A stretch of 64,000 nt of DNA from an uncultured Chloroflexia bacterium (lineage in GTDB: Bacteria > Chloroflexota > Anaerolineae > Anaerolineales > UBA4823). The position numbers were made by a program, and so were the translations under genes. The stretch spans positions 70,431 through 134,430 of the forward strand of contig CAWBYY010000001.1 of assembly GCA_963793095.1 (NCBI GenBank), read 5' to 3'. This document shows positions 1 through 64,000 of this stretch, piece by piece (within the stretch, counting starts at the first letter, position 1; every line of letters begins with the position of its first letter). Under the pieces are notes generated by a model that ran no database searches, was not told where the DNA came from, and saw only the letters and a list, made by a program, of their open reading frames with translations.

Positions 1-223
1 ATACGGCTGTTTCAATCAGGGACAGACCGAAACTCTTAATCCCGTACCCGTAATATTTCAGGTTGTTTATCTCAATTTCATTCAGGGTTCTTTCGATATC
101 CTGAGGGTTGTACTCTGGAGAAAGTTGTTCAATCAGTTTCTGTTTGGCTTCGTAATACACCCATTCGTTATGCCAGAGGGTGTCATCAGCGTCAAATGCG
201 ATTACATCGATTTTACTGCCCAT
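1..223 (-). CDS. HAD-superfamily hydrolase, N-terminal part (gene runs off the window start)
   Basis: My own translation of the minus strand from ATG (223-221) gives MGSKIDVIAFDADDTLWHNEWVYYEAKQKLIEQLSPEYNPQDIERTLNEIEINNLKYYGYGIKSF... FDADDTLW is HAD motif I (DxDxT). The ORF is absent from the track because the window edge truncates it. Confidence 0.6.
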   Translation of the reverse strand, partial: MGSKIDVIAFDADDTLWHNEWVYYEAKQKLIEQLSPEYNPQDIERTLNEIEINNLKYYGYGIKSFGLSLIETAV

Positions 224-245
224 TTGCCAGTTCCGATTTGAATTG

Positions 246-710
246 TTAAATTTCTAGGACCATTTTCTTCATGTATTCTCTGAATCCCATCCGGGTCCAG
301 AAAGCCTGGGAAATTTCATTGGCGGAGGCGACCACGACTTCAATCCGGCTGACGCCCTGTTCCCTGAACCAGGGCACCATCCGCTCAAAAAGCTGGCTGC
401 CGATTCCCTGCGAGCGGAATGATTCGTTGACTACAATATCAGCGACAAAACCATGGTGGGTGTGCTGGAAGACTGGCGGGTAAGATTCGATTGTGCCCAT
501 TGAGAATCCGATCACCTTTTTATTCTCAATTGCGACCATAACCAGCCATTCCGGAGTTTCGATATTTCGCCGCACGTACTCACCGAACCGTTCGTGACCT
601 CCGGCAGAACGGGAGAAATATTCGTCCCGCTCACGGTGGAAATCCATCATCTCTTTCCAGAGTTCCTTTATCGCCGGAAGGTCATCAGTTTTTGCTGGAC
701 GAATGTTCAT
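246..710 (-). CDS. GNAT family N-acetyltransferase
   Basis: Track ORF 246..728. It has the acetyl-CoA loop VVNESFRSQGIGSQLFERM (Q/RxxGxG/A). I prefer ATG 710 (MNIRPAKTDD...), which follows a purine-rich GGGGCAGGA stretch. ATG 728 remains possible. Confidence 0.8.
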   Translation of the reverse strand: MNIRPAKTDDLPAIKELWKEMMDFHRERDEYFSRSAGGHERFGEYVRRNIETPEWLVMVAIENKKVIGFSMGTIESYPPVFQHTHHGFVADIVVNESFRSQGIGSQLFERMVPWFREQGVSRIEVVVASANEISQAFWTRMGFREYMKKMVLEI

Positions 711-868
711 AATCCTGCCCCTTTCCACTTCGGTGTCAGAATAATCCCTGGGTTTGATAGACCAGCTTCTTTTTAATTATAAACCGTACCGCCCGGGAAG
801 AGCACAACCGGCGCGCGAATCCCGCCATGTGATCATCCAACCGCAGCGGGTATTTAATACCGGCGAAT

Positions 869-1423
869 TCAGGGCTGACTTTTTAATTTGTTTGAATACT
901 GCTTGCGAAACTTGCTTACTTTGGGTGAGATCACAACCTGGCAGTACATCTGATCGGGATTCTTCGCAAAATAACTCTGGTGGTATTCTTCGGCGGGGTA
1001 GAATTCCTCGAGAGGGACAATTTCTGTGACAATTGGATCCGACCACAGACCGGCATTTTCTATCTCCGCGACCACTTCCTGCGCTTCCTGTTTCTGGCGT
1101 TCGTTATGGTAGAGGATGATTGAACGGTACTGCGTCCCCACATCCGCTCCCTGGCGGTTGAGGGTTGTCGGATCGTGGTAAGTGAAGAAAATCCACAGCA
1201 GTTCTTTGAATGAGATGATTTCTGGATTGAAGCTAATCTGGATGACTTCGGCGTGCCCGGTCGTCCCTGTGCACACTTCCTTATACGAAGGAAATGATGA
1301 TTTCCCGCCTGCATATCCGACCTGCACTTTTTCAACCCCGATCACATCCGCAAACAGTGGATCAAGGCACCAGAAACAACCCCCGCCGATCGTCATGATT
1401 TGGTTAGTTGTAGATTGATTCAT
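869..1423 (-). CDS. msrA: peptide-methionine (S)-S-oxide reductase
   Basis: GCFWC active-site motif (MTIGGGCFWCLDPLF) and GHAEVIQISFNP are present. The track ORF extends to 1615, but the conserved domain starts at MNQSTTNQIM (ATG 1423). The upstream part overlaps the neighbouring gene. Confidence 0.9.
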   Translation of the reverse strand: MNQSTTNQIMTIGGGCFWCLDPLFADVIGVEKVQVGYAGGKSSFPSYKEVCTGTTGHAEVIQISFNPEIISFKELLWIFFTYHDPTTLNRQGADVGTQYRSIILYHNERQKQEAQEVVAEIENAGLWSDPIVTEIVPLEEFYPAEEYHQSYFAKNPDQMYCQVVISPKVSKFRKQYSNKLKSQP

Positions 1424-1457
1424 TATGCTGACCTCAAAATCTTTATCCCTGAATATG

Positions 1458-1973
1458 TTACCTGTAACTTGCTCTCGAAATGTCGCCGACAAACTGGGGC
1501 AGGTTTTTGTGTCCCAGCATCTGGCGGACGGCGTGCGCCTCTCCGGTATGGAACCAGTAATGGTAGATATTACGCTGGATGAGCGTGCCGATGTTTTCTT
1601 TGAGTGGCGTTCCATCCCGTTCCAGAAAACTTTTCAGTCCCGCCGGGTCCAGTTGTAATAAATAGACGTCTGCGGCTTCTGTAATCTTACCCCAGATATC
1701 CCACATTTCCGCCAGGGGAGGGGTACTGGGTGGGCTTCCATACCCGACCAGCTCGTTCAAGCCGTGTACAAGGCTTTTGCCCTGGGCTAACTCAACCCAG
1801 TAGCGGTGCTCCTGGTTGGCAAGATGGCCGATAATCCAGCTGATACAGTTCATCGGCTGGAGACGCTTCTGCGCATCCTCGTGGTTAACGCCTTCCAGGC
1901 AGCGATAAAATTCACTTCTGGAAAAATGAAGCTGGATGACCAGCGGATGGGGATTATAAGGAGACTCAACCAC
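1458..1973 (-). CDS. DinB-family four-helix-bundle protein
   Basis: 171-aa ORF with DinB-like spaced His motifs (IIGHLANQEHRYW ... HTGEAHAVRQMLGH). It overlaps the upstream LOG gene by 8 nt, indicating operon coupling. Confidence 0.7.
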   Translation of the reverse strand: MVESPYNPHPLVIQLHFSRSEFYRCLEGVNHEDAQKRLQPMNCISWIIGHLANQEHRYWVELAQGKSLVHGLNELVGYGSPPSTPPLAEMWDIWGKITEAADVYLLQLDPAGLKSFLERDGTPLKENIGTLIQRNIYHYWFHTGEAHAVRQMLGHKNLPQFVGDISRASYR

Positions 1974-2565
1974 CGCCCAAACTGCTCTCTCTCTTTGCCC
2001 AGGCAGCCTTGTCTACTGCCGGAGGTGTGTATGCATTCAATTGGTCAAGCAAGCCGGCTGGATTTTCATCAACAAGGATCATCTGGCGGTGCTCGCATCC
2101 GATAAATCTCTCCTGAGCAGTGTGGTCAAGAAATTTCAGCAGCAAATCAAAATAACCATAAATATTCAGAAACCCGCACGGTTTAGGGTGTATTTTGAGC
2201 TGAGCCCATGTCAGCACTTCAAAGATTTCCTCAAAAGTCCCGTAACCCCCCGGGAGAGCGATAAAACCGTCCGATATATTTTCCATTACAGCTTTACGCT
2301 CGTGCATGGTGGCGACAACCCGTAATTCGGTCAGGTTGGTGAAAGCGACCTCAAGATCGAACAGCGATTGCGGGATCACCCCGATCACTTCACCGCCCGC
2401 GGCAAGTGTGGATAGGGCCAGTTCTCCCATCAGTCCGACGCTGCCGCCTCCGTACACAAGGCAGTAATTTCTCCGGGCAATTTCCTGCCCTAGCTGGCGG
2501 GCGACAGCCGCATATTCAGCCCGGGCGCCGGGACTGGAACCGCAAAATACGCTGATTCGCTTCAA
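1966..2565 (-). CDS. LOG family protein (TIGR00730 type; cytokinin riboside 5'-monophosphate phosphoribohydrolase-like)
   Basis: VYGGGSVGLMGE and PGGYGTFEEIFE (PGGxGTxxE) are the LOG family signatures. Confidence 0.85.
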   Translation of the reverse strand: MKRISVFCGSSPGARAEYAAVARQLGQEIARRNYCLVYGGGSVGLMGELALSTLAAGGEVIGVIPQSLFDLEVAFTNLTELRVVATMHERKAVMENISDGFIALPGGYGTFEEIFEVLTWAQLKIHPKPCGFLNIYGYFDLLLKFLDHTAQERFIGCEHRQMILVDENPAGLLDQLNAYTPPAVDKAAWAKRESSLGGG

Positions 2566-2658
2566 TGTGTTTCCGTTTCTCCAGGTTTGGAATGTTGAAC
2601 AGGCGCGGTAACAATCCTATTCTGGAGTATATCACACCAGATAATGGAATTTACAGCG

Positions 2659-3186
2659 CTATCCGTTGGCAGTATAAGCAGTTCGATCCGCCATGTAACG
2701 CAGGCATTCCATCCCGAAATATCTGGCCCGGACCGGGTCCTGAAAGCCAAGTTTTTCGATCACCCGTTTTGAGGCAGAATTTTCCGGGTGGACAATTGCG
2801 ATAATTTTTTCAATTGACAGATCTTCAAAACCAAACCGCAGCGATGCAAGGCCTGCTTCAGTGGCATATCCTTTCCCCCAGAAAGGTTTACCGAGCAGGT
2901 AGCCAATCTCAATCTCGTCAGTCTCTGGAAGGTATTGAAGGCCGCACCATCCCATCAAAAGGCAATCTTCCGGCTTCTCAACCGCCCACCAGCCGAATCC
3001 GTGTTCCGCCCAGTGCTTGATCTGTCTTGAGATCAGCTTGCCGACCTTCTCAACCGGCGGAGGGCTGGGATCGGGAAAGTAGCGCAGTACCCCCGGTTCG
3101 ACCAGTAAACTGTGCAGGGGCAGAGTATCTTTTGCAGTAAAAGGACGTAGTTGTAAACGGGGGGTGGAAAGAGTAGGAATGGACAT
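2659..3186 (-). CDS. GNAT family N-acetyltransferase (RimJ/RimL-like)
   Basis: The N-terminus TPRLQLRPFTAKD, WAVE, FWGKGYATEA and the ENSASKRVIEKLGF pattern are typical of the RimJ/L subgroup. Confidence 0.8.
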   Translation of the reverse strand: MSIPTLSTPRLQLRPFTAKDTLPLHSLLVEPGVLRYFPDPSPPPVEKVGKLISRQIKHWAEHGFGWWAVEKPEDCLLMGWCGLQYLPETDEIEIGYLLGKPFWGKGYATEAGLASLRFGFEDLSIEKIIAIVHPENSASKRVIEKLGFQDPVRARYFGMECLRYMADRTAYTANG

Positions 3187-3260
3187 GGGAGGCTTACAAT
3201 CCTCGGCGTGGATGTTATGACCGGTTGATCCCGGGACGGGGATGGGCTGTAACGATAAGG

Positions 3261-4403
3261 TTAACTTCTCTCAGCAAGATAGCGTTCAAGCCGCTGCAGC
3301 CCGGTTTCGATGTTCTCCAGTGAATTTGCATACGAAAAACGCAGATATCCCTCGCCATTCGCCCCAAAATCGATCCCGGGGGTAACGCCAACCCTGGCAT
3401 TTTCCAGGATATCGAATGCAAGCCGGTATGAATCGTTCGATATGTGTTTTGCGTTGGCGAATACATAGAACGCGCCGGTCGGGTCAACTGTGACACCCAA
3501 TCCCAGCTGGCGCAGACCTTTCAGGATAAATTTGCGGCGCTGGTTATAAATTTCCTTCATGCGGGCTACATCCTCCCCGGATTCTTTTAACGCCGCGATG
3601 CCTGCCTCCTGCACCACTGAGTTTGCGCAGATGAAAAAATTCTGCTGCATTTTCTGGATCGGGCGGATAAATTCCTTCGGGGCGATCAGATAACCGAGCC
3701 TGAGACCGGTCATCGCGTAAAGTTTTGAAAACCCGTTGATCACAAAGGCATTATCGCAAAATTCAAGTATCGAACGTTCTCTGCCCTCGTACACCAGGCC
3801 GTGATAGATTTCATCGGAGACCACATACGGTCCCAGCTGTGAAATAGCGCTCATACGGGTTTCCGAGAGCAGGTTGCCGGTCGGGTTGGAAGGTGAGTTT
3901 ATCAGGATAGCCCTTGTTCTTGGGGTGATCGCACGTTTGATATCCTCAGGGCGGTACTGGAAACCATCTTCCTCGTAAACTGGAATGTTGACTGGTTGGC
4001 CGTCGACATAGCGGATGATGTTTGGGTAGCAGGCGTAGTGCGGGTCTGAGAGGATTACCTGGTCACCGCTTTCCAGCAGAGCCGAAAAAATCAGCAGCAT
4101 AGCCGGGGAGGTGCCCGAAGTGACTACAATCTGGTCAGGGTCGACGTTTACAGCATACCTGTCCAGGTAGTACTCGCTTATTACTTCCCGCAGCTTCGGG
4201 AGACCCAGACTGTGAGTGTAATGGGTGCATCCCTGGGCGAGCGCCCTGCACAAGGCCTCATTTACCGGGGCAGGTGTGTCAAAATCCGGCTCGCCGACTT
4301 CCAGGTGGATAATATTCACGCCGTCGCTTTCGAGCTGGTGCGCTCTTTCCAGGACTTCCATCACGATGAAGGGATTAATTTCCCGGGCCCGTTTTGCGAT
4401 CAT
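3261..4403 (-). CDS. class I/II PLP-dependent aminotransferase (aspartate-aminotransferase-like)
   Basis: 380 aa with NSPSNPTGN and FSKLYAMTGLRLGY (PLP lysine context). A GGAGAC RBS lies upstream of the ATG. Confidence 0.85.
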   Translation of the reverse strand: MIAKRAREINPFIVMEVLERAHQLESDGVNIIHLEVGEPDFDTPAPVNEALCRALAQGCTHYTHSLGLPKLREVISEYYLDRYAVNVDPDQIVVTSGTSPAMLLIFSALLESGDQVILSDPHYACYPNIIRYVDGQPVNIPVYEEDGFQYRPEDIKRAITPRTRAILINSPSNPTGNLLSETRMSAISQLGPYVVSDEIYHGLVYEGRERSILEFCDNAFVINGFSKLYAMTGLRLGYLIAPKEFIRPIQKMQQNFFICANSVVQEAGIAALKESGEDVARMKEIYNQRRKFILKGLRQLGLGVTVDPTGAFYVFANAKHISNDSYRLAFDILENARVGVTPGIDFGANGEGYLRFSYANSLENIETGLQRLERYLAERS

Positions 4404-4578
4404 ATTCAGGTCTCCACAGTATTGTTTATTTAGATTATCAGCGCCAGTTCAGAATGATTAAATTATAAGTGGAAATAATTAAAAGGCACTCAATAATCCA
4501 GGATAGTATTCTAAAAACTCTCCAGGGTTTAAAAATTTAACTACACTTTATGATTTTAAACCGCAGATTTTTACTGCG

Positions 4579-6217
4579 TTATTCACCGAGTTTGTAAATC
4601 CTGACATACTCGAGGTTGTTGATCCAGACCGTATGCTCGGGCTGCCAGGATTTTATATACTCAAGCAGTTCAGCCGGCAGGTCGCGCTGCCACTGATGGA
4701 TGTAGATCACCAGGTAATCCGATTCCTCAAGCGTTTCCCAGTCAGCGGCGTTGAAAGTTCCGGTTCCGATATGCTCAGAATCTCCTTTGAAGAAGAAGGA
4801 GAAGGGCCCGTTCTGATACCAGGTGAACACATCCAGGTTCTGGGCGCCGTCTTTCTGGTTGAGGTAGATGGCAGCCTGGTCGAGGCCTTCGCCCCAGCCG
4901 ATCTGCATGACCCGGGGGGCAATGCGGCTCCCGCCCAGCAGGGGGTTGTAGTAAGCCAGGGAATAGGGGAAGATGCTGAGAGAAGACCAGGCCTGGAAGA
5001 AAACTAACCAGGACGAGGAGCGCCCCCGGGACGATCCTGGCGTAAAAAGCGGGCAGTCTCTCTTTCAGCCAGAGGGCGGCGGCGGTCCAGCCCAGGGCAG
5101 CGATGATATTGAGAGGGGCGTAGACCGGGAGCAGGTAGCGGTCGAACTTCTTGGAGCCCAGGTTCATCCCCAGGTAGAAGACGAGCACGGCGATCAGCAG
5201 GCCGAAGAGAGTGCGGCGGACGCCCGGCTTGGAGAAGAGCTCCTGTTTGGAAAAGAAAGCCCAGGCGGCGGCCAGCAGGCCGAGCAGGGTGGCCGGGGTG
5301 GTGCGCCACAGGTAGGTGAGGGGATAGAAGTAGAAGAAGCGCGGGCCTGAAATGCCGTCCGGGAAGACCTGGCCGTTGAAGAATACCGGCGAGCTGTGGC
5401 CTTCGGCGGCGTAGCCGCCTGCGGAGGCGAAAATTTCGAGCAGAACGCCGAGCGGGTTGACCCACATGGCGGGCCAGAGAAGCACAAAGACGGAGGCAGC
5501 CAGGAGCAGCCAGAGGGCGAAGCGCCAGGCGTAGCCCCAGAGCTGTTTGGGAAGGGCAGGGCTGGTATTCTTGCGGTAGGCGAGCCAGAGATCGAGCAGG
5601 AATAAGAGGGCTGCGGTGGGGAGCAGGAAGAAACCGGGCGATTTGGTGAGCCAGCACAGGCCCGCTGCGACGCCAGCGATGATAAGATCGTACACCCGGC
5701 GCTGAAAGAGGAAGGCGATGATAGCCAGGACAGCCAGCAGGTAAAGGCTGCTGAGCAGGGCGTCCAGGTGGAGCAGGCGCGCGAGGCCGAGCTGAAAGGG
5801 GTCGAAGGCGACCAGCAGGAAAGCGAGCAGGGCAGGCAGCCAGCCGGTCAAACGCCAGGAAAGCCAGAAAGCGAGCAGCAGCACAACCAGCTGGGCATAG
5901 CTCATAAATATCCTGGCAGAGACCAGGTTCGGGAGAGGCGTTTTTTCTACAACCTGCCTGAAGTAGTAGTCAACTGATTTATTTCGTCCAGGATCAGGGC
6001 TGGTTTCCCGGTATGATAAGTATTCCTTCAACATGCCCCCGCTGCCCAACCACATTACAGTCACCCCTGGATGGACGCTCTGGTAGGTCTTCCTGTAATC
6101 GCCCATCCTCAATGCCTTAAAAAACCCGCCCGACCGCTGCAGCCAGTTGTTTTCATCAATGGTTACCGCCCGGTTGAGGTCAAGGCGGCGCGGCAGCCAG
6201 ACCGCCCCGGCAACCAT
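4579..6217 (-). pseudogene. GT39 / ArnT-PMT-like membrane glycosyltransferase, copy 1, reading frame interrupted (3n+1)
   Basis: The N-part ORF 4775..6217 is polytopic and has a DE motif in the first loop (AVTIDENNW). The C-part lies in the +1 frame and includes track ORF 4579..4908. That frame is open from about 5060 and reads ...SIFPYSLAYYNPLLGGSRIAPRVMQIGWGEGLDQAAIYLN. After the shift, the 0-frame tail is Pro/Arg/Gly junk. The likely junction is at the short run 5000-5003 or 5023-5027. The start is uncertain: homology to copy 2 continues upstream of ATG 6217 with no in-frame ATG/GTG/TTG. Confidence 0.75.
4789..5889. repeat. near-identical 1.1-kb tract, copy A of the tandem GT39 duplication
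   Basis: It aligns base-for-base with 6583..7683 at offset 1794. By eye I found four mismatches (4902, 5229, 5572, 5780). The out-of-frame track ORFs are duplicated identically, for example 5396..5605 = 7190..7399. Confidence 0.9.
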
Positions 6218-6372
6218 AAGCAGGACAAATATTCTTAAAAACTGTTTTCCAGGAACTGGAAGGATTACGATACACGGTAAACACCAGCGCCTGTATTTTT
6301 GAGGCTGGAAAATGGATACCAGTGGAATGGATTTGGAGCGGGCATTTTGGTCAAAAATTGTAATTTAAAAAA

Positions 6373-8041
6373 TCAGTCCGGTACTTTGTAGATTTTGACA
6401 TACTCGAGGTTGTTGATCCAGACTGTGTGCTCGGGCTGCCAGGATTTTATGTACTCAAGCAGTTCAGCCGGCAGGTCGCGCTGCCACTGGTGGATGTAGA
6501 TCACCAGGTAATCTGATCCGGCGAGGGTCTGCCAGTCGCTGCTGGTAAAATCCCCGTCGCTTATTTTTCGTGAATTCCCTTCGAAGAAGAAGGAGAAGGG
6601 CCCGTTCTGATACCAGGTGAACACATCCAGGTTCTGGGCGCCGTCTTTCTGGTTGAGGTAGATGGCAGCCTGGTCGAGGCCTTCGCCCCAGCCGACCTGC
6701 ATGACCCGGGGGGCAATGCGGCTCCCGCCCAGCAGGGGGTTGTAGTAAGCCAGGGAATAGGGGAAGATGCTGAGAGAAGACCAGGCCTGGAAGAAAACTA
6801 ACCAGGACGAGGAGCGCCCCCGGGACGATCCTGGCGTAAAAAGCGGGCAGTCTCTCTTTCAGCCAGAGGGCGGCGGCGGTCCAGCCCAGGGCAGCGATGA
6901 TATTGAGAGGGGCGTAGACCGGGAGCAGGTAGCGGTCGAACTTCTTGGAGCCCAGGTTCATCCCCAGGTAGAAGACGAGCACGGCGATCAGCAGGCCGAA
7001 GAGAGTGCGGCGGACGCCCGGCCTGGAGAAGAGCTCCTGTTTGGAAAAGAAAGCCCAGGCGGCGGCCAGCAGGCCGAGCAGGGTGGCCGGGGTGGTGCGC
7101 CACAGGTAGGTGAGGGGATAGAAGTAGAAGAAGCGCGGGCCTGAAATGCCGTCCGGGAAGACCTGGCCGTTGAAGAATACCGGCGAGCTGTGGCCTTCGG
7201 CGGCGTAGCCGCCTGCGGAGGCGAAAATTTCGAGCAGAACGCCGAGCGGGTTGACCCACATGGCGGGCCAGAGAAGCACAAAGACGGAGGCAGCCAGGAG
7301 CAGCCAGAGGGCGAAGCGCCAGGCGTAGCCCCAGAGCTGTTTGGGAAGGGCAGGGCTGGTATTCTGGCGGTAGGCGAGCCAGAGATCGAGCAGGAATAAG
7401 AGGGCTGCGGTGGGGAGCAGGAAGAAACCGGGCGATTTGGTGAGCCAGCACAGGCCCGCTGCGACGCCAGCGATGATAAGATCGTACACCCGGCGCTGAA
7501 AGAGGAAGGCGATGATAGCCAGGACAGCCAGCAGGTAAAGGCTGCTGAGCAGGGCGTCCAGGTGGAGCAGGCGGGCGAGGCCGAGCTGAAAGGGGTCGAA
7601 GGCGACCAGCAGGAAAGCGAGCAGGGCAGGCAGCCAGCCGGTCAAACGCCAGGAAAGCCAGAAAGCGAGCAGCAGCACAACCAGGTGGGCATAGCTCATC
7701 CATATCCTGGCTGAGACCAGGTTTTCGAGCGGGTTGTTTATGATGCCCTGGTAGAATTCACGGTCTTCCAGTTTGTCTCCCAGTTTTTCAATTTTGCCTG
7801 TTTGGGATTGGTACTCCTGCAGCAACCCCCCGCTGCCCAGCCACATAATTGTGACCCCCGGGTGGGGGGCCCTGAAGGTCCTCTGGTAATCGCCCTGTTT
7901 TGTGAATATCAGAAATTTCAGGGAGCGCTCAAGCCACTTGATCTCATCGGTCGTAACCGCCCGGTTTAAATCCAAGCGGCGCGGCAGCCAGATTGCCCCC
8001 GCAATTAACAGGAGACAAACAAAGTACATTAAATACTTCAA
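6373..8041 (-). pseudogene. GT39 / ArnT-PMT-like membrane glycosyltransferase, copy 2, same frame interruption (3n+1)
   Basis: N-part ORF 6464..8041 (MKYLMYFVCLLLIAGAIWLPRRLDLNRAVTTDEIKW...) and C-part ORF 6373..6702 (MQVGWGEGLDQAAIYLN...). The architecture and frameshift position match copy 1, at an offset of 1794 bp. Confidence 0.8.
6583..7683. repeat. near-identical 1.1-kb tract, copy B of the tandem GT39 duplication
   Basis: See 4789..5889. Identity decays on both sides: 6373-6582 is only moderately similar to 4579-4788, and 7684-8041 versus 5890-6217 is diverged with indels. Confidence 0.9.
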
Positions 8042-8255
8042 TAAAACCGAACGTCCGGAAAGTCCGGCAAGATGGCGGATGTATCTGTGGACATAAAAAA
8101 GATTATATCTGTTGATTTGAAGAAATGACCGCGAATTAAATCCTCTAAACAGACTGGGCTTGAGTATAAGTAATACTTTCTTGACAAGAAGTTTTTCTTT
8201 TTGATAAAGATAAATATGCCAGATAAAGTTCTTATATAAAGAAAGTAATCAGGGA

Positions 8256-8729
8256 TTATTTAATTGAATTGATAATTTCATCGATCTGCCTGTGATGAAA
8301 AGCCTCATGGCTGGCGTACCCTGCAAACCATTCAAGCCCGTTCATGCCTTCATCAAATCCTCCTTTGTGAGTAAGTTCAAGGTTCCCATCCGCAGGCCAG
8401 TTGTCGAAGAGAAATAACGTCTCCGAGCGGGCGCGCTGCAGCCAGAACTTGATGACATCTTTGCTCACTCCGGCTGGTGGAGGTGGGGGCATGTAGGTTA
8501 TCCCTTCAGGAGGTTTTATACCCAGTAAAAGGGGGCGGGCGATCAACTCGCGCAGGTAAATTTCATCCAGGGCGATGTGCATAAATACCTCCCCAGGAGT
8601 CCAGCCTTCACCGTTCTGGACTTCAGCGGGCCGCATATCAAGGTCACCCTGCGACAGCGGATGTAACAATTGGAGTGTTTTTTTCCTAACTTCAATTAAT
8701 TTTTGAAGAACTTGCTCTTTTTTATCCAA
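8256..8729 (-). CDS. DinB-family protein
   Basis: 157 aa. It has a DinB-like helical bundle with His motifs (FMHIALDEIYL ... GYASHEAFHHRQIDEI). Confidence 0.7.
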   Translation of the reverse strand: MDKKEQVLQKLIEVRKKTLQLLHPLSQGDLDMRPAEVQNGEGWTPGEVFMHIALDEIYLRELIARPLLLGIKPPEGITYMPPPPPAGVSKDVIKFWLQRARSETLFLFDNWPADGNLELTHKGGFDEGMNGLEWFAGYASHEAFHHRQIDEIINSIK

Positions 8730-8790
8730 CTGACCTCCTTATTTCTGATAATGTGATCCTGGTTGGATCGTAAACCTGCAACAATCTAAA

Positions 8791-9376
8791 TTATAATGGT
8801 TTCTTCAACAAAGTTGACAGGACCGGACCATCCGGGAGCTGGAATTCCCCGGTTTTTATAAACCCCAGGTTGAGATAGAATTTCAAACTCTTCTCATGGG
8901 CGGTTTCCAGGAACGCGGGGATATTATCACGTTCACATACTTCGAAAACAGGCTGCAGCAATCCCGCGCCGATACCCTGCCCCTGGAATGGCGGGTCCAC
9001 TCCCAATATGGAGAGATACCAGTGCGGGAAAGCGGGGCGAACTTGCCCCAACACCTTTCTGCCTGCAATCGTCCGGCTGAAATCGGCGCCGTGCATCAGA
9101 TGTAAATAGAATTCTGAATTCCCATCTTTCAAATCTGGACAAACCCATACCGCCGGGCGGATCCCACAGGGCTGCCCCGGCAAGATTGCTGTCCGTGTAA
9201 ACCATACTGCGCCTGATTTTCTGCTTTAGATGGATGGAGAAGAAATAGGGGGATTTTTTCTGGTACCTTTCCCGGTCCGGAAAAAACCATGTCAATGCTG
9301 GATCCCGGGCAAAGGCTCTCACCAGAACACCTGTTAGAGGCAGGATGTCAGATTTTTTAGCGAGGCGGATCTTCAC
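8791..9376 (-). pseudogene. GNAT family acetyltransferase, reading frame interrupted (3n+1)
   Basis: The N-part lies in the frame of ORF 8933..9523, with a probable GTG start at 9376 preceded by AGGAAA (VKIRLAKKSDILPL...AALWDPPGG). The C-part is ORF 8791..9183 (PHWYLSILGVDPPFQGQGIGAGLL...LKFYLNLGF). The span of 586 nt equals 3n+1. The junction is near 9140-9180. Confidence 0.65.
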
Positions 9377-9437
9377 GGAGATTTCCTGAATTTTTGGGTG
9401 AATCAGTGATTGGCGATTGAGCCTGGAATTTTTTAGA

Positions 9438-9854
9438 TCAGGGCAGGCTGATTTCGCCCCGTTCATTGATCGAAATTTCGGTCCTGCTTTCCAGCCTGTC
9501 AAAGTCAGCCCGAGAAACCGCAATCACCGGGATAGAAGATCCGTACATCACCTGGGCTACAATGCAGGCCAGGGCAAAGAAGGTGTCAACTCCTGTGGTG
9601 ATGATACCAGCCGGGGCGGTGTTGTTGCGCAGCGCTTCCAGCAGCACCGCCGTGGTGGTGGAAGAGCCGCGCGTGAAGGGGACTGCCAGCACTTTCCCGG
9701 CTGCGTTCTCTCCGCAAAGCGAGTGCCGGCGGTCGGTTATCTCCCCGGTGCGGTGGTCATAGCCTCCCCAGAAGGATATCGGCTCATCTGCGACCAGGGC
9801 AGGAGCCTCAGCCCTCCCGGGTACGACAGCCTTCCCGGTGATTATCCGTCCCAT
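9438..9854 (-). CDS. aconitase X swivel-domain subunit (DUF126; AcnX small subunit)
   Basis: 138 aa with ISFWGG...GKVLAVPFTRGSSTT, typical of DUF126. It overlaps the large-subunit gene by 13 nt. Confidence 0.85.
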   Translation of the reverse strand: MGRIITGKAVVPGRAEAPALVADEPISFWGGYDHRTGEITDRRHSLCGENAAGKVLAVPFTRGSSTTTAVLLEALRNNTAPAGIITTGVDTFFALACIVAQVMYGSSIPVIAVSRADFDRLESRTEISINERGEISLP

Positions 9855-11107
9855 ATCGAATCGTCCAGCACAACCCGGCCTGTAATTGCAGACCTGACGC
9901 AGTCTGCCAGGCTTCCATAGCTGACCTCCGCTTTCAGCATCCCGGGTGAATAATAGGCGTATTTGCCCGAATTCGTCATCAGGTTCTTTATCTCAGGGTT
10001 GAGCATCGGTGTGGCAAGGATACAGGTGTCGGTTGTGAACCTGGCGCCAAACTTCCGCAGAGGTTCTAGGAGGCCCTCCTGCTCAGCCTGTTCGAGCTGC
10101 AGGCGGTTGGTGGTGATATGAAACAGGACCTGTGGATGCGCCTTTTTCCCCGCGACCAGACCAGCAAGTTTTTTGAACTCATCAATAGAGAAGTGGGGAC
10201 AACCCAGGGCAACCATATCCAGATGTTCGCCCTGAGCGGTGGTTAATTCAAGGCGGGCAGCCCGCAAATCGCCAGTGGTAATCTCAAATTTACCCTCAGG
10301 TTCTCTCCCCTGAAAGGCGGATTTTAAGGTCGGGGCTTCAGGCGTCACCCCAACCATATGGTAAAGGGCGACTGTTCCGGAGGAGGCCGCCGCGGCGCCA
10401 AAGGCTTTGTGCTGGTCGCTGGTCGGCGTGACTTTTATGCCATCCAGCACCGGGATTCGATCGTGGGCGATCCTACCGACCAGATGGCCCAGCACAGGGT
10501 AAAAATCATCCGCCTGCTGCAGCGTTTCGGGGATTTCCACCAGTTTAAGGAGGACCTGGCCGGCCCGGTTTTCAGCCAGGTGCAGGCCGGCTGCGGGAGC
10601 CCGCCCGGTTATGGCGCAGCAGATGTCCAGCAGGTCGGGATAGCGTTCCGTGCGGGCGCCAATGACGGAATTGGCATACACGATCGCGTTTGACTCTCCC
10701 CAGGCAATTTGCTGGCCGAAACGAGGCTGCCAGCGGGTCTGGTAAGGGGCGCAGGTCCAGGTTGGGATGGCGCCCATGCTCTGGTAAGCGACCATCTGGC
10801 GCTGGGCAGCCAAAGCCCAGTCCCGGTTCACGTCCCATTCCTGCCAGCGCATTTCATCCAGCCCGCTTACATTGAGGGTGGTTGGGACCGCGACCCTGGC
10901 ACCCAGTCCAGCCAGGTGTTCGGCGTATTCCAGGCCGGCATCGCCGATATAGATCGTGCTGTCGATGTGGGCCCCGCTGATATCCAGCAGTTCGTTTGCT
11001 GAATAAACCTCCGCCATGCGGACCAGTATCTCCAGCGCCATTTGGGGAGCCGGGCCGTGTTTTCCTGCGAGCATAGACTGGTCGCTTGCGGACAGTTTCA
11101 GAGACAT
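9842..11107 (-). CDS. aconitase X catalytic-domain subunit (DUF521; AcnX large subunit)
   Basis: The conserved part starts at MSLKLSASDQSMLAGKHGPA (ATG 11107). The track ORF extends to 11236. The size and the pairing with DUF126 fit a two-subunit AcnX. Confidence 0.85.
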   Translation of the reverse strand: MSLKLSASDQSMLAGKHGPAPQMALEILVRMAEVYSANELLDISGAHIDSTIYIGDAGLEYAEHLAGLGARVAVPTTLNVSGLDEMRWQEWDVNRDWALAAQRQMVAYQSMGAIPTWTCAPYQTRWQPRFGQQIAWGESNAIVYANSVIGARTERYPDLLDICCAITGRAPAAGLHLAENRAGQVLLKLVEIPETLQQADDFYPVLGHLVGRIAHDRIPVLDGIKVTPTSDQHKAFGAAAASSGTVALYHMVGVTPEAPTLKSAFQGREPEGKFEITTGDLRAARLELTTAQGEHLDMVALGCPHFSIDEFKKLAGLVAGKKAHPQVLFHITTNRLQLEQAEQEGLLEPLRKFGARFTTDTCILATPMLNPEIKNLMTNSGKYAYYSPGMLKAEVSYGSLADCVRSAITGRVVLDDSIWDG

Positions 11108-11322
11108 GGGGCTAATTATATTGTATCCAGACCGGGTTTTGTGTGTGAATGAAAATCCTCGGTTCGGATGTTCAAATGGAAACCATTGAGGCCTTTTCCG
11201 GGATTCGAAGTGCAGTTTGAAAAAAGAACTTGACACTATAGAACATATGTGCTAATATTTTGGATATTGATTGAGCAGGTGAGGGTCAGGTTCAGTTTCA
11301 ATATTAATTTTGGAGGTTATAA

Positions 11323-11781
11323 ATGGAACCAAAGATAGTCACAAGACCTGGTTTTAAGGTCGTCGGCATGAAGTACCACGGTACAGCCCAGCAAAATGAA
11401 ATCCCCCAGTTGTGGGTCAGCTTCATGGGAAGGCGGGACGAGATTCAACTCAGGGTCGATACCATGCTGTCATACGGAGTGACCACGTCCTTTGATTTTG
11501 TAACCAGAGAATTCGATTACAGCGCCTGCCTTGCGGTTGAAGATATCAGCGATGTCCCCGAAGGGATGGTAGGGATCGAAATCCCGGAGGGCACATACGC
11601 GGAATTTACAACCACAATACCGGCAATGATGGAGGCATATCAATACGCCAATGACAAATGGCTGCCCCAATCAGGATATGTCCGGGATTACAGGCCGGAA
11701 TTTGAGGAATACCCGGGGGAGTTTAACCCGGATGATCCCGGATCTGAATTCCGGTTCTACCTCCCAATAAAAAAGGCTTAA
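11323..11781 (+). CDS. GyrI-like / AraC effector-binding-domain small-molecule-binding protein
   Basis: 152 aa with the pattern MEPKIVTRPGFKVVGMKYHG...IPQLW...FEEYP...FRFYLPIKK, characteristic of GyrI-like domains. Confidence 0.75.
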   Translation: MEPKIVTRPGFKVVGMKYHGTAQQNEIPQLWVSFMGRRDEIQLRVDTMLSYGVTTSFDFVTREFDYSACLAVEDISDVPEGMVGIEIPEGTYAEFTTTIPAMMEAYQYANDKWLPQSGYVRDYRPEFEEYPGEFNPDDPGSEFRFYLPIKKA

Positions 11782-11802
11782 CTGTTGGAAAAATTATAAA
11801 AC

Positions 11803-11840
11803 TCGCCGCACTCCAGTTTTCAAAGTGCGGCGAATTTTTA
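11803..11840 (+). terminator. rho-independent terminator
   Basis: A perfect 10-bp GC-rich stem, TCGCCGCACT (11803-11812) with AGTGCGGCGA (11824-11833), has an 11-nt loop and is followed by ATTTTTAATTT. It starts 22 nt after the stop of the GyrI-like gene. Confidence 0.75.
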
Positions 11841-11874
11841 ATTTCCGGGGATTAGAATATTATCAGGCAGAAGT

Positions 11875-12961
11875 ATGAATGAGCGTTTGAAAGATATTTT
11901 TTTCACCGAAGAGTCGCTCAACTCGCTTGCAGAAGCGCTCAAGGATGCGTACCCTGAATTTGACCAGTCCAGGTTTTTTGAGCTGGTCTATTCGGATGGC
12001 TGGCAGGAGATGGCATTAAAGGAGAAAATGCACCGCACGGCAGACTGCATGCGCCAGACCCTTCCGGAAGATTATCCCGAGAGCTCTGGAGATTTTAAAG
12101 CAGGCTGCTCCCAGGGTTAAGGGATTTGAAGCCCTGGCTTTTCCGGATTTTGTGGAGAAATACGGCTTTGATGACTGGGACCTGTCACTGCCGGCGCTGG
12201 GATATTTCACCAAATTTGGAAGCTCAGAATTCGCGATCCGCCCCTTTCTGGCTCATGACTATAAACGGGTGATGCCGTACCTGCATGATTGGGCTGGCGC
12301 TGAAGATGAAAACGTCCGCCGGCTGGCGAGCGAAGGCCCCCGCCCCAGGCTGCCCTGGGGGATCAGGCTGGAGGTATTCATATCCGACCCGGGACCGGTC
12401 CTGGAGGTGCTGGAAAGGCTGAAAGATGATCCCTCCGAAACCGTGCGGCGCAGCGTCGCGAACAACCTGAATGACATCTCCAAGGATCATCCCGAGATTG
12501 CGCTGGAGGTGGCCGAACGCTGGATTGGCTATTCTGAGGACAGGGACTGGATCGTAAAACACGCCTGCCGGGGACTGCTTAAATCAGGCGACCAGCGCGC
12601 GATGAGGCTGTTTGGTTTCTGCGACCCGCAAAATGTCGCGGTTGAACAATTTGGGATAATCCCGGCATCCGCCAGGATTGGAGACAAAGTAAAACTTAAG
12701 TTCCAGCTGATTGTAGATGTAGGTCCTGAAACTTTGATCAGGCTTGAGTACAGGGTGGATTACGTGAAAGCCAGCGGTAAAGCCTCCCGGAAAGTTTTTC
12801 AGATTTCGGAAAAAAGCTATTCCCCCGGTCCGCATAGCATCACAAAGAACCACAATTTTGCGGATATGTCGACCCGCAGACATTATCCGGGCGTGCATAA
12901 AATTTCTATAATCGTTAATGGAATAGAAAAAGCCTATTCTCAGGTTGAATTATCCAGCTGA
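11875..12961 (+). pseudogene. DNA alkylation repair protein (AlkD-like HEAT-repeat family), reading frame interrupted (3n+1)
   Basis: ORF 11875..12120 plus ORF 12152..12961. The second frame is already open at about 12078 and reads (DYP)RALEILKQAAPRVKGFEALAFPDFVEKYGFDDWD, which joins the two parts. The junction is at CCC 12076-12078. The span of 1087 nt equals 3n+1. Confidence 0.7.
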
Positions 12962-13862
12962 GGGGAATTTCAAGCGGTAACCCCGCAGTGTCCTTTGGTG
13001 GTTAAACCCGCTGCTCTGGTAGAGTTTGACAGCGGCGGTGTTCTCAACATCAACCGCCAGGCTTACCACCCGGACTTCACTGAATGAAAATATCCAGTGC
13101 AGGGCAGTGACCAGCAGCCTTTTGCCAATCCCGCGCTTGCGTTCGCCTTGCTCGACGCCGATGAAATCGATCCCGGACTCCCCGATTTCGGGCGAAACGT
13201 AAGCGAAAATATATCCCAGCAGGCGGCCTGCTTCCGATACAACGAAAACATGGTGGGTGCCGTCAATTTTCTGGTACAGCTGGCTCCCGTTGTAGTAAGT
13301 CCCCGGGAACAGCTTATCGTGCAGAGCCTGGAACTGGTCGGCAAGCCCCGGCGTTAACCGGCTTTCGGAAACATGAGGGAGATGCTCGAGTGATGCACGC
13401 TGGAAGACCAGCAGGGTGGCGTCGCCGCTCGTCCGGTACCCGTGGCGTAGCGGCGAACTGTTCCAGCTTTTTATTTTGAGTGCCGCCGGCTAGCTCGTAG
13501 TCGTTTATCCCTTCCGGGATAATTTCCACAATTCGCTCATATAAAAGTTCCGCCAGGCCTTCCCAATCCGGGATTGAGATCAGGGGACCTTCAATCCAAG
13601 CCCGGCCCAAATCCAGGTCATACTCCAATCCGATCACGCCTGCCAGGCTGTCTTCCGAACGAGCCAGCAGGTAACTCTCTTCCGGGGGAATGGTCTGTTC
13701 ATTCAACAGGTAATACTCGATCTCATCTAGGGTGGTGCCGTAATAGGCGATATGGTGTTCGGGCTGGCTGTTTAAAGCAGCGATAAACCGGCAAACTTCA
13801 GGGAGATCAGAAGATAAAAAAAGCCTGGTTGTGTAAAGGTCACGGATATGAGGATTGGGCAA
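12950..13862 (-). pseudogene. two-domain GNAT acetyltransferase, reading frame interrupted (3n+1)
   Basis: The N-part lies in the frame of ORF 13314..13964. The C-part is my own translation, has no start codon and so is not in the track: ...RHGYRTSGDATLLVFQRASLEHLP...VFVVSEAGRLLGYIFAYVSPEIGESGIDFIGVEQGERKRGIGKRLL...VDVENTAAVKLYQSSGF...*, with its stop at 12950-12952. The junction is near 13441-13455. The start is uncertain (TTG 13862 is proposed). Confidence 0.6.
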
Positions 13863-13881
13863 TATTGTGAGTCCAGGTATA

Positions 13882-15111
13882 TTAATCGAATTTAAATACG
13901 GTTTTGAAGGATTGGTTCTCCGCCCGTTTGGACTGCAGGGCCAGCGCCTGGCGGTATTCTTCAAGCTTAAATCTGTGGGTCACCATCCAGCCCAGGTCAA
14001 CCCGGCCCTGGGCCATCCAGTCAATTGCGATGTCAAAAGTGCTCCGCTGGCGCCCATCGATAATATCTGCATGGTTGTATATGTAGGAGGACTTTAAACG
14101 CAGTTCATGGATGAAGATGGCGGACCAATCGACACCTTTGGCGACCCCGGGCACGCCCACCAGAACTACCAGGCCCCCGTTGTTTGTAAATCGCAATGCG
14201 TCATCCAGGCTGGTGTCCGATCCGACGCATTCGTAAACCTGGTCATACCCACCCAGCAGCATTCTTTTGCCGATAACCGGTTTCAGGATTTGAGCCCCGC
14301 TTAACCGGCTGACTTCAGCATAATAGTCGACCCCACCCGAGGCGAGTATTACCTCATCAGCCCCCAACCTGCGGGCAACCTCAGCCTGGAAGGGGTATCG
14401 GGCCAGCACGTGGATCCTGTTTTTCAACCCATAAGCCCGCATTGCGGCGAGGGTGCAGAGGGCGATCGTACCGGCGCCGATGACCAGGATCGAATCATCT
14501 TCGGCGGGCTGGTTGTTTAATACTGCATGCAGACCGGTCGCAAAAGGCTCGACCATCAGACCATTCTCAGCGCTAAGCGAATCCGGGATGCGGTAGAGCT
14601 GGGACTGGTGAGCCAGGAAATATTGGCTCCAGCTCCCGCCGGTGTCTTTGCTGAACCCGATTGATAAACTGGGAGATAGATCTCCCTGTGTGACCCGTTC
14701 GCAGCGGTTGGTCTCCCCACGCTGGCAGAAGGGGCATAAATCCTCAAAACCGCGCGGCCGGCACCACAGGGATGGCTCGACCACCACCCGCTCGCCTTCG
14801 CTGAACCGCTCAACCGCCGGCCCAATCCGGGTAACAACACCGATGTTCTCGTGGCCGAGGGTGAAAGGGTAGGATGTGAGCGGGGTTAAATACGGGCTGG
14901 CATGCAGGCGGATCGCGCTCATATCGCTGCCGCAGATGCCGCCGTAGCGGGTTTTGATTATGACCCATTCGTCACCGATAAGCTCAGGCTCGGGTACATC
15001 CTCGAAAGTTGTGCAGGACAGACCGCTCCAGAAAAAATCCTCCCGGATTTTTCCCAGAGCCAGTCCGGCTGCATAGCGGGGTATCGTGGGATTAAATCTC
15101 AATGCCTTCAT
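13882..15111 (-). CDS. zinc-dependent alcohol/polyol dehydrogenase (MDR superfamily)
   Basis: GICGSD, GHENIGVV and a GAGTIALC Rossmann motif are present. 409 aa. Confidence 0.85.
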   Translation of the reverse strand: MKALRFNPTIPRYAAGLALGKIREDFFWSGLSCTTFEDVPEPELIGDEWVIIKTRYGGICGSDMSAIRLHASPYLTPLTSYPFTLGHENIGVVTRIGPAVERFSEGERVVVEPSLWCRPRGFEDLCPFCQRGETNRCERVTQGDLSPSLSIGFSKDTGGSWSQYFLAHQSQLYRIPDSLSAENGLMVEPFATGLHAVLNNQPAEDDSILVIGAGTIALCTLAAMRAYGLKNRIHVLARYPFQAEVARRLGADEVILASGGVDYYAEVSRLSGAQILKPVIGKRMLLGGYDQVYECVGSDTSLDDALRFTNNGGLVVLVGVPGVAKGVDWSAIFIHELRLKSSYIYNHADIIDGRQRSTFDIAIDWMAQGRVDLGWMVTHRFKLEEYRQALALQSKRAENQSFKTVFKFD

Positions 15112-15296
15112 GGTGAAAAAATTTTATTAAGAAGATATCCAGAATTCTCCAGGCAGGATCGGAACGGCACCGGAATATTTTAATCAAAGGCAATGCGGGA
15201 CAATCGCTTATATACCCAACCGCCTTTTACAGGGTTACTGCCAGCCTGAATTATACAACCTGACCCGGCTATGTGTATTATTCCACCCGGTGGGTC

Positions 15297-16064
15297 CTAT
15301 TCATCCTTCAGGAAACGAAGTGAATTCAGCCCGGTTTGGATGGCTTGCTCAACTGCTTTGTGGACGACCTGGCGGTCTGGGGAGTAGGTATTGAAACTTT
15401 CGGCGCTCTCCAGCACGTTGCCGTCCACCGCCAGGACAGCCCCTGTGCGAACACCATGCAGGTTGCCAATCTGAAAAAGAGCCGCGCATTCCATTTCAAC
15501 CGCCAGAACGCCTGCCCTGGAAAGTTGAAGATAATCCGGTGTGTGGGCAGGTGCCGATTTGCTGACGTAAAATACATCCCTGGTCAGCACCAGACCGGTC
15601 CTTGCCGGGAACCCCAGCTCACCTGCCGCCTGGACAAGCGCCTGGATCACTTTGTAGTCCGCTGATGCTGGGTAGCCTGGCGGAAAGTTTTCGCAGCCAT
15701 AACCGGTATTCTGGACCGCGGCAGTGGCGATTACCAGGTCGCCGTCGCGGATCGATTCCTGCATGCCTCCGCAGGTGCCTACCCGGATGATAATTCTGGC
15801 TCCGGCTGCAACCAGTTCTTCAAATACGATTGCCGCGCCGGGCGCGCCCACTCCATGGGAACAAACTGTAAGCGCTATTCCATTGAATTCGCCGTTGTAG
15901 GCGTGGTATTCGCGCCGGCGGCTCAATTCCTTTTTAGAATCAAGCAGGCTGCTTATCCTGCCGGCGCGGTCCTGATCACCGCAAACAAGGACCAGGGGAA
16001 ACACCCCGCCATAGGGCAGGCCAGTGATGGGGAGGGTACCTGAACCGGGGAGGTTGTCTGCCAT
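15297..16064 (-). CDS. nucleoside phosphorylase, PNP/UDP family 1 (uridine or purine nucleoside phosphorylase-like)
   Basis: SHGVGAPGAAIVFEEL, RVGTCGG and VEMECAALF motifs are present. Confidence 0.8.
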   Translation of the reverse strand: MADNLPGSGTLPITGLPYGGVFPLVLVCGDQDRAGRISSLLDSKKELSRRREYHAYNGEFNGIALTVCSHGVGAPGAAIVFEELVAAGARIIIRVGTCGGMQESIRDGDLVIATAAVQNTGYGCENFPPGYPASADYKVIQALVQAAGELGFPARTGLVLTRDVFYVSKSAPAHTPDYLQLSRAGVLAVEMECAALFQIGNLHGVRTGAVLAVDGNVLESAESFNTYSPDRQVVHKAVEQAIQTGLNSLRFLKDE

Positions 16065-16106
16065 AATGGGAGCCTATTTTTCTCAGAAACGGATGCCTGG
16101 ACGTTT

Positions 16107-16922
16107 TCAGGTCACATCAACAAGTTTTGAAATGCGGTCAATTGTTTCCCGGAAAACTTTACTGTCTTCAAGGGTAATCTCGATCGCACCATCGGGACAG
16201 ATTTCCACACAGCGCCCGCAGCCGCGGCAGTCGCTGCCAATCGCAGCGCGCCCATCTATTATTTGGATTGCGTCCGTAAAACAGACCCCCTCAGCGCACA
16301 AACCGCACCCGCTGCACAGGTCGCTGACGGCAATTTCTAACCCGGGAAGTTTGTGGATTTTGCGGCTGATTTTTGGGGAGGCATAAGGAAGGGCTCCATA
16401 CAGGCAGCAGCAGGGGCAGCAGTTGCAGATTGTGAGCAGTTTGTAACCCGGTCCTGCACCAAGCCAGACCTGGTCAAGCCGGTTTCTGCCGATCATCTGG
16501 ACCAGGCCGGCTTCCCTACAGCGTTGGGCGTGGTTACGGGCTTGCTCTCTGGTGACCAGGGTCCCGAGATCAGGGTTGATATCCAGCACAGCCTCACCCA
16601 GGAACAGGCAGCCGTAATTTCTGGGGTAGTCGCGGCAGCCAGCGCCTTCCCGGCACAAACAGAAGTCCATTATCCAGTGGTAACTGGCTTTTTCGATAAA
16701 ATAATCGACAATTTCCGATGGCAGGGCGATATCTTCCGGCTGAGACAGGTTCTCTTTAATCTGGATTGTATTGTCCCGGGGCAGATAGACCACATCATCA
16801 GCCATAAAAAGGAAGGTGTTGGCGATAGTCTCCAGGACCGGCAGATTGGTCATCAGGGCGCCCAGGTACCTGGCCGGGTATACTTTCTTCAGCATATTAA
16901 CCAACCGGACTGACCTAGCCAT
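16107..16922 (-). CDS. Fe-S protein with C-terminal 2x[4Fe-4S] ferredoxin domain and N-terminal Cys-rich domain
   Basis: CSGCGLCAEGVC and CRGCGRCVEICP are CxxCxxCxxxC motifs. Upstream lie CLCREGAGC and the unusual ICNCCPCCC cluster. The gene sits 2 nt downstream of the P-loop gene. Confidence 0.75.
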   Translation of the reverse strand: MARSVRLVNMLKKVYPARYLGALMTNLPVLETIANTFLFMADDVVYLPRDNTIQIKENLSQPEDIALPSEIVDYFIEKASYHWIMDFCLCREGAGCRDYPRNYGCLFLGEAVLDINPDLGTLVTREQARNHAQRCREAGLVQMIGRNRLDQVWLGAGPGYKLLTICNCCPCCCLYGALPYASPKISRKIHKLPGLEIAVSDLCSGCGLCAEGVCFTDAIQIIDGRAAIGSDCRGCGRCVEICPDGAIEITLEDSKVFRETIDRISKLVDVT

Positions 16923-16924
16923 GT

Positions 16925-17710
16925 TTATGCCTCTCCGCCAGGCTGCTTACCTGAGAGAGAATCCAGGCTCTTTTGATAAACATCCCAGAGGCGATCTAAG
17001 GTAAGTTCCAGCCGTTCCCCCAGCGCATCCACTTTTCCCGAGGTGACATCATCTTCGTTCTCGAATACAACAAAGGGTATCCGGCATGAATCCAGGACCA
17101 GAAAATTGGAATCAGAGCGGGTTATCTCATGCCAGTCATCCTCGCTGTACAATTTTTCCAGTTTTTCATCTGGCAGGGAGTGCTCGAGGATGCTGTGCGG
17201 GCGCTGCGAGTTAAAGCGGAGCCTGTTTTTACGCTGCGATTCCCGGTAAGAGACATTCACATAAAGGATGCAGGAGTTTTTTAAGATTTCTTCCGAAAAA
17301 TTGTTCAGGGCTTTCCTGTAGCCGCCGTGCTCAGCGCCGCGTGAAAATTCAATTATCGTGGTTGTTTTGGCGCTATTGCGGTGGTTATCTTTCATTCGTT
17401 TTTGATATTCCAGATCCAGCCGCCGGATCAGCAGGTCCCACAGGTAATCCTCCTTGAAATATCCCTGCGAGTCGGTATACAAGCGCGGCTTGTTGAACTC
17501 ATTTTCAAGTATGTCATCTTCTTCAAACCATGTCCACAACATGGGGAAGTCGTCCAGTACATCAAGCTTCGCTATCCGGTACCGGCGTAATCTCTGCTCA
17601 GTATCGATATGTACCAGAAAATCGATTATTTCGCTCTTCCCGGACCCCGGTCTGCCAATTATAATAATAATGGGGAAATGGTTTGATTTCAAATTGGGAA
17701 CGGTTTGCAT
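16925..17710 (-). CDS. P-loop kinase-like NTPase (possibly 6-phosphofructo-2-kinase-fold)
   Basis: Walker A IIIIGRPGSGKSE is present. I moved the start to ATG 17710 (MQTVPNLKSNHFP...). The subfamily assignment is weak and rests on pattern resemblance only. Confidence 0.65.
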   Translation of the reverse strand: MQTVPNLKSNHFPIIIIIGRPGSGKSEIIDFLVHIDTEQRLRRYRIAKLDVLDDFPMLWTWFEEDDILENEFNKPRLYTDSQGYFKEDYLWDLLIRRLDLEYQKRMKDNHRNSAKTTTIIEFSRGAEHGGYRKALNNFSEEILKNSCILYVNVSYRESQRKNRLRFNSQRPHSILEHSLPDEKLEKLYSEDDWHEITRSDSNFLVLDSCRIPFVVFENEDDVTSGKVDALGERLELTLDRLWDVYQKSLDSLSGKQPGGEA

Positions 17711-17940
17711 GGATATATTATATGTGGGATATGGAATCGAGCAAAGCCCCTGATTGGATTTGCAGGGAATGTTAATACGGGAAATCCAGGCCATTTTCCC
17801 GGGATTCTGTTTCAATATCCGGATAGAGTTTCATTCCAGGTAACAGAAACAGCACCCTGAAACTAAAAAATTCTCGGAGTGTAGAATTGGATTACCCGGG
17901 CTGTGTGTGAGGGATATTTACCTGGGAGTCCCTTATTTAT

Positions 17941-19977
17941 CTAGGCTTTTTTTAGCTTTCTGAAAATTAGATAGCCTGCTATGGCAAGCCCAACCAGCAA
18001 GATTGCTGGAAGCACAACTGTCGGAAATAGAGCCAGCACCCGGACGTTTATTTTTTGAACGGCTGTGGTCACATTGCCCCTACCATCGTCAGCCTGCCAG
18101 GTGACCATGGTTATACCGGGTTTAAACAGTTGGTTTTCGGGCGCATCATTAGTGACCATAACCTCGCTGGCGCAGGCGTCATTTGCCGAGGCTTTCCCTA
18201 TATCAATATATACAGAATTTGTTCCGGGAGAGTAAATCTGGGTCTCGATATCAGCCGGGATTGTCAGGTCGGGCGCAACACTGTCGCCCACCTCAACATT
18301 AAAGTTGTCAACGTCAACCAGCCCATCGGTATCTTCGACGAGAAGAGATATGGCGTGTACACCGTATCCAAGCTGGTAAGGTTTGATTTCAACTTTGGCT
18401 TTACTGCCCCATAAGTGTTCGGTTGCAGTCCCGTAGTCTTCATACCATTCGAACTTCGGCAGGTTGGCAGGGGAGGGGGCGTAAACATCAAACGAACCTG
18501 CTGCGTTCAAATATACTGGTGTGGCGTTGGTGTTCTCCTGGCACTCCGCATACTTGGTTGACTCGATTCCGACTGCTTTTGGTGAGAAACTCACAAAGCG
18601 ACCTTCTAAATCCGGGATGATATCCATTTTCGCCGGCTGCCCGTTCAGGGTGATCGTCGTTTGAATTGTCCCGGAAATATCGAAAGTGCGCTTTATATGG
18701 TCGATGGAAATATCCAATGGTTTTACATTCTCAGAATTCCACAGCAGCGTTTTTCCGTCATGTTTGGCGCTTTCGGCGCCGATAAACTCGCCGGCCGGGA
18801 TCTGGTATGTATCACATGGCTGACCGAATACGGGTGAAGTATCGGTGCATTTTGCGGTGGGGTAATTCAACATGGCGACTTTATTTTCGCTGAAGGTCCC
18901 GATGTCGGTTTGAAATGGGGCGAGATTCAACAACATGCTTTGCAATTCCAAATCCATTGTTTGGGGGTGATAATCAAACTGGAGGTGTCCGCTGGCGCTG
19001 CTCTGGTACTGCTTGCCTTTTACATGAATGGCTGCTTTTGAAGGAGGAATAAATTCGATTTCAGAAGTCATTGGAGAGATTTTCAAAGCGCCCCCGGTCA
19101 GGGTGTGGGCAGATGCGCAGTCCATGATAAAAGTGCAGGTGATATTCCGGCATTGGTAAGGCCCTGCATTGTTGTTGCATAATTGTGTGGTTTTTGTTAT
19201 CGCTTCTGCTTCAGTAAAATAACAATCTTTGTGGGGCAGGGTATCCACTTTGTGGCCGATACTGCAGTTTGATTTCTGCTCGGGTTTGATAAAAACCAGA
19301 TACATGGCGCGGTTATCCAATGGGATATTCCCCCAGTCAGGGGAATCATAACTGTTCCCTTCTATGGTGACAATCTGGTTAGCAGTTGGTTTGACTTTTT
19401 TTCGCCAGACCTCAAGTTTTACAAATTGTTTGGGAACGCCGGGGCGTTTATCCAGCATCGAGATCACCAGATAGAGGGGCTGGTTGACCAGATCGTTCTT
19501 CACCTGCCAGTAATTTTTAGTCAGCCAATCAGGTTTTTGATTTGCCCTTGAATCATAGGCAATGTACAAATCCTCTATATCTTGTTTTGTTACGAAATCG
19601 AGAAAATCTGAGGCGGTTTCATCCCAATCATCAGCGCCTGTCATAATCAGGTGGGCGCCCTTCAATTCACTTACCTGGATATCCCAGATGTACACCTGTT
19701 GGTTCCAGTACACCTGATATGGTTCGTTTTCATTCTTCCAGACCTCCGGAATAACTTTATAATTTGAGATCTGAGGAAATTGGATTGAAGGCTGGATAGT
19801 TACGGTAAGCGGCTGGTTTGCCATCGGGCAATACCAGCGTTCTGCTTCGCATTCGTAGTACCATGACGTGGGTGGTATCCCGCTGGTATCGAATATGCAG
19901 CTGGAAATCGACCCTAACAGGATAATTAAAAATGCAGCCGGTAAAAATGTCAGACCCAGGACCAGATACTTCTTCAT
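17941..19977 (-). CDS. large exported surface protein, putative lipoprotein with C-terminal TM anchor and HYR-like Ig-fold segment
   Basis: The start ATG 19977 follows a strong AAGGAGG RBS. The signal peptide has a lipobox-like ISSC (MKKYLVLGLTFLPAAFLIILLGSISSC). The C-terminal hydrophobic anchor is FPTVVLPAILLVGLAIAGYLIFRKLKKA. The segment ...APDLTIPADIE...ANDACASEVMVTND...PGITMVTWQADDGRGNVT... resembles a HYR domain. Confidence 0.75.
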   Translation of the reverse strand: MKKYLVLGLTFLPAAFLIILLGSISSCIFDTSGIPPTSWYYECEAERWYCPMANQPLTVTIQPSIQFPQISNYKVIPEVWKNENEPYQVYWNQQVYIWDIQVSELKGAHLIMTGADDWDETASDFLDFVTKQDIEDLYIAYDSRANQKPDWLTKNYWQVKNDLVNQPLYLVISMLDKRPGVPKQFVKLEVWRKKVKPTANQIVTIEGNSYDSPDWGNIPLDNRAMYLVFIKPEQKSNCSIGHKVDTLPHKDCYFTEAEAITKTTQLCNNNAGPYQCRNITCTFIMDCASAHTLTGGALKISPMTSEIEFIPPSKAAIHVKGKQYQSSASGHLQFDYHPQTMDLELQSMLLNLAPFQTDIGTFSENKVAMLNYPTAKCTDTSPVFGQPCDTYQIPAGEFIGAESAKHDGKTLLWNSENVKPLDISIDHIKRTFDISGTIQTTITLNGQPAKMDIIPDLEGRFVSFSPKAVGIESTKYAECQENTNATPVYLNAAGSFDVYAPSPANLPKFEWYEDYGTATEHLWGSKAKVEIKPYQLGYGVHAISLLVEDTDGLVDVDNFNVEVGDSVAPDLTIPADIETQIYSPGTNSVYIDIGKASANDACASEVMVTNDAPENQLFKPGITMVTWQADDGRGNVTTAVQKINVRVLALFPTVVLPAILLVGLAIAGYLIFRKLKKA

Positions 19978-20258
19978 CTTAATCCTCCTTAAGTAAAATC
20001 GACCGCCAGCTGCGGTCGGGAAATTGTAATTCAATGAAATGTGATGTTATTCAATTACCCCCCTGGAGGTTCGGTTACCGCCGCAGGGGAAAATCCAGGC
20101 AGGATATGATTTAAAGCACATTATAATGCACAACAATCATTTTGCCAATATTTATTGCAGTTAGTTCGAGTACAGGTCGGGTTTGGATATTTATTTGATC
20201 AGGTTATTTTATTTTTCCCCTATAATATTTTCAATAACCAGAGAAGGAGAATGTTGAT

Positions 20259-21287
20259 ATGAAAGCTGTCAGATTGGTTGAAGTCGGTAAACCGCTCGAA
20301 AACTTTGAACTCCCGTCGCCCGCGGTTGGACCTGCCGAGATCCTGGTACGGGTTAAGGCTGCCGGGATATGCCATTCGGATGCCCATTACCGTTCGGGGG
20401 TCTCGCCGGTCAGCCCGCTTCCGCTGACTCTGGGGCATGAAGTGTCCGGGGTAATCGCAGAAACGGGTCCGCTGGTTAAATCATTCAAGCCCGGGGAGCG
20501 GGTCTGCCTGCACTACATGGTCACCTGCGGAGTGTGCGAGTGGTGCAACCGGGGCAGCGAACAGTTCTGCGTGAGGGGAAAGATGATCGGAAAATACCGG
20601 GATGGAGGTTTTGCCGAATATATTCTTATCCCGGAGAGGAGTGTGTTCAGACTGCCGGATGAGATCGGCTTTGACCAGGGGGCGGTGTTAATGTGCTCAT
20701 CCGCCACCGCCCTGCATGCATTAAAAGTGGCAGGCATGTCCCCTGGCGAAAGCGTGGCAGTTTATGGAGCGGGCGGGCTGGGCACCTCCGCGATCCAGCT
20801 TGCACTGGCATACGGCGCCTGCGGGGTGTATGCGGTCGACCTGCAGCCCGGCAAACTGGAACAGGCTGAAAGGCTGGGCGCCACCCCGGTCGATCCAGCC
20901 CGGGGTGACCCGGTCGAACAAATACAGGAATTAACCGGCGGAAGGGGTGTGGATGTCGCCCTGGAACTGGTGGGTGAGCCGGTCACAATGGACCAGGCAT
21001 TCCGCTCACTGGGGATAAAGGGGAGGGCGGCAATCGCCGGGTTGACCGATAAAAAATTTGAGATCGAACCCTACCGGTTTTTACTGAACAGGGAAGCCCG
21101 GGTCATTGGTGTATCAGACCATCTGGCTCAGGAGATACCCGAACTAATCAAATGGGTTCAAACCGGCGCCCTGGACTTGAGCCATGCGGTAACAGCCCAC
21201 ATTCCCCTGGATGCGGACCCAATTAACGCCGCACTTGACCGGCTTGATGGATACGGCGAGGGTATCAGAACTGTGATAGAAACATAA
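20259..21287 (+). CDS. zinc-dependent alcohol dehydrogenase (MDR superfamily)
   Basis: GICHSDAH, GHEVSGVI, the structural-zinc motif CGVCEWC and GAGGLG are present. The RBS is GAAGGAGA. Confidence 0.85.
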   Translation: MKAVRLVEVGKPLENFELPSPAVGPAEILVRVKAAGICHSDAHYRSGVSPVSPLPLTLGHEVSGVIAETGPLVKSFKPGERVCLHYMVTCGVCEWCNRGSEQFCVRGKMIGKYRDGGFAEYILIPERSVFRLPDEIGFDQGAVLMCSSATALHALKVAGMSPGESVAVYGAGGLGTSAIQLALAYGACGVYAVDLQPGKLEQAERLGATPVDPARGDPVEQIQELTGGRGVDVALELVGEPVTMDQAFRSLGIKGRAAIAGLTDKKFEIEPYRFLLNREARVIGVSDHLAQEIPELIKWVQTGALDLSHAVTAHIPLDADPINAALDRLDGYGEGIRTVIET

Positions 21288-21379
21288 AGGTTAAGGCTTC
21301 GATATTCTTAACCAGTTGGTTAATGTGTATAATGAAAACCGGTTTGTGGAACAAAGAAATGGCGTAAAAGGACCGCAGA

Positions 21380-22480
21380 ATGGGATTAAGTGTCGGGATC
21401 ATTGGTTTGCCCAACGTAGGTAAAAGCACGGTGTTTAACGCCCTGACCGGGACGCAGAACGCGGAAGTGGCGAATTACCCCTTCTGCACCATCAAACCGA
21501 ACCATGCGGTCGTCCCGGTCCCGGATGAAAGGGTTGAAAAACTGGCTGAACTGGTGAATGTGCCCGATTCAATCCATGCAACCATCGAGTTCTTCGATAT
21601 AGCCGGCCTGGTGGCAGGAGCAAGTAAAGGGGAAGGGCTGGGGAACCGGTTTCTGGCAAATATCCGCGAAACTGCAGCCGTTGTCCATGTTGTGCGCTGT
21701 TTTGATGACTCGAATGTCGTCCATGTCAGCGCCGAGCTCAACCCCGCTGAGGACATTGAAGTTGTGAACCTGGAGCTTATTCTTTCAGACCTTGAACAGC
21801 TGGAAAGAAAAATTGAGCGCCTCTCGAGCCAGGCAAAGGCGGATAAATCCATCCGGCCTGTGCTCGATTTTTGTTTTGATTTGCGGGACCATTTTGCGGC
21901 AGGGAACCCGGGGCGGGACTTCCCCGGGAGATACAGGGAAGAATTTGAAAATTTGAATAAAGAACTGCGCTTTCTGACAATCAAGCCGGTGATCTATGCC
22001 GCCAATGTGGACGAGAGCGGGCTGGGGGAGAAACCAGAATGCGTACAGATTGTGGAGGATACAGCCAGAGCTGAAGGGGCGGAACTTGTTGTTTTTTGCG
22101 CAAGGCTGGAGGAAGAGATGGTCAGCATGACTAAAGAAGAACGGCGGGAATTTTTAGAACTGGCTGGCGCGGATGAGAGCGGACTGCAGCAAGTCATCCG
22201 TAAAAGTTTCGAAGCGCTGAACCTGATCAGTTTCTTTACCAAAAACAAGAACGAAGTGCGGGCATGGACGGTGGAAAGAGGGACCAGCGCGCCGCAGGCG
22301 GCTGGCGAAATCCACACTGATTTTGAACGTGGATTTATAAAGGCGGAGGTCGTGTCCTTTGAAAAATTCATTGAGTACGGGAGCGACAGCGCCCTCAAAT
22401 CCGCTGGTTTGATGCGCCAGGAAGGAAAGGATTATGTCGTGCGGGACGGCGATATTATCTATTTCAGATTCAATGTTTAG
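21380..22480 (+). CDS. ychF: redox-regulated ribosome-binding ATPase YchF
   Basis: GIIGLPNVGKSTVFNALT (G1 motif), 366 aa length and the C-terminal YVVRDGDIIYFRFNV (TGS/YchF C-terminus) all match. Confidence 0.95.
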   Translation: MGLSVGIIGLPNVGKSTVFNALTGTQNAEVANYPFCTIKPNHAVVPVPDERVEKLAELVNVPDSIHATIEFFDIAGLVAGASKGEGLGNRFLANIRETAAVVHVVRCFDDSNVVHVSAELNPAEDIEVVNLELILSDLEQLERKIERLSSQAKADKSIRPVLDFCFDLRDHFAAGNPGRDFPGRYREEFENLNKELRFLTIKPVIYAANVDESGLGEKPECVQIVEDTARAEGAELVVFCARLEEEMVSMTKEERREFLELAGADESGLQQVIRKSFEALNLISFFTKNKNEVRAWTVERGTSAPQAAGEIHTDFERGFIKAEVVSFEKFIEYGSDSALKSAGLMRQEGKDYVVRDGDIIYFRFNV

Positions 22481-22498
22481 CGGAAAGGATGGCTGCTG

Positions 22499-23251
22499 GT
22501 GAAACTGGCTGCTTTTGATATCGAGATCGCGAAAGAAATCCCCAAAAACGCAAAGGAATGGGAAAAATATGAGCCGCTGGGTATCAGCTGTGCGGCGCTA
22601 GCTCTCAGCGATGGCAGCCAGGTGCGCTTCTGGAAGAATTTCCCCCAGATGGGACGGGCGGACTGCACACAACTGGTGGAAGATTTAGCTGGTTATGTTG
22701 AAAATGGGTACAGCCTCCTGACCTGGAACGGGTGCAAATTTGATTTTAATGTACTGGCCCAGGAGAGCGGGCTTTATGAGCGCTGCGCCCGGATGGCTCT
22801 GGACCATTATGACCTGATGCTCATGGTTACTTTCAGCCAGGGCCACTTTTTGAGTTTGCAGGCTGCTTTGGACGGCTCCGGATTGAAAGGAAAATTAAAA
22901 AGCGTGACTTTAAAGGACGGCCAGCTGCTAGCCGGAATGGATGGCTCCCAGGCTCCGCAGCTGTGGGCGCAAGGGGAATACGAGGCGGTGCTGGCCTATC
23001 TCAAGGAGGATGTGATGCAGCTCCTGGACCTTGCCCGGGTCACCGTTAAGAACAGAGCCCTGCGCTGGAAAAGCCGTTCGGGCAATTTGCGCAGGATGCC
23101 TGTGGAGCGGCTGTTGAGGGTGGGCGAATGTTTTAAGCTGCCCGAGCCGGATGTATCCTGGTTATCCCATCCGCCAAGCAGGGCTGGTTTTATCGACTGG
23201 ATGCCGGCTGAGGTCAGGGGATCCCTGAGCCGCCAATCAGGACGGATTTAA
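22499..23251 (+). CDS. RNase H-fold DEDDy-type 3'-5' exonuclease-like protein
   Basis: The motifs are AFDIE (Exo I), TWNGCKFDFNVL (Exo II) and AYLKEDV (Exo III YxxxD). The start is GTG. The functional call is by motif only. Confidence 0.55.
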   Translation: MKLAAFDIEIAKEIPKNAKEWEKYEPLGISCAALALSDGSQVRFWKNFPQMGRADCTQLVEDLAGYVENGYSLLTWNGCKFDFNVLAQESGLYERCARMALDHYDLMLMVTFSQGHFLSLQAALDGSGLKGKLKSVTLKDGQLLAGMDGSQAPQLWAQGEYEAVLAYLKEDVMQLLDLARVTVKNRALRWKSRSGNLRRMPVERLLRVGECFKLPEPDVSWLSHPPSRAGFIDWMPAEVRGSLSRQSGRI

Positions 23252-24429
23252 ATCAGAGCCAGCTGTTTGCCGACCTTTTCGAATGCAGACAGGACCTGAT
23301 CCAGCTGGGCGTCGGTGTGGGTAGCCATGTAGCTGGTCCGCAGCATCTGCCTGCCAGGCGCAACAGCCGGGGAGATAACCGCATTGACGAAAACGCCGCT
23401 GTCAAACAACATTTTCCAGGTGAAGAAAGTTTTAATGTCATCGCCAATCAGGATCGGGATGACCGGGGTTTCTGAATTGCCGGTATTGAAACCCAGCTTT
23501 TTATATTCATCCCGCATATAATCGGCAATCTGGTGCAACCTTTCAACCCGTTCCGGTTCAGTGCGCATAATTTCAAGCGCAGCCATCACCGCTGCGGTAT
23601 TGGAGGGAGGGATGCTTGCGCTGAAGATCAAGGAACGGGCGTGGTGTTTAATAAAATGGATAACCACTTCATCGCCGGCGATAAAGCCTCCCAGTGAGGC
23701 GAAGGATTTGCTGAATGTTGACATGATTAAATCCACATCGTCGGTCATATCAAAATGGGCAGCCGTACCGCGGCCCTGGCCCAGGACACCCATTGCATGG
23801 GCGTCATCAACCATCAGGCGGGCGCCGTAGCGTTTGCAGATGGGGATTAACTCGGGAAGCGGGGCGATGTCGCCTTCCATGCTGAATAAGCCATCAACAA
23901 CCACAAGTTTTGCCCTGTCCTCCGGGAGCCCTGATAACACCCTCTCGAGGTCCTCCATATCGTTATGGCGGAAGCGTTTGATCATCCCTCTGCTGAGAAA
24001 GGCCCCATCGACAATGCTGGCGTGATCGTCCTTATCCAGGATGATGATATCGTCTTTGCAGATCATCGCGCTGATTACGCCCAGGTTGACCTGCATACCG
24101 GTTGAAAAGATCAACGCCGCTTCTTTTCCAACCCATTCGGCGAGTTCTGCCTCCAGTTGTTCGTGCATTTCGAGGGTGCCGTTCAAGAAGCGCGAGCCGG
24201 TGCAGCTTGTCCCGAAAGTGTGGATCGCGTCGATGGCTGCCTGGCGTACCTTTGGATGGGTAGTCAGCCCCAGGTAATTATTCGAGCCGCACATAATAAG
24301 CCTTTGTCCCTGGAATTCCGCTTCGGTGCCTTCATTGCCGCTCAGCGGGATGAAATAAGGGTAGATCCCGGCAGCCATAGCATCTTTTGCGGCGGTAAAA
24401 CCTGTACATTTTTCAAATAAGTCCACCAT
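23248..24429 (-). CDS. alpha-oxoamine synthase, serine-palmitoyltransferase-like
   Basis: GSNNYLGLTTHP, GSRFLNGT, RFRHNDMEDLERVLSGLPEDRAKLVVVDGLFSMEGDIAPL, DDAHAMG and STFSKSFASLGG (PLP Lys) are present. As I recall them, the segments closely parallel Sphingomonas SPT. Confidence 0.85.
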   Translation of the reverse strand: MVDLFEKCTGFTAAKDAMAAGIYPYFIPLSGNEGTEAEFQGQRLIMCGSNNYLGLTTHPKVRQAAIDAIHTFGTSCTGSRFLNGTLEMHEQLEAELAEWVGKEAALIFSTGMQVNLGVISAMICKDDIIILDKDDHASIVDGAFLSRGMIKRFRHNDMEDLERVLSGLPEDRAKLVVVDGLFSMEGDIAPLPELIPICKRYGARLMVDDAHAMGVLGQGRGTAAHFDMTDDVDLIMSTFSKSFASLGGFIAGDEVVIHFIKHHARSLIFSASIPPSNTAAVMAALEIMRTEPERVERLHQIADYMRDEYKKLGFNTGNSETPVIPILIGDDIKTFFTWKMLFDSGVFVNAVISPAVAPGRQMLRTSYMATHTDAQLDQVLSAFEKVGKQLALI

Positions 24430-24537
24430 AATGTCACTCCTTATCAGCGAATAATAAAACTGTAAAAAATAAATAAAACAGTAATTATTGAAGACAGTTA
24501 AATCCCGATTACCAGTCTAAAAATATAATCCCAACGG

Positions 24538-25396
24538 TTAAGAGCCCGAGTCTGGAGGGTGTTCCTGGTTAGAGTTATCAATTTGCTTAATCGCCCTGTT
24601 ATGCAGCCAATCCAGGACAGGAAACACACCCTTGCCAAGGATATTGATCGATTTAAATATTAATTTCATCCCAGCATCCGGAATAATCACTTCCTGGTTT
24701 CGTTCGATCCCTTCAAGGATCTGGCGGGCTACTTTTTCCGGACGGTAACGGGTCAGTTGCAGGGACGAAATCAAGGATTTTTTTCCAGGCTTCTGGCTTG
24801 AACCTGTTCTCATATTCTAATTGGGGCGTATCCGTATCCGCTGGATAGACAATCGAAACATGGATGCCATGCGGTTTCAACTCCATGCGCAGGGCGTCAG
24901 AAAAACCGCGCAGGGCAAATTTGGAAGCCGCGTAGGCAGTGTAACCAATGACCCCGATTACAGCCATCATCGAAGCGATATTGACTATATGACCTGCCCC
25001 CCTTTCCAACATGCCCGGAAGCACTGCTTTGGTGAGGTTGACTGCCCCGAAATAATTCACATCCATCATCCAGTGGTAGGTTGCCAGGTCCAGGTCCCGG
25101 GTATAGCCGGGTTGGACCACCCCGGCGGAGTTGATGACCATATCAGGATACCAGCCGTTCTCTAAAAGCTGCCCAACGCTGCGGTTGACCTGTTCTTCAT
25201 TTGAAACATCTGTGGGGAAGGCGTAATGCTGGCCGGGATGGATTTTTTGAATTTCACTTAGGGCATTTTCCAGCTGGGGGATGGTCCGGGCAAAGATAGA
25301 AATATTAGCGCCTTCAGTTGCCAGCTGCCGTGAAAGTTCCAATCCAATCCCGCTGCTTCCCCCGCTTATCAGGACATTGCGGTCTTTAAATTCCAT
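24538..25396 (-). pseudogene. short-chain dehydrogenase, 3-ketodihydrosphingosine-reductase-like, reading frame interrupted at a 7-nt homopolymer (3n+1)
   Basis: N-part ORF 24713..25396 (VLISGGSSGIGLELSRQL..., YAASKFAL) and C-part ORF 24538..24813. Removing one base from the T7 run at 24778-24784 (A7 in sense) gives YPADTDTPQLEYENRFKPEAWKKSLISSLQLTRYRPEKVARQILEGI, which parallels the KDSR C-terminal region. Confidence 0.75.
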
Positions 25397-25431
25397 GGAT
25401 GCTCGTGGAACGATTAGTATTACAGGAAAAT

Positions 25432-25803
25432 CTAAACATGCTGGTCTACAAGAATTGGATTTCCATCCGGGTCTTCAATGATAAAACTGGCCGGGCCGGT
25501 TGTGCTCTCATCCGCTTCGCTGATAAATTTCAGACCCTGCTCTTTGAGCAGGTGCTGCAGGTCGCGGATGTCTGTAAATTGATCCAGTTTATTGGTGTCG
25601 CTGTCCCACCCTGGATTGAACGTCAGTATATTCTTCTCGAACATCCCCTGGAACAGACCGATGGTGGTACCCATATTTTTTAATATCAACCAGTTCTGGG
25701 CCGGGTCGCCACCGAATACTTCAAAACCCAGTTTTTCATAGAATTGTCTTGAGGCTTCAATGCTTTTAACGGTCAAACTTATCGAAAATGCACCCAGTTC
25801 CAT
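25432..25803 (-). CDS. VOC (glyoxalase/bleomycin-resistance) family protein
   Basis: I moved the start to ATG 25803 ([29 protein letters not shown]...) with an AGGAGA RBS. The upstream extension in the track overlaps galK. Confidence 0.75.
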
Positions 25804-25813
25804 CTGTTTTCTC

Positions 25814-26980
25814 CTAAAGATAAAGCACACTGGCTCCCTGGCTGGGGCGGCAAAGATAAATCTGAGCCCTGAGGCCAGTGTCCTGGTAGTATTCTTCGCC
25901 AAGCCGGGCGATAAAATCTTGCTCGCTTTTTTCCTGAACGAGGTTTACTGTGCACCCGCCGAACCCAGCCCCGGTAAGACGGGCGCCGATGCAGCCCTCC
26001 AGATCCCGGGTAAGTTTAACGAGCGTGTCCAATTCGGGTGTGCTGACTTCGTACGAGTCACGCAGGCTGGCATGGCTGGCGTACATCAAGGCTCCGAAAA
26101 CCTGTTCATCGCCACGGTGAAGGGCGTTCAGGGCTGAATTTACCCGGGCGATTTCTTTAACAACATGTTCTGCCCTCATTCTTTCTATCCTGGGAAGGAA
26201 TTCACTGTAGGCGGCAAATTCAACCGGGGATATATCCCGCAGAGATTGGATTCCCGGAAGGTATTCCCGCAGATGCCTGACGGCGCTTTCACAGGAGAGG
26301 CGCCTATCATTGTACCCTGAAGAGGTCAAAGAACGGCGGACATTTGAGTCAGCGATAATGATACTCAGATAATCCGGAAGCGGGGCTGGCTGGTATTCCA
26401 GACTGCGGGTGTCAAAGTATAAGGCATGGCCTTCGACGCCGCAGGCGCTCGCAAATTGATCCATCAGACCGCAGGAAACCCCGACATATTCGTTTTCCGC
26501 CCGCTGGCAAATTTTGGCCATTTCGAGCGGTTCGATCTCCCAATCCTCTAAACCCTGCCAGGTGAAACCGAATCCTACTTCAACCGCAGCCGAGGAACTC
26601 AAGCCGGCGCCAATTGGGATGTTGGAACTGTACACTGCGTTGATCCCCTGAACATTCAAACCTGATTCGATAAGCGCCCAGGCGACTCCAGCCGGGTAAA
26701 ACGCCCAGGCTGGCAGCGGATTTCCAACCTCATCCACTTTATCGCTCAAATCAGCGATATTAATGACAGATTCCTGTTCAAGATCCACTGCGTACAGGCG
26801 GATTTTGTTGTCAGCGTTTCTCGAAGCGGCGATGTTGACCTCTCTATCGATCGCGACCGGCAGTACCGGGCCTTCGTTGTAATCGACATGTTCGCCGATC
26901 AGGTTAACTCTCCCCGGGGCGCGGGTAAGCAGGTAAGGTTGGTGAGAGAATTTATCCGTAAAAATGCTAATAATCTGCAT
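25814..26980 (-). CDS. galK: galactokinase
   Basis: [17 protein letters not shown] (galactokinase signature), the GHMP motif [11 protein letters not shown], and GAGFGGC are present. Confidence 0.9.
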
Positions 26981-27086
26981 CAGATCATGCGCCTGGTGGA
27001 ATATCCGCTATATTTTGTGGCATTTCTTGGCTGTCTCGCAGGTGGAATTCAGACAAAACCATTTTACTCTAATATTTTATTTGAAT

Positions 27087-27269
27087 TTATTTTGTAAGCA
27101 CTGCCAGTATATTGCCAATTACAACCAGGCCCATCAGAAACCATATCCAGCCAATCGAGTTGTTATTAGCGGCATAATACATAAATATTGGAGGCAGGAT
27201 CATGAGGGTAAATGCGGCGAGATGGATTTGAAATTTTCGTTCGGGTGTGTTTTTAAGAATTTTGGGCAC
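27087..27269 (-). CDS. small two-TM membrane protein (hypothetical)
   Basis: 60 aa with a GTG start preceded by AAGGA. It has two hydrophobic helices (LAAFTLMILPPIFMYY, IWFLMGLVVIGNILAVL). I recognise no homology. Confidence 0.4.
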   Translation of the reverse strand: MPKILKNTPERKFQIHLAAFTLMILPPIFMYYAANNNSIGWIWFLMGLVVIGNILAVLTK

Positions 27270-27329
27270 GGTTATTTTTTCCTTGAGCCAAAGTTGTAAA
27301 AACCTGCAACTGGCGGCATGTAGAAGATT

Positions 27330-27884
27330 TCAGAAAGGCCGGGGGGGATTTCCGAAGTTAAATGCGCCAGGGAAATCCGGGGAAACCTTTTTCTCCTTCC
27401 CGCTCCAGGATTTAATGTTGATTTTATAGACAGCGGTTCCAGACAGCGCGTTTTCATCTAACCCCGGATAATCCTGACCGGGCCGCAGATGGGGGAAATA
27501 TTTGTCCAGGAGACACTGCAGGGCGTAGATTCTTGCGGAGATCTCAGAGAGGATTTCTGCGTGGCCGTAAACGACAACGCTGGCGTACTCGAGGCTGAAT
27601 TCCCGGGCTTCCTCGGCTGGAAGCAAGCGTCCCATTTCAGCCACTGTGAAGCACACCTTGCGGTTGGCTTTTATATTGTCGGCTGTCCGACCCTGGGAGG
27701 CGGTGTGGATATAAATTGCATTGGTTTCTTCATCATAAACAAACAGATTATTATTGATGAAAGGTTGATCTTCGGAAACTGTTGCCAGCATCCCAAACGG
27801 CGCTTCCAGCAGGAAGTTTTTGATCCACTCCTGGTCGGTTACCTCCCGGTCTGTTCTTCTGATCTGGTTGATTGGTTTATTCAT
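27330..27884 (-). CDS. pyridoxamine 5'-phosphate oxidase-family FMN-binding protein
   Basis: RRTDREVTDQEWIKNFLLEAPFGMLATV...LFVYDEETNAIYIHTA is the pattern of PNPOx/NimA-like split-barrel proteins. Confidence 0.8.
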   Translation of the reverse strand: MNKPINQIRRTDREVTDQEWIKNFLLEAPFGMLATVSEDQPFINNNLFVYDEETNAIYIHTASQGRTADNIKANRKVCFTVAEMGRLLPAEEAREFSLEYASVVVYGHAEILSEISARIYALQCLLDKYFPHLRPGQDYPGLDENALSGTAVYKINIKSWSGKEKKVSPDFPGAFNFGNPPRPF

Positions 27885-27903
27885 AATAGAGTCCCTTTAT
27901 ATC

Positions 27904-29434
27904 TCAGCCTGTTATCCATAAGGCTGTGATGGTTAATATACTGACGAACACCACCAGAATAAGGGTATAGACTAGCAGTTTTCGTAAAATATCCCCTTCC
28001 CTGCCAGCCATGCCGGCAGTGCTTGCCCCAACCACCACCTTTGTTGGAGCGAGTATAGATGCCAGGGCTGCCCCGGCCGTCTGGGCGCCGAGGATAATCG
28101 CCAGCGAATATCCCAGTATTTCTGCTGTCCTTTTCTGTAATGGGCTGAATACGACATTCGAATTTGTATTGCTGCCGGTCATAAAAGCGCCCAGGGCTCC
28201 TATCCAGGGCGCCACCAGAGGATAAAGAGAACCAATCATTCCAGCCAATCCCCTGGCAAGGGTGTCGGTCATCCCGGCATGCTGCATAACCACAGCCATG
28301 GCTACCATTGAGGCGATGCTCACGCTGGAGGACATAACCCGCTTGACGGTGCCTTCCAGGATATTTTTTACAGAACCTTTCCCATACAGTCCAGCCCAGC
28401 GGTAAATGAAATATGCCAGGATTACGGAATAAAGCAGCAGCACACTGGTGTGGCTGAACAGTTTAAATGACCTGCCGGGACCGGCAGCCGTTGTATATCC
28501 TGCAGATGTGCTGACTTCAGGAAATAGGACCTGAATCTCTACCGCTCCCAGCCAGTTTTTGATCAGCGGGATGAGCTGGACCCCCAGTGTGATTATTATC
28601 AGAATCAGGTAACCGGAAAGGGCGATTATTAATCGCGCGCAGATCCAGTTTGCCGTCGACCTGGTTCCCTTTGCGGGTGCGCAGGGCAAGCGGTATGGCG
28701 ACCAGCAAACCCGCCAGGGCGCCGATGAATGATCCCAGGTACCAGGGCCCCGAAAGCACAACCACGACCATTACCGCGCCCATAACAGCACCTATCAGCA
28801 GTACTGCTGTAAAGGTGTGTTTTACGGCCTGCCAGCCCCCTGCGGCGTGGGCGACCATCAAACCAACCGGTATCGTACAGATTGCTAGAAAGAGCACAGC
28901 CGGCGGCGCCAGGAGTTGGGCAGAGAGGTTTGTGGCTGCCATCATTGCATTAAAAGATGAGCCCAGTGAACCGAAAGTCACTGCCCAACCATGACCAATT
29001 GAAGGGATAACCACTGCGGTTAGCGGCGAAAATCCAAGGCCTACCAGAATTGGGGCGATCACTGCCACCGGGACGCCAAATCCGCCGACCCCCTGCAAAA
29101 ATGAGGCGAAAACCCAGCCGATTAATAGAGCCTGCATAACCCGGTCTGGCGTCAGGTAGGGCAGGGCTGAACCGATGGTTTGAATTGCGCCGGCTTCGTC
29201 AGCCACCCGGTATAACAGAAACGCCGCCCAAATTATCAGGAGCACGTCAATAGTAAGGAGGAGTGCTTTTGCATGCGCATAGGCAAGCAGTTCGGGGCCG
29301 GCGCCAAAAAAGACCACCGCTATCAACAAAGCGCTCAAATATCCCACACCGCCGGCTCTGGCCGCTCCCCAGCGGAAGCCAACCATCAGAATCAGGATCA
29401 ACAAAATTGGCAGCGACGCAAGCAGAAAGTTCAT
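27904..29434 (-). pseudogene. L-lactate/glycolate permease (LctP family), reading frame interrupted (3n+1)
   Basis: N-part ORF 28517..29434 (…FLQGVGGFGVPVAVIAPILVGLGF…) and C-part ORF 27904..28761 (…GALGAFMTGSNTNSNVVFSPLQ…). The junction is near 28626-28640. The span of 1531 nt equals 3n+1. Confidence 0.8.
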
Positions 29435-30441
29435 TTTGAATATAAATGCACCAGGAAAAAGCCAAGCGCCAGCCCCGGGATTAATATCAAACCGGCTTCC
29501 GGGCCAAATGCTCCTCCAGTAATTAACCCGGGTCCGTCATTTATCTGTCCTACCAGACCCTGCAGGTTTATTCCGCTCACCGGGAATCCGAAAACCGTCC
29601 CTTCAAAAAAATTCCAGCCGATATGCAGCCCGATCGGCAGCCAGAGCTGCCGGGTGCGGACATAAGCGTATGCCAGGAACAATCCCGCTGCGAACAAACC
29701 AATAAATGCAAACCCAGACGCAGAGGGGTTAGCCATATGCAGAAAAGCAAAAACCAGAGAGGATGCAAGCGAGCCCCATAAAAGCGATTTTTTTCCAGTG
29801 AATAGGTTAAGCAGTGCGACCAGGGCGGAAAGAATGTTCGTGCTGAACCATGATTTTGAATCCAGTTTTTGAATGCTGCTCCTGGCGCCATCGGCGAAAT
29901 TCTGCAAGTGGTAGCCCCGGCTCAACAATTCTTCGTCGAAAGCGACCAGGCTGAAGAACAGAAGCGCGGATAGCGTATTCTTAATCATAATTTGTGGGGG
30001 AATGGTTTGCCAGGAAAAACCAGTAAACCGCAGCCAGCCTGCTGACCATTCGAGAAAAAATATCAGCGCCATGATTATCCCGGTGATGGCGAATCCCGCA
30101 AGCAAATCTCTGGCTGCCAGCCAGTTCAGGCGCAGTCCCAGGCTGGTGAAGGACCGCCGGTCCAGATATCTTCTCGCCAGAAAAACAGTGATCAGGACAG
30201 CAGCAAGGGAGATGGACTTATCCAGAAGTAAGGTTGGCGAAAGATATGCCCTTAAAAGGAAAAGAAAAGCGAGGTAGAGCACAATTGCGAACGCCTGGTA
30301 AAACACACCCTGGAATAAAATGCGCCAACCAGCACGAAATCTGGGCTCTTCCGGTGAGAGGAATAAAGTCTTGAAAAAGGAACCCTTAAGTTTCAGTTTA
30401 TCTGGAGGGGGAGTTTTTTCGCTCGGGAGGCTGGTTTCCAT
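29431..30441 (-). CDS. CPBP family intramembrane glutamic endopeptidase (CAAX protease-like)
   Basis: The motifs FDEELLSRGY (EExxxR) and FAFLHMANP (FxxxH) occur in a polytopic protein. There is a 4-nt overlap with the lactate permease gene. Confidence 0.85.
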   Translation of the reverse strand: METSLPSEKTPPPDKLKLKGSFFKTLFLSPEEPRFRAGWRILFQGVFYQAFAIVLYLAFLFLLRAYLSPTLLLDKSISLAAVLITVFLARRYLDRRSFTSLGLRLNWLAARDLLAGFAITGIIMALIFFLEWSAGWLRFTGFSWQTIPPQIMIKNTLSALLFFSLVAFDEELLSRGYHLQNFADGARSSIQKLDSKSWFSTNILSALVALLNLFTGKKSLLWGSLASSLVFAFLHMANPSASGFAFIGLFAAGLFLAYAYVRTRQLWLPIGLHIGWNFFEGTVFGFPVSGINLQGLVGQINDGPGLITGGAFGPEAGLILIPGLALGFFLVHLYSK

Positions 30442-30449
30442 GTAGCAAT

Positions 30450-30500
30450 AATAAACATCATTAAATAGATGAGGTTGAAAGCTGATGTCTCAACCTCATC
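30450..30500 (-). terminator. stem-loop with T-rich tail downstream of the CoA-transferase B gene (terminator or intercistronic hairpin)
   Basis: A perfect 11-bp stem pairs 30468-30478 with 30490-30500, with an 11-nt loop. On the minus strand it is followed by TATTTAATGATGTTTATTATT. It starts 15 nt after the stop at 30516. It ends only about 10 nt before the CPBP ATG, so read-through or a processing role is also possible. Confidence 0.5.
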
Positions 30501-30515
30501 TCTGAGATTGGCATA

Positions 30516-31289
30516 TTATTTGATGTAGATCCCGGCTGGATCCAGTTCCTTCCGGAGGATTTCCAGTTCCTGGATTGAGGGGGGTTTGGTCTCTTTAACC
30601 TGCGGGGCGGCTTTGATTTCCCAGCCGGTATTTTCCTGCACATCTTCGAATTTTTTCCCCGGGTGGAGAGCGGTCAGGATTAATTCGCCATTCTCATCCG
30701 GTTCAAGGATGCACAGATCGGTGACCACCGCGGCCGGTCCGCCCCCTCTCAGTCCAGCCGCTTCCCGTTCCGCCCGGCTTCCCAGAAAGCCAGCCGAAGT
30801 CCGAAAATCCACTTTTTCCGGGAAGCGCCTTATCTGGTGCGGGGTTATGATATAGCAGCGGTTTGCCCAGGCAGCGATCTCCTTTGACCCACCTGAACCC
30901 GGCAGGCGCACCTTTGGGTGCTGGTAGCTTCCGATCACGGTGGCGTTTATATTGCCAAAGCGGTCTATTTGAGCGCCGCCCATAAATCCCACATCCACGT
31001 TGCCGCGCTGCAAATAAAGCGCGAAAATATCGTACATGCTGCATACGGCAGCCGCTCCGCTGACGAGGGTCGGGTCGCCAATTGAGAGCGGCAGCCGGGC
31101 TGGTTGGGCCCCGATTACGCCGGCTTCGTATATCATCAATAAGGAAGGCGCATGGGTCCGCCGGGCAAGATTGCAGGCAAGATTTGGCAGTCCAACTCCT
31201 ACAAAAACAACATCCCTGTCCCGCAGCAGCCTGGATGCATTAATTGTCATCAGCTCTGCCGGAGTGTAACTATCCAATTCCATTTTCAA
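30516..31289 (-). CDS. CoA-transferase subunit B (family I, glutaconate/3-oxoacid type)
   Basis: 257 aa with VVFVGVGLPNLACNLA, MIYEAGVIG (catalytic Glu context) and GGAQIDRFGNIN. There is a 4-nt overlap with subunit A. Confidence 0.85.
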   Translation of the reverse strand: MKMELDSYTPAELMTINASRLLRDRDVVFVGVGLPNLACNLARRTHAPSLLMIYEAGVIGAQPARLPLSIGDPTLVSGAAAVCSMYDIFALYLQRGNVDVGFMGGAQIDRFGNINATVIGSYQHPKVRLPGSGGSKEIAAWANRCYIITPHQIRRFPEKVDFRTSAGFLGSRAEREAAGLRGGGPAAVVTDLCILEPDENGELILTALHPGKKFEDVQENTGWEIKAAPQVKETKPPSIQELEILRKELDPAGIYIK

Positions 31290-32194
31290 TACCTCCCGTA
31301 ATTTACAGGGATTGAAAGGCTGGGCGCTACTTTGAGCCTTTCATGGGTTTCAGGGCCGAGTTTCTGCCAGTATTCCGAGCGGTTTTTAATGCCGTACACC
31401 CATTCCGACAGGTAGTCCTTAACCAGGTCGGGGGAACGGCTGATTTTGTCCCACTCAAGGTAAAATGCGTTGTCCCGGTCGTAGTAACCCTGGGTGTATG
31501 ACGGGTGGCTGGCATAGGGGACATGGCAAACCGCATCCACAATATAAGCCGGGATGAGAGTCCGGTTGGGATCCGATCGGATAACCGCTTCGTCGACGAT
31601 CTCCTCCGCGGTCAGGATAACCCGCCCGGAGGCAAAAGCGGCTTCTTTTTGTTCACCGATGATCCCCCAGATCTGGCCATTGCCCTGGGCGTCAGCCCGC
31701 TGGACATGCACGATTGCCACATCGGGGTTCAGGGAAGGAACAACAACAACCTCCCCGCCGGAATATGGATCCTGAACGCGCCTGTACTGCGGATTCTCAT
31801 TTTCAAGGTCGACCGCAGCGGTGGGGTTCATGGGCATGAAAGGAAGTCCGGCGGCTCCAGCCTGCAGCCGTGAGATCATCGCAAAATGGGAGTATTCTTC
31901 CCAGTCCAGGCGACCTGTCTCGATCTGATCCCTTACAATCCGCAGCGATCCCACCCCGGGGTTGCCCATATATGAAAAAATTACTTTACGGGCGCAGCCT
32001 GCCGCAGCGATCTGGTCATAGATTAAGTCGGGCGTTGCCCTGGCAAGTACCAGATCCTTTTTATCCTGGCGGATTATCTCGTGGCCAGCCGCAAAAGGGA
32101 TCAGGTGGGTGAATCCAGCCGCGTAAATGGTGTCTCCGTTCTGGATAAGTTGTGAGACAGCCTCACTCAGAGAAATTAATTTCGATTTGTCCAT
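31286..32194 (-). CDS. CoA-transferase subunit A (family I)
   Basis: The conserved part starts at MDKSKLISLSEAVSQLIQNGDTIYAAGF (ATG 32194). The track extension to 32410 is Pro/Ala-rich and overlaps the hairpin region. Confidence 0.85.
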   Translation of the reverse strand: MDKSKLISLSEAVSQLIQNGDTIYAAGFTHLIPFAAGHEIIRQDKKDLVLARATPDLIYDQIAAAGCARKVIFSYMGNPGVGSLRIVRDQIETGRLDWEEYSHFAMISRLQAGAAGLPFMPMNPTAAVDLENENPQYRRVQDPYSGGEVVVVPSLNPDVAIVHVQRADAQGNGQIWGIIGEQKEAAFASGRVILTAEEIVDEAVIRSDPNRTLIPAYIVDAVCHVPYASHPSYTQGYYDRDNAFYLEWDKISRSPDLVKDYLSEWVYGIKNRSEYWQKLGPETHERLKVAPSLSIPVNYGRY

Positions 32195-32255
32195 GGTTTT
32201 GTATTCAGGGATAGGGAAATGGATGCGGCTGTTCCCTATCCCATTTCCTTTAAAA

Positions 32256-33830
32256 TTAATTAACCAGAGTCTGAATCTGCTCGTGCATATAAAGAGGCAG
32301 GTAATAATGCCCGCCGGCATTCTTACCGCTCGACCCGGACCCTTTCCAGCCTCCAAAAGGCTGAAAGCCGGGCCAGGCGCCGGTGGTGGCGCCCTGCGGG
32401 CGGTTGGCATAGTTAACGCCTGCCTGGATATTCTGGAAAAACCAGCCGGTCTCCTCTTCGCTTCCGTAGAAGCCCGCCGTCAGGCCATAATGGACACTGT
32501 TCGCCAGCTCCATCGCCTTTTGAAGGTTATCAACTTTTGCGACGGTTGTGATTGGAAGGAACATTTCGTATTTCCACAGGTAGTGATCCAGGGGGAGATC
32601 TACAACTAAAGTGGGCTGGCAAAAATAACCGCTGGATAATTCACCATCAGCGATTACCTCCCCGCCGGCTACCACCCGGCCAGATTCTTTAAGATCTGCG
32701 CTGAACTTTTTAAAGTCATCATAAGAAGTACGATTAATGACCGGTCCCATCCAGATCTCTTTCCTGGTCGGGTCGCCGACCGCTATTTTTGAAGTCAGCT
32801 CTACAAGTCGATCTACAAGTTCATCGTAAACTGGCGCTTCAACAAATACTCTCGAGCATGCTGAGCATTTCTGCCCCTGGAGACCAAAAGCGGAACGGAC
32901 AATGCCGGCTGCTGCCCGGTCCAGATCACCGTTTTTAGAGACAATGGCAGGATTTTTGCCGCCCAGTTCAAGGATTGCAGGGCGGACATAATTTCCTCTG
33001 GCAAAATCGCGGAAAATCCCCATCCCGACATCGTACGACCCGGTAAAGGTCACCCCATCCACCTCGGGGCTTTCGATGAGAGCCTGGCCGAGGGTCCTGC
33101 CCGGTCCGGTCACGTAATTAAATACGCCGTCTGGCAGGCCTGCCTCCCGGTAACATTCAGCCAGCAGGCGCACAACCAGCGGGGTGTCCGTGGCGGGTTT
33201 CATTACGACAGTGTTGCCCGTGACAAGCGCGGCCCCGGATGGTCCGCCGGTCAGCGCGGCCGGGAAATTAAACGGGCTGATGATAAGCCAGACGCCGTAT
33301 GGGCGCAGTACAGACATGTTGGATGCAGTGTAACCCACCAGAGGGTCGCGGCCCATTTCAACAATGAACCCGCCATTTTTTTCCATCTGGTAACAGGCAT
33401 AGCGGATCAGGTCAGCTGTCTCGGCTACATCGCCCAGGCTCTCCATTCTGTTTTTGCCCACTTCGAGGGCCATCGCCGCGCCGATTTCAAAGGTGCGCTC
33501 ATCGATTACATCTGCAGCCCTGCGCATGATTTCTACACGTTCCTGCCAGGGCGTTCCACTCCAGGCTGGAAATGCCTTGCGAGCGGCGGCAAGGGCTTTC
33601 CGGGCATCTTCCCCATCCCCTTTTTGAAACACCCCCAGGACCAGATTTTTGTCGATGGGAGAACTGTCCTCAAATTTTTCCTCACAGAAGTGGTCCTGGC
33701 CGTTTATTATCATTCCATATTCGGCGCCTAAGCTTGATTTAATCACCCCCAATGCTGACTCAAACCTGGAATGCAGTTCCTCAGGTGGATCAAACATGGT
33801 CGCATAGGTGAGTTTAAATTTTTCTGTCAT
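32256..33830 (-). CDS. aldehyde dehydrogenase family, probably L-glutamate gamma-semialdehyde (P5C) dehydrogenase
   Basis: 524 aa with ELGGKNP and GQKCSACSR (catalytic Cys context typical of P5CDH). The N-terminus FKLTYATMFDPPEELH resembles the Thermus-type PruA. Confidence 0.8.
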   Translation of the reverse strand: MTEKFKLTYATMFDPPEELHSRFESALGVIKSSLGAEYGMIINGQDHFCEEKFEDSSPIDKNLVLGVFQKGDGEDARKALAAARKAFPAWSGTPWQERVEIMRRAADVIDERTFEIGAAMALEVGKNRMESLGDVAETADLIRYACYQMEKNGGFIVEMGRDPLVGYTASNMSVLRPYGVWLIISPFNFPAALTGGPSGAALVTGNTVVMKPATDTPLVVRLLAECYREAGLPDGVFNYVTGPGRTLGQALIESPEVDGVTFTGSYDVGMGIFRDFARGNYVRPAILELGGKNPAIVSKNGDLDRAAAGIVRSAFGLQGQKCSACSRVFVEAPVYDELVDRLVELTSKIAVGDPTRKEIWMGPVINRTSYDDFKKFSADLKESGRVVAGGEVIADGELSSGYFCQPTLVVDLPLDHYLWKYEMFLPITTVAKVDNLQKAMELANSVHYGLTAGFYGSEEETGWFFQNIQAGVNYANRPQGATTGAWPGFQPFGGWKGSGSSGKNAGGHYYLPLYMHEQIQTLVN

Positions 33831-34039
33831 TGCTTTATGCTCCTTATAAAAATCAAAATGAATTGGGTGGCATCCCGGACATCTGGATACGCAGGATACA
33901 CAAATATTGATCAGGTGAAAAATTGAATTTTTCCGATAAAACGTTCTCCATATGCCGGTTGCCTATAGTATAGTCCACCCGGTTTGGATAGTCAAAAGTA
34001 AAGTGTATTCTTTGAAAGGTGACACAATTCACATTTTTA

Positions 34040-34068
34040 TTGCCAGTTGACAGTTTTTCGGCTAAACT
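34040..34068 (+). promoter_or_regulatory. sigma70-like promoter candidate
   Basis: TTGCCA (34040-45), a 17-nt spacer, then TAAACT (34063-68), 8 nt before ATG 34077. This implies a very short or leaderless 5' end. It is a pattern match only. Confidence 0.3.
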
Positions 34069-34076
34069 AAAGCAGG

Positions 34077-34847
34077 ATGCTTTTTAGCGGAACTTCTTTC
34101 GTTGGAATTGACCCAACTGCAGGCGTAAAACCTTTTGTATACGCCGCGATAGATAAAGACCAGGGACTGCTGGCGCTCGGTCAGGGACAGATTGATGATG
34201 TGCTGGCATTTGCAGCCGGCCAGCGCCAGGCGATTGTGGCGGTATGTGCGCCGAGACGACCCAACACCGGCATGATGAGGCGCGAGTCAATCCGGCAGGA
34301 GTTAGATCCGGTTCCTCACCCCGGGAGGTGGGAGGACTTCCGCCTTGCAGAATACCAGTTGAGTCAGCACAATATCCGCATCCCGCAGACAAGAAAACGA
34401 GAATCAGATTGCCCTAAGTGGATGCAGATGGGATTCAGCCTTTTCAGGGGACTTGAGAATTTCGGCTACAGGGACTATCCACAGCCGGATGCCCGCTGCC
34501 AGTTGATGGAAGTATATCCGCATGCCAGCTTTGCTGTTATCCTTGGAAGACTCCCTGTTCCCAAGTACACGCTTGAGGGGCGTTTGCAGCGCCAGTTAGC
34601 CCTGTTTGACAGAGGGGTCCAACTTCCGGATCCGATGGACTATTTTAAGGAGATTACCCGCAGCCGGTTATTATCCGGGGACCTTCCAGAAGGTGATTTA
34701 TATTCAGCGGGTGAGTTGGATGCCCTGGTTGCGGCTTACAGTGCATGGTTTGGTTATACAAGACCGGGTCAGATAACCCTGCTCGGCGATCCTGAAGAAG
34801 GCCAGATTGTGGTTCCTGCGAAGAAAATAATAACCCGCTACACATAA
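34077..34847 (+). CDS. DUF429-like RNase H-fold protein (hypothetical)
   Basis: The pattern FVGIDPTAG...AVCAPRRP...MEVYPHASF...ELDALVAAYSAW resembles DUF429. The function is unknown. Confidence 0.55.
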   Translation: MLFSGTSFVGIDPTAGVKPFVYAAIDKDQGLLALGQGQIDDVLAFAAGQRQAIVAVCAPRRPNTGMMRRESIRQELDPVPHPGRWEDFRLAEYQLSQHNIRIPQTRKRESDCPKWMQMGFSLFRGLENFGYRDYPQPDARCQLMEVYPHASFAVILGRLPVPKYTLEGRLQRQLALFDRGVQLPDPMDYFKEITRSRLLSGDLPEGDLYSAGELDALVAAYSAWFGYTRPGQITLLGDPEEGQIVVPAKKIITRYT

Positions 34848-34963
34848 ATTCAACCGGATAGAAAATTGATTATGGCGGTCAGGAAAACTTTAAGGGGTTA
34901 TGCGTGTTTTATCCATTCGAGAACAAAAAAAATCCATAAAGGGGCATCCTCAAAATAAACGAT

Positions 34964-35881
34964 ATGACCCAGAAGAGAGTGAAAGTTATTGTAAATCCAC
35001 AGGCTGATTTCGGATTTGCCTGGCAGGGTGCCGGCGCGCTTGAAAAGATCGCTGAGGAATTCTCCGGGATAGAATGGGCATACACAGAATACCCCCATCA
35101 TGCCAATAAACTCGCTTTCCAGGCTGGACTGGAGGGCTATGATATGGTGGTTTCGGTGGGCGGGGATGGGACAACCCACGAAGTCGTCAACGGATTGATG
35201 GAATTGGAAACTGCCAGTAGACCGGTTCTGGGTGTAATTCCGATGGGTTCCGGTAATGATTTTGCATTTGCCCTGGGTATGGACCCGGAGCCAGATGCAG
35301 CCTTCCGCCAGGTGATAAACGGGCAGATCAGGAAGGTGGACATCGGGCTGTTGAAAGACCAGTATGGGCGCAGCGAATATTTTACAAATGCTATTGGGAT
35401 AGGTTTCGATGCAACTGTAACCAATTATTTTCACAAAGTGAAATACCTGCGAGGCATCCCTGCTTACATGGCTGCAATTATCCAGACCCTGATCCTGCAT
35501 CACGATGCGCCTCGAATGCAGGTTAAGACAGATATGGAGCAGTGGGAAGAAGAATCGCTCATGTTTGTTATATGCAACGGCAGCCGGGAGGGCGGTGGTT
35601 TTCTGATCGCTCCAAGCTCGTTGCCTGATGACGGCGTTTTTCATTACGCCCGGGTGGTGAAAGTATCGCGTTTGATGATGCTCCGCCTGATACCTGAGGT
35701 AATGAAAGGCACTCATGAACGATTCAAGCAGGTACACTGCGGATATTTCCAAAGGATGGAATTAAATGCTGACCGGCCTCTCCAAATCCATACGGACGGC
35801 GAAATCTACGCTGGATTTGAGTCAACTATCCAGAAGGTCTCTGTTGAAATCCTGCCTGGAGAGATTGAGGTTGCAGCCTGA
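34964..35881 (+). CDS. diacylglycerol-kinase-family lipid kinase (YegS/BmrU-like)
   Basis: DAGK catalytic-domain motifs are VVSVGGDGTTHEVVNG and IPMGSGNDFA. The stop TGA overlaps the ATG of the next gene (TGATG). Confidence 0.85.
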   Translation: MTQKRVKVIVNPQADFGFAWQGAGALEKIAEEFSGIEWAYTEYPHHANKLAFQAGLEGYDMVVSVGGDGTTHEVVNGLMELETASRPVLGVIPMGSGNDFAFALGMDPEPDAAFRQVINGQIRKVDIGLLKDQYGRSEYFTNAIGIGFDATVTNYFHKVKYLRGIPAYMAAIIQTLILHHDAPRMQVKTDMEQWEEESLMFVICNGSREGGGFLIAPSSLPDDGVFHYARVVKVSRLMMLRLIPEVMKGTHERFKQVHCGYFQRMELNADRPLQIHTDGEIYAGFESTIQKVSVEILPGEIEVAA

Positions 35882-37590
35882 TGCCGGACTTTGTCACAAG
35901 TCTGCAAGGAAAAGACCTGGGACATCTCGAAATTATCGCTGAGTTATGGGGAATAGAATTAGAAACCCAGGACGTCCACAAAGGGATCAAACATCTCCAG
36001 ACGGTTTTATTCAACCAGGATTTTATCTGGAGGATGCTCGAAAAAAGCCCGCAGGAATCCAGGCTGGCATTGTTCGATTTAAGCTCCAATCAGGGGCGAA
36101 TGCGCTGGTCGGAGTTTAAAAAAAAGTACGGGGATATCCGTGACATTGGGGCGGGTAGAAGGGACCGGGAGAAACCATACTCAGACAATAAAACTTCCCC
36201 AGCCGAAGCGCTCTGGTACCGGGGATTGATTGGGCGGACTTTTTTTGACAGCTCTTCCGGTCTGGAAGAATACATTTATATCCCGGACGATATCCAGGAA
36301 GTTTTACCCTCTGAAAATAAACTGGAATCACAGCGCTTAGGAAGACCTGCATTAAAATACGAATTTAAATATATACTGCCCGCCCGGGACTGGATTTTAG
36401 AAGATGCCTGCACACTGCTCGCAGGCCTGCGCTGCAAACTGGATCATACCCAAATTGCCCCCAGCACCAGACATACTGCTGAATATCCATTATTTGCGGT
36501 AACAACTTATCTTAATGCACTGCAGTCGCTGTTATTTTCCGCTGGAATATTGGATGAAAATAATGAACCTTATCCGGATCGAACCCGGGCGTTCCTGGAA
36601 TCGGTGAAGGGGGATGCCCTGCTGAGTTTATTTAATGCATGGCTGAACAGCGAAAGTTTTAATGAGCTTTCATTTATCCCCGGGATAAAACTTGAAGGGG
36701 AATGGAATAACGATCCCAAAGATACCCGGAGGCGGGTGCTCGAATTTATTGGAGCGCTCTGCTCTGCTTCAGGACAGGAAATTGGCGTCGTGGAACCAAC
36801 CTGGTGGTCACTGCCGTCAGTTGTGAGCGATGTTAAGGTTGCCTCACCTGATTACCAGAGACCGGCTGGCGATTATGATTCCTGGTACATCCAAGATGTT
36901 GAGAGCGGGGAATATCTGCGCGGCTTCGAAAGTTGGGATAAAGTGGATGGGAATTTGATCTGTTTTATGCTCACAGGTCCGCTTTTCTGGCTGGGATGTG
37001 TCGAACTGGGATCCACCCTGGATCCGGATAATGCGCGGTACAACGATATCAGCGCATTCAGATTTTCGGGATGGGCAAATGATTTTTTCAATAACCGCCC
37101 ACCCCGGGGGACCAGCAGTGAAAAAGGCGAGCTTTCGATCGGGTCGGATGCCCGGATAAGCGCCCCGCTGGGAACCAATCGAGCGCTGCGCTACATTGTA
37201 TCCCGTTTTTGCGAGTGGCAGGGCTATAGCAGGGGCAGTTACCGCTACCGGATTACACCCTCATCTCTCGAATCGGCCCGCCAGGGGGGTTTAACAGTTG
37301 GCCATCTCTTGAGAGCGCTGAACCAGAGTGGATGTGATGTCCCACCGAACCTGGTCATGGCATTGAAAGGTTGGGAGAAAGGTGGGCCCCAGGCTAAAAT
37401 CGAGGAGCGAGTCCTTTTAAAAGTCAGCTCTCCGGAAATTCTGACCAAATTAAGCGCATCCCGTGCGGCTCGTTTTTTTGATGGACCGCTAAGCCCTACC
37501 GTAATTGCCATTAAACCCGGTGCCTGGCAAAAGGTCGCTCATGCGCTGGCAGAACTTGGTTATCTGGCGGAAACCACAATCGAAGAATAG
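35881..37590 (+). CDS. large hypothetical protein with Helicase_C_3 (XPB-N-terminal-like, helicase-associated) C-terminal region
   Basis: 569 aa. The C-terminus YRYRITPSSLESARQGGLTVGHLLRALNQSGCDVPPNLVMALKGWEK...LSPTVIAIKPGAWQKVAHALAELGYLAE matches, from memory, the pattern of PF13625-type partners of bacterial XPB. This was not verified by search. Confidence 0.5.
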   Translation: MPDFVTSLQGKDLGHLEIIAELWGIELETQDVHKGIKHLQTVLFNQDFIWRMLEKSPQESRLALFDLSSNQGRMRWSEFKKKYGDIRDIGAGRRDREKPYSDNKTSPAEALWYRGLIGRTFFDSSSGLEEYIYIPDDIQEVLPSENKLESQRLGRPALKYEFKYILPARDWILEDACTLLAGLRCKLDHTQIAPSTRHTAEYPLFAVTTYLNALQSLLFSAGILDENNEPYPDRTRAFLESVKGDALLSLFNAWLNSESFNELSFIPGIKLEGEWNNDPKDTRRRVLEFIGALCSASGQEIGVVEPTWWSLPSVVSDVKVASPDYQRPAGDYDSWYIQDVESGEYLRGFESWDKVDGNLICFMLTGPLFWLGCVELGSTLDPDNARYNDISAFRFSGWANDFFNNRPPRGTSSEKGELSIGSDARISAPLGTNRALRYIVSRFCEWQGYSRGSYRYRITPSSLESARQGGLTVGHLLRALNQSGCDVPPNLVMALKGWEKGGPQAKIEERVLLKVSSPEILTKLSASRAARFFDGPLSPTVIAIKPGAWQKVAHALAELGYLAETTIEE

Positions 37591-37696
37591 CTGAAAATTT
37601 CAAATGCGGTAAAATTGTGCATTCAAAATTTCCCCTGGTAGGTGAATAACACTTAAAAATCAGGGGAAAGTGTTTGCAAACGAAGCTTGAGGTGAA

Positions 37697-38534
37697 ATGA
37701 TAGGAAGTACAGAACTGCCTGTATTGGAGATGCACCCATCCGGGGCGTTGGTCATGCATGAAGAATGGGATCCCCTGCGGGTAAAAAAATTGACAGAACG
37801 TTTGCTCGGGGAGAAAGTATTAAAAAAACCCTCCAATTGTGGCTCCCATTTCAGGGACGGAATCACTTGTTGTCCTTGATGGAGCTAACCGGACTGCCGC
37901 CTTCCAGGAATTGGGAATCAAACACATAGTGGCTCAAATTGTCTCTTACAATGATCCGGGCGTCAAAGTTGAATCATGGAACCATGTCGTCTCCGGGCTG
38001 GATGCAGAATTGCTAATCACTACAATTGTTAACATCGCTGATATCAAATTGGAGAAGTGCAGCCTGGATGACGCCCGTGAATCGTTAAGTAAAGGCGAAG
38101 CAATAGGCTACCTGGTATTCGAACACGATGTCCGTAAGGTCCTAGCCTCCCGTGTGAGCGATATCAAGGATTTGAGGATTCTGAATGATATTGTCGGGGC
38201 TTATAAAGGAAAGGCAAAAATCTTCCGGGCTTCAAACGATGAATGGGAGAAACAATCTCCGTATTACCCCGGGATAACAGCCCTGGTTGTATTTCCATCT
38301 TACCAGCCAGACGATATTATGGCGGCGGTTAAAAATGGTTACAAGATACCCAGCGGGGTTACCAGGCATATCATCCCATACCGGGCGCTGAATATAAATA
38401 TCCCGCTTGAAATTCTGCAGGCAGACCACTCTCTCCAGGAAAAACGGGAATGGTTGAATGATTGGCTGATGGAGAGAATGGCAGCCAATGCCATCCGCTA
38501 CTATGCTGAACCGACGTTCTCGTTCAATGAATAA
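37697..38534 (+). pseudogene. ParB/sulfiredoxin-fold protein (SerK/SbnI-like?), reading frame interrupted at an A7 run (3n+1)
   Basis: ORF 37697..37879 (…VMHEEWDPLRVKKLTERLLGEKVLK) plus ORF 37839..38534. Removing one A from 37822-37828 gives …GEKVLKNPPIVAPISGTESLVVLDGANRTAAFQELGIKHIVAQIVSYNDPGVKVESW. The span of 838 nt equals 3n+1. Confidence 0.65.
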
Positions 38535-38540
38535 ACCTGT

Positions 38541-39308
38541 ATGAATATCCGGGAAGAAAGAAAGCGCCGGTTTGAGCTGGTAATTTTTGACCTGGGCGAG
38601 ACCCTGATCTACTTTGATGGCGACTTGGAGGAGGTAGTATATGAGTCCAATCAACAGCTTTACCAGGGTTTGAGAAATGCTGGTTTCGACCTTGAAAAAA
38701 CCGCTTTTATCAGGGATTTTCATAACCAGATGGTTGTATACCAGGCCCGCAGGAAGACGGATTGTAAGGAGCACACAACTGAATCTGTGCTGCGAAAAGT
38801 CCTGGAAGGTTGGGGGTATCCAAATCTGGAGAAGGAGGATATCTCCCCGGTGATTGCGGGCATGTACGCAGTATCTCAGAAACACTGGCATGTAGAACCG
38901 GATGCAATAACCACGCTTGAATCGCTTAAAAGAGATGGTTATAAAATCGGGTTGATCTCAAATGCAGCCGACGACCAGGATGTCCAGACCCTGATTGACC
39001 AGGCTAATATCAGGTCCTATTTTGAATTAATCATGACCTCTGCCGCGCAGGGAATCCGGAAACCGGACCCATATATGTTTCAGAAAGCGCTGGATTTCTG
39101 GAATTTGAAACCCTCCCAAGCAGTTATGGTTGGCGATACACTGAATGCTGATATTCTTGGAGCTAACCAGGTCGGTATCTTCAGCGTGTGGATAAACAGG
39201 CGGGTGGATACTGAAAAACTGACACCGGCGGATAAAAAGATACAGCCAGAGGCGATAATCAGCGATCTGGGTGAGTTATCCGGGCTGCTTAATAACTTTC
39301 AGTGGTAA
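38541..39308 (+). CDS. HAD-superfamily hydrolase (subfamily IA-like)
   Basis: The motifs are LVIFDLGETLIY (motif I variant), LISNA (motif II) and GDTLNADILGA (motif IV). Confidence 0.8.
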   Translation: MNIREERKRRFELVIFDLGETLIYFDGDLEEVVYESNQQLYQGLRNAGFDLEKTAFIRDFHNQMVVYQARRKTDCKEHTTESVLRKVLEGWGYPNLEKEDISPVIAGMYAVSQKHWHVEPDAITTLESLKRDGYKIGLISNAADDQDVQTLIDQANIRSYFELIMTSAAQGIRKPDPYMFQKALDFWNLKPSQAVMVGDTLNADILGANQVGIFSVWINRRVDTEKLTPADKKIQPEAIISDLGELSGLLNNFQW

Positions 39309-39336
39309 GGAATAGATAAAAGAATAAAAGGGGATT

Positions 39337-39369
39337 TTCTGGCAGGGAGTTTTCTGGTCCCTGCCAGAA
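39337..39369. terminator. bidirectional stem-loop terminator between convergent HAD and HtrA genes
   Basis: A perfect 12-bp stem pairs TTCTGGCAGGGA (39337-48) with TCCCTGCCAGAA (39358-69), with a 9-nt loop. The T-rich tail lies on the minus-strand side (AATCCCCTTTTATTCTTTTATC). Confidence 0.7.
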
Positions 39370-39379
39370 GTCAAAATTT

Positions 39380-40633
39380 CTAGGGGGTTGGGATCTCCGG
39401 AATGTCAAACTGCTCGGGCCGGGCCTCAACAGTGACCTTAATGTCCTCATATTTGCCGTCGCTGTAAACGGTAAGGTTGACCTCATCTCCCGGCCTGACA
39501 TTCATCGCAATGTAAACCAGCAGGTCACCGAATGAATTTATATTCACCCCATTGATCGCTGTAATAACATCTCCGCCAATGGTAAGCTGGCGCCCTTCAA
39601 AATTGGTATCTCTCAACGAGCCGTGTAATCCGGACTGAGCGGCAGGTCCATCTGCGACAACTTCGGAGATATAAGCGCCGCGATCAACCGGCAGTCCCAT
39701 CGCCTCCGCCAGGGATGGTGAGACATCTGCTCCCACAACTCCCAACCATGCCCATTCAAATACGCCATCCTCGATCAACTCGGGCACAACATGCCTGACT
39801 ATGCTGACTGGTATGGCGAAACCAACTCCGCTGTTACTCCGGCTGAACCCATCGGTTTCAATCTGGGCGTTCACCCCAATCACCTCGCCGCGCAGGTTGA
39901 GCAGCGGCCCGCCCGAATTTCCAGGATTGATCGCAGCATCGGTTTGAATACTCTCAGGGATCGAAAATGGAGTCAGGGCTGGAATGGTGCGTCCGAGCGC
40001 ACTCACAATGCCGCTTGTCAGAGTGCCGCCCAGTCCAAAAGGATTACCGATTGCGATCACTGTTTGGCCGACCCGAATGTCTTCTATATTCCCAAGCGGG
40101 AGCGGCTGGACCCCCTCCGGAACCTCATTAACCTTAATCACCGCCAGGTCGCTGTGCAGGTCTTCGCCGATAATATCTGCGGATTTAATGGTACCGTCGG
40201 AAAATATTACCTCGACTTGCCGGGAGCCGTGAACGACGTGGGCATTTGTAATGATATTGCCAACAAGGTCGAACAGAAAACCGGAACCTTGCCCGCTGGC
40301 AAGCACCCGGCCAGCCTGTTCGCCATAAGTGATAATATTTACCACTGCTGGATTTACCCTTTCGTACAGATCGCTGAATGAAAGATTGTCCGGCGCCGGT
40401 TCGACCGCCGGCGCTGGCAGGGATATCCGCGCTTGTTCTGAGCTCTCTTCGGTTGGCGGTGGGGGTTCGGCTGTATCTGTTTGCTGCTCACCAAAAATCA
40501 ATTCATCAGGCAGGTTGATCTCTGTGGGAAGCACTTCCTGAACTTCGCTCAACGGGACTGTCAAACTGCAGGCCAGGGTCAGAATTGGCAGGAAAAGGCC
40601 TACCATAATAATATTTATTTTTTTGTTGTTCAT
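39380..40633 (-). CDS. HtrA/DegP-family trypsin-like serine protease with PDZ domain
   Basis: The catalytic triad contexts are TNAHVV, DLAVIKV and GNSGGPLLN. A C-terminal PDZ domain is present. The signal anchor begins at MNNKKINIIMVGLFLPILTLACS (ATG 40633, RBS AGAGG). Confidence 0.9.
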   Translation of the reverse strand: MNNKKINIIMVGLFLPILTLACSLTVPLSEVQEVLPTEINLPDELIFGEQQTDTAEPPPPTEESSEQARISLPAPAVEPAPDNLSFSDLYERVNPAVVNIITYGEQAGRVLASGQGSGFLFDLVGNIITNAHVVHGSRQVEVIFSDGTIKSADIIGEDLHSDLAVIKVNEVPEGVQPLPLGNIEDIRVGQTVIAIGNPFGLGGTLTSGIVSALGRTIPALTPFSIPESIQTDAAINPGNSGGPLLNLRGEVIGVNAQIETDGFSRSNSGVGFAIPVSIVRHVVPELIEDGVFEWAWLGVVGADVSPSLAEAMGLPVDRGAYISEVVADGPAAQSGLHGSLRDTNFEGRQLTIGGDVITAINGVNINSFGDLLVYIAMNVRPGDEVNLTVYSDGKYEDIKVTVEARPEQFDIPEIPTP

Positions 40634-40938
40634 AAAATAACCTCTACTGATTAGTAACAATAAACCAATCTTGAATGATTGGAGTTTTCACTTAACGATC
40701 CATGTTCCAGGATAATTCACCGTTTCTATGTAATTTAATTAACCGCCCATAAATTTTTCAGGCCTTCCGAGTATATCTTTGCTACTTAAGAGAATCCTGA
40801 ATTGGATGTAAGAAATTTATATTAATTTTTAAGGGGATCAGCGATTAAAAAAAGATGATTTTGTGGCACCCCGGGCTGCTAACTGCCGTTAACCTGATTA
40901 TCAAATCAGGTCAGGATGAGATAGAAAGCTGCCCAATT

Positions 40939-41925
40939 TCAACCGGAATTCAGCGGCTGCGAGGGCGCAACCCTCTCGTAAAAAAAGTGGATATTCGGTT
41001 TAAATCGATTAATCCCGAAACTCCAGCGGTCAAAGGGCGCAGGAATATCAATTTCCTGTAATTCCTGCTCATGTACGCCTGCATCGACCGACTGCTGTGC
41101 AATTTCTTCCAGGGTATACAGATATTCGACTAGTAGGACCAGGTCTTTTTTAGAGCCCGGCGGGCCGTGCCCGGGGATGAATGTTTCCACATCCATCTCC
41201 AGCAGCTCTCGTAAAATCGCCCGCAGCCCATCCGGGTCGCAGTCCTGCAGGTATGGATGGCACTCGAAAAATCCGATATCTCCAATAAACGCCACCTTTT
41301 GCCGGGGAAGCAGTAAATAACTGTCACTGGGCGTATGACCGCTGCCAGCATGGACCAGGTGGGCGGTGACTTCTGAGCCATAAAATGTGATCTCGCCCTC
41401 AAATGTTTGATCAGGAAACCTGGTTTTTATTGAAGGAATTGCATCAATGTATTTATCCAGATGGGAGATTGAAGCTTTAAGATTAGTCTGCCATCTTGGA
41501 TCTTTTTGGGATTCAAGCTGCGACAACAGACTTTCCCGGTAGGTACCCATCTCCAACAGTTCTTGTTCGGGGGAGTAATCGGGATCGTTGTCGCTTTCAT
41601 AAACCAGCTGGCGGGTTTTACGAGTGGAGATTACTGGAAACCTGCCTGGAAAAACCTGGAGTCCAGTGCGGTGATCGGAATGGTGGTGACTGAGCAGGAT
41701 CGAAACCCGGTCATTGCTGGCATATTCCTTCTGCGCCTGGTACAAGTCTTGAGCGGCTTGGGGTGTGTCGAATGCGTCAAATATCAACGTGTGCCCACCG
41801 ATGTCGATAATTCCGGCGTTACTGTATGCGCCTCCGCCCGGGACAGCTATGGCTGCAAGCACGCCAGGCGCAACCTGGTAGAGATTGAAGTGTTTGCTGA
41901 AAAATGGTGTTCGCAGGGGTTTCAT
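40939..41925 (-). CDS. MBL-fold metallo-hydrolase
   Basis: LLSHHHSDHRTG (HxHxDH) and downstream His/Asp ligands (VHAGSGHTPSD) are present. Confidence 0.85.
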   Translation of the reverse strand: MKPLRTPFFSKHFNLYQVAPGVLAAIAVPGGGAYSNAGIIDIGGHTLIFDAFDTPQAAQDLYQAQKEYASNDRVSILLSHHHSDHRTGLQVFPGRFPVISTRKTRQLVYESDNDPDYSPEQELLEMGTYRESLLSQLESQKDPRWQTNLKASISHLDKYIDAIPSIKTRFPDQTFEGEITFYGSEVTAHLVHAGSGHTPSDSYLLLPRQKVAFIGDIGFFECHPYLQDCDPDGLRAILRELLEMDVETFIPGHGPPGSKKDLVLLVEYLYTLEEIAQQSVDAGVHEQELQEIDIPAPFDRWSFGINRFKPNIHFFYERVAPSQPLNSG

Positions 41926-42446
41926 TTTATATCTTCGTTTAACTTATTGGCCCAGTTGCGTAAGGAGGAAATGTGGTCATCATAATGCCAGAACGTATTC
42001 GCTCCGACCAGATACCATACCGGGTTCCCATTTGTCCATTCGAACCGGCCTGGTTCAAACAGGTCTTCTTCCGGGATCGATTCAACAAACCTTAATGTGT
42101 CAGTGTAGGAAGAGTCAAATTCTGCCTGCACACTGGATAAGGATTTATGCCTGTTTTCCTCGAATATCCCCGCGTTGATCTGATCCAGGTCTTCCCAGGG
42201 GGTCCCTGGTGGAGGCCGGTTCGGCGTAATCCCTGCCTGCAGATCTCTGATCCACTCGCACATCATCTGTTCCCATCTGGAGATGTGAGCCAGAATATCT
42301 TTTACACTCCAGTTGTTTTCAACACCCGGTTCGGCCAGGCGGGAGGAGGGGATGGATTTAATTACCTCTTCCAGTTCGAGCCGTTTGGCTTTGACCTTTT
42401 CGAGCAGTTCGCTTTTTGTATTGATCTTTTCCACCGGTAACCTCAC
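41922..42446 (-). CDS. DinB/ClbS-like (DUF1706-type) four-helix-bundle protein
   Basis: KSELLEKVKAKRLELEEVIKSIP...WSVKDILAHISRWEQMMCEWI...FWHYDDHISSLRNW. There is a 4-nt overlap with neighbours on both sides. Confidence 0.6.
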   Translation of the reverse strand: MRLPVEKINTKSELLEKVKAKRLELEEVIKSIPSSRLAEPGVENNWSVKDILAHISRWEQMMCEWIRDLQAGITPNRPPPGTPWEDLDQINAGIFEENRHKSLSSVQAEFDSSYTDTLRFVESIPEEDLFEPGRFEWTNGNPVWYLVGANTFWHYDDHISSLRNWANKLNEDIK

Positions 42447-43081
42447 AATGTACGGACTTCCAGGATCCCAGGATGATTAAATAGAATATTCGATAATTCC
42501 CGGTGATATTTTGGTTTGCCGATTGTTTTCCATTTACAGACCATTTTTTCCCCTATCCGGTCGCGGGAAAACCTGGATAAATTCAGCCGCGACTTTTCAA
42601 ATTCCAGGGATATCTCATCGAATAAGCCTTCCTTAATTGGGAAAACCAGCTCGTAGGTTTGGGTTATCCTCATCTGGTCGACAATATTTTCCAGCCTGGG
42701 AAACAGCAGGAGCACAGCCAGGATTGCGATGGTCGCGCAAATTACCAGCAGGTAAAAACCTCCACCGACAGCCATACCGAGTGCGGCGGAAATCCAGATT
42801 GTTGCGGCGGTAGTCAACCCCATTATCTGGCCCCGGTCTTGCAGGATTACACCGGCCCCCAGAAAGCCGACCCCGGCGACAATACTTGCGGCGATGCGCA
42901 CCGGATCTTCTTCGCCTCCCAGGCGGAGTGAAAGGATTGTGAAAAGGGTGGCACCCAGGCAGATCAATAAAATTGTCCTGAATCCGGCGGCTTTATCACG
43001 GTACTCCCTTTCTAGACCGATAGCCCCGCCAACCACTATGGAAAGCAGGATTTTGACTATCACCTCCTGGGTTAAAAACAC
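42443..43081 (-). CDS. MgtC/SapB family membrane protein
   Basis: The N-terminus ILLSIVVGGAIGLEREYRDKAAGFRTILLICLGATLFT is the MgtC signature. Confidence 0.85.
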   Translation of the reverse strand: MFLTQEVIVKILLSIVVGGAIGLEREYRDKAAGFRTILLICLGATLFTILSLRLGGEEDPVRIAASIVAGVGFLGAGVILQDRGQIMGLTTAATIWISAALGMAVGGGFYLLVICATIAILAVLLLFPRLENIVDQMRITQTYELVFPIKEGLFDEISLEFEKSRLNLSRFSRDRIGEKMVCKWKTIGKPKYHRELSNILFNHPGILEVRTL

Positions 43082-43156
43082 TGGGTCCCTCCTTTAAAAA
43101 TCTCCCGGCTATTACTTAAAAATTGTCAAAATATTTTTAAAAAGTCACATCCGAAT

Positions 43157-44975
43157 CTACCTTGAAATTACAGGCAGGTCAATATAAGAGCTGAATCTGG
43201 CGTTCCTTTCAATTTTCAGGAGCGGGTCGCCTTGCTCAGGGATGCGCTCAAATGTGTCCCGGTCGTGTCCGGCGATGCTCACCCGGATCCGGTGCCCTTT
43301 CCGGATTAATACTGAAGTAGGGAGCAAACCAAAGTGGAATTCGGTTCTTTCACCCGGGATGAGTGGGGTTTCAGCGGATTTTTTGAAGGAATGGTACGGG
43401 ACTGGTAAATTGAATGGCGGTTTTTCGCTTGATATTTTGCGGTGGCGAGCCCGCAGCAATCCTTCGGTGATGTAAATTACCCTTCCATCTTCAAATACAT
43501 CTTCCAGGTATACAATTATTACGCCGTCCGGTTCCGTGCTGGATACATAAAGCATGACCACCGGATAACCGCTGATCTCGGTATCCCTTTCCAGGGGCTG
43601 GCTGGTAAATGAGAGCAGCCTGCCCCCTGTCTCTCCCCGGTCGGGGTAGATCACAGTTGTGTCGTGAATACTGCTCATCTCCCACCAGCGGTTGTTTAAT
43701 CCGGTTGTAGCATTAAAATCAACCTGATACTCCTCATAACCATTTTCTTCAACCGGTCGCTCCGGCGCCAGCAAGCCGCCAGCCTGCAGGTACCACCTGG
43801 ATTGGGTCACCCCCTCAGGCGGCCAGGTATGGGTTTGTTTCCACTTTTCTTCTCCCATTGTGTAGTAGAACAGGACTTTCTGATCCGCTGCTGGTGGAGT
43901 TTTTTCTTTCAAGCAAGAGTCAAAAAACCGCAGCATCTCCGCCCATTGTCCTTCAAGGGGCGGAAGTGATTTTAGTCCGGGTGAGGCGTACGGACTGGCG
44001 TGGTAGCGCCCGCCGTGTTCCCAGGCGCCAATGGCCCCGCGGACTGCATAATCCACAGTCATAAAACGGCGCAGAACCGCATCTGCGGTGCCAGCATCCA
44101 TCCAGCTTCCGAAGCCGAACAGAGGCACTCCAGCGTTGTGGATATTGCGGGCATATTTCTGCACCGTTATGTCATCAATCATGATATCGATTCCTTCGTG
44201 GCGTTCGTCCCGGCAGGAGACCAGTTGAGCCAGCTCGTAGACGCTCCCATTTGCCGCGATGCTGCTCGACCGCCTCTTTTAATTTCACTCTGCTGCCAGG
44301 TACATCCACCGGCTTCACGCCCTTCACAATAATCCGGCCTCTGAGCCCATACTCGGCAGGGATTGTATTGTGGTCAAGGGCGAGATCAAATTGTCCCCAG
44401 TCACTCAGGAAACGCCTGTTCATGACTCCGCCGGGAAAAGCGATATCCGTATAGCCATCCGGGTGGTTGAACATCGGAATAACCGCTTTTACGGCAGGAT
44501 GTTCAACCGCGGGAAGCAGTTCGGCGGTTGTTCCGACATATGAGATGCCAAAACCCGCTACAAGACCATTGGACCAGGGCTGCCGGATTATCCACTCCAC
44601 AATTTCACGGGCATCATCAATCGATACCTCCGGCCACGGGTACGGCCAGACGCCGTATGAAGCGCCGGTCCCGCGCACATCCACAAAAACCAGGGCGTAA
44701 CCCCGGCTGGTGAAGAATGGTTTCATCTTATTAAAATCGGGGTTTAAATCAGCGGGTTTTATAAATAGGCTGAAAGGCCAGCGAATTTCAATTTCCCGCC
44801 AGTAACGGGTCTGGTTTAGCAACGCCGGTAGTTTATCTGCACGGCTGAGACTGGCGGGGAGCAAAACCTCCACAGCCAGCTCGACCCCGTCCCGCATTGG
44901 GACATAGTACGATGAGGACTTGATCCCCGAGTATTCAGGTTGAGGTGGTGAACAGCAGCCGAATTCTTCTTTCAT
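43157..44975 (-). pseudogene. CocE/NonD-family (S15 X-Pro dipeptidyl-peptidase-like) hydrolase, reading frame interrupted (3n+1)
   Basis: N-part ORF 44175..44975 (YVPMRDGVELAVEVLLP..., FVDVRGTGASYG) and C-part ORF 43157..44182, whose frame is open further upstream (…NGSVYELAQLVSCRDERHEGIDIMIDDITV). The junction is at AAA (44250-44252 on the plus strand as TTT). The span of 1819 nt equals 3n+1. Confidence 0.8.
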
Positions 44976-45037
44976 AAATTTATTAAGGAAGCCCAGATAA
45001 AAATTTTCTATTAATCATATTCGGACGGGTATAAGAT

Positions 45038-45535
45038 TCAGGAAACGCCGACCAGATTGCTGCGGCGCTCTAGCAGGATCACATCCCTCCAGACACCATT
45101 CAGCTTGCCAAACCGTTCGCGCTGGCCGACCTTGCGGAACCCGCATGAACGGTGTAACTCCAGACTGGCCCCATTCTCTGGGAATACGCCAGCCTGGAGG
45201 GTCCAGATCCCGGCTGCTTCAGAACGTGAGATCAGTTTTTTCAACAGCGATTTGCCAATACCCAGGCCCTGTGCATGTCCGGCGACATAGATGCTGACCT
45301 CAGCAACCCCCTCGTAAACACAGCGGTCTGAGACCGGGCAAAGGGCTGCCCACCCAACGACCTGGTTTCCCGACCTGGCGACAAGCCTGGGCTCAATGAG
45401 ATGAACCCTGTCCCAGTGCTCCCATTCCGGCACATCAACCTCAAAAGTCGCATTTCCGGTTTCAATGCCTTCTCTGTATATCGAACGGACAAATACCCAA
45501 TCCTCCCGCCGCATTTTTTCAATAGTCAATTTCAT
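45038..45535 (-). CDS. GNAT acetyltransferase, phosphinothricin/methionine-sulfoximine N-acetyltransferase-like
   Basis: IYREGIETGNATFE...SIYVAGHAQGLGIGKSLL...ENGASLELHRSCGFRKVG...GVWRDVILLERR is the typical PAT/YncA pattern. Confidence 0.8.
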   Translation of the reverse strand: MKLTIEKMRREDWVFVRSIYREGIETGNATFEVDVPEWEHWDRVHLIEPRLVARSGNQVVGWAALCPVSDRCVYEGVAEVSIYVAGHAQGLGIGKSLLKKLISRSEAAGIWTLQAGVFPENGASLELHRSCGFRKVGQRERFGKLNGVWRDVILLERRSNLVGVS

Positions 45536-45661
45536 CGCTGTCTCATCGTCAAGGATTTTTCTATATCCAGGCTGATTGAATTAATTATACAGGGAGTTGC
45601 AGCACCTGGTTAATTGGAAACTATTCAATCCGGGTTGCCCAGTATGTGATTCGACCCTATT

Positions 45662-46534
45662 TTACCTTTCCCAAATTCTTATTTTTTTATCTGCAGCCCC
45701 CAATGCCAACCATTTTCCATCCGGTGAGAAGGCGATACCGTTTATCACTCTGGTGGTTACCGGGAGTGTGTTCAGGAGCGAAAAATCAATGGCATCGAAC
45801 AACTTCACCTGGCTTTCGCCGCTGACTGCGAGTATTTCTTCATCAGCTGAAAAGGCGACCGCCCGCATACCCGCCAGTTGCGGGTCAAGGGATTTTTCCA
45901 GTTTCCAATTTGCTGTATCCCAGAATTTGATCCCGCCTTCGTAACCTGATGAAACCAGCACAGCCCCGTTCCGGATATAACTGTGAACTGTGACCGCGGT
46001 TGTATGCCCGGCAAGAGTGGCGAGATGGTTCCAATCCGGCATCTCCCAGATCTGGATGTTATCGCCCAGCCCTGCTGTGGCGATGGTTTTCATGTCAGAC
46101 GAGAGCAGCGCCGATGTCAGGTTCCCAGGGTTAGCCTGAAAGGAGTTCACCAGCTCACCGCCAGTTGTCCACAGGGCAGCCCTCCCGCCGTATGAGCCGG
46201 AGACCACAAATTTTCCGTCCGGGGAGATCTGCACACAGGAGACCACTTTTTTCCGGTCCTGAAGGTTGTGCAGCAAATCTCCACCCGGAAAAGCCCATAA
46301 TTTTACCGTCTGGTCTGATGACCCGGTTGCCAGCAATGTTTCATCCGGAGATAAGTCAAAACTATTCACGCTGTTGAGATGACCCGAAAACGAGCCGCTA
46401 GAACCCCAATCCGGCACAGACCATAATTTCACCAGATTATCCATTCCGCTCGATATCAGGGTACGGCTGTCGCCAGTAAAGCGTAATTTCAGCACATAGC
46501 TCGAATGGGCTTCAAAAATATTCACTTCTTTCAT
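45662..46534 (-). CDS. WD40-repeat beta-propeller protein
   Basis: Seven repeats end in W/F-D/E-like dipeptides (LVKLWSVPDW, TVKLWAFPGG, AALWTTGG, IQIWEMPDW, IKFWDTANW, VKLFDAIDF, IRIWER). Confidence 0.85.
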   Translation of the reverse strand: MKEVNIFEAHSSYVLKLRFTGDSRTLISSGMDNLVKLWSVPDWGSSGSFSGHLNSVNSFDLSPDETLLATGSSDQTVKLWAFPGGDLLHNLQDRKKVVSCVQISPDGKFVVSGSYGGRAALWTTGGELVNSFQANPGNLTSALLSSDMKTIATAGLGDNIQIWEMPDWNHLATLAGHTTAVTVHSYIRNGAVLVSSGYEGGIKFWDTANWKLEKSLDPQLAGMRAVAFSADEEILAVSGESQVKLFDAIDFSLLNTLPVTTRVINGIAFSPDGKWLALGAADKKIRIWER

Positions 46535-46734
46535 ATTATTTGTTTCTCCGGCGGATTAAACACTTAATACTGATAGGTCCTGAAACAGAAATATAATCCA
46601 TCCTGCCGGTCTGGTTGGGCCTGCCTGCCGGAGGATTAATATAATAAATTATATCAAGGTTGTCGTATTATACCGGGGATTATAATACAATCACATGTTA
46701 ATTCTTCTTTATAGGATATTATTCTACCTGGATT

Positions 46735-48861
46735 GTGGAAACATTAAATAAGCTGGTCTCGTCATCAATAAATTTCTTTTTAAGACCCTTCTGGATAATA
46801 AAAGAATATGAAAGAAGTGATTTCCGCCCGGATTTAAGCGCGGGTTTGACAGTCGCGGTGATTATGCTGCCCCAGGCGGTTGCCTTTGCGCTGATCGCGG
46901 GTTTGCCGCCCCAGATGGGTTTATACGCAGCAATAGTCGCATCCATTATTGGCGGATTGTGGGGTTCTTCCAACCAGCTTCAGACTGGACCGACGAATAC
47001 CCTCTCTCTGCTGGTGCTTTCCGTCCTGCTGCCACTGGCGAATCCGGGGGAGACGCAGTACTGGGTGCTGGCAGGTATGCTGGCGGTTATGGTTGGGCTA
47101 CTCCAGGCTGGGATGGGCTTGCTTCGCCTGGGACTGCTGGTGAATTTTGTCTCAGATTCGGTGATTGTTGGATTTACGGCCGGCGCAGGCGTTTTGATTT
47201 TCTTCAACCAGCTTCGCAACCTGTTCAGGCTCAGTATCCCCTCAACACCCATGCTGTATGAAACCGTTCAGAATATGCTGTTAAATCTGCCGGAAGTGCA
47301 TAATATCAGCCTGGTGATCGGCCTGGGGGTAATCCTGTTGATTTTAATACTGCGGCGGATCAACCCCAGGATACCATCTGCCCTGGTTGCGATTGTGCTG
47401 TCTGGAGCGCTTGTGGCGGTGTTTAATCTGGATGATTTTGGGGTAGCGGTTGTTGGGCAATTACCGCAGGGTTTTCCGCCGTTTTCCTCTCTGCCGCTCT
47501 TTGATCTTAAAGTGTACCCGAATCTGGTTACCGGGGCGCTGGCGATCGCCGCAATTGGACTGGTAGAGTCGATGTCCATTGCCAGAAGCATTGCCAGCCA
47601 GACTGGGCAGCGCCTTGACAATAACCAGGAATTTATCGGGCAGGGATTGGCGAATTTTGCCAGCGGGATATTTTCCGGCTATTCTGTTGCGGGTTCTTTC
47701 AGCCGTACGGCGATAAACCGCCAGGCTGGCGCCCGCTCCGGGGTATCCAATGTTGTCGCGGGTTTGATTCTGCTGGTCACCCTGCTGCTTTTTGGTTCTT
47801 TTGCTGGCTATATTCCCCTGACAGCCCTGGCAGGCGTATTGATTATTGTTGCGATCGGGTTAATCCATAAGGAAGAGATCATTCGTATCTGGAACGGAGG
47901 GGGCGCAGACCGGATCATCATGACGATCACCCTGATTGCGACATTAACAATTCCCCTGGAATATGCTGTTCTGATTGGCATCGTTTTGTCCCTGGGCTAT
48001 TATTTGCTGCGGACAAGTATGCCCCGGGTCCGGATAGTGCTGCCGGATCAAGATTACCAGTTTCTGGTTAATCAGGAAACCAGGCCGGAATGCCCGCAGT
48101 TATCGGTGATCGAGGTGCTGGGAGACCTGTATTTCGGGGCGGTTAACCATGTTGAGGATTTTATACTCGCTCACCAGGTCCGCAACCCCAGCCAGCGATT
48201 TTTGCTGCTGCGCATACTCGGGGTGGAGCATTTCGACATAAGCGGCGTACATGCTCTGGAGCGGATTGTCAGGCTGTACCGGAAAAGAGGCGGGGATGTT
48301 TATATCAGCCGGATTCGCGATCCGGTTATGGAGGTGATGCGGGCGACAGGATTTTCTGAATATCTTGGCGAGGACCATTTCCTCGGAAGAGAAATGAATG
48401 CAATCGGAATTATTTTCTATAATGCGCTCGATCCAGCGGTCTGCATTTACGAATGCCCGCTGAGGGTACTTAAGGAATGCCAGGACCTGCCCAAACGGCT
48501 TGACCTGATCGGCGAATCTCCCCATTTTGAGGCATACCCGTGCGAAGTTAACACGATAACGCCAGCCGAATTATGGCGTGAATTAAAATCAGATTCCGGG
48601 GTGAGTATTATCGATGTGCGCGAACCGAGGGAATTTCGCCAGGGGCATATCCAGGGCGCGAAACTGATCCCGCTGCCGGATATCCTGGCTGATCCTGCCC
48701 AGGTTCCAAAAGATAAGCCGGTAGTGCTGAACTGCCGCGCCGGACGCCGCAGCACACGGGTTGCGTATGAGCTGGCCCAGAAAGGATACGATAATCTATT
48801 CGTGCTTGAAGGGGGAATCCTGGCCTGGGAAGCGGCGGTCTTGCTGGAGGCGATCGATTGA
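46735..48861 (+). CDS. SulP-family anion transporter with STAS domain and C-terminal rhodanese domain
   Basis: The N-terminus matches SulP (DLSAGLTVAVIMLPQAVAFALIAG). The STAS region is (VIEVLGDLYFGAVNHVEDF...). The rhodanese domain has the active-site loop CRAGRRS (…VVLNCRAGRRSTRVAYEL…). The start is GTG. Confidence 0.9.
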   Translation: METLNKLVSSSINFFLRPFWIIKEYERSDFRPDLSAGLTVAVIMLPQAVAFALIAGLPPQMGLYAAIVASIIGGLWGSSNQLQTGPTNTLSLLVLSVLLPLANPGETQYWVLAGMLAVMVGLLQAGMGLLRLGLLVNFVSDSVIVGFTAGAGVLIFFNQLRNLFRLSIPSTPMLYETVQNMLLNLPEVHNISLVIGLGVILLILILRRINPRIPSALVAIVLSGALVAVFNLDDFGVAVVGQLPQGFPPFSSLPLFDLKVYPNLVTGALAIAAIGLVESMSIARSIASQTGQRLDNNQEFIGQGLANFASGIFSGYSVAGSFSRTAINRQAGARSGVSNVVAGLILLVTLLLFGSFAGYIPLTALAGVLIIVAIGLIHKEEIIRIWNGGGADRIIMTITLIATLTIPLEYAVLIGIVLSLGYYLLRTSMPRVRIVLPDQDYQFLVNQETRPECPQLSVIEVLGDLYFGAVNHVEDFILAHQVRNPSQRFLLLRILGVEHFDISGVHALERIVRLYRKRGGDVYISRIRDPVMEVMRATGFSEYLGEDHFLGREMNAIGIIFYNALDPAVCIYECPLRVLKECQDLPKRLDLIGESPHFEAYPCEVNTITPAELWRELKSDSGVSIIDVREPREFRQGHIQGAKLIPLPDILADPAQVPKDKPVVLNCRAGRRSTRVAYELAQKGYDNLFVLEGGILAWEAAVLLEAID

Positions 48862-48874
48862 AGGAGGAATTGAA

Positions 48875-49864
48875 ATGAAAGACATCTTACCCAAGAATCT
48901 GGCATTTGACCTGGTCCGTGCTACCGAGACAGCCGCGCTGGTGGCAGGCCGCTGGATCGGGCTGGGCGAAAGAGAGCTTGCCGATAAACAGGCAACTGAA
49001 AATATGGTCGCGGCGTTAAACCGAATAAACATGGAAGGCAGGATTGTTATCGGGGAAATGACAGTCTCTCAGCCACCATTTTACGAACACGGTGAAAAGG
49101 TCGGTACCGGGAAAGGGCCGGAACTTGATGTGCTGGTCGATGCGATCGACGGCAGCACCCAGCTATCAAGAGGTTCATCGGGAGCGATATCTGCTGCGGC
49201 GGTCGCCCCGGCTGGCAGTATGGCCAGGCTGGTTGGTGTAACCTATATGAAGAAAATTGTGGTGGATTCTGATGTCGCCCCCCATCTCGTCTCGCAGTGC
49301 CTGGATGCGCCAGCAGCCTGGACTCTCGCTCTGGTGGCGCGGGCAAAAAATCGGAAAATCAGCACGCTGAATGTATTTGTGCTGGACAGACCGCGCCATA
49401 AGGACCTAACAGATGAAATCCGGGCAGCCGGGGCGCATGTTATGCTGGCGCCGGATGGGGATATTGCCGGCGGTTTGCTGGCAGCCACCCGAGACACTGG
49501 TGTGGATTTGTTAATGGGAAGCGGAGGCGTGATAGAAGGAATAATGGTAGCCTGTGTTGTAAAAGCCACCGGTGGGATGCTTATCGCCCAGCTTGATCCG
49601 CAGAACGAGCAGGAAATTGCTAATATTAAGCAGGCTGGTTTCGATCCCGCTCAAACATACAACCAGGACGACATGGTGAAAAGCGATCAGATTTATTTCA
49701 CAGCCACCGGGATCAATGATGGCCCAATTCTCTCGGGCGTGAAGTATGAGGGCGGCCTTGCAAAGACGAATTCGATCATGCTGCGGGGTGTGTCGAAGAC
49801 CAGGAGGACGATGGTTGCGGAGCACCAGATCGATGCCCAAAGGGCAGAAGAGAACCAGAATTAA
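48875..49864 (+). CDS. glpX: class II fructose-1,6-bisphosphatase
   Basis: The start ATG 48875 lies 8 nt after AAGGAGG. FDLVRATETAALVAGRWIGLGE...VDAIDGS is typical of GlpX. Confidence 0.9.
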   Translation: MKDILPKNLAFDLVRATETAALVAGRWIGLGERELADKQATENMVAALNRINMEGRIVIGEMTVSQPPFYEHGEKVGTGKGPELDVLVDAIDGSTQLSRGSSGAISAAAVAPAGSMARLVGVTYMKKIVVDSDVAPHLVSQCLDAPAAWTLALVARAKNRKISTLNVFVLDRPRHKDLTDEIRAAGAHVMLAPDGDIAGGLLAATRDTGVDLLMGSGGVIEGIMVACVVKATGGMLIAQLDPQNEQEIANIKQAGFDPAQTYNQDDMVKSDQIYFTATGINDGPILSGVKYEGGLAKTNSIMLRGVSKTRRTMVAEHQIDAQRAEENQN

Positions 49865-49939
49865 TTGTAAATATTTAGATTGAAGCTCAGGTTATGCGGG
49901 AATTCAAAATAAAAAACCGGAGCTGTTGACCAATTTAAT

Positions 49940-50416
49940 CTAACCCCTGTCCATCCTGTTTGACCAGGATTTTACCTGGTTGCAGTGGTAATTGTAGTTT
50001 TTTATCAGTGCTCTGACCACGCTTTCAATTGTGATGGTTTTTTCCCCGAAGCGGACTCCAAAATCCCTGTCCCAATCCTCCGGCTTCATGAAGATGAGGA
50101 AATTTTCGAGCGACTGGTAAGAAGTTTCGATCTCATCCAGGAGCAGGTCGCGTTCGGTTGAAATGTAGAGCTGGACTGATTCTGCATCCACAATGCTGTA
50201 ATCCATCTCGGAATCGCCCAACTTGGCAGGCAGCTCACCCATCCGAATTTGCCTGCAGGCGGTGATAGTGTAGCGGTTCCAGCCAATAATATGGGCCAGG
50301 AGGTCGCGGGGAGACCATTCTCCCACTGGTTCTGTAAACGATTCTTCCGGAAGATCTTCAAAACATTCACGCAAATTATCGACTGCCTGTTTTAGATCCA
50401 GTATGGCTTGTTTCAT
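49940..50416 (-). CDS. DinB-superfamily protein
   Basis: 158 aa with WSPRDLLAHIIGWNRY in a helical-bundle pattern. Confidence 0.65.
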   Translation of the reverse strand: MKQAILDLKQAVDNLRECFEDLPEESFTEPVGEWSPRDLLAHIIGWNRYTITACRQIRMGELPAKLGDSEMDYSIVDAESVQLYISTERDLLLDEIETSYQSLENFLIFMKPEDWDRDFGVRFGEKTITIESVVRALIKNYNYHCNQVKSWSNRMDRG

Positions 50417-50605
50417 TCGATTAATCCTGTTGAATTTTATTTTGTTTCCTATTCTATTCGATTAAAGAAGACACTTTTCTAAACATGGGGATGTTTTCAA
50501 TCATTATAAATTATTTTATAAAGGCCTGATTCGATTTTTATCCATTTTAAATAAAACCGCCTGAAAATAATCTACTAGAAAAAAATTCAAGCAGAGAATT
50601 GAACC

Positions 50606-52501
50606 TTATGGATAGGCTGCCTTTCCTGACATAAAATTCCTGGCCAATTCGATGCATTCGATCGATCCAATCAGTGTCAGATGGTCACCCAGTTCGAGTT
50701 TTGTGCTGTCGTCAGGGATCATCACGGCGTTATCCCGGCGCAGTGAAAGCACCAGCACGTCGCCAGGGAGAGAAAGGTCTCCCAGGGCACTGCCTGAACA
50801 CGCCTGATTTGAAACGTCCACTTCCAGGATTTCCTTGTTCTCTTGCCTGCCGGTCAGAATTTCATACATACCCGGGTTCCTGGTCAGCAGGTCCAGAAGG
50901 GAGGGCTGCTCACGGAAGGCGTTGACCGCGATAACTCCCAGCATCTCAAAACGGGGGATGTCCATTGGCAGGTTCACCAGGGCCACAATGTGGTCGATCC
51001 CGTAAACTGTCTTTGCCTCCTGGCAGATGCGGTAGTTGCGGTCGCTGTCATTGTGGGTGCAGACCAGAGCCTGGGCCCGGTCAAAACAATCGGTAAGCTC
51101 TTTATCAGGACAGTCCGCAAGCCGTTCTGTGGCGCTGAAACCGAGCCTGCGCGCTTCGCTCACTCTCTGTTGATCCCGGTCTATGATGATGACATCATCA
51201 TGGTGCAGGCGCAGGCGTTCTGCGACCTGGAGTCCGAGCTGACCGGCGCCAGCCACAATAATAGGACGGGTGATGTCTGGTGGGGGCATGGGGATCAGGC
51301 GGTTAAGAATCAGCGGGGCGATTGAGACGGTGACTATTGCGACAAGGATAATTTCAGCATTCATCACATCGCTGATGACCCCCAGGCGCAGTGCAATCGC
51401 GGATGCCGCAATAATCAGGGAGAGCCGGGCGGATAGAAGCGCCCCGGCAGCAATCGATTGGCGCCATTCAAACGCCAGCTTGAAAAACAGGGCGGGCAGA
51501 AATTTGACAGTGAAGGCTGCCACTAACAGGACGAATGCCAGAAGCAGGTTCTCTGGCGAACTGAGCAAAGCCTGCAGGTTGAAACTGACGCCAACCATAA
51601 TAAAGAAAACCGGGATAAAAAAACCAAACCCGAAGGCTTCAAGCTGGGCGATAACATCTGCATCTTCCGGTGTGCGCAGGAGAGCAACGATTGCGCCCGC
51701 AAGGAACGCTCCCAGGATTACCTCTGCTCCCAGTATCTCAGCCAGAACAACAAACACGATCATTATTGTTAACGCCAGGCGCATTTTGATCTGGCCTGTG
51801 GTATGGCTGACGTCGTCCATTGCTCTGCGCAAAAATGAAAAGCGGTTGAAGAACAGATTCCCGGCCCGGTAGATAATAACAAAGGCTACAAACAGGATGC
51901 TTAACAGCAGGACATCCAGAGTGATCCCACGCGACAGCGCCGCAACCAGGACTGTGATCAGAATCATTGTCACAAAATCAGCGATCAGCGCAGAAACGAG
52001 CAGAGTCTGCCCGTATCGCCCGGTGCTCAACCCGCGCTCCTTTAATACCGGAAGGACGACCCCCAGGGAAGTCGTGGAAAGGACCAGGGCCAGCATCCAT
52101 GGATTCTGTACCAAACCCGCCCACATAGCAATAAATCCGAAGATAACCGCCAGCCCGATCGTCCCCAGGAAAGTCAGAGTGCCGATCTGGGCTGGCCCCC
52201 AGGTCCTTTTTGCGCTCCCTGTTTCTTCTTTTTTCGATCCGGTCAGTTTCAGATTGGAGAAGTCGATCTCAATCCCCGAAAGGAACATCAAGAATACGAA
52301 CCCAAATTCTGCCAGCAGCGTCAATAACGGTTCGCCTCCCGTCACCCAACCAAGAACGCTCGGCCCGATCAGCACACCGGCAAGAATTTCACCTACCACG
52401 ATCGGTATCACCAGCCTTTTAACCCTTGAGAGCAGGAGCGGCACCAGAAAAGCCAGGACGAGAACCAGCAGAAGCGGTATGAATGATTGGGTTTCTTCCA
52501 T
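50606..52501 (-). CDS. CPA2-family cation:proton antiporter with RCK (TrkA-N/TrkA-C) domains
   Basis: A polytopic Na+/H+-exchanger domain is followed by a Rossmann motif (IIVAGAGQLGLQVAERL) and a TrkA-C-like C-terminus. Confidence 0.9.
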   Translation of the reverse strand: MEETQSFIPLLLVLVLAFLVPLLLSRVKRLVIPIVVGEILAGVLIGPSVLGWVTGGEPLLTLLAEFGFVFLMFLSGIEIDFSNLKLTGSKKEETGSAKRTWGPAQIGTLTFLGTIGLAVIFGFIAMWAGLVQNPWMLALVLSTTSLGVVLPVLKERGLSTGRYGQTLLVSALIADFVTMILITVLVAALSRGITLDVLLLSILFVAFVIIYRAGNLFFNRFSFLRRAMDDVSHTTGQIKMRLALTIMIVFVVLAEILGAEVILGAFLAGAIVALLRTPEDADVIAQLEAFGFGFFIPVFFIMVGVSFNLQALLSSPENLLLAFVLLVAAFTVKFLPALFFKLAFEWRQSIAAGALLSARLSLIIAASAIALRLGVISDVMNAEIILVAIVTVSIAPLILNRLIPMPPPDITRPIIVAGAGQLGLQVAERLRLHHDDVIIIDRDQQRVSEARRLGFSATERLADCPDKELTDCFDRAQALVCTHNDSDRNYRICQEAKTVYGIDHIVALVNLPMDIPRFEMLGVIAVNAFREQPSLLDLLTRNPGMYEILTGRQENKEILEVDVSNQACSGSALGDLSLPGDVLVLSLRRDNAVMIPDDSTKLELGDHLTLIGSIECIELARNFMSGKAAYP

Positions 52502-52709
52502 TAGAAAATTCCACCCGGGAAAAGGGATAATAAATCCCTGGTTTCGGTTATTTTAAATATTTTGAGATACTTTCCAGGGAGATTGTAACCTATTGTCATA
52601 CTATCCTGAAACACAAACCGCTTAGATTTATAAAAAATTTATGAATAAGGAAAACCAGCATGGTAGAATTCCCTATTCCGATCTTTTTTAGTAGAAAACA
52701 CACTTAACA

Positions 52710-54131
52710 ATGGATCTATTTGATCAGGCGTTGAACGAAAGAATAAAACACGAGGCTCCCCTGGCAGCCCGGATGCGACCGCGTACACTGGAGGAATTCC
52801 AGGGCCAGGAGGACATCCTTGGCCCGGGAAAATTGCTGAGGCGGGCGATCGAGGCGGACCGTTTGTTTTCCTCGCTCATCCTGTGGGGACCTCCCGGATC
52901 AGGCAAGACCACCCTGGCGCAGGTCATAGCAAACAGGACCAGATCCCATTTTGAGACCTTATCGGCGGTTCTGGCGGGCAAGGCGGAACTGCGCAAGGTG
53001 ATCGCGGATGCCCTGGAACAGAGGAAATATTACAATCGAAGGACGATCCTTTTCGTGGATGAGGTTCACCGCTGGAACAAAGCCCAGCAGGATGCCCTGC
53101 TGCCGCATGTCGAGCAGGGCGAGATCACCCTGATCGGAGCGACAACAGAGAACCCCTATTTCGAGGTGATCGGGGCGCTGGTGTCGCGTTCGCGCATATT
53201 TCAACTGCGCCCGCTGAAGGACGAGGATGTTATCCGGATTCTCCAGAATGCCATCCAGGATGAAGAACGCGGTTACGGCAGCCGGCGGATTATCCTGGAT
53301 GATAATGCCCGGGAACACCTTATCCGGGTTGCCGGTGGTGATGCCCGCAATGCGCTCAACGCGCTTGAACTGGCGGTAGAAAGCACGATACCCGGCAGCA
53401 AGGGGGAAATCCACATCACCCTGGATGTCGCCCAGGAATCGATCCAGCGCCGGGCGGTGCTTTACGATAAGGACGGGGATTCCCATTACGATACCATATC
53501 CGCGTTTATAAAATCGGTGCGCGGCTCAGACCCGGATGCTGCCCTGTACTGGCTGGCGAAGATGCTGTATGCCGGTGAAGACCCGCGCTTTATTTTGCGG
53601 CGGTTAATAATACTGGCGGGTGAAGATATCGGCCTGGCAGAGCCGCAGGGGCTGGTGGTCGCCAGCGCGGCTGCTCAGGCGTTTGATTATATCGGGATGC
53701 CTGAGGGGATTTTCCCGATCGTTGAGGCGACCTTATTTCTGGCAACCGCCTCGAAATCTAATTCTGCTATGGCTTATTTTAAAGCCTTCAAGTTGATTGA
53801 GGATGAAGGCATCATTGAAGTTCCGCAGCACCTGCAGGATGCAAACCGGGATGGGAAGGCGCTCGGGCACGGCAGGGATTACCGCTACCCGCATGATGCT
53901 GAGGACCACTTCACACCCCAGCAGTACCTGCCCCGGAAAATCCTGGGAACATATTTCTACGAACCATCAAGCCAGGGGTACGAACAACAGGTGGATGAAC
54001 GCTTAAGCCGCTGGCGGGAAGCCCAGCGTAAAGCGCTCGGTATCGAAAAGCCAGAGATGCTGCCGGATATCAGCGAGGATATGATTCAGGACCTCAAACA
54101 CCGCCATAAACCGGCAAGGATGGGTTCTTAA
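52710..54131 (+). CDS. rarA: replication-associated recombination protein A (MgsA/RarA AAA+ ATPase)
   Basis: LILWGPPGSGKTTLA, LFVDEVHRWNKAQQDALLP, GATTENP and the C-terminal DPDAALYWLAKML region are present. Confidence 0.95.
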   Translation: MDLFDQALNERIKHEAPLAARMRPRTLEEFQGQEDILGPGKLLRRAIEADRLFSSLILWGPPGSGKTTLAQVIANRTRSHFETLSAVLAGKAELRKVIADALEQRKYYNRRTILFVDEVHRWNKAQQDALLPHVEQGEITLIGATTENPYFEVIGALVSRSRIFQLRPLKDEDVIRILQNAIQDEERGYGSRRIILDDNAREHLIRVAGGDARNALNALELAVESTIPGSKGEIHITLDVAQESIQRRAVLYDKDGDSHYDTISAFIKSVRGSDPDAALYWLAKMLYAGEDPRFILRRLIILAGEDIGLAEPQGLVVASAAAQAFDYIGMPEGIFPIVEATLFLATASKSNSAMAYFKAFKLIEDEGIIEVPQHLQDANRDGKALGHGRDYRYPHDAEDHFTPQQYLPRKILGTYFYEPSSQGYEQQVDERLSRWREAQRKALGIEKPEMLPDISEDMIQDLKHRHKPARMGS

Positions 54132-54137
54132 AAGCAG

Positions 54138-54755
54138 ATGCCAATCATATTGATGGTTCGACACGCGGAAAATGAATACCTGCAAGCTGGGCGGATGGCT
54201 GGCAGGGCGGCTGGCGTTCACCTGAATGAAAATGGCCGGAAACAAGCCCTGGAACTGGCTGAAAACCTGGCAAGGTGGCCGGTTAAGGCTGTATACAGCA
54301 GCCCGCTAGAACGCACGATGGAGACTGCTCAGCCTATCGCTGAAGGGCTGGGTTTGCAAGTTGCAGCGAGGGCTGGATTGATAGAGACAGATGTTGGCGA
54401 ATGGCAGGATAAAACCCTCAAATCACTCCGCCGGCGCAGGCTGTGGCGCCGGGTGCAGACATCACCCTCAAGATTTCGCTTTCCGGAGGGAGAATCCCTG
54501 TCTTCAGCACAGATGAGGATTGTCGCCGAACTGGAGGAGATCCTGGCGAGTCACAAACCGCGTGACATGATTGTGTGCGTTTCTCATTCTGACCCGATTA
54601 AACTCGCAGTGGCGTATTATGCCGGGATGGCGCTGGATCTTTTCCAGAGGATAATTGTCTCCCCGGCCTCCGTCAGCGCTCTCCAATTTGGGGAGTCAAG
54701 CGTGCGCCTGCTCATGCTGAACTACCGTTTTTCCATCAATTTAAAGAAATTTTGA
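54138..54755 (+). CDS. histidine-phosphatase (phosphoglycerate-mutase-like) protein, MSMEG_4193-type putative phosphomutase
   Basis: The N-terminal motif is MVRHAEN (RHG/A-E motif) and SHSDPIK is the second His motif. The gene sits directly upstream of DUF3090 and SCO1664-family genes. Confidence 0.8.
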   Translation: MPIILMVRHAENEYLQAGRMAGRAAGVHLNENGRKQALELAENLARWPVKAVYSSPLERTMETAQPIAEGLGLQVAARAGLIETDVGEWQDKTLKSLRRRRLWRRVQTSPSRFRFPEGESLSSAQMRIVAELEEILASHKPRDMIVCVSHSDPIKLAVAYYAGMALDLFQRIIVSPASVSALQFGESSVRLLMLNYRFSINLKKF

Positions 54756-54792
54756 TTCTGGTATACTCATTTACGTAACCCGGACGAAAAAA

Positions 54793-55320
54793 ATGGCTGA
54801 ACAAGAAATCGACCTGCAACCCGTCAACCATATCACGACCGATGCAATCGGCCAACCCGGCAAGCGCGTGTTCTACCTGCAGGGCTGGCAGAACGAACGG
54901 ACAGTCACATTAATCGTTGAGAAGCTTCAAATTCAATCCCTGGCGGTTGGAGTTGAGCAGTTTCTTGCCGAGATCCAGGAGAAATTCCCGGACCTGGACG
55001 ATGCCAGAACGGACTACGAAGAGGACAAGATGCATATTGCGCCGCCGGTTGACCCGCTTTTCAGAGTTGGCGAGATCGGTCTGGGATACGACAAAGACCA
55101 AGATCTGGTGGTTTTGATCTCCAGGGAAATTGTGCCGGAAGGCGAAGACCCGAAAGATGCCCGGGTGGTGCGTTTCTGGTGCACCCGCTCCCAGATCCGA
55201 AGCATGTGCCGCTGGGGTATTGAAGTCGCGGCAAGGGGCAGGCCGTTATGCCCGCAGTGCGGAGAGCCGATGGACCCCAGCGGGCATTTCTGCCCGAAAA
55301 AGAACGGGCATAAACACTGA
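54793..55320 (+). CDS. DUF3090 family protein
   Basis: The pattern is TTDAIGQPGKRVFYLQG...FRVGEIGLGYD...VVRFW with a C-terminal zinc ribbon, CPQCGEPMDPSGHFCPKKNGH. Confidence 0.8.
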   Translation: MAEQEIDLQPVNHITTDAIGQPGKRVFYLQGWQNERTVTLIVEKLQIQSLAVGVEQFLAEIQEKFPDLDDARTDYEEDKMHIAPPVDPLFRVGEIGLGYDKDQDLVVLISREIVPEGEDPKDARVVRFWCTRSQIRSMCRWGIEVAARGRPLCPQCGEPMDPSGHFCPKKNGHKH

Positions 55321-55381
55321 TCTGGATAGATATCTCAAAGCGCAGCAGGGGGATAAGGACTGGTAAACAACCTACCGAATT

Positions 55382-56140
55382 GTGTTTACAAAGGAATCCA
55401 GCTGGACAATGGACGAGAACCTGGACTTTGAATTTCTTCAGCACGGCGAAATAGAAATTAAAGGAGAATTTTTGTGGGGGTCCAACTATACCTTCCTGGT
55501 AAATCTGTGTTACGGCGGAATTAATCGGGCAGCTGTTTACAAACCTAGCAAAGGCCAGCAACCGTTATGGGATTTCCCGGCGGAAAGCCTTGCCCACCGG
55601 GAGGCGGCGGCATTTTTAGTGAGCCAGGCGCTGAAATGGGATTTTGTCCCTTTAACCGCCTACCGCGAAAATGGGCCGCTAGGCCCGGGTTCGCTGCAGT
55701 TTTTTATAGAGCACAACCCTGAATACCATTATTTTAATTTCACCCGGAAAGACCGACAGCGTCTGCGGCCGGTGGTCGTTTTTGATATCCTGATAAATAA
55801 TGCTGACCGCAAGGGCAGCCATTTGCTGATTGACGCCGAAAAGCGCCTGTGGTTGATAGACCACGGCCTGTGCTTCCACCGGGATGATAAACTTCGCACT
55901 GTTCTGTGGGACTTTGTCGGAGAACCGGTTCCGGCGAGTATCCTGGAGAGTGTCTCCCAATTTTATAAAAATCTTGTGGAACAGAAAGAAGAAAGCGGCG
56001 GTTTATATAATGAATTAAACGCCCATCTAGACCGCGTTGAAATTGAAGCTCTTTTATTAAGGGCCGAGCGTTTGATCAAAACAGATGAATTTCCCCAGCC
56101 AGATCCTGCGAGGAGGCCGTTCCCCTGGCCGCAGATATAA
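55382..56140 (+). CDS. SCO1664-family protein (PI3/PI4-kinase-like fold)
   Basis: GSNYTFLV...AVYKP...GEQPLWDF-like segment, and DILINNADRKGSHLLID...LWLIDHGLCF (catalytic-loop and DxG-like motifs). The start is GTG 55382 or ATG 55409. Confidence 0.75.
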   Translation: MFTKESSWTMDENLDFEFLQHGEIEIKGEFLWGSNYTFLVNLCYGGINRAAVYKPSKGQQPLWDFPAESLAHREAAAFLVSQALKWDFVPLTAYRENGPLGPGSLQFFIEHNPEYHYFNFTRKDRQRLRPVVVFDILINNADRKGSHLLIDAEKRLWLIDHGLCFHRDDKLRTVLWDFVGEPVPASILESVSQFYKNLVEQKEESGGLYNELNAHLDRVEIEALLLRAERLIKTDEFPQPDPARRPFPWPQI

Positions 56141-56247
56141 CCAATCGGGGGAATTCTTCCCAAATTCCTTTATAATCCTGGGGAATCACCCTTTACTGGT
56201 GTAGAATTTAAATTCATTTTGATGCAGACAAACCGGGAGGCTGGATT

Positions 56248-57261
56248 ATGCCGCACTACAATTTAGCGTTGATGGGATTTGGAAATGTTGGCCGGGCGCT
56301 GGCGCGCTTGCTTCTGGACAAAAGAGGCGAACTGGCAAGCCGCTATGACCTGTCCTTTGCCGTTACCGCGATTGCAACCGGCAGGCATGGAGTGGTGATA
56401 AACCGGGACGGCATTGACCTCGAGCGAGCCCTGCGGTTAGAAGACCTCAGCGTGCTCTCCGATTTAGTCGCGCCCCGGGAGGGCTGCGAGTTTATCTGTG
56501 AATGCGGCGCGGATGTGCTATTTGAAAATACCCCCGTAAATTACAAAAGCGGACAGCCGGCGGTGGACTGCATCCGCACCGCGCTGGATTGCGGGATGCA
56601 TGTGATCACCGCCAATAAAGGACCGGTTGTGCACGCATACCGGGAACTAACCGAGATCGCTGAAAATAAAGGCAGGCGGTTTTACTTTGAGTCGGCAGTG
56701 ATGGACGGCGCGCCGGTGTTTGCCCTTTTCAGGGAGACTTTGCCCGCAACCAACCTGCTTTCTTTCAAGGGCGTATTAAATTCCACCACCAATGTAATCC
56801 TGACCCGCATGGAAAGCGGGGAGAGTTTCGACCAGGCCGTGGCTTATGCTCAGAATGTTGGCCTTGCCGAGACCGATCCCAGCGGAGATATTGACGGCTG
56901 GGATGCGGCGGTAAAGGTGGCCGCGCTGGCGACAGTGTTAATGGGGGTTCCCATGCTACCGTCTGAGATCGACCGGGAGGGGATCCGGGGGGTTACGCCT
57001 GAGAAGATCGAACAGGCAAAACAGAATGGAAAACGCTGGAAATTACTGTGCTCGGCAGAAAAAACCGGCCAGGCAGTGGTCGCCAGGGTCGCGCCCGAGA
57101 TGGTTGGGCCGGAGACGCCCTTTTATTCGATTGAAGGCTCGACCAGCATCGTCCAGTTCACCACCGATACGCTGCCCGAGTTATCGCTGATAGAAGGCAA
57201 CCCCGGGCCGGATACAACCGCTTACGGTTTGCTGGCTGATTTTATCAACGCCGTCACCTGA
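56248..57261 (+). CDS. hom: homoserine dehydrogenase (no ACT domain)
   Basis: GFGNVG NAD-binding motif, ITANKGP, and AQNVGLAETDPSGDIDGWDAAVKVAAL are present. The RBS is GGGAGG. Confidence 0.85.
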   Translation: MPHYNLALMGFGNVGRALARLLLDKRGELASRYDLSFAVTAIATGRHGVVINRDGIDLERALRLEDLSVLSDLVAPREGCEFICECGADVLFENTPVNYKSGQPAVDCIRTALDCGMHVITANKGPVVHAYRELTEIAENKGRRFYFESAVMDGAPVFALFRETLPATNLLSFKGVLNSTTNVILTRMESGESFDQAVAYAQNVGLAETDPSGDIDGWDAAVKVAALATVLMGVPMLPSEIDREGIRGVTPEKIEQAKQNGKRWKLLCSAEKTGQAVVARVAPEMVGPETPFYSIEGSTSIVQFTTDTLPELSLIEGNPGPDTTAYGLLADFINAVT

Positions 57262-57527
57262 AATATATTGCGCAATAAACCGGTAAAGATCGAAATATAG
57301 TTCTGTTTCGCAGCCGTTCCCAATTACTAACTAATTTACGAGTTACCTCAGCTTAAGGGGGCGGATGAGGAATTTGCATCCGGGGCCAGCCTGGCACAAT
57401 CCTGACGGCACAAGGAAAGTGTTGCCTTGGATGGCTTGCCGTTTTCAAGGCGATCCGTCTTAAGTTGAGGCAAGTTCACTAAAAGACTGGTCTTTGGCTG
57501 GCTTTGGAATATTTATAAATTTCCTCT

Positions 57528-57854
57528 TTAGCTGGATTGATATACGTTTTCAAACCATTGTTTATATGAAATACGCATTTTTTCATCCGTCTCCAATGTG
57601 ATTTCATACCCACCAAATGGTAAATGAAAGAGATCCTTGATCCTTAAACCATTGTAATACAGTGGTTGAAGGATTCGTATTCGGGTTGGTTTTACAGCAT
57701 ATCCCCCCAAATTTCTATCCGAAAGTTGTTTCTCGAATTTTTCTACCCAGTTTGGTGAACATCTGGGTAATACTTTGTATTTTGAAGAAGTGAAGTTGTC
57801 CTTATTTTTCCCCTTTTTTCTACTTTGCATTCTATTTTTAATTTTGTTTAGCAT
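57528..57854 (-). CDS. hypothetical protein (orphan, AT-rich)
   Basis: 108-aa ORF with a Lys-rich N-terminus. I recognise no family. It lies in the AT-rich segment after hom, and its coding status is uncertain. Confidence 0.4.
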   Translation of the reverse strand: MLNKIKNRMQSRKKGKNKDNFTSSKYKVLPRCSPNWVEKFEKQLSDRNLGGYAVKPTRIRILQPLYYNGLRIKDLFHLPFGGYEITLETDEKMRISYKQWFENVYQSS

Positions 57855-58350
57855 TTCTTTTCTTCCCCTAAAAGTTTAATGCAATAGTTCTCTATCCTGC
57901 ACTCAGAAGTAACAACATATTATATGGTAATTCTCATCGCCCAACCTTTCAGCTTATTGAAAAAATAATTCTGTAGTATTGATATAATCAATCAACGTGA
58001 AGGTTTAACGGATAAGTGACAATTTTTCACTTTATCCACAGAATTTGAATACAAAGAATTCTTCTGAGAGGTATTATCCAAAGCTTATAAGAAATTGATT
58101 CATATAAAATGTGTTTGGTGGATTTCTCGAATCAAGATGTTGGGTTATCAACCAGTTCACACAGCATGCACCCGACGCTTGGGATTCTGGGCGATATTTT
58201 TGGTTTGGTTCTAGCTTTTGGTATATACTGGTCTGTGGACATTATCTCGACCCGCCCCAGCACAGGTAACCCGAGCCGTTAGGCGGCCTGCTTCTTCACT
58301 CTGCTTGTGATAGGAAGACTGCCGCACACATATAAGGAGAGGTACCCTAA

Positions 58351-58821
58351 ATGCCCGAAAAAGATCTTCCAATGGCGCACGACAAGAATATTGGCCTGGT
58401 CGCACACGACAACAAGAAACACGCTCTTGTTGAGTGGGCCCGGTTCAATAAAGATCTTTTGTCCCATCACAAACTCTACTCGACGGGGACGACTGGCCTT
58501 ATGCTGGAAAAAGAACTTGGCTTCGAGGTGAACAAGCTACAAAGTGGGCCTCTCGGAGGCGACCAGCAGATTGGCGCGAAGATCGCTGATGGCGAAATTA
58601 ACTTTCTGATCTTCTTCTGGGATCCACTTGAGCCGATGCCGCACGATCCCGATGTGAAAGCGCTTCTTAGAATGGCAGTAGTGTGGAATATCCCCATCGC
58701 GTGCAATCGATCTTCAGCAGATTTCATGATTTCCTCACCCTTGATGGATTCAGAGTACTCACGCCTGCTGCCTGACTACGATGAATACCGTACGCGGGAG
58801 TTAGGGGACAATGAGCTATGA
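58351..58821 (+). CDS. mgsA: methylglyoxal synthase
   Basis: [39 protein letters not shown] and [13 protein letters not shown] are present. The RBS AAGGAGAGG lies upstream of ATG 58351. Confidence 0.9.
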
Positions 58822-58839
58822 CAGATCGCGAACTCAACG

Positions 58840-59805
58840 GTGCGCAGACTAAGGCCTTCTACCGTCTCGCTGGAACGGACCCACCGCGAGGAGCGAGAAG
58901 ATATCCATAGGTTTCGAAGAAACCTATGGGGTCGGCTCCGTTTCTACGCCGCGTTCGTCTGGCGCTTTGTGGTGCTGCAACACCCGGAACCGCTCATCTA
59001 TGGCTTGGCGGTGACGGACCGTTGCAACCTTGCCTGCCGCGGCTGTCACGTCTCCAATACCGGCCGTCCCGATATGACCTGGGATCAACTGGTCACCGCG
59101 ATGCAGGACGCATGGAACCGCGGGTTCCGGGAGCTGTACTTCAGCGGTGGGGAACCCATGCTGTGGCGCGACGCAGACCATACACTCAAGGACGCGGTTG
59201 TCGAGGCGAAACGGATTGGTTTCTTCCACGTACATGTTTACACCAACGGCCTGTTTGAACTCGAAACCTCGGCTGATCTCGTCTGGGTCAGTATGGATGG
59301 GTTGCCAGGCACCTTTGATATGCGGCGCGGCAATCACTTTCATCAGGTCGAACGCACCATTCGCACGAGGTCGCACCCCAAGGTCGCCGTTATCTACGTG
59401 ATTGACCGCAACACCGCGGAGGGCATCGAGCCGTTCCTGCAGTGGGTGGATGAAACGAATTTCCCTATCATCGGTGTCATGTTCTACTTCCACACGCCTT
59501 ACTACGGGCGCGACGAGTTGTTCCTGACCAATGAGGAGCGCGCGCCGATCATTGACCGGCTCCTCGATTGCATCCGGGCCGGGCTGCCGATTCTCAATTC
59601 ACGGGCTGGTTTATTGGCGCTGAAATCTGGCGATTGGCCACGACGTTTTGCTGTGGCTTCGGTGAGAGATGTTGATGGCGAGTCGGTGTGCTGTCGCGCC
59701 GCGGATGAGGTCTGTGCGGACTGTGGTTACGCAGCGTGCACTGAGCTTACAGAGTTTCAACGCTTGCGCCCGAGCGCATTGCTCGGCATGCTGAGGTACT
59801 GGTGA
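58840..59805 (+). CDS. radical SAM enzyme with Cys-rich (SPASM/twitch-like) C-terminus
   Basis: CNLACRGC (CX3CX2C) is preceded by LIYGLAVTDR, with FSGGEPMLW (GGE motif) downstream. The C-terminus is CC-x6-C-x2-C-x4-C (VCCRAADEVCADCGYAAC). The start is ambiguous: GTG 58840, or ATG 58818 in another frame. Confidence 0.8.
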   Translation: MRRLRPSTVSLERTHREEREDIHRFRRNLWGRLRFYAAFVWRFVVLQHPEPLIYGLAVTDRCNLACRGCHVSNTGRPDMTWDQLVTAMQDAWNRGFRELYFSGGEPMLWRDADHTLKDAVVEAKRIGFFHVHVYTNGLFELETSADLVWVSMDGLPGTFDMRRGNHFHQVERTIRTRSHPKVAVIYVIDRNTAEGIEPFLQWVDETNFPIIGVMFYFHTPYYGRDELFLTNEERAPIIDRLLDCIRAGLPILNSRAGLLALKSGDWPRRFAVASVRDVDGESVCCRAADEVCADCGYAACTELTEFQRLRPSALLGMLRYW

Positions 59806-61097
59806 ACAGCCTGAGTCACTGGCTATTACACATGACCACACGATCCATCCGCCGCTACCTGGTGGGGCCTGAACAACGCTGGGTTTTCGAACGGCCCGCT
59901 CCGGGTTGGGCTCCAGTGCTGGTTGAGCGCACTTCGCTGTATTTGCATGTGCCGTTCTGCTGCCACTTTTGCCCCTATTGTCCTTACACCAAAGTTCCTT
60001 ATCGCGCCTCACTCGTGGAACCCTTCACCCGGGCAGCAATTGCCGAGGTAGACTGGTGGGCTGATGCGATTGGGCCGGCGGAGATAACGAGTGTCTACAT
60101 CGGCGGAGGCACGCCGACACTGGCGCTGGACAGCGTCGCCCGTGTGCTGAGGCGCGTGCGCGAGCGGTTCCGCCTGACAGGCGATATCTGCATCGAAACC
60201 AACCCTGCTGACGTGAATGATGAGACCGTGCAGTGTTTGCATGACATGGATGTGGCGCTTGTTTCACTGGGTGTGGAATCGTTCCAGCCTGAGAACCTTG
60301 CCATAATTGGACGTGACTACAAGCCCCTCGTTGCAGAACAGGCGCTGGCACTGCTCGCGGAGAGTGGTTTTGCTTCGGTTAACGTGGATCTCATGTTCGC
60401 TCTGCCGCGCCAGACTGTCGCTGATGTGACTGCAGATTTAGCCCGAGCCGCGCAGCTCGGCGCGGACCAGCTCACGACATACCCACTCTTCACTTTTCCA
60501 TACACCTCGGTCGGTAAATACATGCGGCTGAAGGCGGTGCGAATGCCAAAACTGCGTATGCGCCAGGCGCACTACCGGGCCATTAGCAGGTGGTGCGCTG
60601 AACACAACTTTGAGCGCGTTTCGGTGTGGGGCTTCAAGAGAGGCACCGTCCCGCGCTATTCCTCGGTCACCCGGGACGGCTACATAGGGATAGGCCCTGG
60701 CGCCGGATCGCATCTGCCCGATGGGTTCGTGCTTAATACATTCGATTTCAATAGTTGGGTCCAGGCAACGTGCAACGGGCGCTCGGCGATCGCCCTGCGC
60801 ATGCCGTTCGCTGGTGAGATGTCTGGCTGGTGGTGGCTGTACTGGAGGATTTATGACACGCGCATTCCACTGGACGGCCTAAATGCGGCTCTTTGTAATG
60901 ATGCCCCCAAGACCCGCCAGTGGCTGAGAGTCATGGAACAGGCCGGGTTCGCGGTCCACAATGGCGGGCATCTCGAACTCACTGAGTCGGGCGCCTTCTG
61001 GCTTCATCTTGCGCAGAACTACTTCGCACTAAATTATGTGAACACGCTATGGACCCAGGCACGTGGGGAGCCGTGGCCGCAGGCAGTGGCGATTTGA
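59802..61097 (+). CDS. HemN-family radical SAM enzyme (coproporphyrinogen-dehydrogenase / HemW / class C methyltransferase-like)
   Basis: LYLHVPFCCHFCPYCPY (CX3CX2C in the HemN context) and VYIGGGTPT are present. 431 aa. The GTG start overlaps the upstream stop (GTGA). Confidence 0.85.
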   Translation: MNSLSHWLLHMTTRSIRRYLVGPEQRWVFERPAPGWAPVLVERTSLYLHVPFCCHFCPYCPYTKVPYRASLVEPFTRAAIAEVDWWADAIGPAEITSVYIGGGTPTLALDSVARVLRRVRERFRLTGDICIETNPADVNDETVQCLHDMDVALVSLGVESFQPENLAIIGRDYKPLVAEQALALLAESGFASVNVDLMFALPRQTVADVTADLARAAQLGADQLTTYPLFTFPYTSVGKYMRLKAVRMPKLRMRQAHYRAISRWCAEHNFERVSVWGFKRGTVPRYSSVTRDGYIGIGPGAGSHLPDGFVLNTFDFNSWVQATCNGRSAIALRMPFAGEMSGWWWLYWRIYDTRIPLDGLNAALCNDAPKTRQWLRVMEQAGFAVHNGGHLELTESGAFWLHLAQNYFALNYVNTLWTQARGEPWPQAVAI

Positions 61098-61312
61098 ACC
61101 AGGACGCGGGCTAACCCGGACTGCAAGCGGGCAGGAATACAGCTTTCAACTGCGAACGATAATGTGAACAAAATACATGTTGTGTTCATATCCCCCAGAA
61201 AATGACTGTTAAATCGGTCCTTGTCTTTTAATTCATGTTCTGCTATCGTGTTCTTAGTAGACATATTGGTCTCTCATGACGGTTATGTTTACTCCATTTC
61301 AGCAGTCGTTTT

Positions 61313-61435
61313 ATGAATTTTGTTGAGCCGATCCGCGATCGAAAAAAGATCGCTCAAATCAAGAACCTGCTGCGTGGTCAGTGACGTTTCCGCGATCTGT
61401 TGTTGTTCAACGTGGGTGTCAATTATTTATTATAA
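61313..61435 (+). mobile_element. tyrosine-recombinase (integrase) N-terminal remnant, with an in-frame stop and truncated
   Basis: My own translation gives MNFVEPIRDRKKIAQIKNLLRGQ*RFRDLLLFNVGVNYLL*. Up to ...GVN it matches the conserved N-terminus of small site-specific integrases (…EPIRD.K.I..IK.YL......RD.LLF..GIN(T)GLRISD…). The TGA is at 61382-61384. The catalytic domain is absent. Confidence 0.6.
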
Positions 61436-61827
61436 TTGCAGCTGCACTCACTTCGGTTTGATCTTTCTTCAGGGTGGATTTTTACTTAATTTAACCTTTC
61501 TTGTACGAACCATAATCGTCATGTTTCTCTCCTCTACCCATTGTTGGCATTATCACATAATCTTTGCGGTTCAGAAGTGTACAAAATGTATTTTGTTTCT
61601 AATGTAATAGTGCATATAATAGTTATGAATGATTGGTTACTACAATTTGAACCAAATATTAATCTATTGCTGAATAATCCCCCCTTTATTTTCAGGACGT
61701 TATACGGCAAAAAATGCCGCCATAGGCTTATTATACGGGCTGTATAAACACCAGTTGGGCCGTTCACGAAGCAGTAATTTATTTCTTGGGCAGCTGATAA
61801 TTCCGAATTGTAGAGGTTTATGTTCCT

Positions 61828-62787
61828 ATGACTGCAGCAATGGATGATTTAGAAAAACGCTTGACCCAACTGAAGCGAGAGGTGCCTACGCGAGGTCTTG
61901 AGCGTCACCCTTCAGTGTTGAAAAACATATCTGATCTGCCTCCCGACCTCCAATCGCCAGCCGTGACGGCCCTAGCCTCCAGTATAGCCATCCAGACCAT
62001 TATTGTATTTCCACCGCAGATACATCGTGGGTGGGACTATGTTCCGAAGCAGGCCCTGCTGTTTTCGCCTGCGGATGTGATCTGTCTTATGGCGTCGGTT
62101 TGGCCTGACCAGGAACCCCAAATCAGGCATATAAAGGGGGGCGGGATCATGTATGTGCGAGTGTCAATGATATTGCTTTATGGATTACTGGAAATCCTTG
62201 CGCAAGGATCGGGTTCGCCAACTCGAGTCAACGTGGAATTCAATACAGTAGCCTGGTACCTCCTGGCACCTCCTGTGCGGCTATTGCTGCAGGCGACCAA
62301 AGCCATTTCCGGCACGCAGATAGGGCAATCCTCCTATTCCCAAGATATCCAACAGGCGCTTGATAAATTGCCGCTGAAGTTTTCAAATGGTGTAAGCCTC
62401 TACGGGGTGTTACCTGGTGAGTTACTGGAAGCCCTGGTTTTCCAGCGAGGCACCTGGGAACGTTGGCTGCTGTTGATCCGCCGGCCTATTTCCGCTAACA
62501 CTCTGTTATTACTCACGAGTAATTACATGGTAGTGATCCAGGAAGATTTGAAGACAAGGTATGGATGGATCATCTCGTACCTTCCTCGGGATAGTATTGC
62601 CGGTATGCAAAATCAGGCTTGCGGCGAATGGAATGAGGTGACTGTTCAGTTGAAACGAGGCAGGCAAACTGCAACATATACGTTGCAGTTGAAGAGGGAA
62701 GTTGCTGAGGTTTGGGGAGAGCGGTGGGTGCAGCATGGCGGTCAGTGGCAAGATCTCCCCGGTGAGGCGAAAAAGCCATCCTGGTAA
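61828..62787 (+). CDS. hypothetical protein (orphan)
   Basis: 319-aa ORF with a balanced composition, flanked by AT-rich non-coding DNA. I recognise no motif. Confidence 0.6.
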   Translation: MTAAMDDLEKRLTQLKREVPTRGLERHPSVLKNISDLPPDLQSPAVTALASSIAIQTIIVFPPQIHRGWDYVPKQALLFSPADVICLMASVWPDQEPQIRHIKGGGIMYVRVSMILLYGLLEILAQGSGSPTRVNVEFNTVAWYLLAPPVRLLLQATKAISGTQIGQSSYSQDIQQALDKLPLKFSNGVSLYGVLPGELLEALVFQRGTWERWLLLIRRPISANTLLLLTSNYMVVIQEDLKTRYGWIISYLPRDSIAGMQNQACGEWNEVTVQLKRGRQTATYTLQLKREVAEVWGERWVQHGGQWQDLPGEAKKPSW

Positions 62788-63046
62788 TCAGGCCACCCGA
62801 ACCCGCGAGCACCCGACACCTGCTCCGCAGCACTCCGCCAGTGCAGGAAACGCCAGTCGTTGGGCGAGCATCTACTAAGTGATAATGTTCCTTATGTAAA
62901 TTCACTGAATTGAAAGAATCCAAAACAAATTGATAGTTTATGAAGTTTATTGATAGCAACTCATAGGTATCATGAGTAAAACAAACTTCTGTGATCATGA
63001 TTTTCCCACTGGCAAGCATTTGTGAATAGGAAAAGAGAATAATCCT

Positions 63047-64000
63047 TTGAGGGTAAAAAGATTGCTAACGATCATACTGCGTTGGGCTGGACGGATATTA
63101 TTGGTTGGACTGTTTCTCTTTTTGGGGCTAATTATCTATCTGCTAGTTCGAGAGTCCATTACTCGAAACAAATATCGAGCTGAGTACCCTCCACCAGGTC
63201 AAATGGTAAATCTTGGAACCCATAATATCCATTTGAACTGCGCGGGGAGTGGGAGACCAACGGTTGTTTTTGAAGCTGACCTTGATCAGTATGGCTCGTT
63301 GAGCTGGGTGCCAGTTCAAGAAAGAATCGGGGAATTGACCCGCGCATGCAGCTACGATAGAGCTGGAATCCTGTGGAGTGAACCAGGGCCACTTCCCAGA
63401 GATGGCGAGACAATCGCACGTGAACTTTCTACTGTTCTGGATGCTGCAGGTGAAGAAGGTCCATATATCCTGGTGGGCCATGCATTTGGTGGTGCCTATA
63501 TCAGAATATTTGCGGGAAAATACCCTGACGATGTGTGTGGTATGGTGCTGATTGAATCAAGCCATCCTGAAATGCTGCACGCGCTTCGGTGAGTATGGCG
63601 TTGTACCAGAAATTCCAAGACAGAAATATCAGGCCCTTGATCCTGTTGTTGTCTCATCTGGGATCGCCAGGTCGATATAAAGGGAATGTGTATAACCTGC
63701 CACCTGAAATCTATGATCCAGTACAGGCATTCTTACCCGAATCAAGTATGACGTGGTTCGATGAGAAAGTTGAAAGCCCTAACACACTGGCACAAGCAGG
63801 GCATTATGAATATTTGGGCGACTGGCCATTGATTGTGCTTGCTACTTCAGGACCTTCACCTTCCTTGGGAGACCTAGGACAGAAACTAGATGATTTATGG
63901 CTCGAAATGCAGCGTGAGTTACTTTTACTGAGTGAGAATAGTGAGTTCAGATCATACGAGATAGGACATTATCCTCAACTTCAAGACCCCGAGGTGGTAA
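63047..64000 (+). pseudogene. alpha/beta-fold hydrolase with N-terminal membrane anchor, frame interrupted (probably twice); runs off the window end
   Basis: ORF 63047..63592 has a TTG start, an anchor ILLVGLFLFLGLIIYLLV and the nucleophile elbow GHAFGG. The sequence continues in other frames (RFGEYGVVPEIPRQ..., then ...LILLLSHLGSPGRYKGNVYNLPPEIYD...WPLIVLATSGP...EIGHYPQLQDPEVV) to position 64000. Confidence 0.65.

Follow-up and report, generated by a model that had tools for sequence, protein, structure and literature searches.

The window analysed here, a stretch of 64,000 nucleotides within a 473-kb contig from an Anaerolineales-like Chloroflexota population, carries ten genes that are each split into two open reading frames (ORFs), and in all of them the downstream part lies in the +1 frame. 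They encode both GT39/PMT_2-like glycosyltransferases, two GNAT acetyltransferases, an AlkD-like protein, a short-chain dehydrogenase (SDR), the L-lactate permease LctP, a ParB-like protein, a CocE/NonD hydrolase and a terminal alpha/beta hydrolase (Table 1). Ten broken genes out of about 60 correspond to ~17%, or ~1 in 6. When the codon usage of the window is used to train a frame plot, a switch from frame 0 to +1 appears within each split gene. Together with the alignments described below, the plot establishes that the uniform +1 geometry reported in the first-pass annotation is real, and the nine start-to-stop spans quoted there all equal 3n+1. The same annotation spoke of "eleven or more" split genes; we find ten, and eleven is the number of insertion events.

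Table 1. Split genes, single-base intergenic differences and ordinary neighbour pairs in the window (inserted base in square brackets; intact length as found in orthologues)
Feature	Position	Strand	Extra base in alignment	Placement and context	Intact length (nt)	Junction k-mer pair
GT39/PMT_2-like glycosyltransferase, copy a	4579..6217	-	5004	coding strand GTT A[G]T TTT		GGTTAGTTTTCTTCC vs GGTTATTTTCTTCC (GT39 junction)
GT39/PMT_2-like glycosyltransferase, copy b	6373..8041	-	6798	identical extra G		
GNAT acetyltransferase (GNAT1)	8791..9376	-	9113	extra A, TTC AG[A] ATT	585	
AlkD-like HEAT-repeat protein	11875..12961	+	12079	extra G, CCC [G]AG AGC	1086	TTATCCCGAGAGCTC vs TTATCCCAGAGCTC
Two-domain GNAT (GNAT2), 913 nt	12950..13862	-	13451	13450/13451, GCC [G]CT, substitution adjoining	912	
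Short-chain dehydrogenase (SDR)	24538..25396	-	24742	extra T, coding strand CCG [T]CC GGA	858	TTACCGTCCGGAAAAAG vs TTACCGCCGGAAAAAG
L-lactate permease (LctP)	27904..29434	-	28634	+ strand AAT[C]GCGCGC	1530	
ParB/Srx-like protein, without Pfam match	37697..38534	+	37822	A6 to A7 at 37822-37828	837	
CocE/NonD hydrolase (Peptidase_S15 + PepX_C)	43157..44975	-	44254	44254/44255, + strand TTTG[C]CGCG	1818	
Alpha/beta hydrolase, continues past window end	63047..64000	+	63578, 63620	CTG [C]AC (63578); CCA AG[A] CAG (63620)		
Intergenic single extra bases (six)	24491, 46572, 57276, 58056-58060, 61694, 61728					
Intergenic single missing bases (two)	9431, 43099					
Galactokinase/glyoxalase neighbour pair (Pfam)	25432-26980					
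Aldehyde dehydrogenase/CoA-transferase neighbour pair (Pfam)	31286-33830					
SulP/GlpX neighbour pair (Pfam)	46735-49864					

Alignment to relatives placed eleven extra bases in the ten genes, and full-length proteins are regained when these are removed. On independent metagenome contigs with 92-99.5% DNA identity, each split gene is uninterrupted and its ORF is shorter by exactly 1 nt, and all 11 extra bases are absent from at least seven samples (JGI 3300017971, 3300017963 and 3300028840; ENA ERZ27256783 and ERZ27256798; Logan SRR6963591 and SRR14699966). This comparison of orthologous loci is one of the checks that the first-pass annotation had proposed. More distant outgroups are likewise intact (L001 for GNAT1; P0054, P0048 and P0049; members of the GNAT2 family with as little as 30% identity). 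Relative to every related assembly, nine of the ten genes carry exactly one extra base, the hydrolase being the exception with two. In the alignments with relatives no gene contains a -1 event, a nonsense mutation or a multi-base indel, none of the junctions is a 2-nt deletion, as the claim of a uniform direction demanded, and none of the genes lacked a base in the base-by-base alignment of positions 8797-64000. With the GT39 pair counted once, 10 of 10 events are insertions (two-sided binomial p = 0.002). No intact copy from the same strain was found, the best match to the repaired GNAT2 query being 90% identical.

Deleting base 5004 from GT39 copy a yields a 545-aa ORF. This junction was placed with a metagenome scan, a 501-aa PMT_2 paralogue in contig L010 being too distant for placement; three JGI contigs (L030-L032) read ...GGTTA-TTTTC... 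at the junction and carry one ORF. The two GT39 copies share a near-identical core of ~1.1 kb with four differences, and the extra G lies inside this core. The GNAT1 orthologue is intact, with 194 aa, in L010-L012 and in a 67%-identical Anaerolineales metagenome-assembled genome (MAG; L001). The AlkD-like orthologues P0054 and P0055 have 361 aa and read ...EDY(P/S)RALEIL..., and GNAT2 homologues of about 302-309 aa are unbroken over the range of 90% to 30% identity. The matches to Lactate_perm, Peptidase_S15 and Abhydrolase_6 run unbroken over the junctions once the single bases are deleted, and the repaired LctP covers positions 1-520 of the 522 of the Lactate_perm profile in a single stretch. 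The alpha/beta hydrolase passes through frames 0, +1 and +2 by two separate insertions 42 nt apart, and is a single ORF of 330-335 aa, without either extra base, in seven relative contigs; the earlier description of this gene as probably split twice was therefore correct.

The first-pass annotation had located several junctions in short homopolymers, which proved right for the A7 at 37822-37828 and for no other site. This A6 to A7 change in the ParB-like gene is the only homopolymer-type event. In the SDR gene, the A7 proposed (24778-24784) has the same length in relatives, and the actual site lies 34-42 nt past it; in the AlkD-like gene the extra G follows the C3 (12076-12078) rather than extending it. 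The CocE/NonD change, C to CC, lies beside the A3 (44250-44252), and the extra base in GT39 copy a, a C on the + strand, adjoins the A4 considered there, the C5 at 5023-5027 being uninvolved. Only one of the 11 coding events falls in a run of at least 4 nt, against a chance expectation of 7.8% of positions. At seven of the ten distinct sites (eight events, as the GT39 site is counted in both copies) the base added is unlike both neighbours. Runs of at least 6 nt are equal in length to those of the relative in 81 of 83 cases, and runs of at least 7 nt in 21 of 22. The insertions are thus not concentrated in runs and nearly all long runs are correct, which is not the pattern of homopolymer-type sequencing error (454, Ion Torrent or Nanopore R9), and a purely homopolymer-prone platform is excluded as the source. 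The 17 insertion contexts, inspected by eye, had no motif in common and showed neither a recurring quadruplet codon nor a methylation-type site.

Selection gives no sign of distinguishing the disrupted parts. In the corrected frame, pooled dN/dS is 0.245 for the downstream halves and 0.271 for the upstream halves, with 0.153 for intact genes. The lesions sit mid-gene and constraint is not relaxed, as expected if they ignore selection. Outside genes, the six single extra and two single missing bases probably stem in part from the error process proposed for the genes and in part from natural indels. Extra bases are ~4 times denser there, with 6 in ~7 kb, whereas ~48 kb of coding DNA has 9.

If the extra bases were real, the genes might still be expressed through +1 ribosomal frameshifting or transcriptional slippage at the junctions, the alternative offered by the first-pass annotation. 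Such recoding would be in keeping with the clean ORFs and normal codon usage in both halves of every gene, with the uniform +1 direction and with the A7 run at one junction; prfB/RF2-type frameshifting likewise joins two parts of good coding potential, the second in frame +1. Orthologues share prfB-type sites, however, and these have an in-frame stop after the shifty codon and an upstream Shine-Dalgarno-like stimulator. Here, in contrast, the orthologues have no frameshift site and read straight through, the stop in the incoming frame comes 12-332 nt after the insertion and not at the shift site, and the ten different contexts offer no recurring shift site, motif or codon. A tRNA scan for a frameshift suppressor found no tRNA gene in the window, and there is no common quadruplet on which such a tRNA could act. 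Slippage rescue requires long A/T runs. The poly(A) tracts of insect endosymbionts resemble the ParB-like A7, which exceeds by one base the in-frame A6 of the relatives, but the other ten junctions have no such run and the genome, with about 50% GC, is not A/T-rich. With orthologues that do without the extra base, distant stops and an A-run at one site only, the recoding alternative is hardly credible.

A less improbable, although still unlikely, explanation is that the insertions are real and that ten accessory genes were recently lost by +1 frameshift, the GT39 lesion being copied between the tandem paralogues by gene conversion. Such young pseudogenes would agree with the presence of the same insertion in both GT39 copies within a gene-conversion-like core, with the dispensable look of all the affected genes, and with the apparent accuracy of the homopolymers in this assembly. 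Natural inactivation is also seen in the population: Lactamase_B is split in Ga0180438_10000741, and in the relative L017 an independent 29-bp deletion breaks LctP, which shows that genes of this kind do decay there. Bacterial indel spectra, however, are deletion-biased and slippage-driven, whereas the lesions here comprise 11 insertions and no deletions, nonsense mutations or larger indels, and most of the distinct sites carry non-templated bases outside runs. Moreover, none of the lesions recurs in another assembly, the downstream dN/dS is near the upstream value, and about a sixth of the genes would be broken yet a second lesion is found in the hydrolase only. The high disrupted fraction recalls reductive, pseudogene-rich genomes such as those of Mycobacterium leprae and Sodalis, but there the lesions are of mixed types (deletions, nonsense mutations and IS elements), genes are hit more than once and constraint is relaxed, unlike the one lesion type, the mostly single hits and the dN/dS of about 0.25, well below 1, observed here. 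In a variant that we consider very unlikely, real non-templated +1 insertions, possible scars of end-joining or another insertion-prone repair, were rapidly gained in one sediment Anaerolineales lineage, inactivating ~1 gene in 6, with the GT39 insertion homogenised by gene conversion. Were the bases real, so uniform a series of non-templated +1 events would be a very odd signature, pointing to an unusual burst of mutation with a strong bias towards insertion or to a hitherto unknown means of tolerating one.

Taken on sequence comparison, the ten split genes are most likely artefacts of insertion error at random positions in one public assembly rather than biology, a reading to which we assign a probability of about 0.85. 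Spurious single-base insertions would have entered the consensus at about 1 per 4-5 kb, placed essentially at random and mostly as bases unlike their neighbours, which would be a random-insertion and not a homopolymer profile. The extra bases would then originate in sequencing or consensus building, not in the cell. The first-pass annotation favoured insertion-biased homopolymer error in the assembly; its insertion-biased assembly error is upheld by lesions that are private to this assembly, run in one direction, lie mid-gene and show no relaxed selection, while the homopolymer part falls with the single event in a run. Long-read or hybrid assemblies and MAGs with indel errors present a similar picture, with many genes in adjacent ORFs, private lesions, intact orthologues and frames restored by one-base fixes. 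The profile could reflect either insertion-dominated single-molecule reads, with whose bias it agrees, at modest metagenomic coverage, or polishing confounded by co-occurring strains. PacBio continuous long reads, for example, are reported to have about 8% insertions versus 3% deletions (bioRxiv 10.1101/2021.08.23.457338). Nanopore indel errors are commonly described as homopolymer-linked (PMC9262707), which is unlike the largely correct long runs and mostly non-homopolymer insertions found here.

Some observations count against error as the source. The identical extra G is present in both GT39 copies, while the four other differences of the core stayed distinct. Independent random errors would not be expected to produce the same G twice; it needs a consensus from pooled reads or a duplicated repeat, an error tied to the sequence context, or a true insertion that gene conversion carried from one copy to the other. 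The denser extra bases in intergenic DNA also count against error, part of them being natural variation, as does the accessory look of 10 out of 10 affected genes. A minority of the sites may be genuine, the best candidates being the insertion common to the GT39 copies and the A6/A7 length change in the ParB-like gene.

If consensus insertion error is the cause, the public record wrongly presents about a sixth of its genes as pairs of fragments. Any protein-family statistics based on this assembly would therefore be distorted, along with its gene counts, pseudogene calls and completeness estimates; the same error rate probably holds across the whole contig. Because the insertion sites sit at relative gene positions 0.15-0.76, whole domains would be lost. 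The fragmentary products are indeed found in the public NCBI/ENA record, and the protein clusters of the truncated SDR, ParB-like and GT39 copy a products have the window's own record as their only members. Homopolymer-aware polishing or checking of A-runs would miss 10 of the 11 errors, because they are not at homopolymers, while comparison with related assemblies places each error to the base.

Several other candidates were rejected. Three 3n+1 pairs with ORF overlaps of 89-155 nt are ordinary neighbours with complete, unrelated Pfam domains (Table 1), and the overlaps at 869-2565 belong to MsrA, DinB and LOG genes. What looked like an extra base in the tail of Lactamase_B (40971-40973) was not counted, since the window's tail is common to more distant Logan proteins and the difference is instead a deletion in the relative's lineage. 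According to a literature search, two of the JGI samples with intact genes, 3300017971 and 3300017963, belong to the JGI metagenomes of D. Valentine.

All ten genes reported as split in the first-pass annotation are indeed interrupted in the same way, in a non-random pattern. Recalculation of the nine start-to-stop spans it quoted gave 3n+1 in 9/9 cases, and a codon-usage frame plot showed the coding signal switching from frame 0 to frame +1 within every named gene. The codon-usage model was trained on the window's own long ORFs (the GC content of the window is ~50%) and is independent of the span arithmetic. The frame plot also flagged three candidate additional splits (25432-26980, 31286-33830 and 46735-49864) with +1 geometry and long ORF overlaps. 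These were rejected, as Pfam identifies complete, unrelated neighbouring genes; each pair mimics a 3n+1 split because its downstream ORF is open 89-155 nt 5' of the real start. A 3n+1 span by itself thus does not identify a split gene, and evidence from homologues is required. Upstream of 4579 there are six intact, separate genes, and the intact AcnX gene (9842-11236) has its best genome-collection relative in an Anaerolineales MAG (78% amino-acid identity).

We compared the window with contigs of close relatives from JGI (3300017971, 3300017963, 3300028840), ENA (ERZ27256783, ERZ27256798) and Logan (SRR6963591, SRR14699966), the longest being 59,964 bp. These are collinear with 7305-64000, with DNA identities of 96.5-99.3% overall and 92-100% per gene. 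Seven of the genes are single ORFs in every covering contig, and LctP is a single ORF in two of them (L015, L016). For each gene wholly inside the window, the orthologue equals the window span minus exactly 1 nt; the hydrolase is cut off by the window boundary. Scanning metagenomes with the C-terminal region of GT39 as query retrieved three contigs that read through the GT39 junction (93% and 78% amino-acid identity). None of the other assemblies, from at least seven samples, carries any of the window's lesions, and more distant outgroups are also intact: a GNAT1 orthologue in an Anaerolineales MAG (L001), the orthologues P0048, P0049 and P0054 (the last AlkD-like), and GNAT2 family members as distant as 30% identity.

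Extra bases in the split genes, located by gap-by-gap parsing of window-versus-relative alignments (extra base in brackets)
Gene	Span (strand)	Extra base	Context	Single ORF in relatives (aa)
GT39a	4579-6217 (-)	5004	coding strand GTT A[G]T TTT	
GT39b	6373-8041 (-)	6798	coding strand GTT A[G]T TTT	
GNAT1	8791-9376 (-)	9113	AG[A] ATT	194
AlkD-like	11875-12961 (+)	12079	CCC [G]AG	361
Two-domain GNAT (GNAT2)	12950-13862 (-)	13451	GCC [G]CT	303
SDR	24538-25396 (-)	24742	CCG [T]CC	285
LctP	27904-29434 (-)	28634	+ strand AAT[C]GCG	509 (L015, L016)
ParB-like	37697-38534 (+)	37822-37828	A6 to A7	278
CocE/NonD	43157-44975 (-)	44254	+ strand TTG[C]CGC	605
Alpha/beta hydrolase	63047-64000 (+)	63578	CTG [C]AC	330-335
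Alpha/beta hydrolase, second event		63620	AG[A] CAG	

After in-silico removal of all eleven bases, every gene reads as a full-length ORF closed by a single terminal stop, except that the hydrolase ORF exits the window end, and in the repaired LctP, CocE/NonD and hydrolase the Lactate_perm, Peptidase_S15 and Abhydrolase_6 matches are continuous over the junction. The suspicion that the hydrolase is split twice was borne out, as it holds two +1 insertions 42 nt apart. Since this double event is again +1 and 2-nt deletions account for none of the junctions, the claim of a uniform direction survives: 10/10 events go one way, counting the GT39 pair once (two-sided binomial p = 0.002). Across 55.2 kb of aligned sequence, no missing bases, nonsense codons or multi-base indels were found in genes. 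What looked like an extra base in the tail of Lactamase_B (40971-40973) was rejected, being a deletion in the relative lineage, and this case indicates that indel polarity must be checked. The 1-bp deletion gives this gene (40939-41925) a different C-terminal tail in two relative contigs, L016 and L019 (324 aa vs 328 aa in the window); the window's C-terminus is common to more distant Logan proteins and, judged from these sequences, is the ancestral form.

The placement of the junctions at homopolymers proved mostly wrong. Only the ParB-like event lies in a run of at least 4 nt; such runs make up 7.8% of aligned bases, and the chance expectation is ~1 in 11-15, as observed. Run lengths equal those of the relative in 81/83 runs of at least 6 nt and 21/22 of at least 7 nt, including the A7 at 24778-24784 that had been taken for the SDR junction. 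The proposed C3, A3 and A4 runs each adjoin the true site, but the inserted nucleotide is another. The inserted base differs from both neighbours at seven sites (eight events, as both copies of GT39 have the site) and duplicates one neighbour at two, a share of unlike bases about that expected for a random base at a random place.

Exact matching places the window's intact proteins in an NCBI/ENA record, on a contig of 473,341 bp. The split products are present in the public record too, which puts the lesions in the assembly as deposited. Insertion error in its consensus best accounts for them (probability roughly 0.85), a reading that retains the error part of the earlier explanation without its homopolymer part. 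Indels that arise naturally in bacteria are biased towards deletion and driven by slippage, whereas here the spectrum consists of +1 insertions only, mostly non-templated. The insertions lie between 0.15 and 0.76 of the way along their genes, where they would bisect domains. Pooled dN/dS in the corrected frame is 0.245 downstream and 0.271 upstream of them (0.153 in 43 intact genes), which indicates that the downstream halves have been evolving as coding sequence. The private lesions, the +1-only spectrum, the mid-gene positions, the retained constraint and the lack of a recoding signal together argue for an assembly artefact: the split genes are very probably not a biological feature. The record's gene calls need frame correction, and homopolymer-focused checks would miss these errors.

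Recoding, by which the two frames would be joined in expression, is highly improbable, since the insertion sites have ten different contexts, the incoming-frame stop lies 12-332 nt from the insertion and a scan of the window found no tRNA gene. Young pseudogenes with real lesions would leave the constraint, the private distribution and the absence of the expected deletion bias poorly explained; they rank second among the readings but are unlikely. We nevertheless keep a small probability that some of the sites, at least, carry real lesions, because GT39a and GT39b share an identical extra G, where independent random errors would not coincide, because the density of extra single bases is ~4-fold higher between genes (6 extra vs 2 missing in ~7 kb of intergenic DNA), and because some genuine decay occurs in relatives. 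The intergenic excess suggests that natural indels are mixed in.

As to how insertion error might arise, the random-position, insertion-dominated profile would fit single-molecule reads, which we infer rather than read from the sequence; PacBio continuous long reads are reported to carry ~8% insertions vs 3% deletions (proovframe preprint, bioRxiv 10.1101/2021.08.23.457338). Alternatively, consensus polishing may have been confused by co-occurring strains, a possibility raised by the density of substitutions, which within 10 nt of the insertions is ~2.5 times the average.

The GT39 tandem copies form a gene-conversion-like mosaic: a shared ~1.1 kb core (4788-5891 and 6582-7685) with only 4 differences lies between strongly diverged N- and C-terminal flanks. 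All short-read contigs from the relatives terminate inside this core. The shared G could stem from read pooling or duplication of a repeat edge when the consensus of both copies was built, from a context-specific error, or from a real insertion spread by gene conversion.

Among the relatives, L017 (JGI 3300028840) has a 29-bp deletion (window 28961-28989) that independently breaks LctP into 345 + 151 aa by a lesion distinct from the window's, and in Ga0180438_10000741 Lactamase_B is split into 199 + 87 aa. In addition, window 8042-8797 holds a DinB-family gene (8256-8729), where the 97%-identical relative L010 (17267-19110) has a PMT_2 glycosyltransferase of 501 aa that is unrelated to it. Against a 98-100% background, DNA identity to the relative falls to 92-94% in islands (9842-11107, 13882-15111, 42443-43081, 8797-9376) that cover AcnX, a zinc alcohol dehydrogenase, MgtC, GNAT1 and the N-terminal half of GNAT2; this mosaic divergence suggests recombination between strains. 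The window is one base shorter than the relatives at two places only, 9429-9434 and 43096-43100, both intergenic and in A/T runs, which look like ordinary natural indels.

Follow-up and report, generated by a model that had tools for sequence, protein, structure and literature searches.

Two adjacent genes on the minus strand of an uncultured Anaerolineales bacterium (Chloroflexota) probably encode enzymes for the first two steps of sphingoid-base synthesis, i.e. a serine palmitoyltransferase (SPT)-like alpha-oxoamine synthase (AOS) and a classical SDR of the 3-ketodihydrosphingosine reductase (KDSR) family; the frame break in the SDR gene is likelier to be an assembly error than a feature of the organism. 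The window, i.e. the whole 64-kb stretch of DNA that was analysed, contains an intact AOS gene at 23248-24429 (minus strand; 393 residues) and the SDR gene at 24538-25396 (minus strand; 285 residues after removal of one base), which confirms the placement of two same-strand genes in an earlier, sequence-only reading of this DNA. The stop codon of the SDR gene and the start codon of the AOS gene are separated by an A+T-rich spacer of 108 nt (24430-24537, minus strand), in which a promoter and terminator scan revealed no convincing terminator or promoter, the counts being at chance level. An AAGGAG sequence (24442-24437) is located 7 nt 5' of the AOS ATG.

The profile and database searches identify the AOS as SPT-like rather than as BioF or Kbl, as the sequence-only reading had proposed. 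The best NCBIfam model for the AOS is SPT-CFB (538.3 bits), followed by TIGR01825 (398 bits), bioF (384 bits), KBL (355 bits), ALAS (254 bits) and CqsA (212 bits), such that the SPT-CFB score exceeds that of every non-SPT model by at least 140 bits; the AOS also fails the housekeeping cut-offs for bioF (TIGR00858, 384.5 versus 426.45 bits) and KBL (NF005394, 355 versus 460 bits). A PDB search returned Sphingobacterium multivorum SPT (SmSPT) first (437 bits, E=5e-130), with Thermus BioF/KBL at 284 bits and with CapB (247 bits) and SulA (245 bits) about 190 bits under SmSPT. SmSPT is the closest characterised relative, with 52% identity over 387 residues, compared with 39% for Thermus BioF/KBL. 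The score of the AOS on SPT-CFB is below the curated equivalog cut-off of that model (NF047600, 640 bits), implying that the AOS is sister to the curated SPT set of Bacteroidota rather than part of it, and that its substrate specificity could differ.

The full set of catalytic residues is found in the AOS. The lysine forming the PLP Schiff base is Lys241, in the motif TFSKSFASLGG, and this residue, together with the PLP-holding His136, Asp208 and His211, lies in a gapless alignment with SmSPT. The carboxylate-binding residues are present as Asn50/51 in GSNNYLG and Arg364 in LRTSYMATH (N53 and R376 in SulA numbering), and the motifs quoted in the sequence-only reading (KRFRHNDMEDLERVLSGLPEDRAKLVVVDGLFSMEGDIAPL, FSKSFASLGG and VNAVISPAVAPGRQMLR) were all located. 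Spt enzymes are told apart from the cysteate acyltransferase SulA by the presence of an alanine rather than a lysine (K281 in SulA) (PMC9304779); the AOS has the Spt-type residue, Ala271, which is positioned 30 residues past the Schiff-base lysine, a spacing as in SulA and SmSPT. SmSPT, for which structures are available (PDB 3A2B/8GUH) and which belongs to the Bacteroidota/delta-proteobacterial subgroup (NF047600), has the same length as the AOS and shares with it the PLP-lysine motif, the His/Asp/His set, the Asn and Arg residues and the Ala at the SulA-Lys position; both are soluble, stand-alone proteins without a dedicated ACP gene nearby. The two differ in phylum and in that the AOS, from Chloroflexota, scores below the curated threshold. 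On these comparisons, condensation of L-serine with a long-chain acyl thioester is the most likely reaction of the AOS.

As deposited, the SDR gene is split into two minus-strand ORFs, at 24713-25396 (227 residues) and 24538-24813 (91 residues). Alignment with an intact orthologue reveals that the frame is broken by a single extra base, a T on the coding strand, at 24742 (minus strand; CCG[T]CCGGAAAAAG), the correct reading being ...ENRFKPEAWKKILDFVPATDPLPPEKVARQI.... The frame repair made in the sequence-only reading, probably at the A7 run at 24778-24784, was thus misplaced; deletion of one A from this run is ruled out because the intact orthologue puts the break at 24742. The extra T is missing from three independent assemblies of near-identical strains (L001-L003), in which the SDR is intact with 285 residues, and the gene is likewise intact in a fourth near-identical assembly (L004), in L006 and in 32 species loci. 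In a conserved lactate permease gene 4 kb away (position 28634), the frame is again broken by a single base, which points to an assembly error at 24742; we regard such an error as more likely than a true pseudogene.

A genuine pseudogene in the present strain, with the second step either absent or performed by a different reductase, is the less probable of these explanations, albeit one with some evidence in its favour. The break stands in the deposited sequence and is outside any homopolymer, the NCBI/ENA source record contains a truncated 227-residue SDR product (P0123), and comparison with the L001 strain reveals 12 non-synonymous and 11 synonymous codon changes in the SDR gene, i.e. more non-synonymous change than in its neighbours. 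The ratio of non-synonymous to synonymous change is, however, still well below neutral, and throughout the family the SDR changes more rapidly than the AOS. The intact gene in 4/4 near-identical assemblies and in the 32 species loci, as well as the nearby permease break, also argue against loss of function.

The repaired SDR is KDSR-like rather than FabG-like, in agreement with the initial assignment. Its family profile scored 251.4 bits with human KDSR (NP_002026.1, an exact sequence match to the reference used) and 252.9 bits with Acanthamoeba KDSR (XP_004340338.1), compared with 160.3 bits for the top PDB protein in a search covering 177,635 sequences, 142.4 bits for fungal TSC10 and 115.2 bits for E. 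coli FabG. Pairwise comparison of the repaired protein with human KDSR gave 38% identity over 226 residues (E=3e-50), and the best 150 representatives among 1.84 billion proteins are all KDSR-like and include the Acanthamoeba KDSR cluster. One of the SDR homology searches employed a misrepaired C terminus (about 20 residues affected), with the result unchanged; the neighbour-joining trees, being without support values, were used descriptively only.

The SDR has the motifs of a classical SDR (Pfam adh_short, 168 bits), i.e. SGGSSGIG at residues 11-18, within which the GGSSGIG noticed earlier occupies residues 12-18, NSAG at 89-92 and a Ser142/Tyr155/Lys159 triad, and Arg37, following strand beta-2, is of the NADP type. 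Its segments 184-201 and 219-226, which contain YPADTDTP (184-191) and PEKVARQI (219-226), align with residues 214-231 and 247-254 of human KDSR, the patterns YP(P/A)DTDTP....EN..KP and PE.VA.QI being common to both. Within a 40-member family alignment, P185, T190 and P201 are invariant and D187, T188, D189, P191 and K200 nearly so. The C-terminal pattern proposed in the sequence-only reading therefore holds with respect to YPADTDTP and PEKVARQI; its 'IS' element exists only in the wrong frame, the true protein having IL. The eukaryotic KDSR/FVT1 enzymes are the best-scoring characterised relatives of the SDR, with which they share GGSSGIG, the Arg after beta-2 and the Ser-Tyr-Lys triad. The SDR differs from human KDSR in its length (285 versus 332 residues), in being in an operon with an SPT gene, in being frameshifted in the window and in lacking the transmembrane anchors found at both termini of the ER enzyme: the SDR begins 6 residues ahead of the first beta-strand and has a predicted long C-terminal helix (241-278), the model showing one C-terminal helix and not two transmembrane segments.

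Searches of the PDB do not single out TSC10. With the single SDR sequence the search was not discriminating (TSC10 at rank 29), and with the profile TSC10 rose to rank 3 only; Foldseek comparison of an AlphaFold model of the SDR (pLDDT 91) with the PDB returned generic SDRs, HSD17B13 first, again without singling out TSC10, so the fold provides no family resolution. With respect to the other bacterial reductases, the KdsR model NF049977 is missing from the top 25 models for the SDR (the lowest of which scored 113 bits; cut-off 400 bits), and human KDSR itself scores 109.7 bits on it. Bacteroides thetaiotaomicron BT_0972 (KdsR, NF049977) is likewise a bacterial classical SDR proposed for the reaction after SPT, but is of a different SDR subfamily, shares only about 16-30% identity with eukaryotic KDSR, and its gene does not lie next to spt. 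Nor is the SDR of the CerR/Epi type, since it is a classical adh_short protein and not an extended epimerase/dehydratase SDR. The bacterial KDSR-like clade is broad, and the fusion of some of its members to MFS transporter or FAD oxidase domains suggests that not all of them serve sphingolipid metabolism.

The pairing of the two genes recurs in Anaerolineae. Among 80 GTDB species loci, 28 have the SDR gene directly upstream of the AOS gene in the same orientation; a further 4 have it 2.2-2.35 kb upstream, within a tight cluster comprising the SDR, a YghO/bCerS-like acyltransferase, an epimerase-like reductase and the SPT (L047 has the order SDR, YghO-like, epimerase-like, AOS, with 4-bp gene overlaps), and in 42 of the 74 informative species loci no SDR is present within 10 kb of the AOS. 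A natural AOS-SDR fusion protein of 744 residues is also known. The YghO-like protein of these relatives is 38% identical over 383 residues (E=3e-87) to YghO of E. coli BL21, a bCerS homologue, and the epimerase-like neighbour (family F8) is 33% identical over 178 residues to BL21 Epi, its best model being HpnA (324 bits versus a cut-off of 368 bits); the bCerS and CerR reference sequences were taken from the ceramide cluster of E. coli BL21 given in PMC9386255. In 21-23 related loci, a YghO/bCerS homologue is encoded no more than 10 kb from the AOS; none is encoded in the window, where a search with BL21 Epi also gave no match. The observation in the sequence-only reading that no ceramide synthase is adjacent is thus true of the window, yet related Anaerolineae have such a homologue beside the same AOS. 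The links that it drew to a galactokinase and a DAGK-family (YegS-type) kinase did not hold, neither gene being conserved in this context beyond the closest relatives.

In the proposed pathway, L-serine would be bound by the PLP-dependent AOS on Lys241 as an external aldimine; as judged by homology and the conserved active site, decarboxylative condensation with the thioester of a long-chain acyl group would then yield 3-ketodihydrosphingosine. Since neither a dedicated ACP nor an acyl-ACP synthetase is encoded nearby, acyl-CoA or a housekeeping acyl-ACP is the probable acyl donor. The SDR would then reduce the 3-keto group to give sphinganine, using Ser142, Tyr155 and Lys159 as catalytic residues and NADPH as the cosubstrate, a preference suggested by Arg37. 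By analogy with the relatives, N-acylation to dihydroceramide may be catalysed at a later stage by a YghO/bCerS-type enzyme encoded outside the window. Homology is the sole basis for placing the reactions in this eukaryote-like order, and a literature search found no biochemical or lipid evidence for the source organism or for any cultured Anaerolineae.

The same pathway could instead run in the Caulobacter order, with the AOS reaction followed by bCerS/YghO-type N-acylation and with the SDR, as a CerR analogue, reducing the oxidised ceramide; we consider this unlikely. The Caulobacter/E. coli BL21 ceramide cluster comprises spt, acpR, aasR, epi/cerR and aca/bcerS (= yghO); the AOS is 42% identical to BL21 Spt, and related Anaerolineae, too, have YghO/bCerS and a reductase of the epimerase family next to the AOS, sometimes with a 4-bp overlap between the acyltransferase and SDR genes. 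The sequence of steps is, moreover, still debated, including for Caulobacter. The window, by contrast, has no AcpR, AasR or YghO, and its reductase is of the classical KDSR type, the closest characterised relatives of which are eukaryotic KDSRs that act on the free base, whereas CerR/Epi is a different type of SDR, from the extended epimerase family. The occurrence of both types of reductase in the four-gene clusters argues against simple redundancy and hence counts against the Caulobacter order.

More doubtful still is the use by the AOS of another amino acid, such as alanine, glycine or cysteate, or of another acyl donor, in which case the pair would make a 1-deoxy base, a precursor of sulfonolipids or some other amino-alcohol in place of a canonical sphingoid base. 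Such a role would be in keeping with the score of the AOS below the curated SPT equivalog cut-off, with the acceptance of alanine by Spt enzymes and with the sulfonolipid pathway (SulA/CapB and 3-ketocapnine reductase), which has the same logic of AOS condensation followed by 3-keto reduction by an SDR. Against it stand Ala271, which is Spt-type and not the lysine of SulA, the PDB scores of SulA and CapB (245-247 versus 437 bits for SmSPT), the lack of a cysteate synthase gene nearby and the association of bCerS homologues with the same AOS clade. An incidental adjacency of a housekeeping KBL/BioF and an unrelated oxidoreductase, for which the JGI family name of the AOS ('8-amino-7-oxononanoate synthase') and two nearby Zn-ADH genes (threonine dehydrogenase being of the Zn-ADH family) might be cited, is very improbable given the scores below the bioF and KBL cut-offs, the absence of biotin genes among the recurrent families beside the AOS in 80 loci (from a listing of families, not a targeted search) and the conservation, also as a fusion, of the AOS-SDR pair. 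The nearby Zn-ADHs are not Tdh (174 and 119 bits versus a cut-off of 380 bits), and a KBL-threonine dehydrogenase pair was rejected.

The assignment of the gene pair to sphingoid-base synthesis fits earlier predictions of sphingolipid synthesis in Chloroflexota. Spt-like genes in this phylum were reported in 2024 (PMC11334938); 218 Chloroflexota MAGs have Spt-like genes, and ceramide abundance in the Black Sea correlates with Anaerolineae. Spt, bCerS and CerR have been the only targets of metagenomic screens to date, and the eukaryote-type second enzyme, which was outside the scope of the earlier studies, is what the present analysis adds. The bacterial order of steps is debated between reduction then acylation, as in eukaryotes and as proposed for BT_0972, and acylation then reduction, as for Caulobacter CerR; in about 40% of Anaerolineae species spt shares an operon with a KDSR-family reductase, a clonable pair with which to address this question. 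The SDR may, in addition, be the 'missing' reductase of bacteria that abound in sediment and wastewater, and could serve as a marker gene in environmental screens.

More speculatively, and with considerable reservation, an operonic eukaryote-type KDSR may be the dedicated second enzyme in Anaerolineae and perhaps in other anaerobic phyla that have Spt-like genes without nearby bCerS or CerR, with eukaryotic KDSR being a branch of the bacterial KDSR-like radiation. Were this so, the eukaryotic pathway would have bacterial roots in its second step as well as in its first, and the clusters with both KDSR-like and epimerase-like reductases would give each a different job.

The AOS family is publicly labelled as BioF or as a generic aminotransferase and the SDR as generic, labels that the present analysis corrects. 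The JGI name for the AOS family is that of 8-amino-7-oxononanoate synthase, and members of the SDR family are labelled '3-dehydrosphinganine reductase' in the same resource.

The pair formed by the alpha-oxoamine synthase (AOS) and the adjoining short-chain dehydrogenase (SDR) is, judged from sequence, best explained by a two-step sphinganine route, in which the AOS, a PLP enzyme, would convert serine and an acyl thioester to 3-ketosphinganine, which the SDR would reduce to sphinganine in an NADPH-dependent manner; N-acylation may fall to a YghO/bCerS-type enzyme encoded elsewhere. The sphingoid-base pathway proposed in the sequence-only reading is supported, for both family assignment and pathway, by model scores, conserved residues and gene linkage; what lies beyond homology, residues and linkage we infer. 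The chief rival has acylation precede reduction, an order that sequence does not tell apart from the one given here.

The AOS (23248-24429, minus strand; an intact ORF of 393 aa) is supported as a serine palmitoyltransferase (SPT)-like enzyme. Its top NCBIfam model is the Bacteroidota-type SPT, NF047600, at 538 bits (below the curated cut-off of 640 bits), compared with 398 for a BioF/Kbl-related subfamily, 384 for bioF, 355 for KBL, 254 for ALAS and 212 for CqsA; the margin is similar to that of the experimentally studied E. coli Spt, which reaches 599 bits with the model of its own subgroup and 333 with bioF. In a PDB-wide sequence search Sphingobacterium multivorum SPT (SmSPT) ranks first (437 bits), ahead of a Thermus BioF/KBL (284), Sphingomonas SPT (283) and the cysteate acyltransferases CapB (247) and SulA (245). 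Identity is 52% to SmSPT (387 aa), 42% to E. coli BL21 Spt and 39% to the Thermus enzyme, and a crude tree places SmSPT as sister to the entire AOS clade relative to Thermus KBL. Both searches are thus in accord with the earlier view that the AOS is SPT-like rather than of the Kbl/BioF type. Lys241, His136, Asp208, His211, Asn50/51 and Arg364 are all present. Use of a different amino-acid substrate is a rival reading; at the position of SulA Lys281, a residue reported to tell SulA from Spt, where it is Ala (PMC9304779), the AOS carries the Spt-type Ala271.

The SDR is likewise supported by sequence comparison as a member of the 3-ketodihydrosphingosine reductase (KDSR) family. After frame repair it shows 38% identity with human KDSR (NP_002026.1, confirmed by exact look-up) across 226 aa; phmmer scores this match at 147 bits, versus 61 for E. 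coli FabG and at most 99 for any PDB protein. A family profile built from 40 members gives 251 bits for human and 253 for Acanthamoeba KDSR, versus 160 for the best PDB protein, 142 for fungal TSC10 and 115 for FabG, bearing out the proposal that the SDR is KDSR-like and not FabG-type. When 1.84 billion representatives were searched exhaustively, all of the best 150 matches proved KDSR-like, scoring 96-280 bits against human KDSR, and one represents the cluster that includes Acanthamoeba KDSR. Many family members carry the JGI pipeline label '3-dehydrosphinganine reductase'. The BT_0972-type bacterial KdsR model was not among the 25 best models, placing the SDR outside that family. Whereas the ER enzyme KDSR has membrane anchors, the SDR has none; its confident AlphaFold model (pLDDT 91) predicts a single long C-terminal helix, and a fold search with this model returned generic SDR matches only.

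Among SDR relatives several fusions occur (P0326, P0289, P0297 and P0312). A metagenomic protein of 744 aa is a natural AOS+SDR fusion, its AOS part 39% identical to the window AOS and its SDR part KDSR-like; a Chloroflexota MAG protein joins an SDR to an AMP-binding acyl-activating domain, and further fusions in the KDSR-like clade are MFS transporter+SDR and SDR+FAD/ALO oxidase (Chlamydiae).

Both genes lie on the minus strand as first described, except for the site of frame repair. Overlapping ORFs of 227 aa (24713-25396) and 91 aa (24538-24813) form a single frameshift-broken SDR gene directly upstream of the AOS, with a spacer of 108 nt and AAGGAG 7 nt 5' of the AOS ATG. An intact 285-aa SDR is present in L001-L003, related loci from three independent assemblies of near-identical strains (99% DNA identity), and on the short contig L004. 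Alignment with these genes shows the upstream frame to be right as far as KPEAWKKILDFVPATDPLP, the break being one extra T at 24742; it rules out deletion of an A within the A7 run (24778-24784), probably the repair adopted previously, which was therefore misplaced. A real pseudogene in the window strain is rather unlikely: the extra T lies outside any homopolymer, but comparison with L001 across 13.2 kb of common sequence shows 119 substitutions and just two indels that break a reading frame, the second being an extra G at 28634 (GCGCGC[G] run) that splits a conserved lactate permease gene (27904-29434, minus strand). Because two conserved genes are broken 4 kb apart, we favour assembly error. 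Relative to L001 the SDR has 12 non-synonymous and 11 synonymous codon differences, and the AOS 18 nucleotide differences with one amino-acid change; since the SDR evolves faster than the AOS family-wide, this pattern alone is not a sign of decay. The same permease gene is broken in L002 by another lesion, a 29-bp deletion (28961-28989).

Linkage was surveyed using one genome per GTDB species, which gave at least 592 AOS relatives, the best 80 all from Anaerolineae; the names of homologues likewise assign the window's organism to the Anaerolineales in the phylum Chloroflexota. Of these 80 loci, 28 have the SDR as the adjoining upstream gene in the same orientation and four have it 2.2-2.35 kb upstream; 42 have none within the flank, and six were too short for a call. 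In a crude tree gene-context types are lineage-specific and the SDR-AOS arrangement is scattered over the clade. Four loci (L047, 6955-11179; L059, 6954-11182; L041; L086) contain a same-strand cluster of KDSR-like SDR, YghO/bCerS-like GNAT, epimerase/HpnA-like extended SDR and SPT-like AOS, i.e. two distinct reductases within one putative ceramide operon. The order in L047 is SDR, 378-aa GNAT-type protein, 329-aa epimerase-family protein and AOS, two junctions being 4-bp overlaps and the third an 18-bp gap. The GNAT-type protein matches E. coli BL21 YghO at 38% identity (383 aa, E=3e-87); Padilla-Gomez et al. give YghO as homologous to CC_1154 of Caulobacter, an acyl-CoA N-acyltransferase since renamed bCerS. 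The epimerase-family protein shares 33% identity with BL21 Epi, a CerR homologue, across 178 aa, but HpnA is its top model. In 21-23 loci a YghO-like gene is no more than 10 kb from the AOS. No homologue of YghO, Epi, AcpR or AasR was found in the 64-kb window, in agreement with the ceramide synthase, ACP and acyl-ACP synthetase genes having been reported missing beside the pair. There is little to suggest that a KBL or BioF merely happens to adjoin the SDR: the AOS scores fall short of the curated bioF and KBL thresholds, neither Zn-ADH in the vicinity is a threonine dehydrogenase, and biotin genes did not appear in the gene families that recur beside the AOS.

That Chloroflexota possess Spt-like genes is already known: Ding, von Meijenfeldt et al. 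(2024) reported them in 218 MAGs and found ceramides correlated with Anaerolineae in the Black Sea, screening only bCerS and CerR in a text without mention of KDSR (PMC11334938), and a 2025 follow-up repeated the prediction. BT_0972, the sole bacterial KDSR to have been characterised, shares 16-30% identity with eukaryotic KDSR and is unlinked to spt; 3-ketocapnine reductases are likewise dispersed in their genomes. Within the limits of the searchable literature, no paper was found describing a bacterial spt-KDSR operon or connecting Anaerolinea thermophila with ceramide. What appears new here is a eukaryote-type KDSR in a putative operon with spt, plus bCerS in some relatives.

Two further suggested links fared less well. 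A galactokinase and a small glyoxalase-fold gene (25432-26980, minus strand; gaps of 10 and 35 bp) are indeed co-directional and just upstream of the SDR, but this synteny is shared by only the three nearest lineages (L001, L006, L008). The DAGK-family kinase is a YegS/BmrU-family lipid kinase (34964-35881, plus strand; DAGK_cat and YegS_C domains; TIGR00147, 141 bits, above cut-off), a superfamily shared with eukaryotic sphingosine and ceramide kinases; no related locus was found to have such a kinase near its AOS.

On its other side the AOS converges with a plus-strand RNase-H-like/PolB-exonuclease-like gene (22499-23251), their 3' ends overlapping by 4 bp (23248-23251). In Brevefilum-type loci (L010, L013, L023, L043, L057 and others) both AOS flanks are opposite-strand, lipoprotein-like genes of ~290 aa with a concanavalin/laminin-G domain, a lectin-like pair; the next gene upstream encodes the YghO/bCerS homologue. 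In Bellilinea-type loci (L027, L034, L042, L051, L056) a ROK-family kinase/regulator gene flanks the AOS on one side and a gene for DegV (fatty-acid-binding), another lipid-related neighbour, on the other. Elsewhere on the minus strand of the window, a predicted membrane-anchored protein of 697 aa with no Pfam match (17941-20034) is called with lengths of 627 and 678 aa in assemblies that are almost identical, and adjacent paralogous ORFs of 480 and 525 aa (4775-6217 and 6464-8041) have a common N-terminal motif, AIWLPRRLDLNRAVT.

Follow-up and report, generated by a model that had tools for sequence, protein, structure and literature searches.

Three genes stand almost without spacing in the DNA of an uncultured Chloroflexia bacterium: mgsA, encoding a methylglyoxal synthase, and two genes for radical SAM enzymes, here called rSAM1 and rSAM2. 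Do they form a single system, and what might the conserved part of the locus do? The window analyzed is a stretch of 64,000 nucleotides, and the features of the locus are collected in Table 1.

Table 1. Features of the mgsA-rSAM1-rSAM2 locus, in window coordinates.
Feature	Position	Strand	Basis or remark
mgsA, methylglyoxal synthase, 156 aa	58351..58821	+	NCBIfam equivalog matches; TGA = 58819-58821
rSAM1, radical SAM enzyme, 321 aa	58840..59805	+	GTG start at 58840; PF04055
rSAM1 codons C62-x3-C66-x2-C69, radical SAM [4Fe-4S] motif	59023..59046	+	Invariant in alignments A2, A5
rSAM1 codons C284, C285, C292, C295, C300, putative auxiliary Fe-S site	59689..59739	+	
GTGA, overlap of rSAM1 stop and rSAM2 start	59802..59805	+	Sequence
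rSAM2, HemN-like radical SAM enzyme, 431 aa	59802..61097	+	GTG start; Foldseek and NCBIfam/Pfam
rSAM2 codons C53-x3-C57-x2-C60 (plus C54), radical SAM cluster motif	59958..59981	+	
Weak terminator-like hairpin	61204..61219	+	Consensus scan only; AT-rich spacer, ~100 nt past the rSAM2 stop

The tight packing of the three genes described in an earlier note, with its open reading frames, spacing, GTGA overlap and cysteine motifs, agrees with the sequence. A spacer of 18 nt separates mgsA from rSAM1; the two genes share a reading frame (the TGA and six codons lie between them), and neither a promoter nor a terminator was predicted in this gap. The ATG at 58818, put forward as an alternative start of rSAM1, lies 22 nt upstream of the GTG at 58840 and is therefore in another frame, which ends after 30 codons. 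The overlap of stop and start codons indicates that rSAM1 and rSAM2 are translationally coupled, as judged from the sequence. The hairpin downstream of rSAM2 is weak evidence for a terminator, since the consensus scan returned 8 sites, close to the chance expectation of 5.3 ± 2.2. The [G + C] content is 58.6–58.9% for the rSAM pair and 50.3% for mgsA, with a mean of 53.0% (sd 4.6, range 34–61%) for the genes of the window. The locus had also been thought to sit in an acquired segment, which could not be demonstrated: the pair falls within the GC range of the window, a tRNA search found none, repeats flanking the pair occur at chance level only, and searches of plasmids and viral contigs gave no orthologs, the viral side yielding weak generic radical SAM matches. 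A mobile element around the pair was rejected on these grounds. A search of Rfam with positions 56000–63000 of the window (E ≤ 1) revealed no riboswitch or RNA leader, and in eight pair loci it returned just one tRNA and one rRNA fragment; no conserved DNA was found upstream of the pair.

The two radical SAM genes belong together far beyond this genome. The genome scan was carried out with alignment A3, alignment A2 being too divergent for this use. Of 74 informative species-level loci, 69 carry a HemN-like gene in the same orientation as rSAM1 and no more than 1.3 kb away from it; in 52 loci (of 80 at species level) the distance is 60 bp or less. A tight junction of the type seen in the window is also found in loci L001-L004. 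The pair loci span at least 10 phyla, including Chloroflexota, Actinomycetota, Acidobacteriota, Bacillota (Heliobacterium), KSB1 and Bacteroidota, and at least 541 species-level genomes, mostly of uncultured anaerobes, carry the pair. Identities of rSAM1 and rSAM2 to the window proteins co-vary across loci (r = 0.85), and the neighborhoods beyond the pair differ wholly from one locus to the next. Within the Chloroflexota-type clade, identities of 77–99% over more than 120 protein clusters mark the pair, at the level of sequence, as strongly constrained. At three Actinomycetota loci rSAM1 is partnered by another HemN-like paralog (31–32% identity), which fits a role of rSAM1 as a general partner of HemN-like enzymes. 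The view of the two radical SAM genes as a real, coupled and undescribed unit is thus upheld by the 69 of 74 loci, the GTGA overlap and the scores below, all of which miss the curated cutoffs. Literature searched on STM4011/4012, PTO1314/TIGR03961, Chloroflexi HemN-like proteins and radical SAM enzymes in branched tetraether (brGDGT) formation made no mention of the pair.

The position of mgsA is different. Its product is, by its scores, a true methylglyoxal synthase (NF003559, 218.4 bits, cutoff 84; TIGR00160, 185.4 bits, cutoff 146.9; PF02142, E 5e-19). It had been proposed that mgsA and the two radical SAM genes act as one functional trio, and the claim of novelty was tied to recurrence of the trio in other genomes. 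In none of 84 other pair-carrying loci, however, was mgsA found within 8 kb on either side, and the pair adjoins close MgsA relatives (72–100% identity) in a single one of 44 informative loci, which is from the same organism. The trio is confined to three contigs of one population with 99–100% identity (L085, L086 and L095) and never recurs elsewhere; relatives at 87% identity (L087, L088) have the pair with no mgsA nearby. In addition, mgsA differs from the pair by 8 points of GC. We consider it highly likely that mgsA is a chance upstream neighbor outside the conserved unit and, jointly, that the rSAM pair is a conserved cassette. The close spacing of mgsA and rSAM1 is peculiar to one lineage; it is not an arrangement that recurs.

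Neither enzyme of the pair, on the evidence of profile scores, belongs to any curated family. In rSAM1 the radical SAM domain PF04055 matches the N-terminal half only, and all NCBIfam matches stay at or below approximately 39 bits against cutoffs of 131–725 bits. As the earlier note had expected of a new enzyme, rSAM1 falls into no characterised family, AhbC (28 bits vs. 650), NirJ (30.7 vs. 515) and MoaA (39.4 vs. 325) all being far below their cutoffs; for AhbD, the best E-value among 41 members of the rSAM1 family is 2e-13. A profile search with a threshold of E ≤ 1e-10 collected 1614 clusters, none of which has more than a generic name, and family members measure 288–335 aa. The C-terminal cluster of five cysteines is present in full in the window protein, but only four of them (C284, C285, C292 and C295, as CC-x6-C-x2-C) are invariant in 52 diverse family sequences, whereas C300 is restricted to the Chloroflexota-type clade. 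An AF2 model of rSAM1 (pLDDT 89.3, pTM 0.86) places these four directly after a β-hairpin (E273-277/E280-283) that is followed by helices, and predicts a single helix as the whole N-terminal extension. With hairpin and four cysteines, the model of rSAM1 is twitch/SPASM-like and compatible with the auxiliary-cluster domain that had been proposed, but a Pfam search gave no SPASM match, the four invariant cysteines fall short of the full seven-cysteine SPASM motif, and the NCBIfam twitch model N_Twi_rSAM scores 29.8 bits against a cutoff of 170. Judged by sequence and model, a twitch-like auxiliary-cluster domain is plausible, and its cysteines would bind an Fe-S cluster. The best matches among solved structures are anSMEcpe, viperin, SuiB and BlsE, at TM ~0.5; as such neighbors include peptide- as well as nucleotide-modifying enzymes, the fold cannot tell one class of substrate from another.

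The assignment of rSAM2 to the HemN family is confirmed by its NCBIfam and Pfam matches and by its predicted structure, which aligns with HemN (1OLT) over 400 columns with a complete HemN fold (Foldseek E 3.1e-24, TM 0.71). A HemN_C domain, which had been suggested as a structural check, is accordingly covered by the whole fold of the model, but Pfam HemN_C was not matched by rSAM2, and is recorded for one member of the partner clade (L090). The best NCBIfam matches are ChuW/HutW (TIGR04107, 157 bits, cutoff 400), PRK08629 (155, cutoff 355) and STM4012 (149, cutoff 380), with clade members reaching at most 190 bits for STM4012 and 193 for PRK08629; HemW (TIGR00539) scores 129.5 bits (cutoff 205.4), HemN (TIGR00538) 99.5 (cutoff 324.95), and NocN 57 bits. 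With these cutoffs missed and no conserved heme-pathway genes in the neighborhood, rSAM2 stands outside the HemN, HemW and ChuW clades, which leaves that part of the novelty claim intact. The clade has a signature of its own, PFC...CPYCPY(T/N)K. All 74 clade ORFs lack the fourth cysteine that follows CX3CX2C in HemN, and the HemW motif CXHNX2YW (HNxxYW) is absent from rSAM2 and from the same 74. In a phmmer alignment rSAM2 keeps the residues aligned to HemN Y56, H58, E145, R184 and D209, which we take, from the HemN structure, to be the residues that matter. In HemW the CXHNX2YW motif replaces the second SAM site (PMC13495026). From the lack of this motif and the retention of the HemN-aligned residues, we infer that rSAM2 is probably catalytic and not of the chaperone type.

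Several known systems resemble the pair in part. Salmonella STM4011 and STM4012, presumably adjacent to judge by their consecutive locus tags, likewise combine a smaller radical SAM protein with a HemN-like partner of ~430 aa, and both are uncharacterised PGAP family names. STM4012 is among the top three curated matches of rSAM2, below its cutoff in the window and in the clade, and no STM4011 family model is among the best 25 NCBIfam matches of rSAM1; the STM4011 family name is attested in the literature (PMC12413039). The named family that rSAM1 relatives match most consistently is PTO1314 (TIGR03961, a hypothetical equivalog; 39 of 41 members, best E 2.6e-41), whose model of 332 positions is close to rSAM1 in size. 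With 34.8 bits the window rSAM1 is below the cutoff of 306, and the family is itself uncharacterised, a literature search having found nothing on it. The twitch/SPASM enzymes anSME, BtrN, BlsE, SuiB and SkfB share with rSAM1 a β-hairpin followed by a cysteine-rich segment with a possible auxiliary cluster, but at 12–20% identity, and in rSAM1 the seven-cysteine SPASM motif is incomplete. The class C HemN-like enzymes (ChuW/HutW, MenK/MqnK, TbtI, NosN/NocN, Jaw5, C10P) have, like rSAM2, the whole HemN fold and CX3CX2C, and the catalytic ones have neither the HemN fourth cysteine nor the HemW motif; low scores, such as those for ChuW/HutW and NocN, set rSAM2 apart from them. To our knowledge, no characterised member has been described as a HemN-like protein obligately partnered with a second radical SAM enzyme. 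C10P also requires a partner enzyme (PMC10114718).

A parallel in logic, and a precedent for adjacent radical SAM pairs that tailor lipids, is the archaeal Hbs/Hgm system, the H-GDGT bridge synthase and methylase, an often adjacent radical SAM pair that acts sequentially on membrane lipid chains; one enzyme is related to AhbD, the other is a methylase, and homologs are patchily distributed in anaerobic sediment lineages (10.1101/2023.10.20.563219). Hbs homologs carry a COG4001 domain and measure 400 aa or more (10.1101/2023.10.20.563219), a length that sets them apart from rSAM1 and its family. Hgm is not a HemN-like protein, since it was rooted with Moek5 (10.1101/2023.10.20.563219). The resemblance is an analogy and not homology.

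The most likely function of the cassette, which we propose tentatively and at somewhat less than an even chance, is the tailoring of a hydrophobic metabolite in two coupled radical steps. The conserved unit is a rSAM1 of ~300 aa with its twitch-like cysteine motif, translationally coupled to the HemN-like rSAM2. Like HemN and class C enzymes, rSAM2 would cleave one SAM at its cluster to give a 5'-dA radical, which would generate a methylene radical from a second SAM; this methylene radical could attack an sp2 carbon, adding a C1 unit, or abstract a hydrogen. Class C chemistry is known to act on sp2 carbons (PMC10114718). rSAM1, like anSME- and BtrN-type twitch enzymes, would perform a coupled hydrogen abstraction or oxidation and could in this way introduce the unsaturated position or resolve it. 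Both enzymes would share one hydrophobic, probably membrane-associated substrate, such as a lipid, a quinone or similar.

Genes that accompany the pair in some lineages bear on the substrate. An SRPBCC-like protein of ~190 aa with an N-terminal hydrophobic segment is encoded inside the operon in 11 loci, in three orders (RS1-c4-HemN, RS1-HemN-c4 and HemN-c4-RS1); the assignment comes from weak Polyketide_cyc2/SRPBCC matches in Pfam (best E 2.4e-6, in 2 of 8 members), and a PDB sequence search gave none. An SDR of the adh_short type adjoins the pair in 5 loci. These are hints to a hydrophobic substrate, SRPBCC-like proteins being binders of hydrophobic ligands. Counting against it, no lipid or quinone genes known to date recur near the pair loci, and the window, like most close-clade loci, has neither the SRPBCC-like gene nor the SDR. 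In a more specific version, which appears unlikely, the pair, in some lineages with the SRPBCC-like protein and the SDR, installs C1 units (as methyl groups, cyclopropanes or methylene bridges) anaerobically on the chains of membrane lipids or on some other hydrophobic cofactor; rSAM1 would make the unsaturation without O2 and the class C-type enzyme would add the SAM-derived carbon. As the carriers include Acidobacteriota, Anaerolineae, KSB1, Aminicenantes and Planctomycetota, such a lipid route, if true, could explain orphan sedimentary lipid modifications. It might account, for example, for the extra methylations of branched tetraethers, enzymes for which were not described in the literature searched (brGDGT and radical SAM). 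Whatever its substrate, the pair is strongly constrained and widespread, yet it has neither a curated family nor any literature that we found; its product, once known, would define a new reaction pair for class C radical SAM chemistry and could reveal a step by which bacteria of sediments and the subsurface form a biomarker or modify a cofactor.

Of the alternatives, a tetrapyrrole function, with the pair as an anaerobic module that makes, traffics or degrades heme or porphyrins, survives best, with a small chance of being right. Here, rSAM2 would act like HemN, ChuW or HemW, and rSAM1 like AhbC, AhbD or NirJ on side chains. The closest curated families of rSAM2, with its full HemN fold, all handle tetrapyrroles, members of the rSAM1 family weakly match AhbC, NirJ and AhbD, and JGI automatically labels some of them "Fe-coproporphyrin III synthase". 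All of these scores are far under their cutoffs, however, and the motifs of HemN and HemW are missing throughout the clade. A CtaB-like gene (UbiA family, heme O synthase-like) lies 750 bp from the pair in an Actinomycetota locus, but this is 1 locus of 84, and the surroundings of the pair show no recurring genes for the heme pathway, heme uptake or ChuX/ChuY-like proteins.

A protein or RiPP modification system is less probable still, and the idea of a peptide-modification system at this locus was not supported by what flanks the pair. In such a system the substrate would be encoded elsewhere, with rSAM1 serving as a SPASM/twitch peptide maturase and rSAM2 as a class C methyltransferase. SkfB, anSME and SuiB are among the top sequence or fold matches of rSAM1, and thiopeptides are methylated by the HemN-like TbtI and NosN (PMC10114718). 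Against this, a search of 67 loci up to 700 bp from the pair gave no conserved ORF of 18–120 aa, the top small-ORF clusters being shadows antisense to rSAM1 and stray copies of cspA. Genes for a RiPP recognition element, a protease, a transporter or immunity are not among the recurrent neighbors. The N-terminal extension of rSAM1 is limited to its one helix, and the conservation of the Chloroflexota-type clade is atypical for natural-product tailoring enzymes.

Modification of RNA or nucleotides, or a viperin-like anti-phage function, is improbable. The patchy taxonomic spread, the variable contexts, the viperins among the structural neighbors of rSAM1 and PADLOC pVip matches of 33 bits would agree with it, but these matches cover the generic radical SAM core only (residues 52–177) and the NCBIfam model for prokaryotic viperins, NF038283, gives 32.4 bits against a cutoff of 180. 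No defense-island neighbors recur, orthologs are absent from phage contigs and plasmids, and viperins lack the C-terminal cysteine motif. A defense system was thus rejected, PADLOC being negative beyond the similarity in the core.

Two further candidates were considered. A link to sulfatases, prompted by the anSME-like fold, was judged to be chance, as a sulfatase is nearby in only ~5 loci, in sulfatase-rich taxa. Quinone methylation was suggested by a JGI automatic label of one homolog ("menaquinone C8-methyltransferase") and the Coq10-like fold of SRPBCC proteins. It is weakened by reports that quinone pathways are apparently missing from many Chloroflexota, in a survey in which MenK/MqnK genes were unreliably detected (10.1101/2025.09.17.676790).

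The weakest reading places all three genes in a single pathway, with methylglyoxal, or C3 chemistry derived from DHAP, supplying two tailoring steps by the radical SAM enzymes. It has the short uninterrupted spacer and shared frame in its favor and is made extremely improbable by the distribution and GC content of mgsA described above; tight spacing alone is insufficient to establish a pathway. In the cassette reading that we prefer, mgsA would have no part in the chemistry. In one lineage the pair would have landed behind this housekeeping gene and would probably be read from its promoter; the short spacer, shared frame and lack of a predicted promoter or terminator between them make it probable that mgsA and the pair are co-transcribed in this lineage only.

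The earlier note had proposed that the methylglyoxal synthase gene mgsA and two downstream radical SAM genes, rSAM1 and the HemN-like rSAM2, form one operon acting as a functional trio. All three same-strand ORFs were found at the positions it assigned, and its description of the DNA was largely correct, with the exception of one start codon and the attribution to an acquired segment. The identity of MgsA as methylglyoxal synthase is unambiguous (218 bits with NCBIfam NF003559, whose cutoff is 84). The ATG at 58818, put forward as an alternative rSAM1 start, lies 22 nt before GTG 58840 and is therefore out of frame; its frame ends after 30 codons. mgsA and rSAM1 have one reading frame in common, with a TGA and six sense codons between them (…GDNEL*QIANST-V…, 58351-58842), which is probably a coincidence (1 in 3). 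Readthrough of the mgsA stop would yield an MgsA-rSAM1 fusion protein. A search between mgsA and rSAM1 found neither promoter-like nor terminator-like sites, and in the window both radical SAM genes are therefore probably transcribed from the mgsA promoter. An antisense shadow ORF within rSAM1 is no gene but a by-product of GC-rich coding sequence; equivalents are present in 21 related loci, where naive longest-ORF calling picked them over the true gene.

Features in the window and in related loci (handles beginning with L denote contigs or genome segments carrying relatives of the radical SAM genes or of MgsA)
Feature	Position	Strand	Remark
RarA/'MgsA' AAA+ recombination ATPase	52710-54131		Pfam MgsA_C
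Tight three-gene run	54138-56140		His_Phos_1 phosphatase, DUF3090 protein, PI3/PI4-kinase-like protein
Upstream spacer	57262-58350		33-43% GC
Orphan ORF	57528-57854	-	108 aa, 34% GC, no Pfam match
mgsA	58351-58821	+	methylglyoxal synthase gene
rSAM1	58840-59805	+	GTG start
Shadow ORF in rSAM1	58924-59493	-	189 aa
rSAM2	59802-61097	+	GTG start; GTGA overlap with rSAM1 stop
Downstream spacer	61098-61827		33-43% GC
Inverted repeat, 17 nt	61167-61183 / 61581-61597		in downstream spacer
c4, L027	10156-10794
c4, L040	9958-10800
c4, L070	6072-6704
c4, L066, L068, L071, L073, L075, L076, L081, L089			between both rSAM genes
Duplicated gene pair, L087	28-3594		directly upstream of cassette
HemN-family gene, L111	4980-5681		divergent upstream of mgsA relative
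HemN-family gene, L120	885-1439		divergent upstream of mgsA relative

Close homologs (77–99% identity) of both radical SAM proteins number in the hundreds, in metagenome contigs of Chloroflexota/Anaerolineae type. The synteny of the window is reproduced only in two 99%-identical contigs (L085 and L086). On contigs with 77–87%-identical homologs the two radical SAM genes still adjoin, mostly with the 4-bp overlap, in unrelated flanks that lack mgsA. The rSAM1 alignment was scanned against one genome per GTDB species, after which mgsA and a HemN-like gene were sought by tblastn. This yielded at least 541 rSAM1 relatives, of which the best 80 belong to Chloroflexota, Actinomycetota, Acidobacteriota, Bacillota (among them Heliobacterium mobile and H. 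chlorum, which are cultured), KSB1, Calditrichota, Aminicenantes, Latescibacterota, Planctomycetota, Verrucomicrobiota, Bacteroidota, Atribacterota and others. In 69 of these 80 loci, rSAM1 has a HemN-like gene at most 1.3 kb away on its own strand (at most 60 bp away in 52); six others are ended by a contig edge, and five have room for a partner yet lack one. Across the 80 loci, identity to the window co-varies between rSAM1 and its partner (r = 0.85). By tblastn, mgsA was absent within 8 kb on either side of the pair in all 84 loci searched (the best 80 and earlier ones). In the reverse direction, we inspected 80 metagenome loci around MgsA relatives (72–100% identity), 44 of which reach at least 1.2 kb downstream; the pair adjoins mgsA in one of the 44, a 100%-identical locus from the same organism. 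Since the association recurs in neither direction, the trio interpretation is refuted, and what is robustly conserved is the two-gene cassette rSAM1-rSAM2. The rSAM1-type protein of the window is 72–78% identical to proteins from MAGs labeled KSB1, Caldithrix, Actinomycetota and Coriobacteriia (within L005-L084); such high cross-phylum identities point to recent horizontal transfer or mis-binned contigs.

That the block lies in an acquired segment could not be established. The GC content of the pair (58.6–58.9%) and of mgsA (50.3%) falls within the range of the window genes (34–61%, mean 53.0%, sd 4.6); no tRNA genes were found in the window, repeats flanking the pair are at chance level, and the plasmids and viral contigs searched contained no orthologs of the pair. 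The spacers around the block are unusually long and AT-rich, and resemble the other intergenic regions of the window. The RarA/'MgsA' ATPase encoded 4 kb upstream of mgsA matches it in name by coincidence; the three-gene run that follows it is kept in L085.

rSAM2 (C53-x3-C57-x2-C60) scored below every curated family cutoff: ChuW/HutW (157 bits, cutoff 400), PRK08629 (155, 355), STM4012 (149, 380), HemW (129.5, 205) and HemN (99.5, 325). Distant members of its clade likewise stay below these cutoffs. Its structural model (pLDDT 81.8, pTM 0.85) overlays E. coli HemN over 400 columns (TM 0.71), so the C-terminal domain is present despite the lack of a Pfam HemN_C match. Among 74 ORFs of the clade, neither the fourth cysteine of HemN nor the CXHNX2YW motif was found; the latter defines HemW, where it stands in place of the second SAM site (PMC13495026). 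A signature of its own marks the clade, PFC...CPYCPY(T/N)K, and 60 of the 74 ORFs also carry (P/F)(W/F)P as a C-terminal tail. Scores, fold and missing motifs together place rSAM2 outside the housekeeping HemN and HemW clades, in a separate HemN-like clade of predicted catalytic two-SAM type.

For rSAM1, Pfam recognized the radical SAM core alone, and no NCBIfam match (MoaA, AhbC, NirJ, twitch and PTO1314 included) exceeded 39 bits, the cutoffs being 131–725. Relatives that match over the full length (about 300 aa, 28–46% identity) form a modest family, with 52 cluster representatives (50% identity) at E ≤ 1e-30. A profile search with a limit of E ≤ 1e-10 returned 1614 clusters at 90% identity, all generically named; the nearest named relative is the uncharacterized PTO1314 family, below its cutoff. 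Besides C62-x3-C66-x2-C69, rSAM1 has cysteines at 284, 285, 292, 295 and 300. The first four of these are invariant in 52 diverse sequences and C300 is clade-specific. The AF2 model is of high confidence (pLDDT 89.3, pTM 0.86): its N-terminal helix is long, its TIM barrel partial, and at the C-terminus helices follow a β-hairpin (273–283). The nearest Foldseek matches are anSMEcpe, viperin, SuiB and BlsE, at a TM of only about 0.5. The four invariant cysteines, the hairpin and these nearest folds make a putative twitch-like auxiliary cluster plausible.

Beyond the pair, gene contexts are unrelated between loci, with sugar ABC transporters, pyrimidine genes, RibF, RF-2, kinases and glycosidases as neighbors, and DUF2157/GDYXXLXY in Heliobacterium. 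In 11 loci the operon includes a gene (c4) for a protein of about 190 aa with an N-terminal hydrophobic segment. Its occurrence inside the operon in three gene orders (RS1-c4-HemN, RS1-HemN-c4 and HemN-c4-RS1, RS1 being rSAM1) argues for a functional link to the pair. c4 has conserved Cys and weak Polyketide_cyc2/SRPBCC matches (best E 2.4e-6); no Pfam family reached the curated threshold, and no PDB sequence matched. An adh_short SDR adjoins the pair in five loci. Three Actinomycetota MAGs (L038, L039, L044) encode an rSAM1 69–75% identical to that of the window, in reverse order with another HemN-like paralog (31–32% identical to rSAM2), which suggests that HemN-like clades swap as partners. 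In L087, an 87%-identical relative, the cassette is preceded by a tandem duplicated pair of genes (weakly acyl-CoA-dehydrogenase-like, 371/363 aa, and a 210-aa protein); related genes occupy the same position in L088.

The pair is thus co-inherited and translationally coupled, joining a putatively twitch-like radical SAM protein to a complete HemN-type one in varying contexts, sometimes with an SRPBCC-like protein. By analogy with HemN/class C chemistry (PMC10114718), rSAM2 would cleave one SAM, and the 5'-dA radical would turn a second SAM into a methylene radical, able to add to an sp2 carbon or to abstract H. rSAM1, like anSME/BtrN-type enzymes, might act on the substrate of rSAM2 by a coupled H-abstraction/oxidation. 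Because an SRPBCC-like protein or an SDR sometimes accompanies the pair, and because clues to a peptide, heme or RNA are lacking (Rfam gave no element that goes with the pair), we tentatively favor a hydrophobic metabolite, for instance a lipid or a quinone. A tetrapyrrole function is unlikely, as a heme O synthase-like neighbor occurs in only one of 84 loci. Protein or RiPP modification is less likely still, with no conserved small ORF within 700 bp of the pair in 67 loci. PADLOC did detect similarity to pVip, but this is confined to the radical SAM core and leaves nucleotide modification or defence improbable. A methylglyoxal pathway employing mgsA with both enzymes is very improbable, given the refuted trio.

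The closest architectural analogue is the uncharacterized STM4011/STM4012 of Salmonella, and the closest in logic is the lipid-tailoring radical SAM pair Hbs/Hgm, with no homology in detail. We know of no report of an obligate radical SAM partner for a characterized HemN-like enzyme. Hbs homologs carry a COG4001 domain and are at least 400 aa long, and the root of Hgm is placed with Moek5, apart from HemN-like proteins (10.1101/2023.10.20.563219); the partner of C10P is a conventional methyltransferase (PMC10114718). The undescribed system suspected in the earlier note stands, in reduced form, as a widespread orphan two-gene unit, a variant within known enzyme superfamilies, and not as a trio with mgsA. 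The HemN-family genes beside mgsA relatives in L111 and L120 are of another kind (25–30% identical to rSAM2) and unrelated to the cassette.
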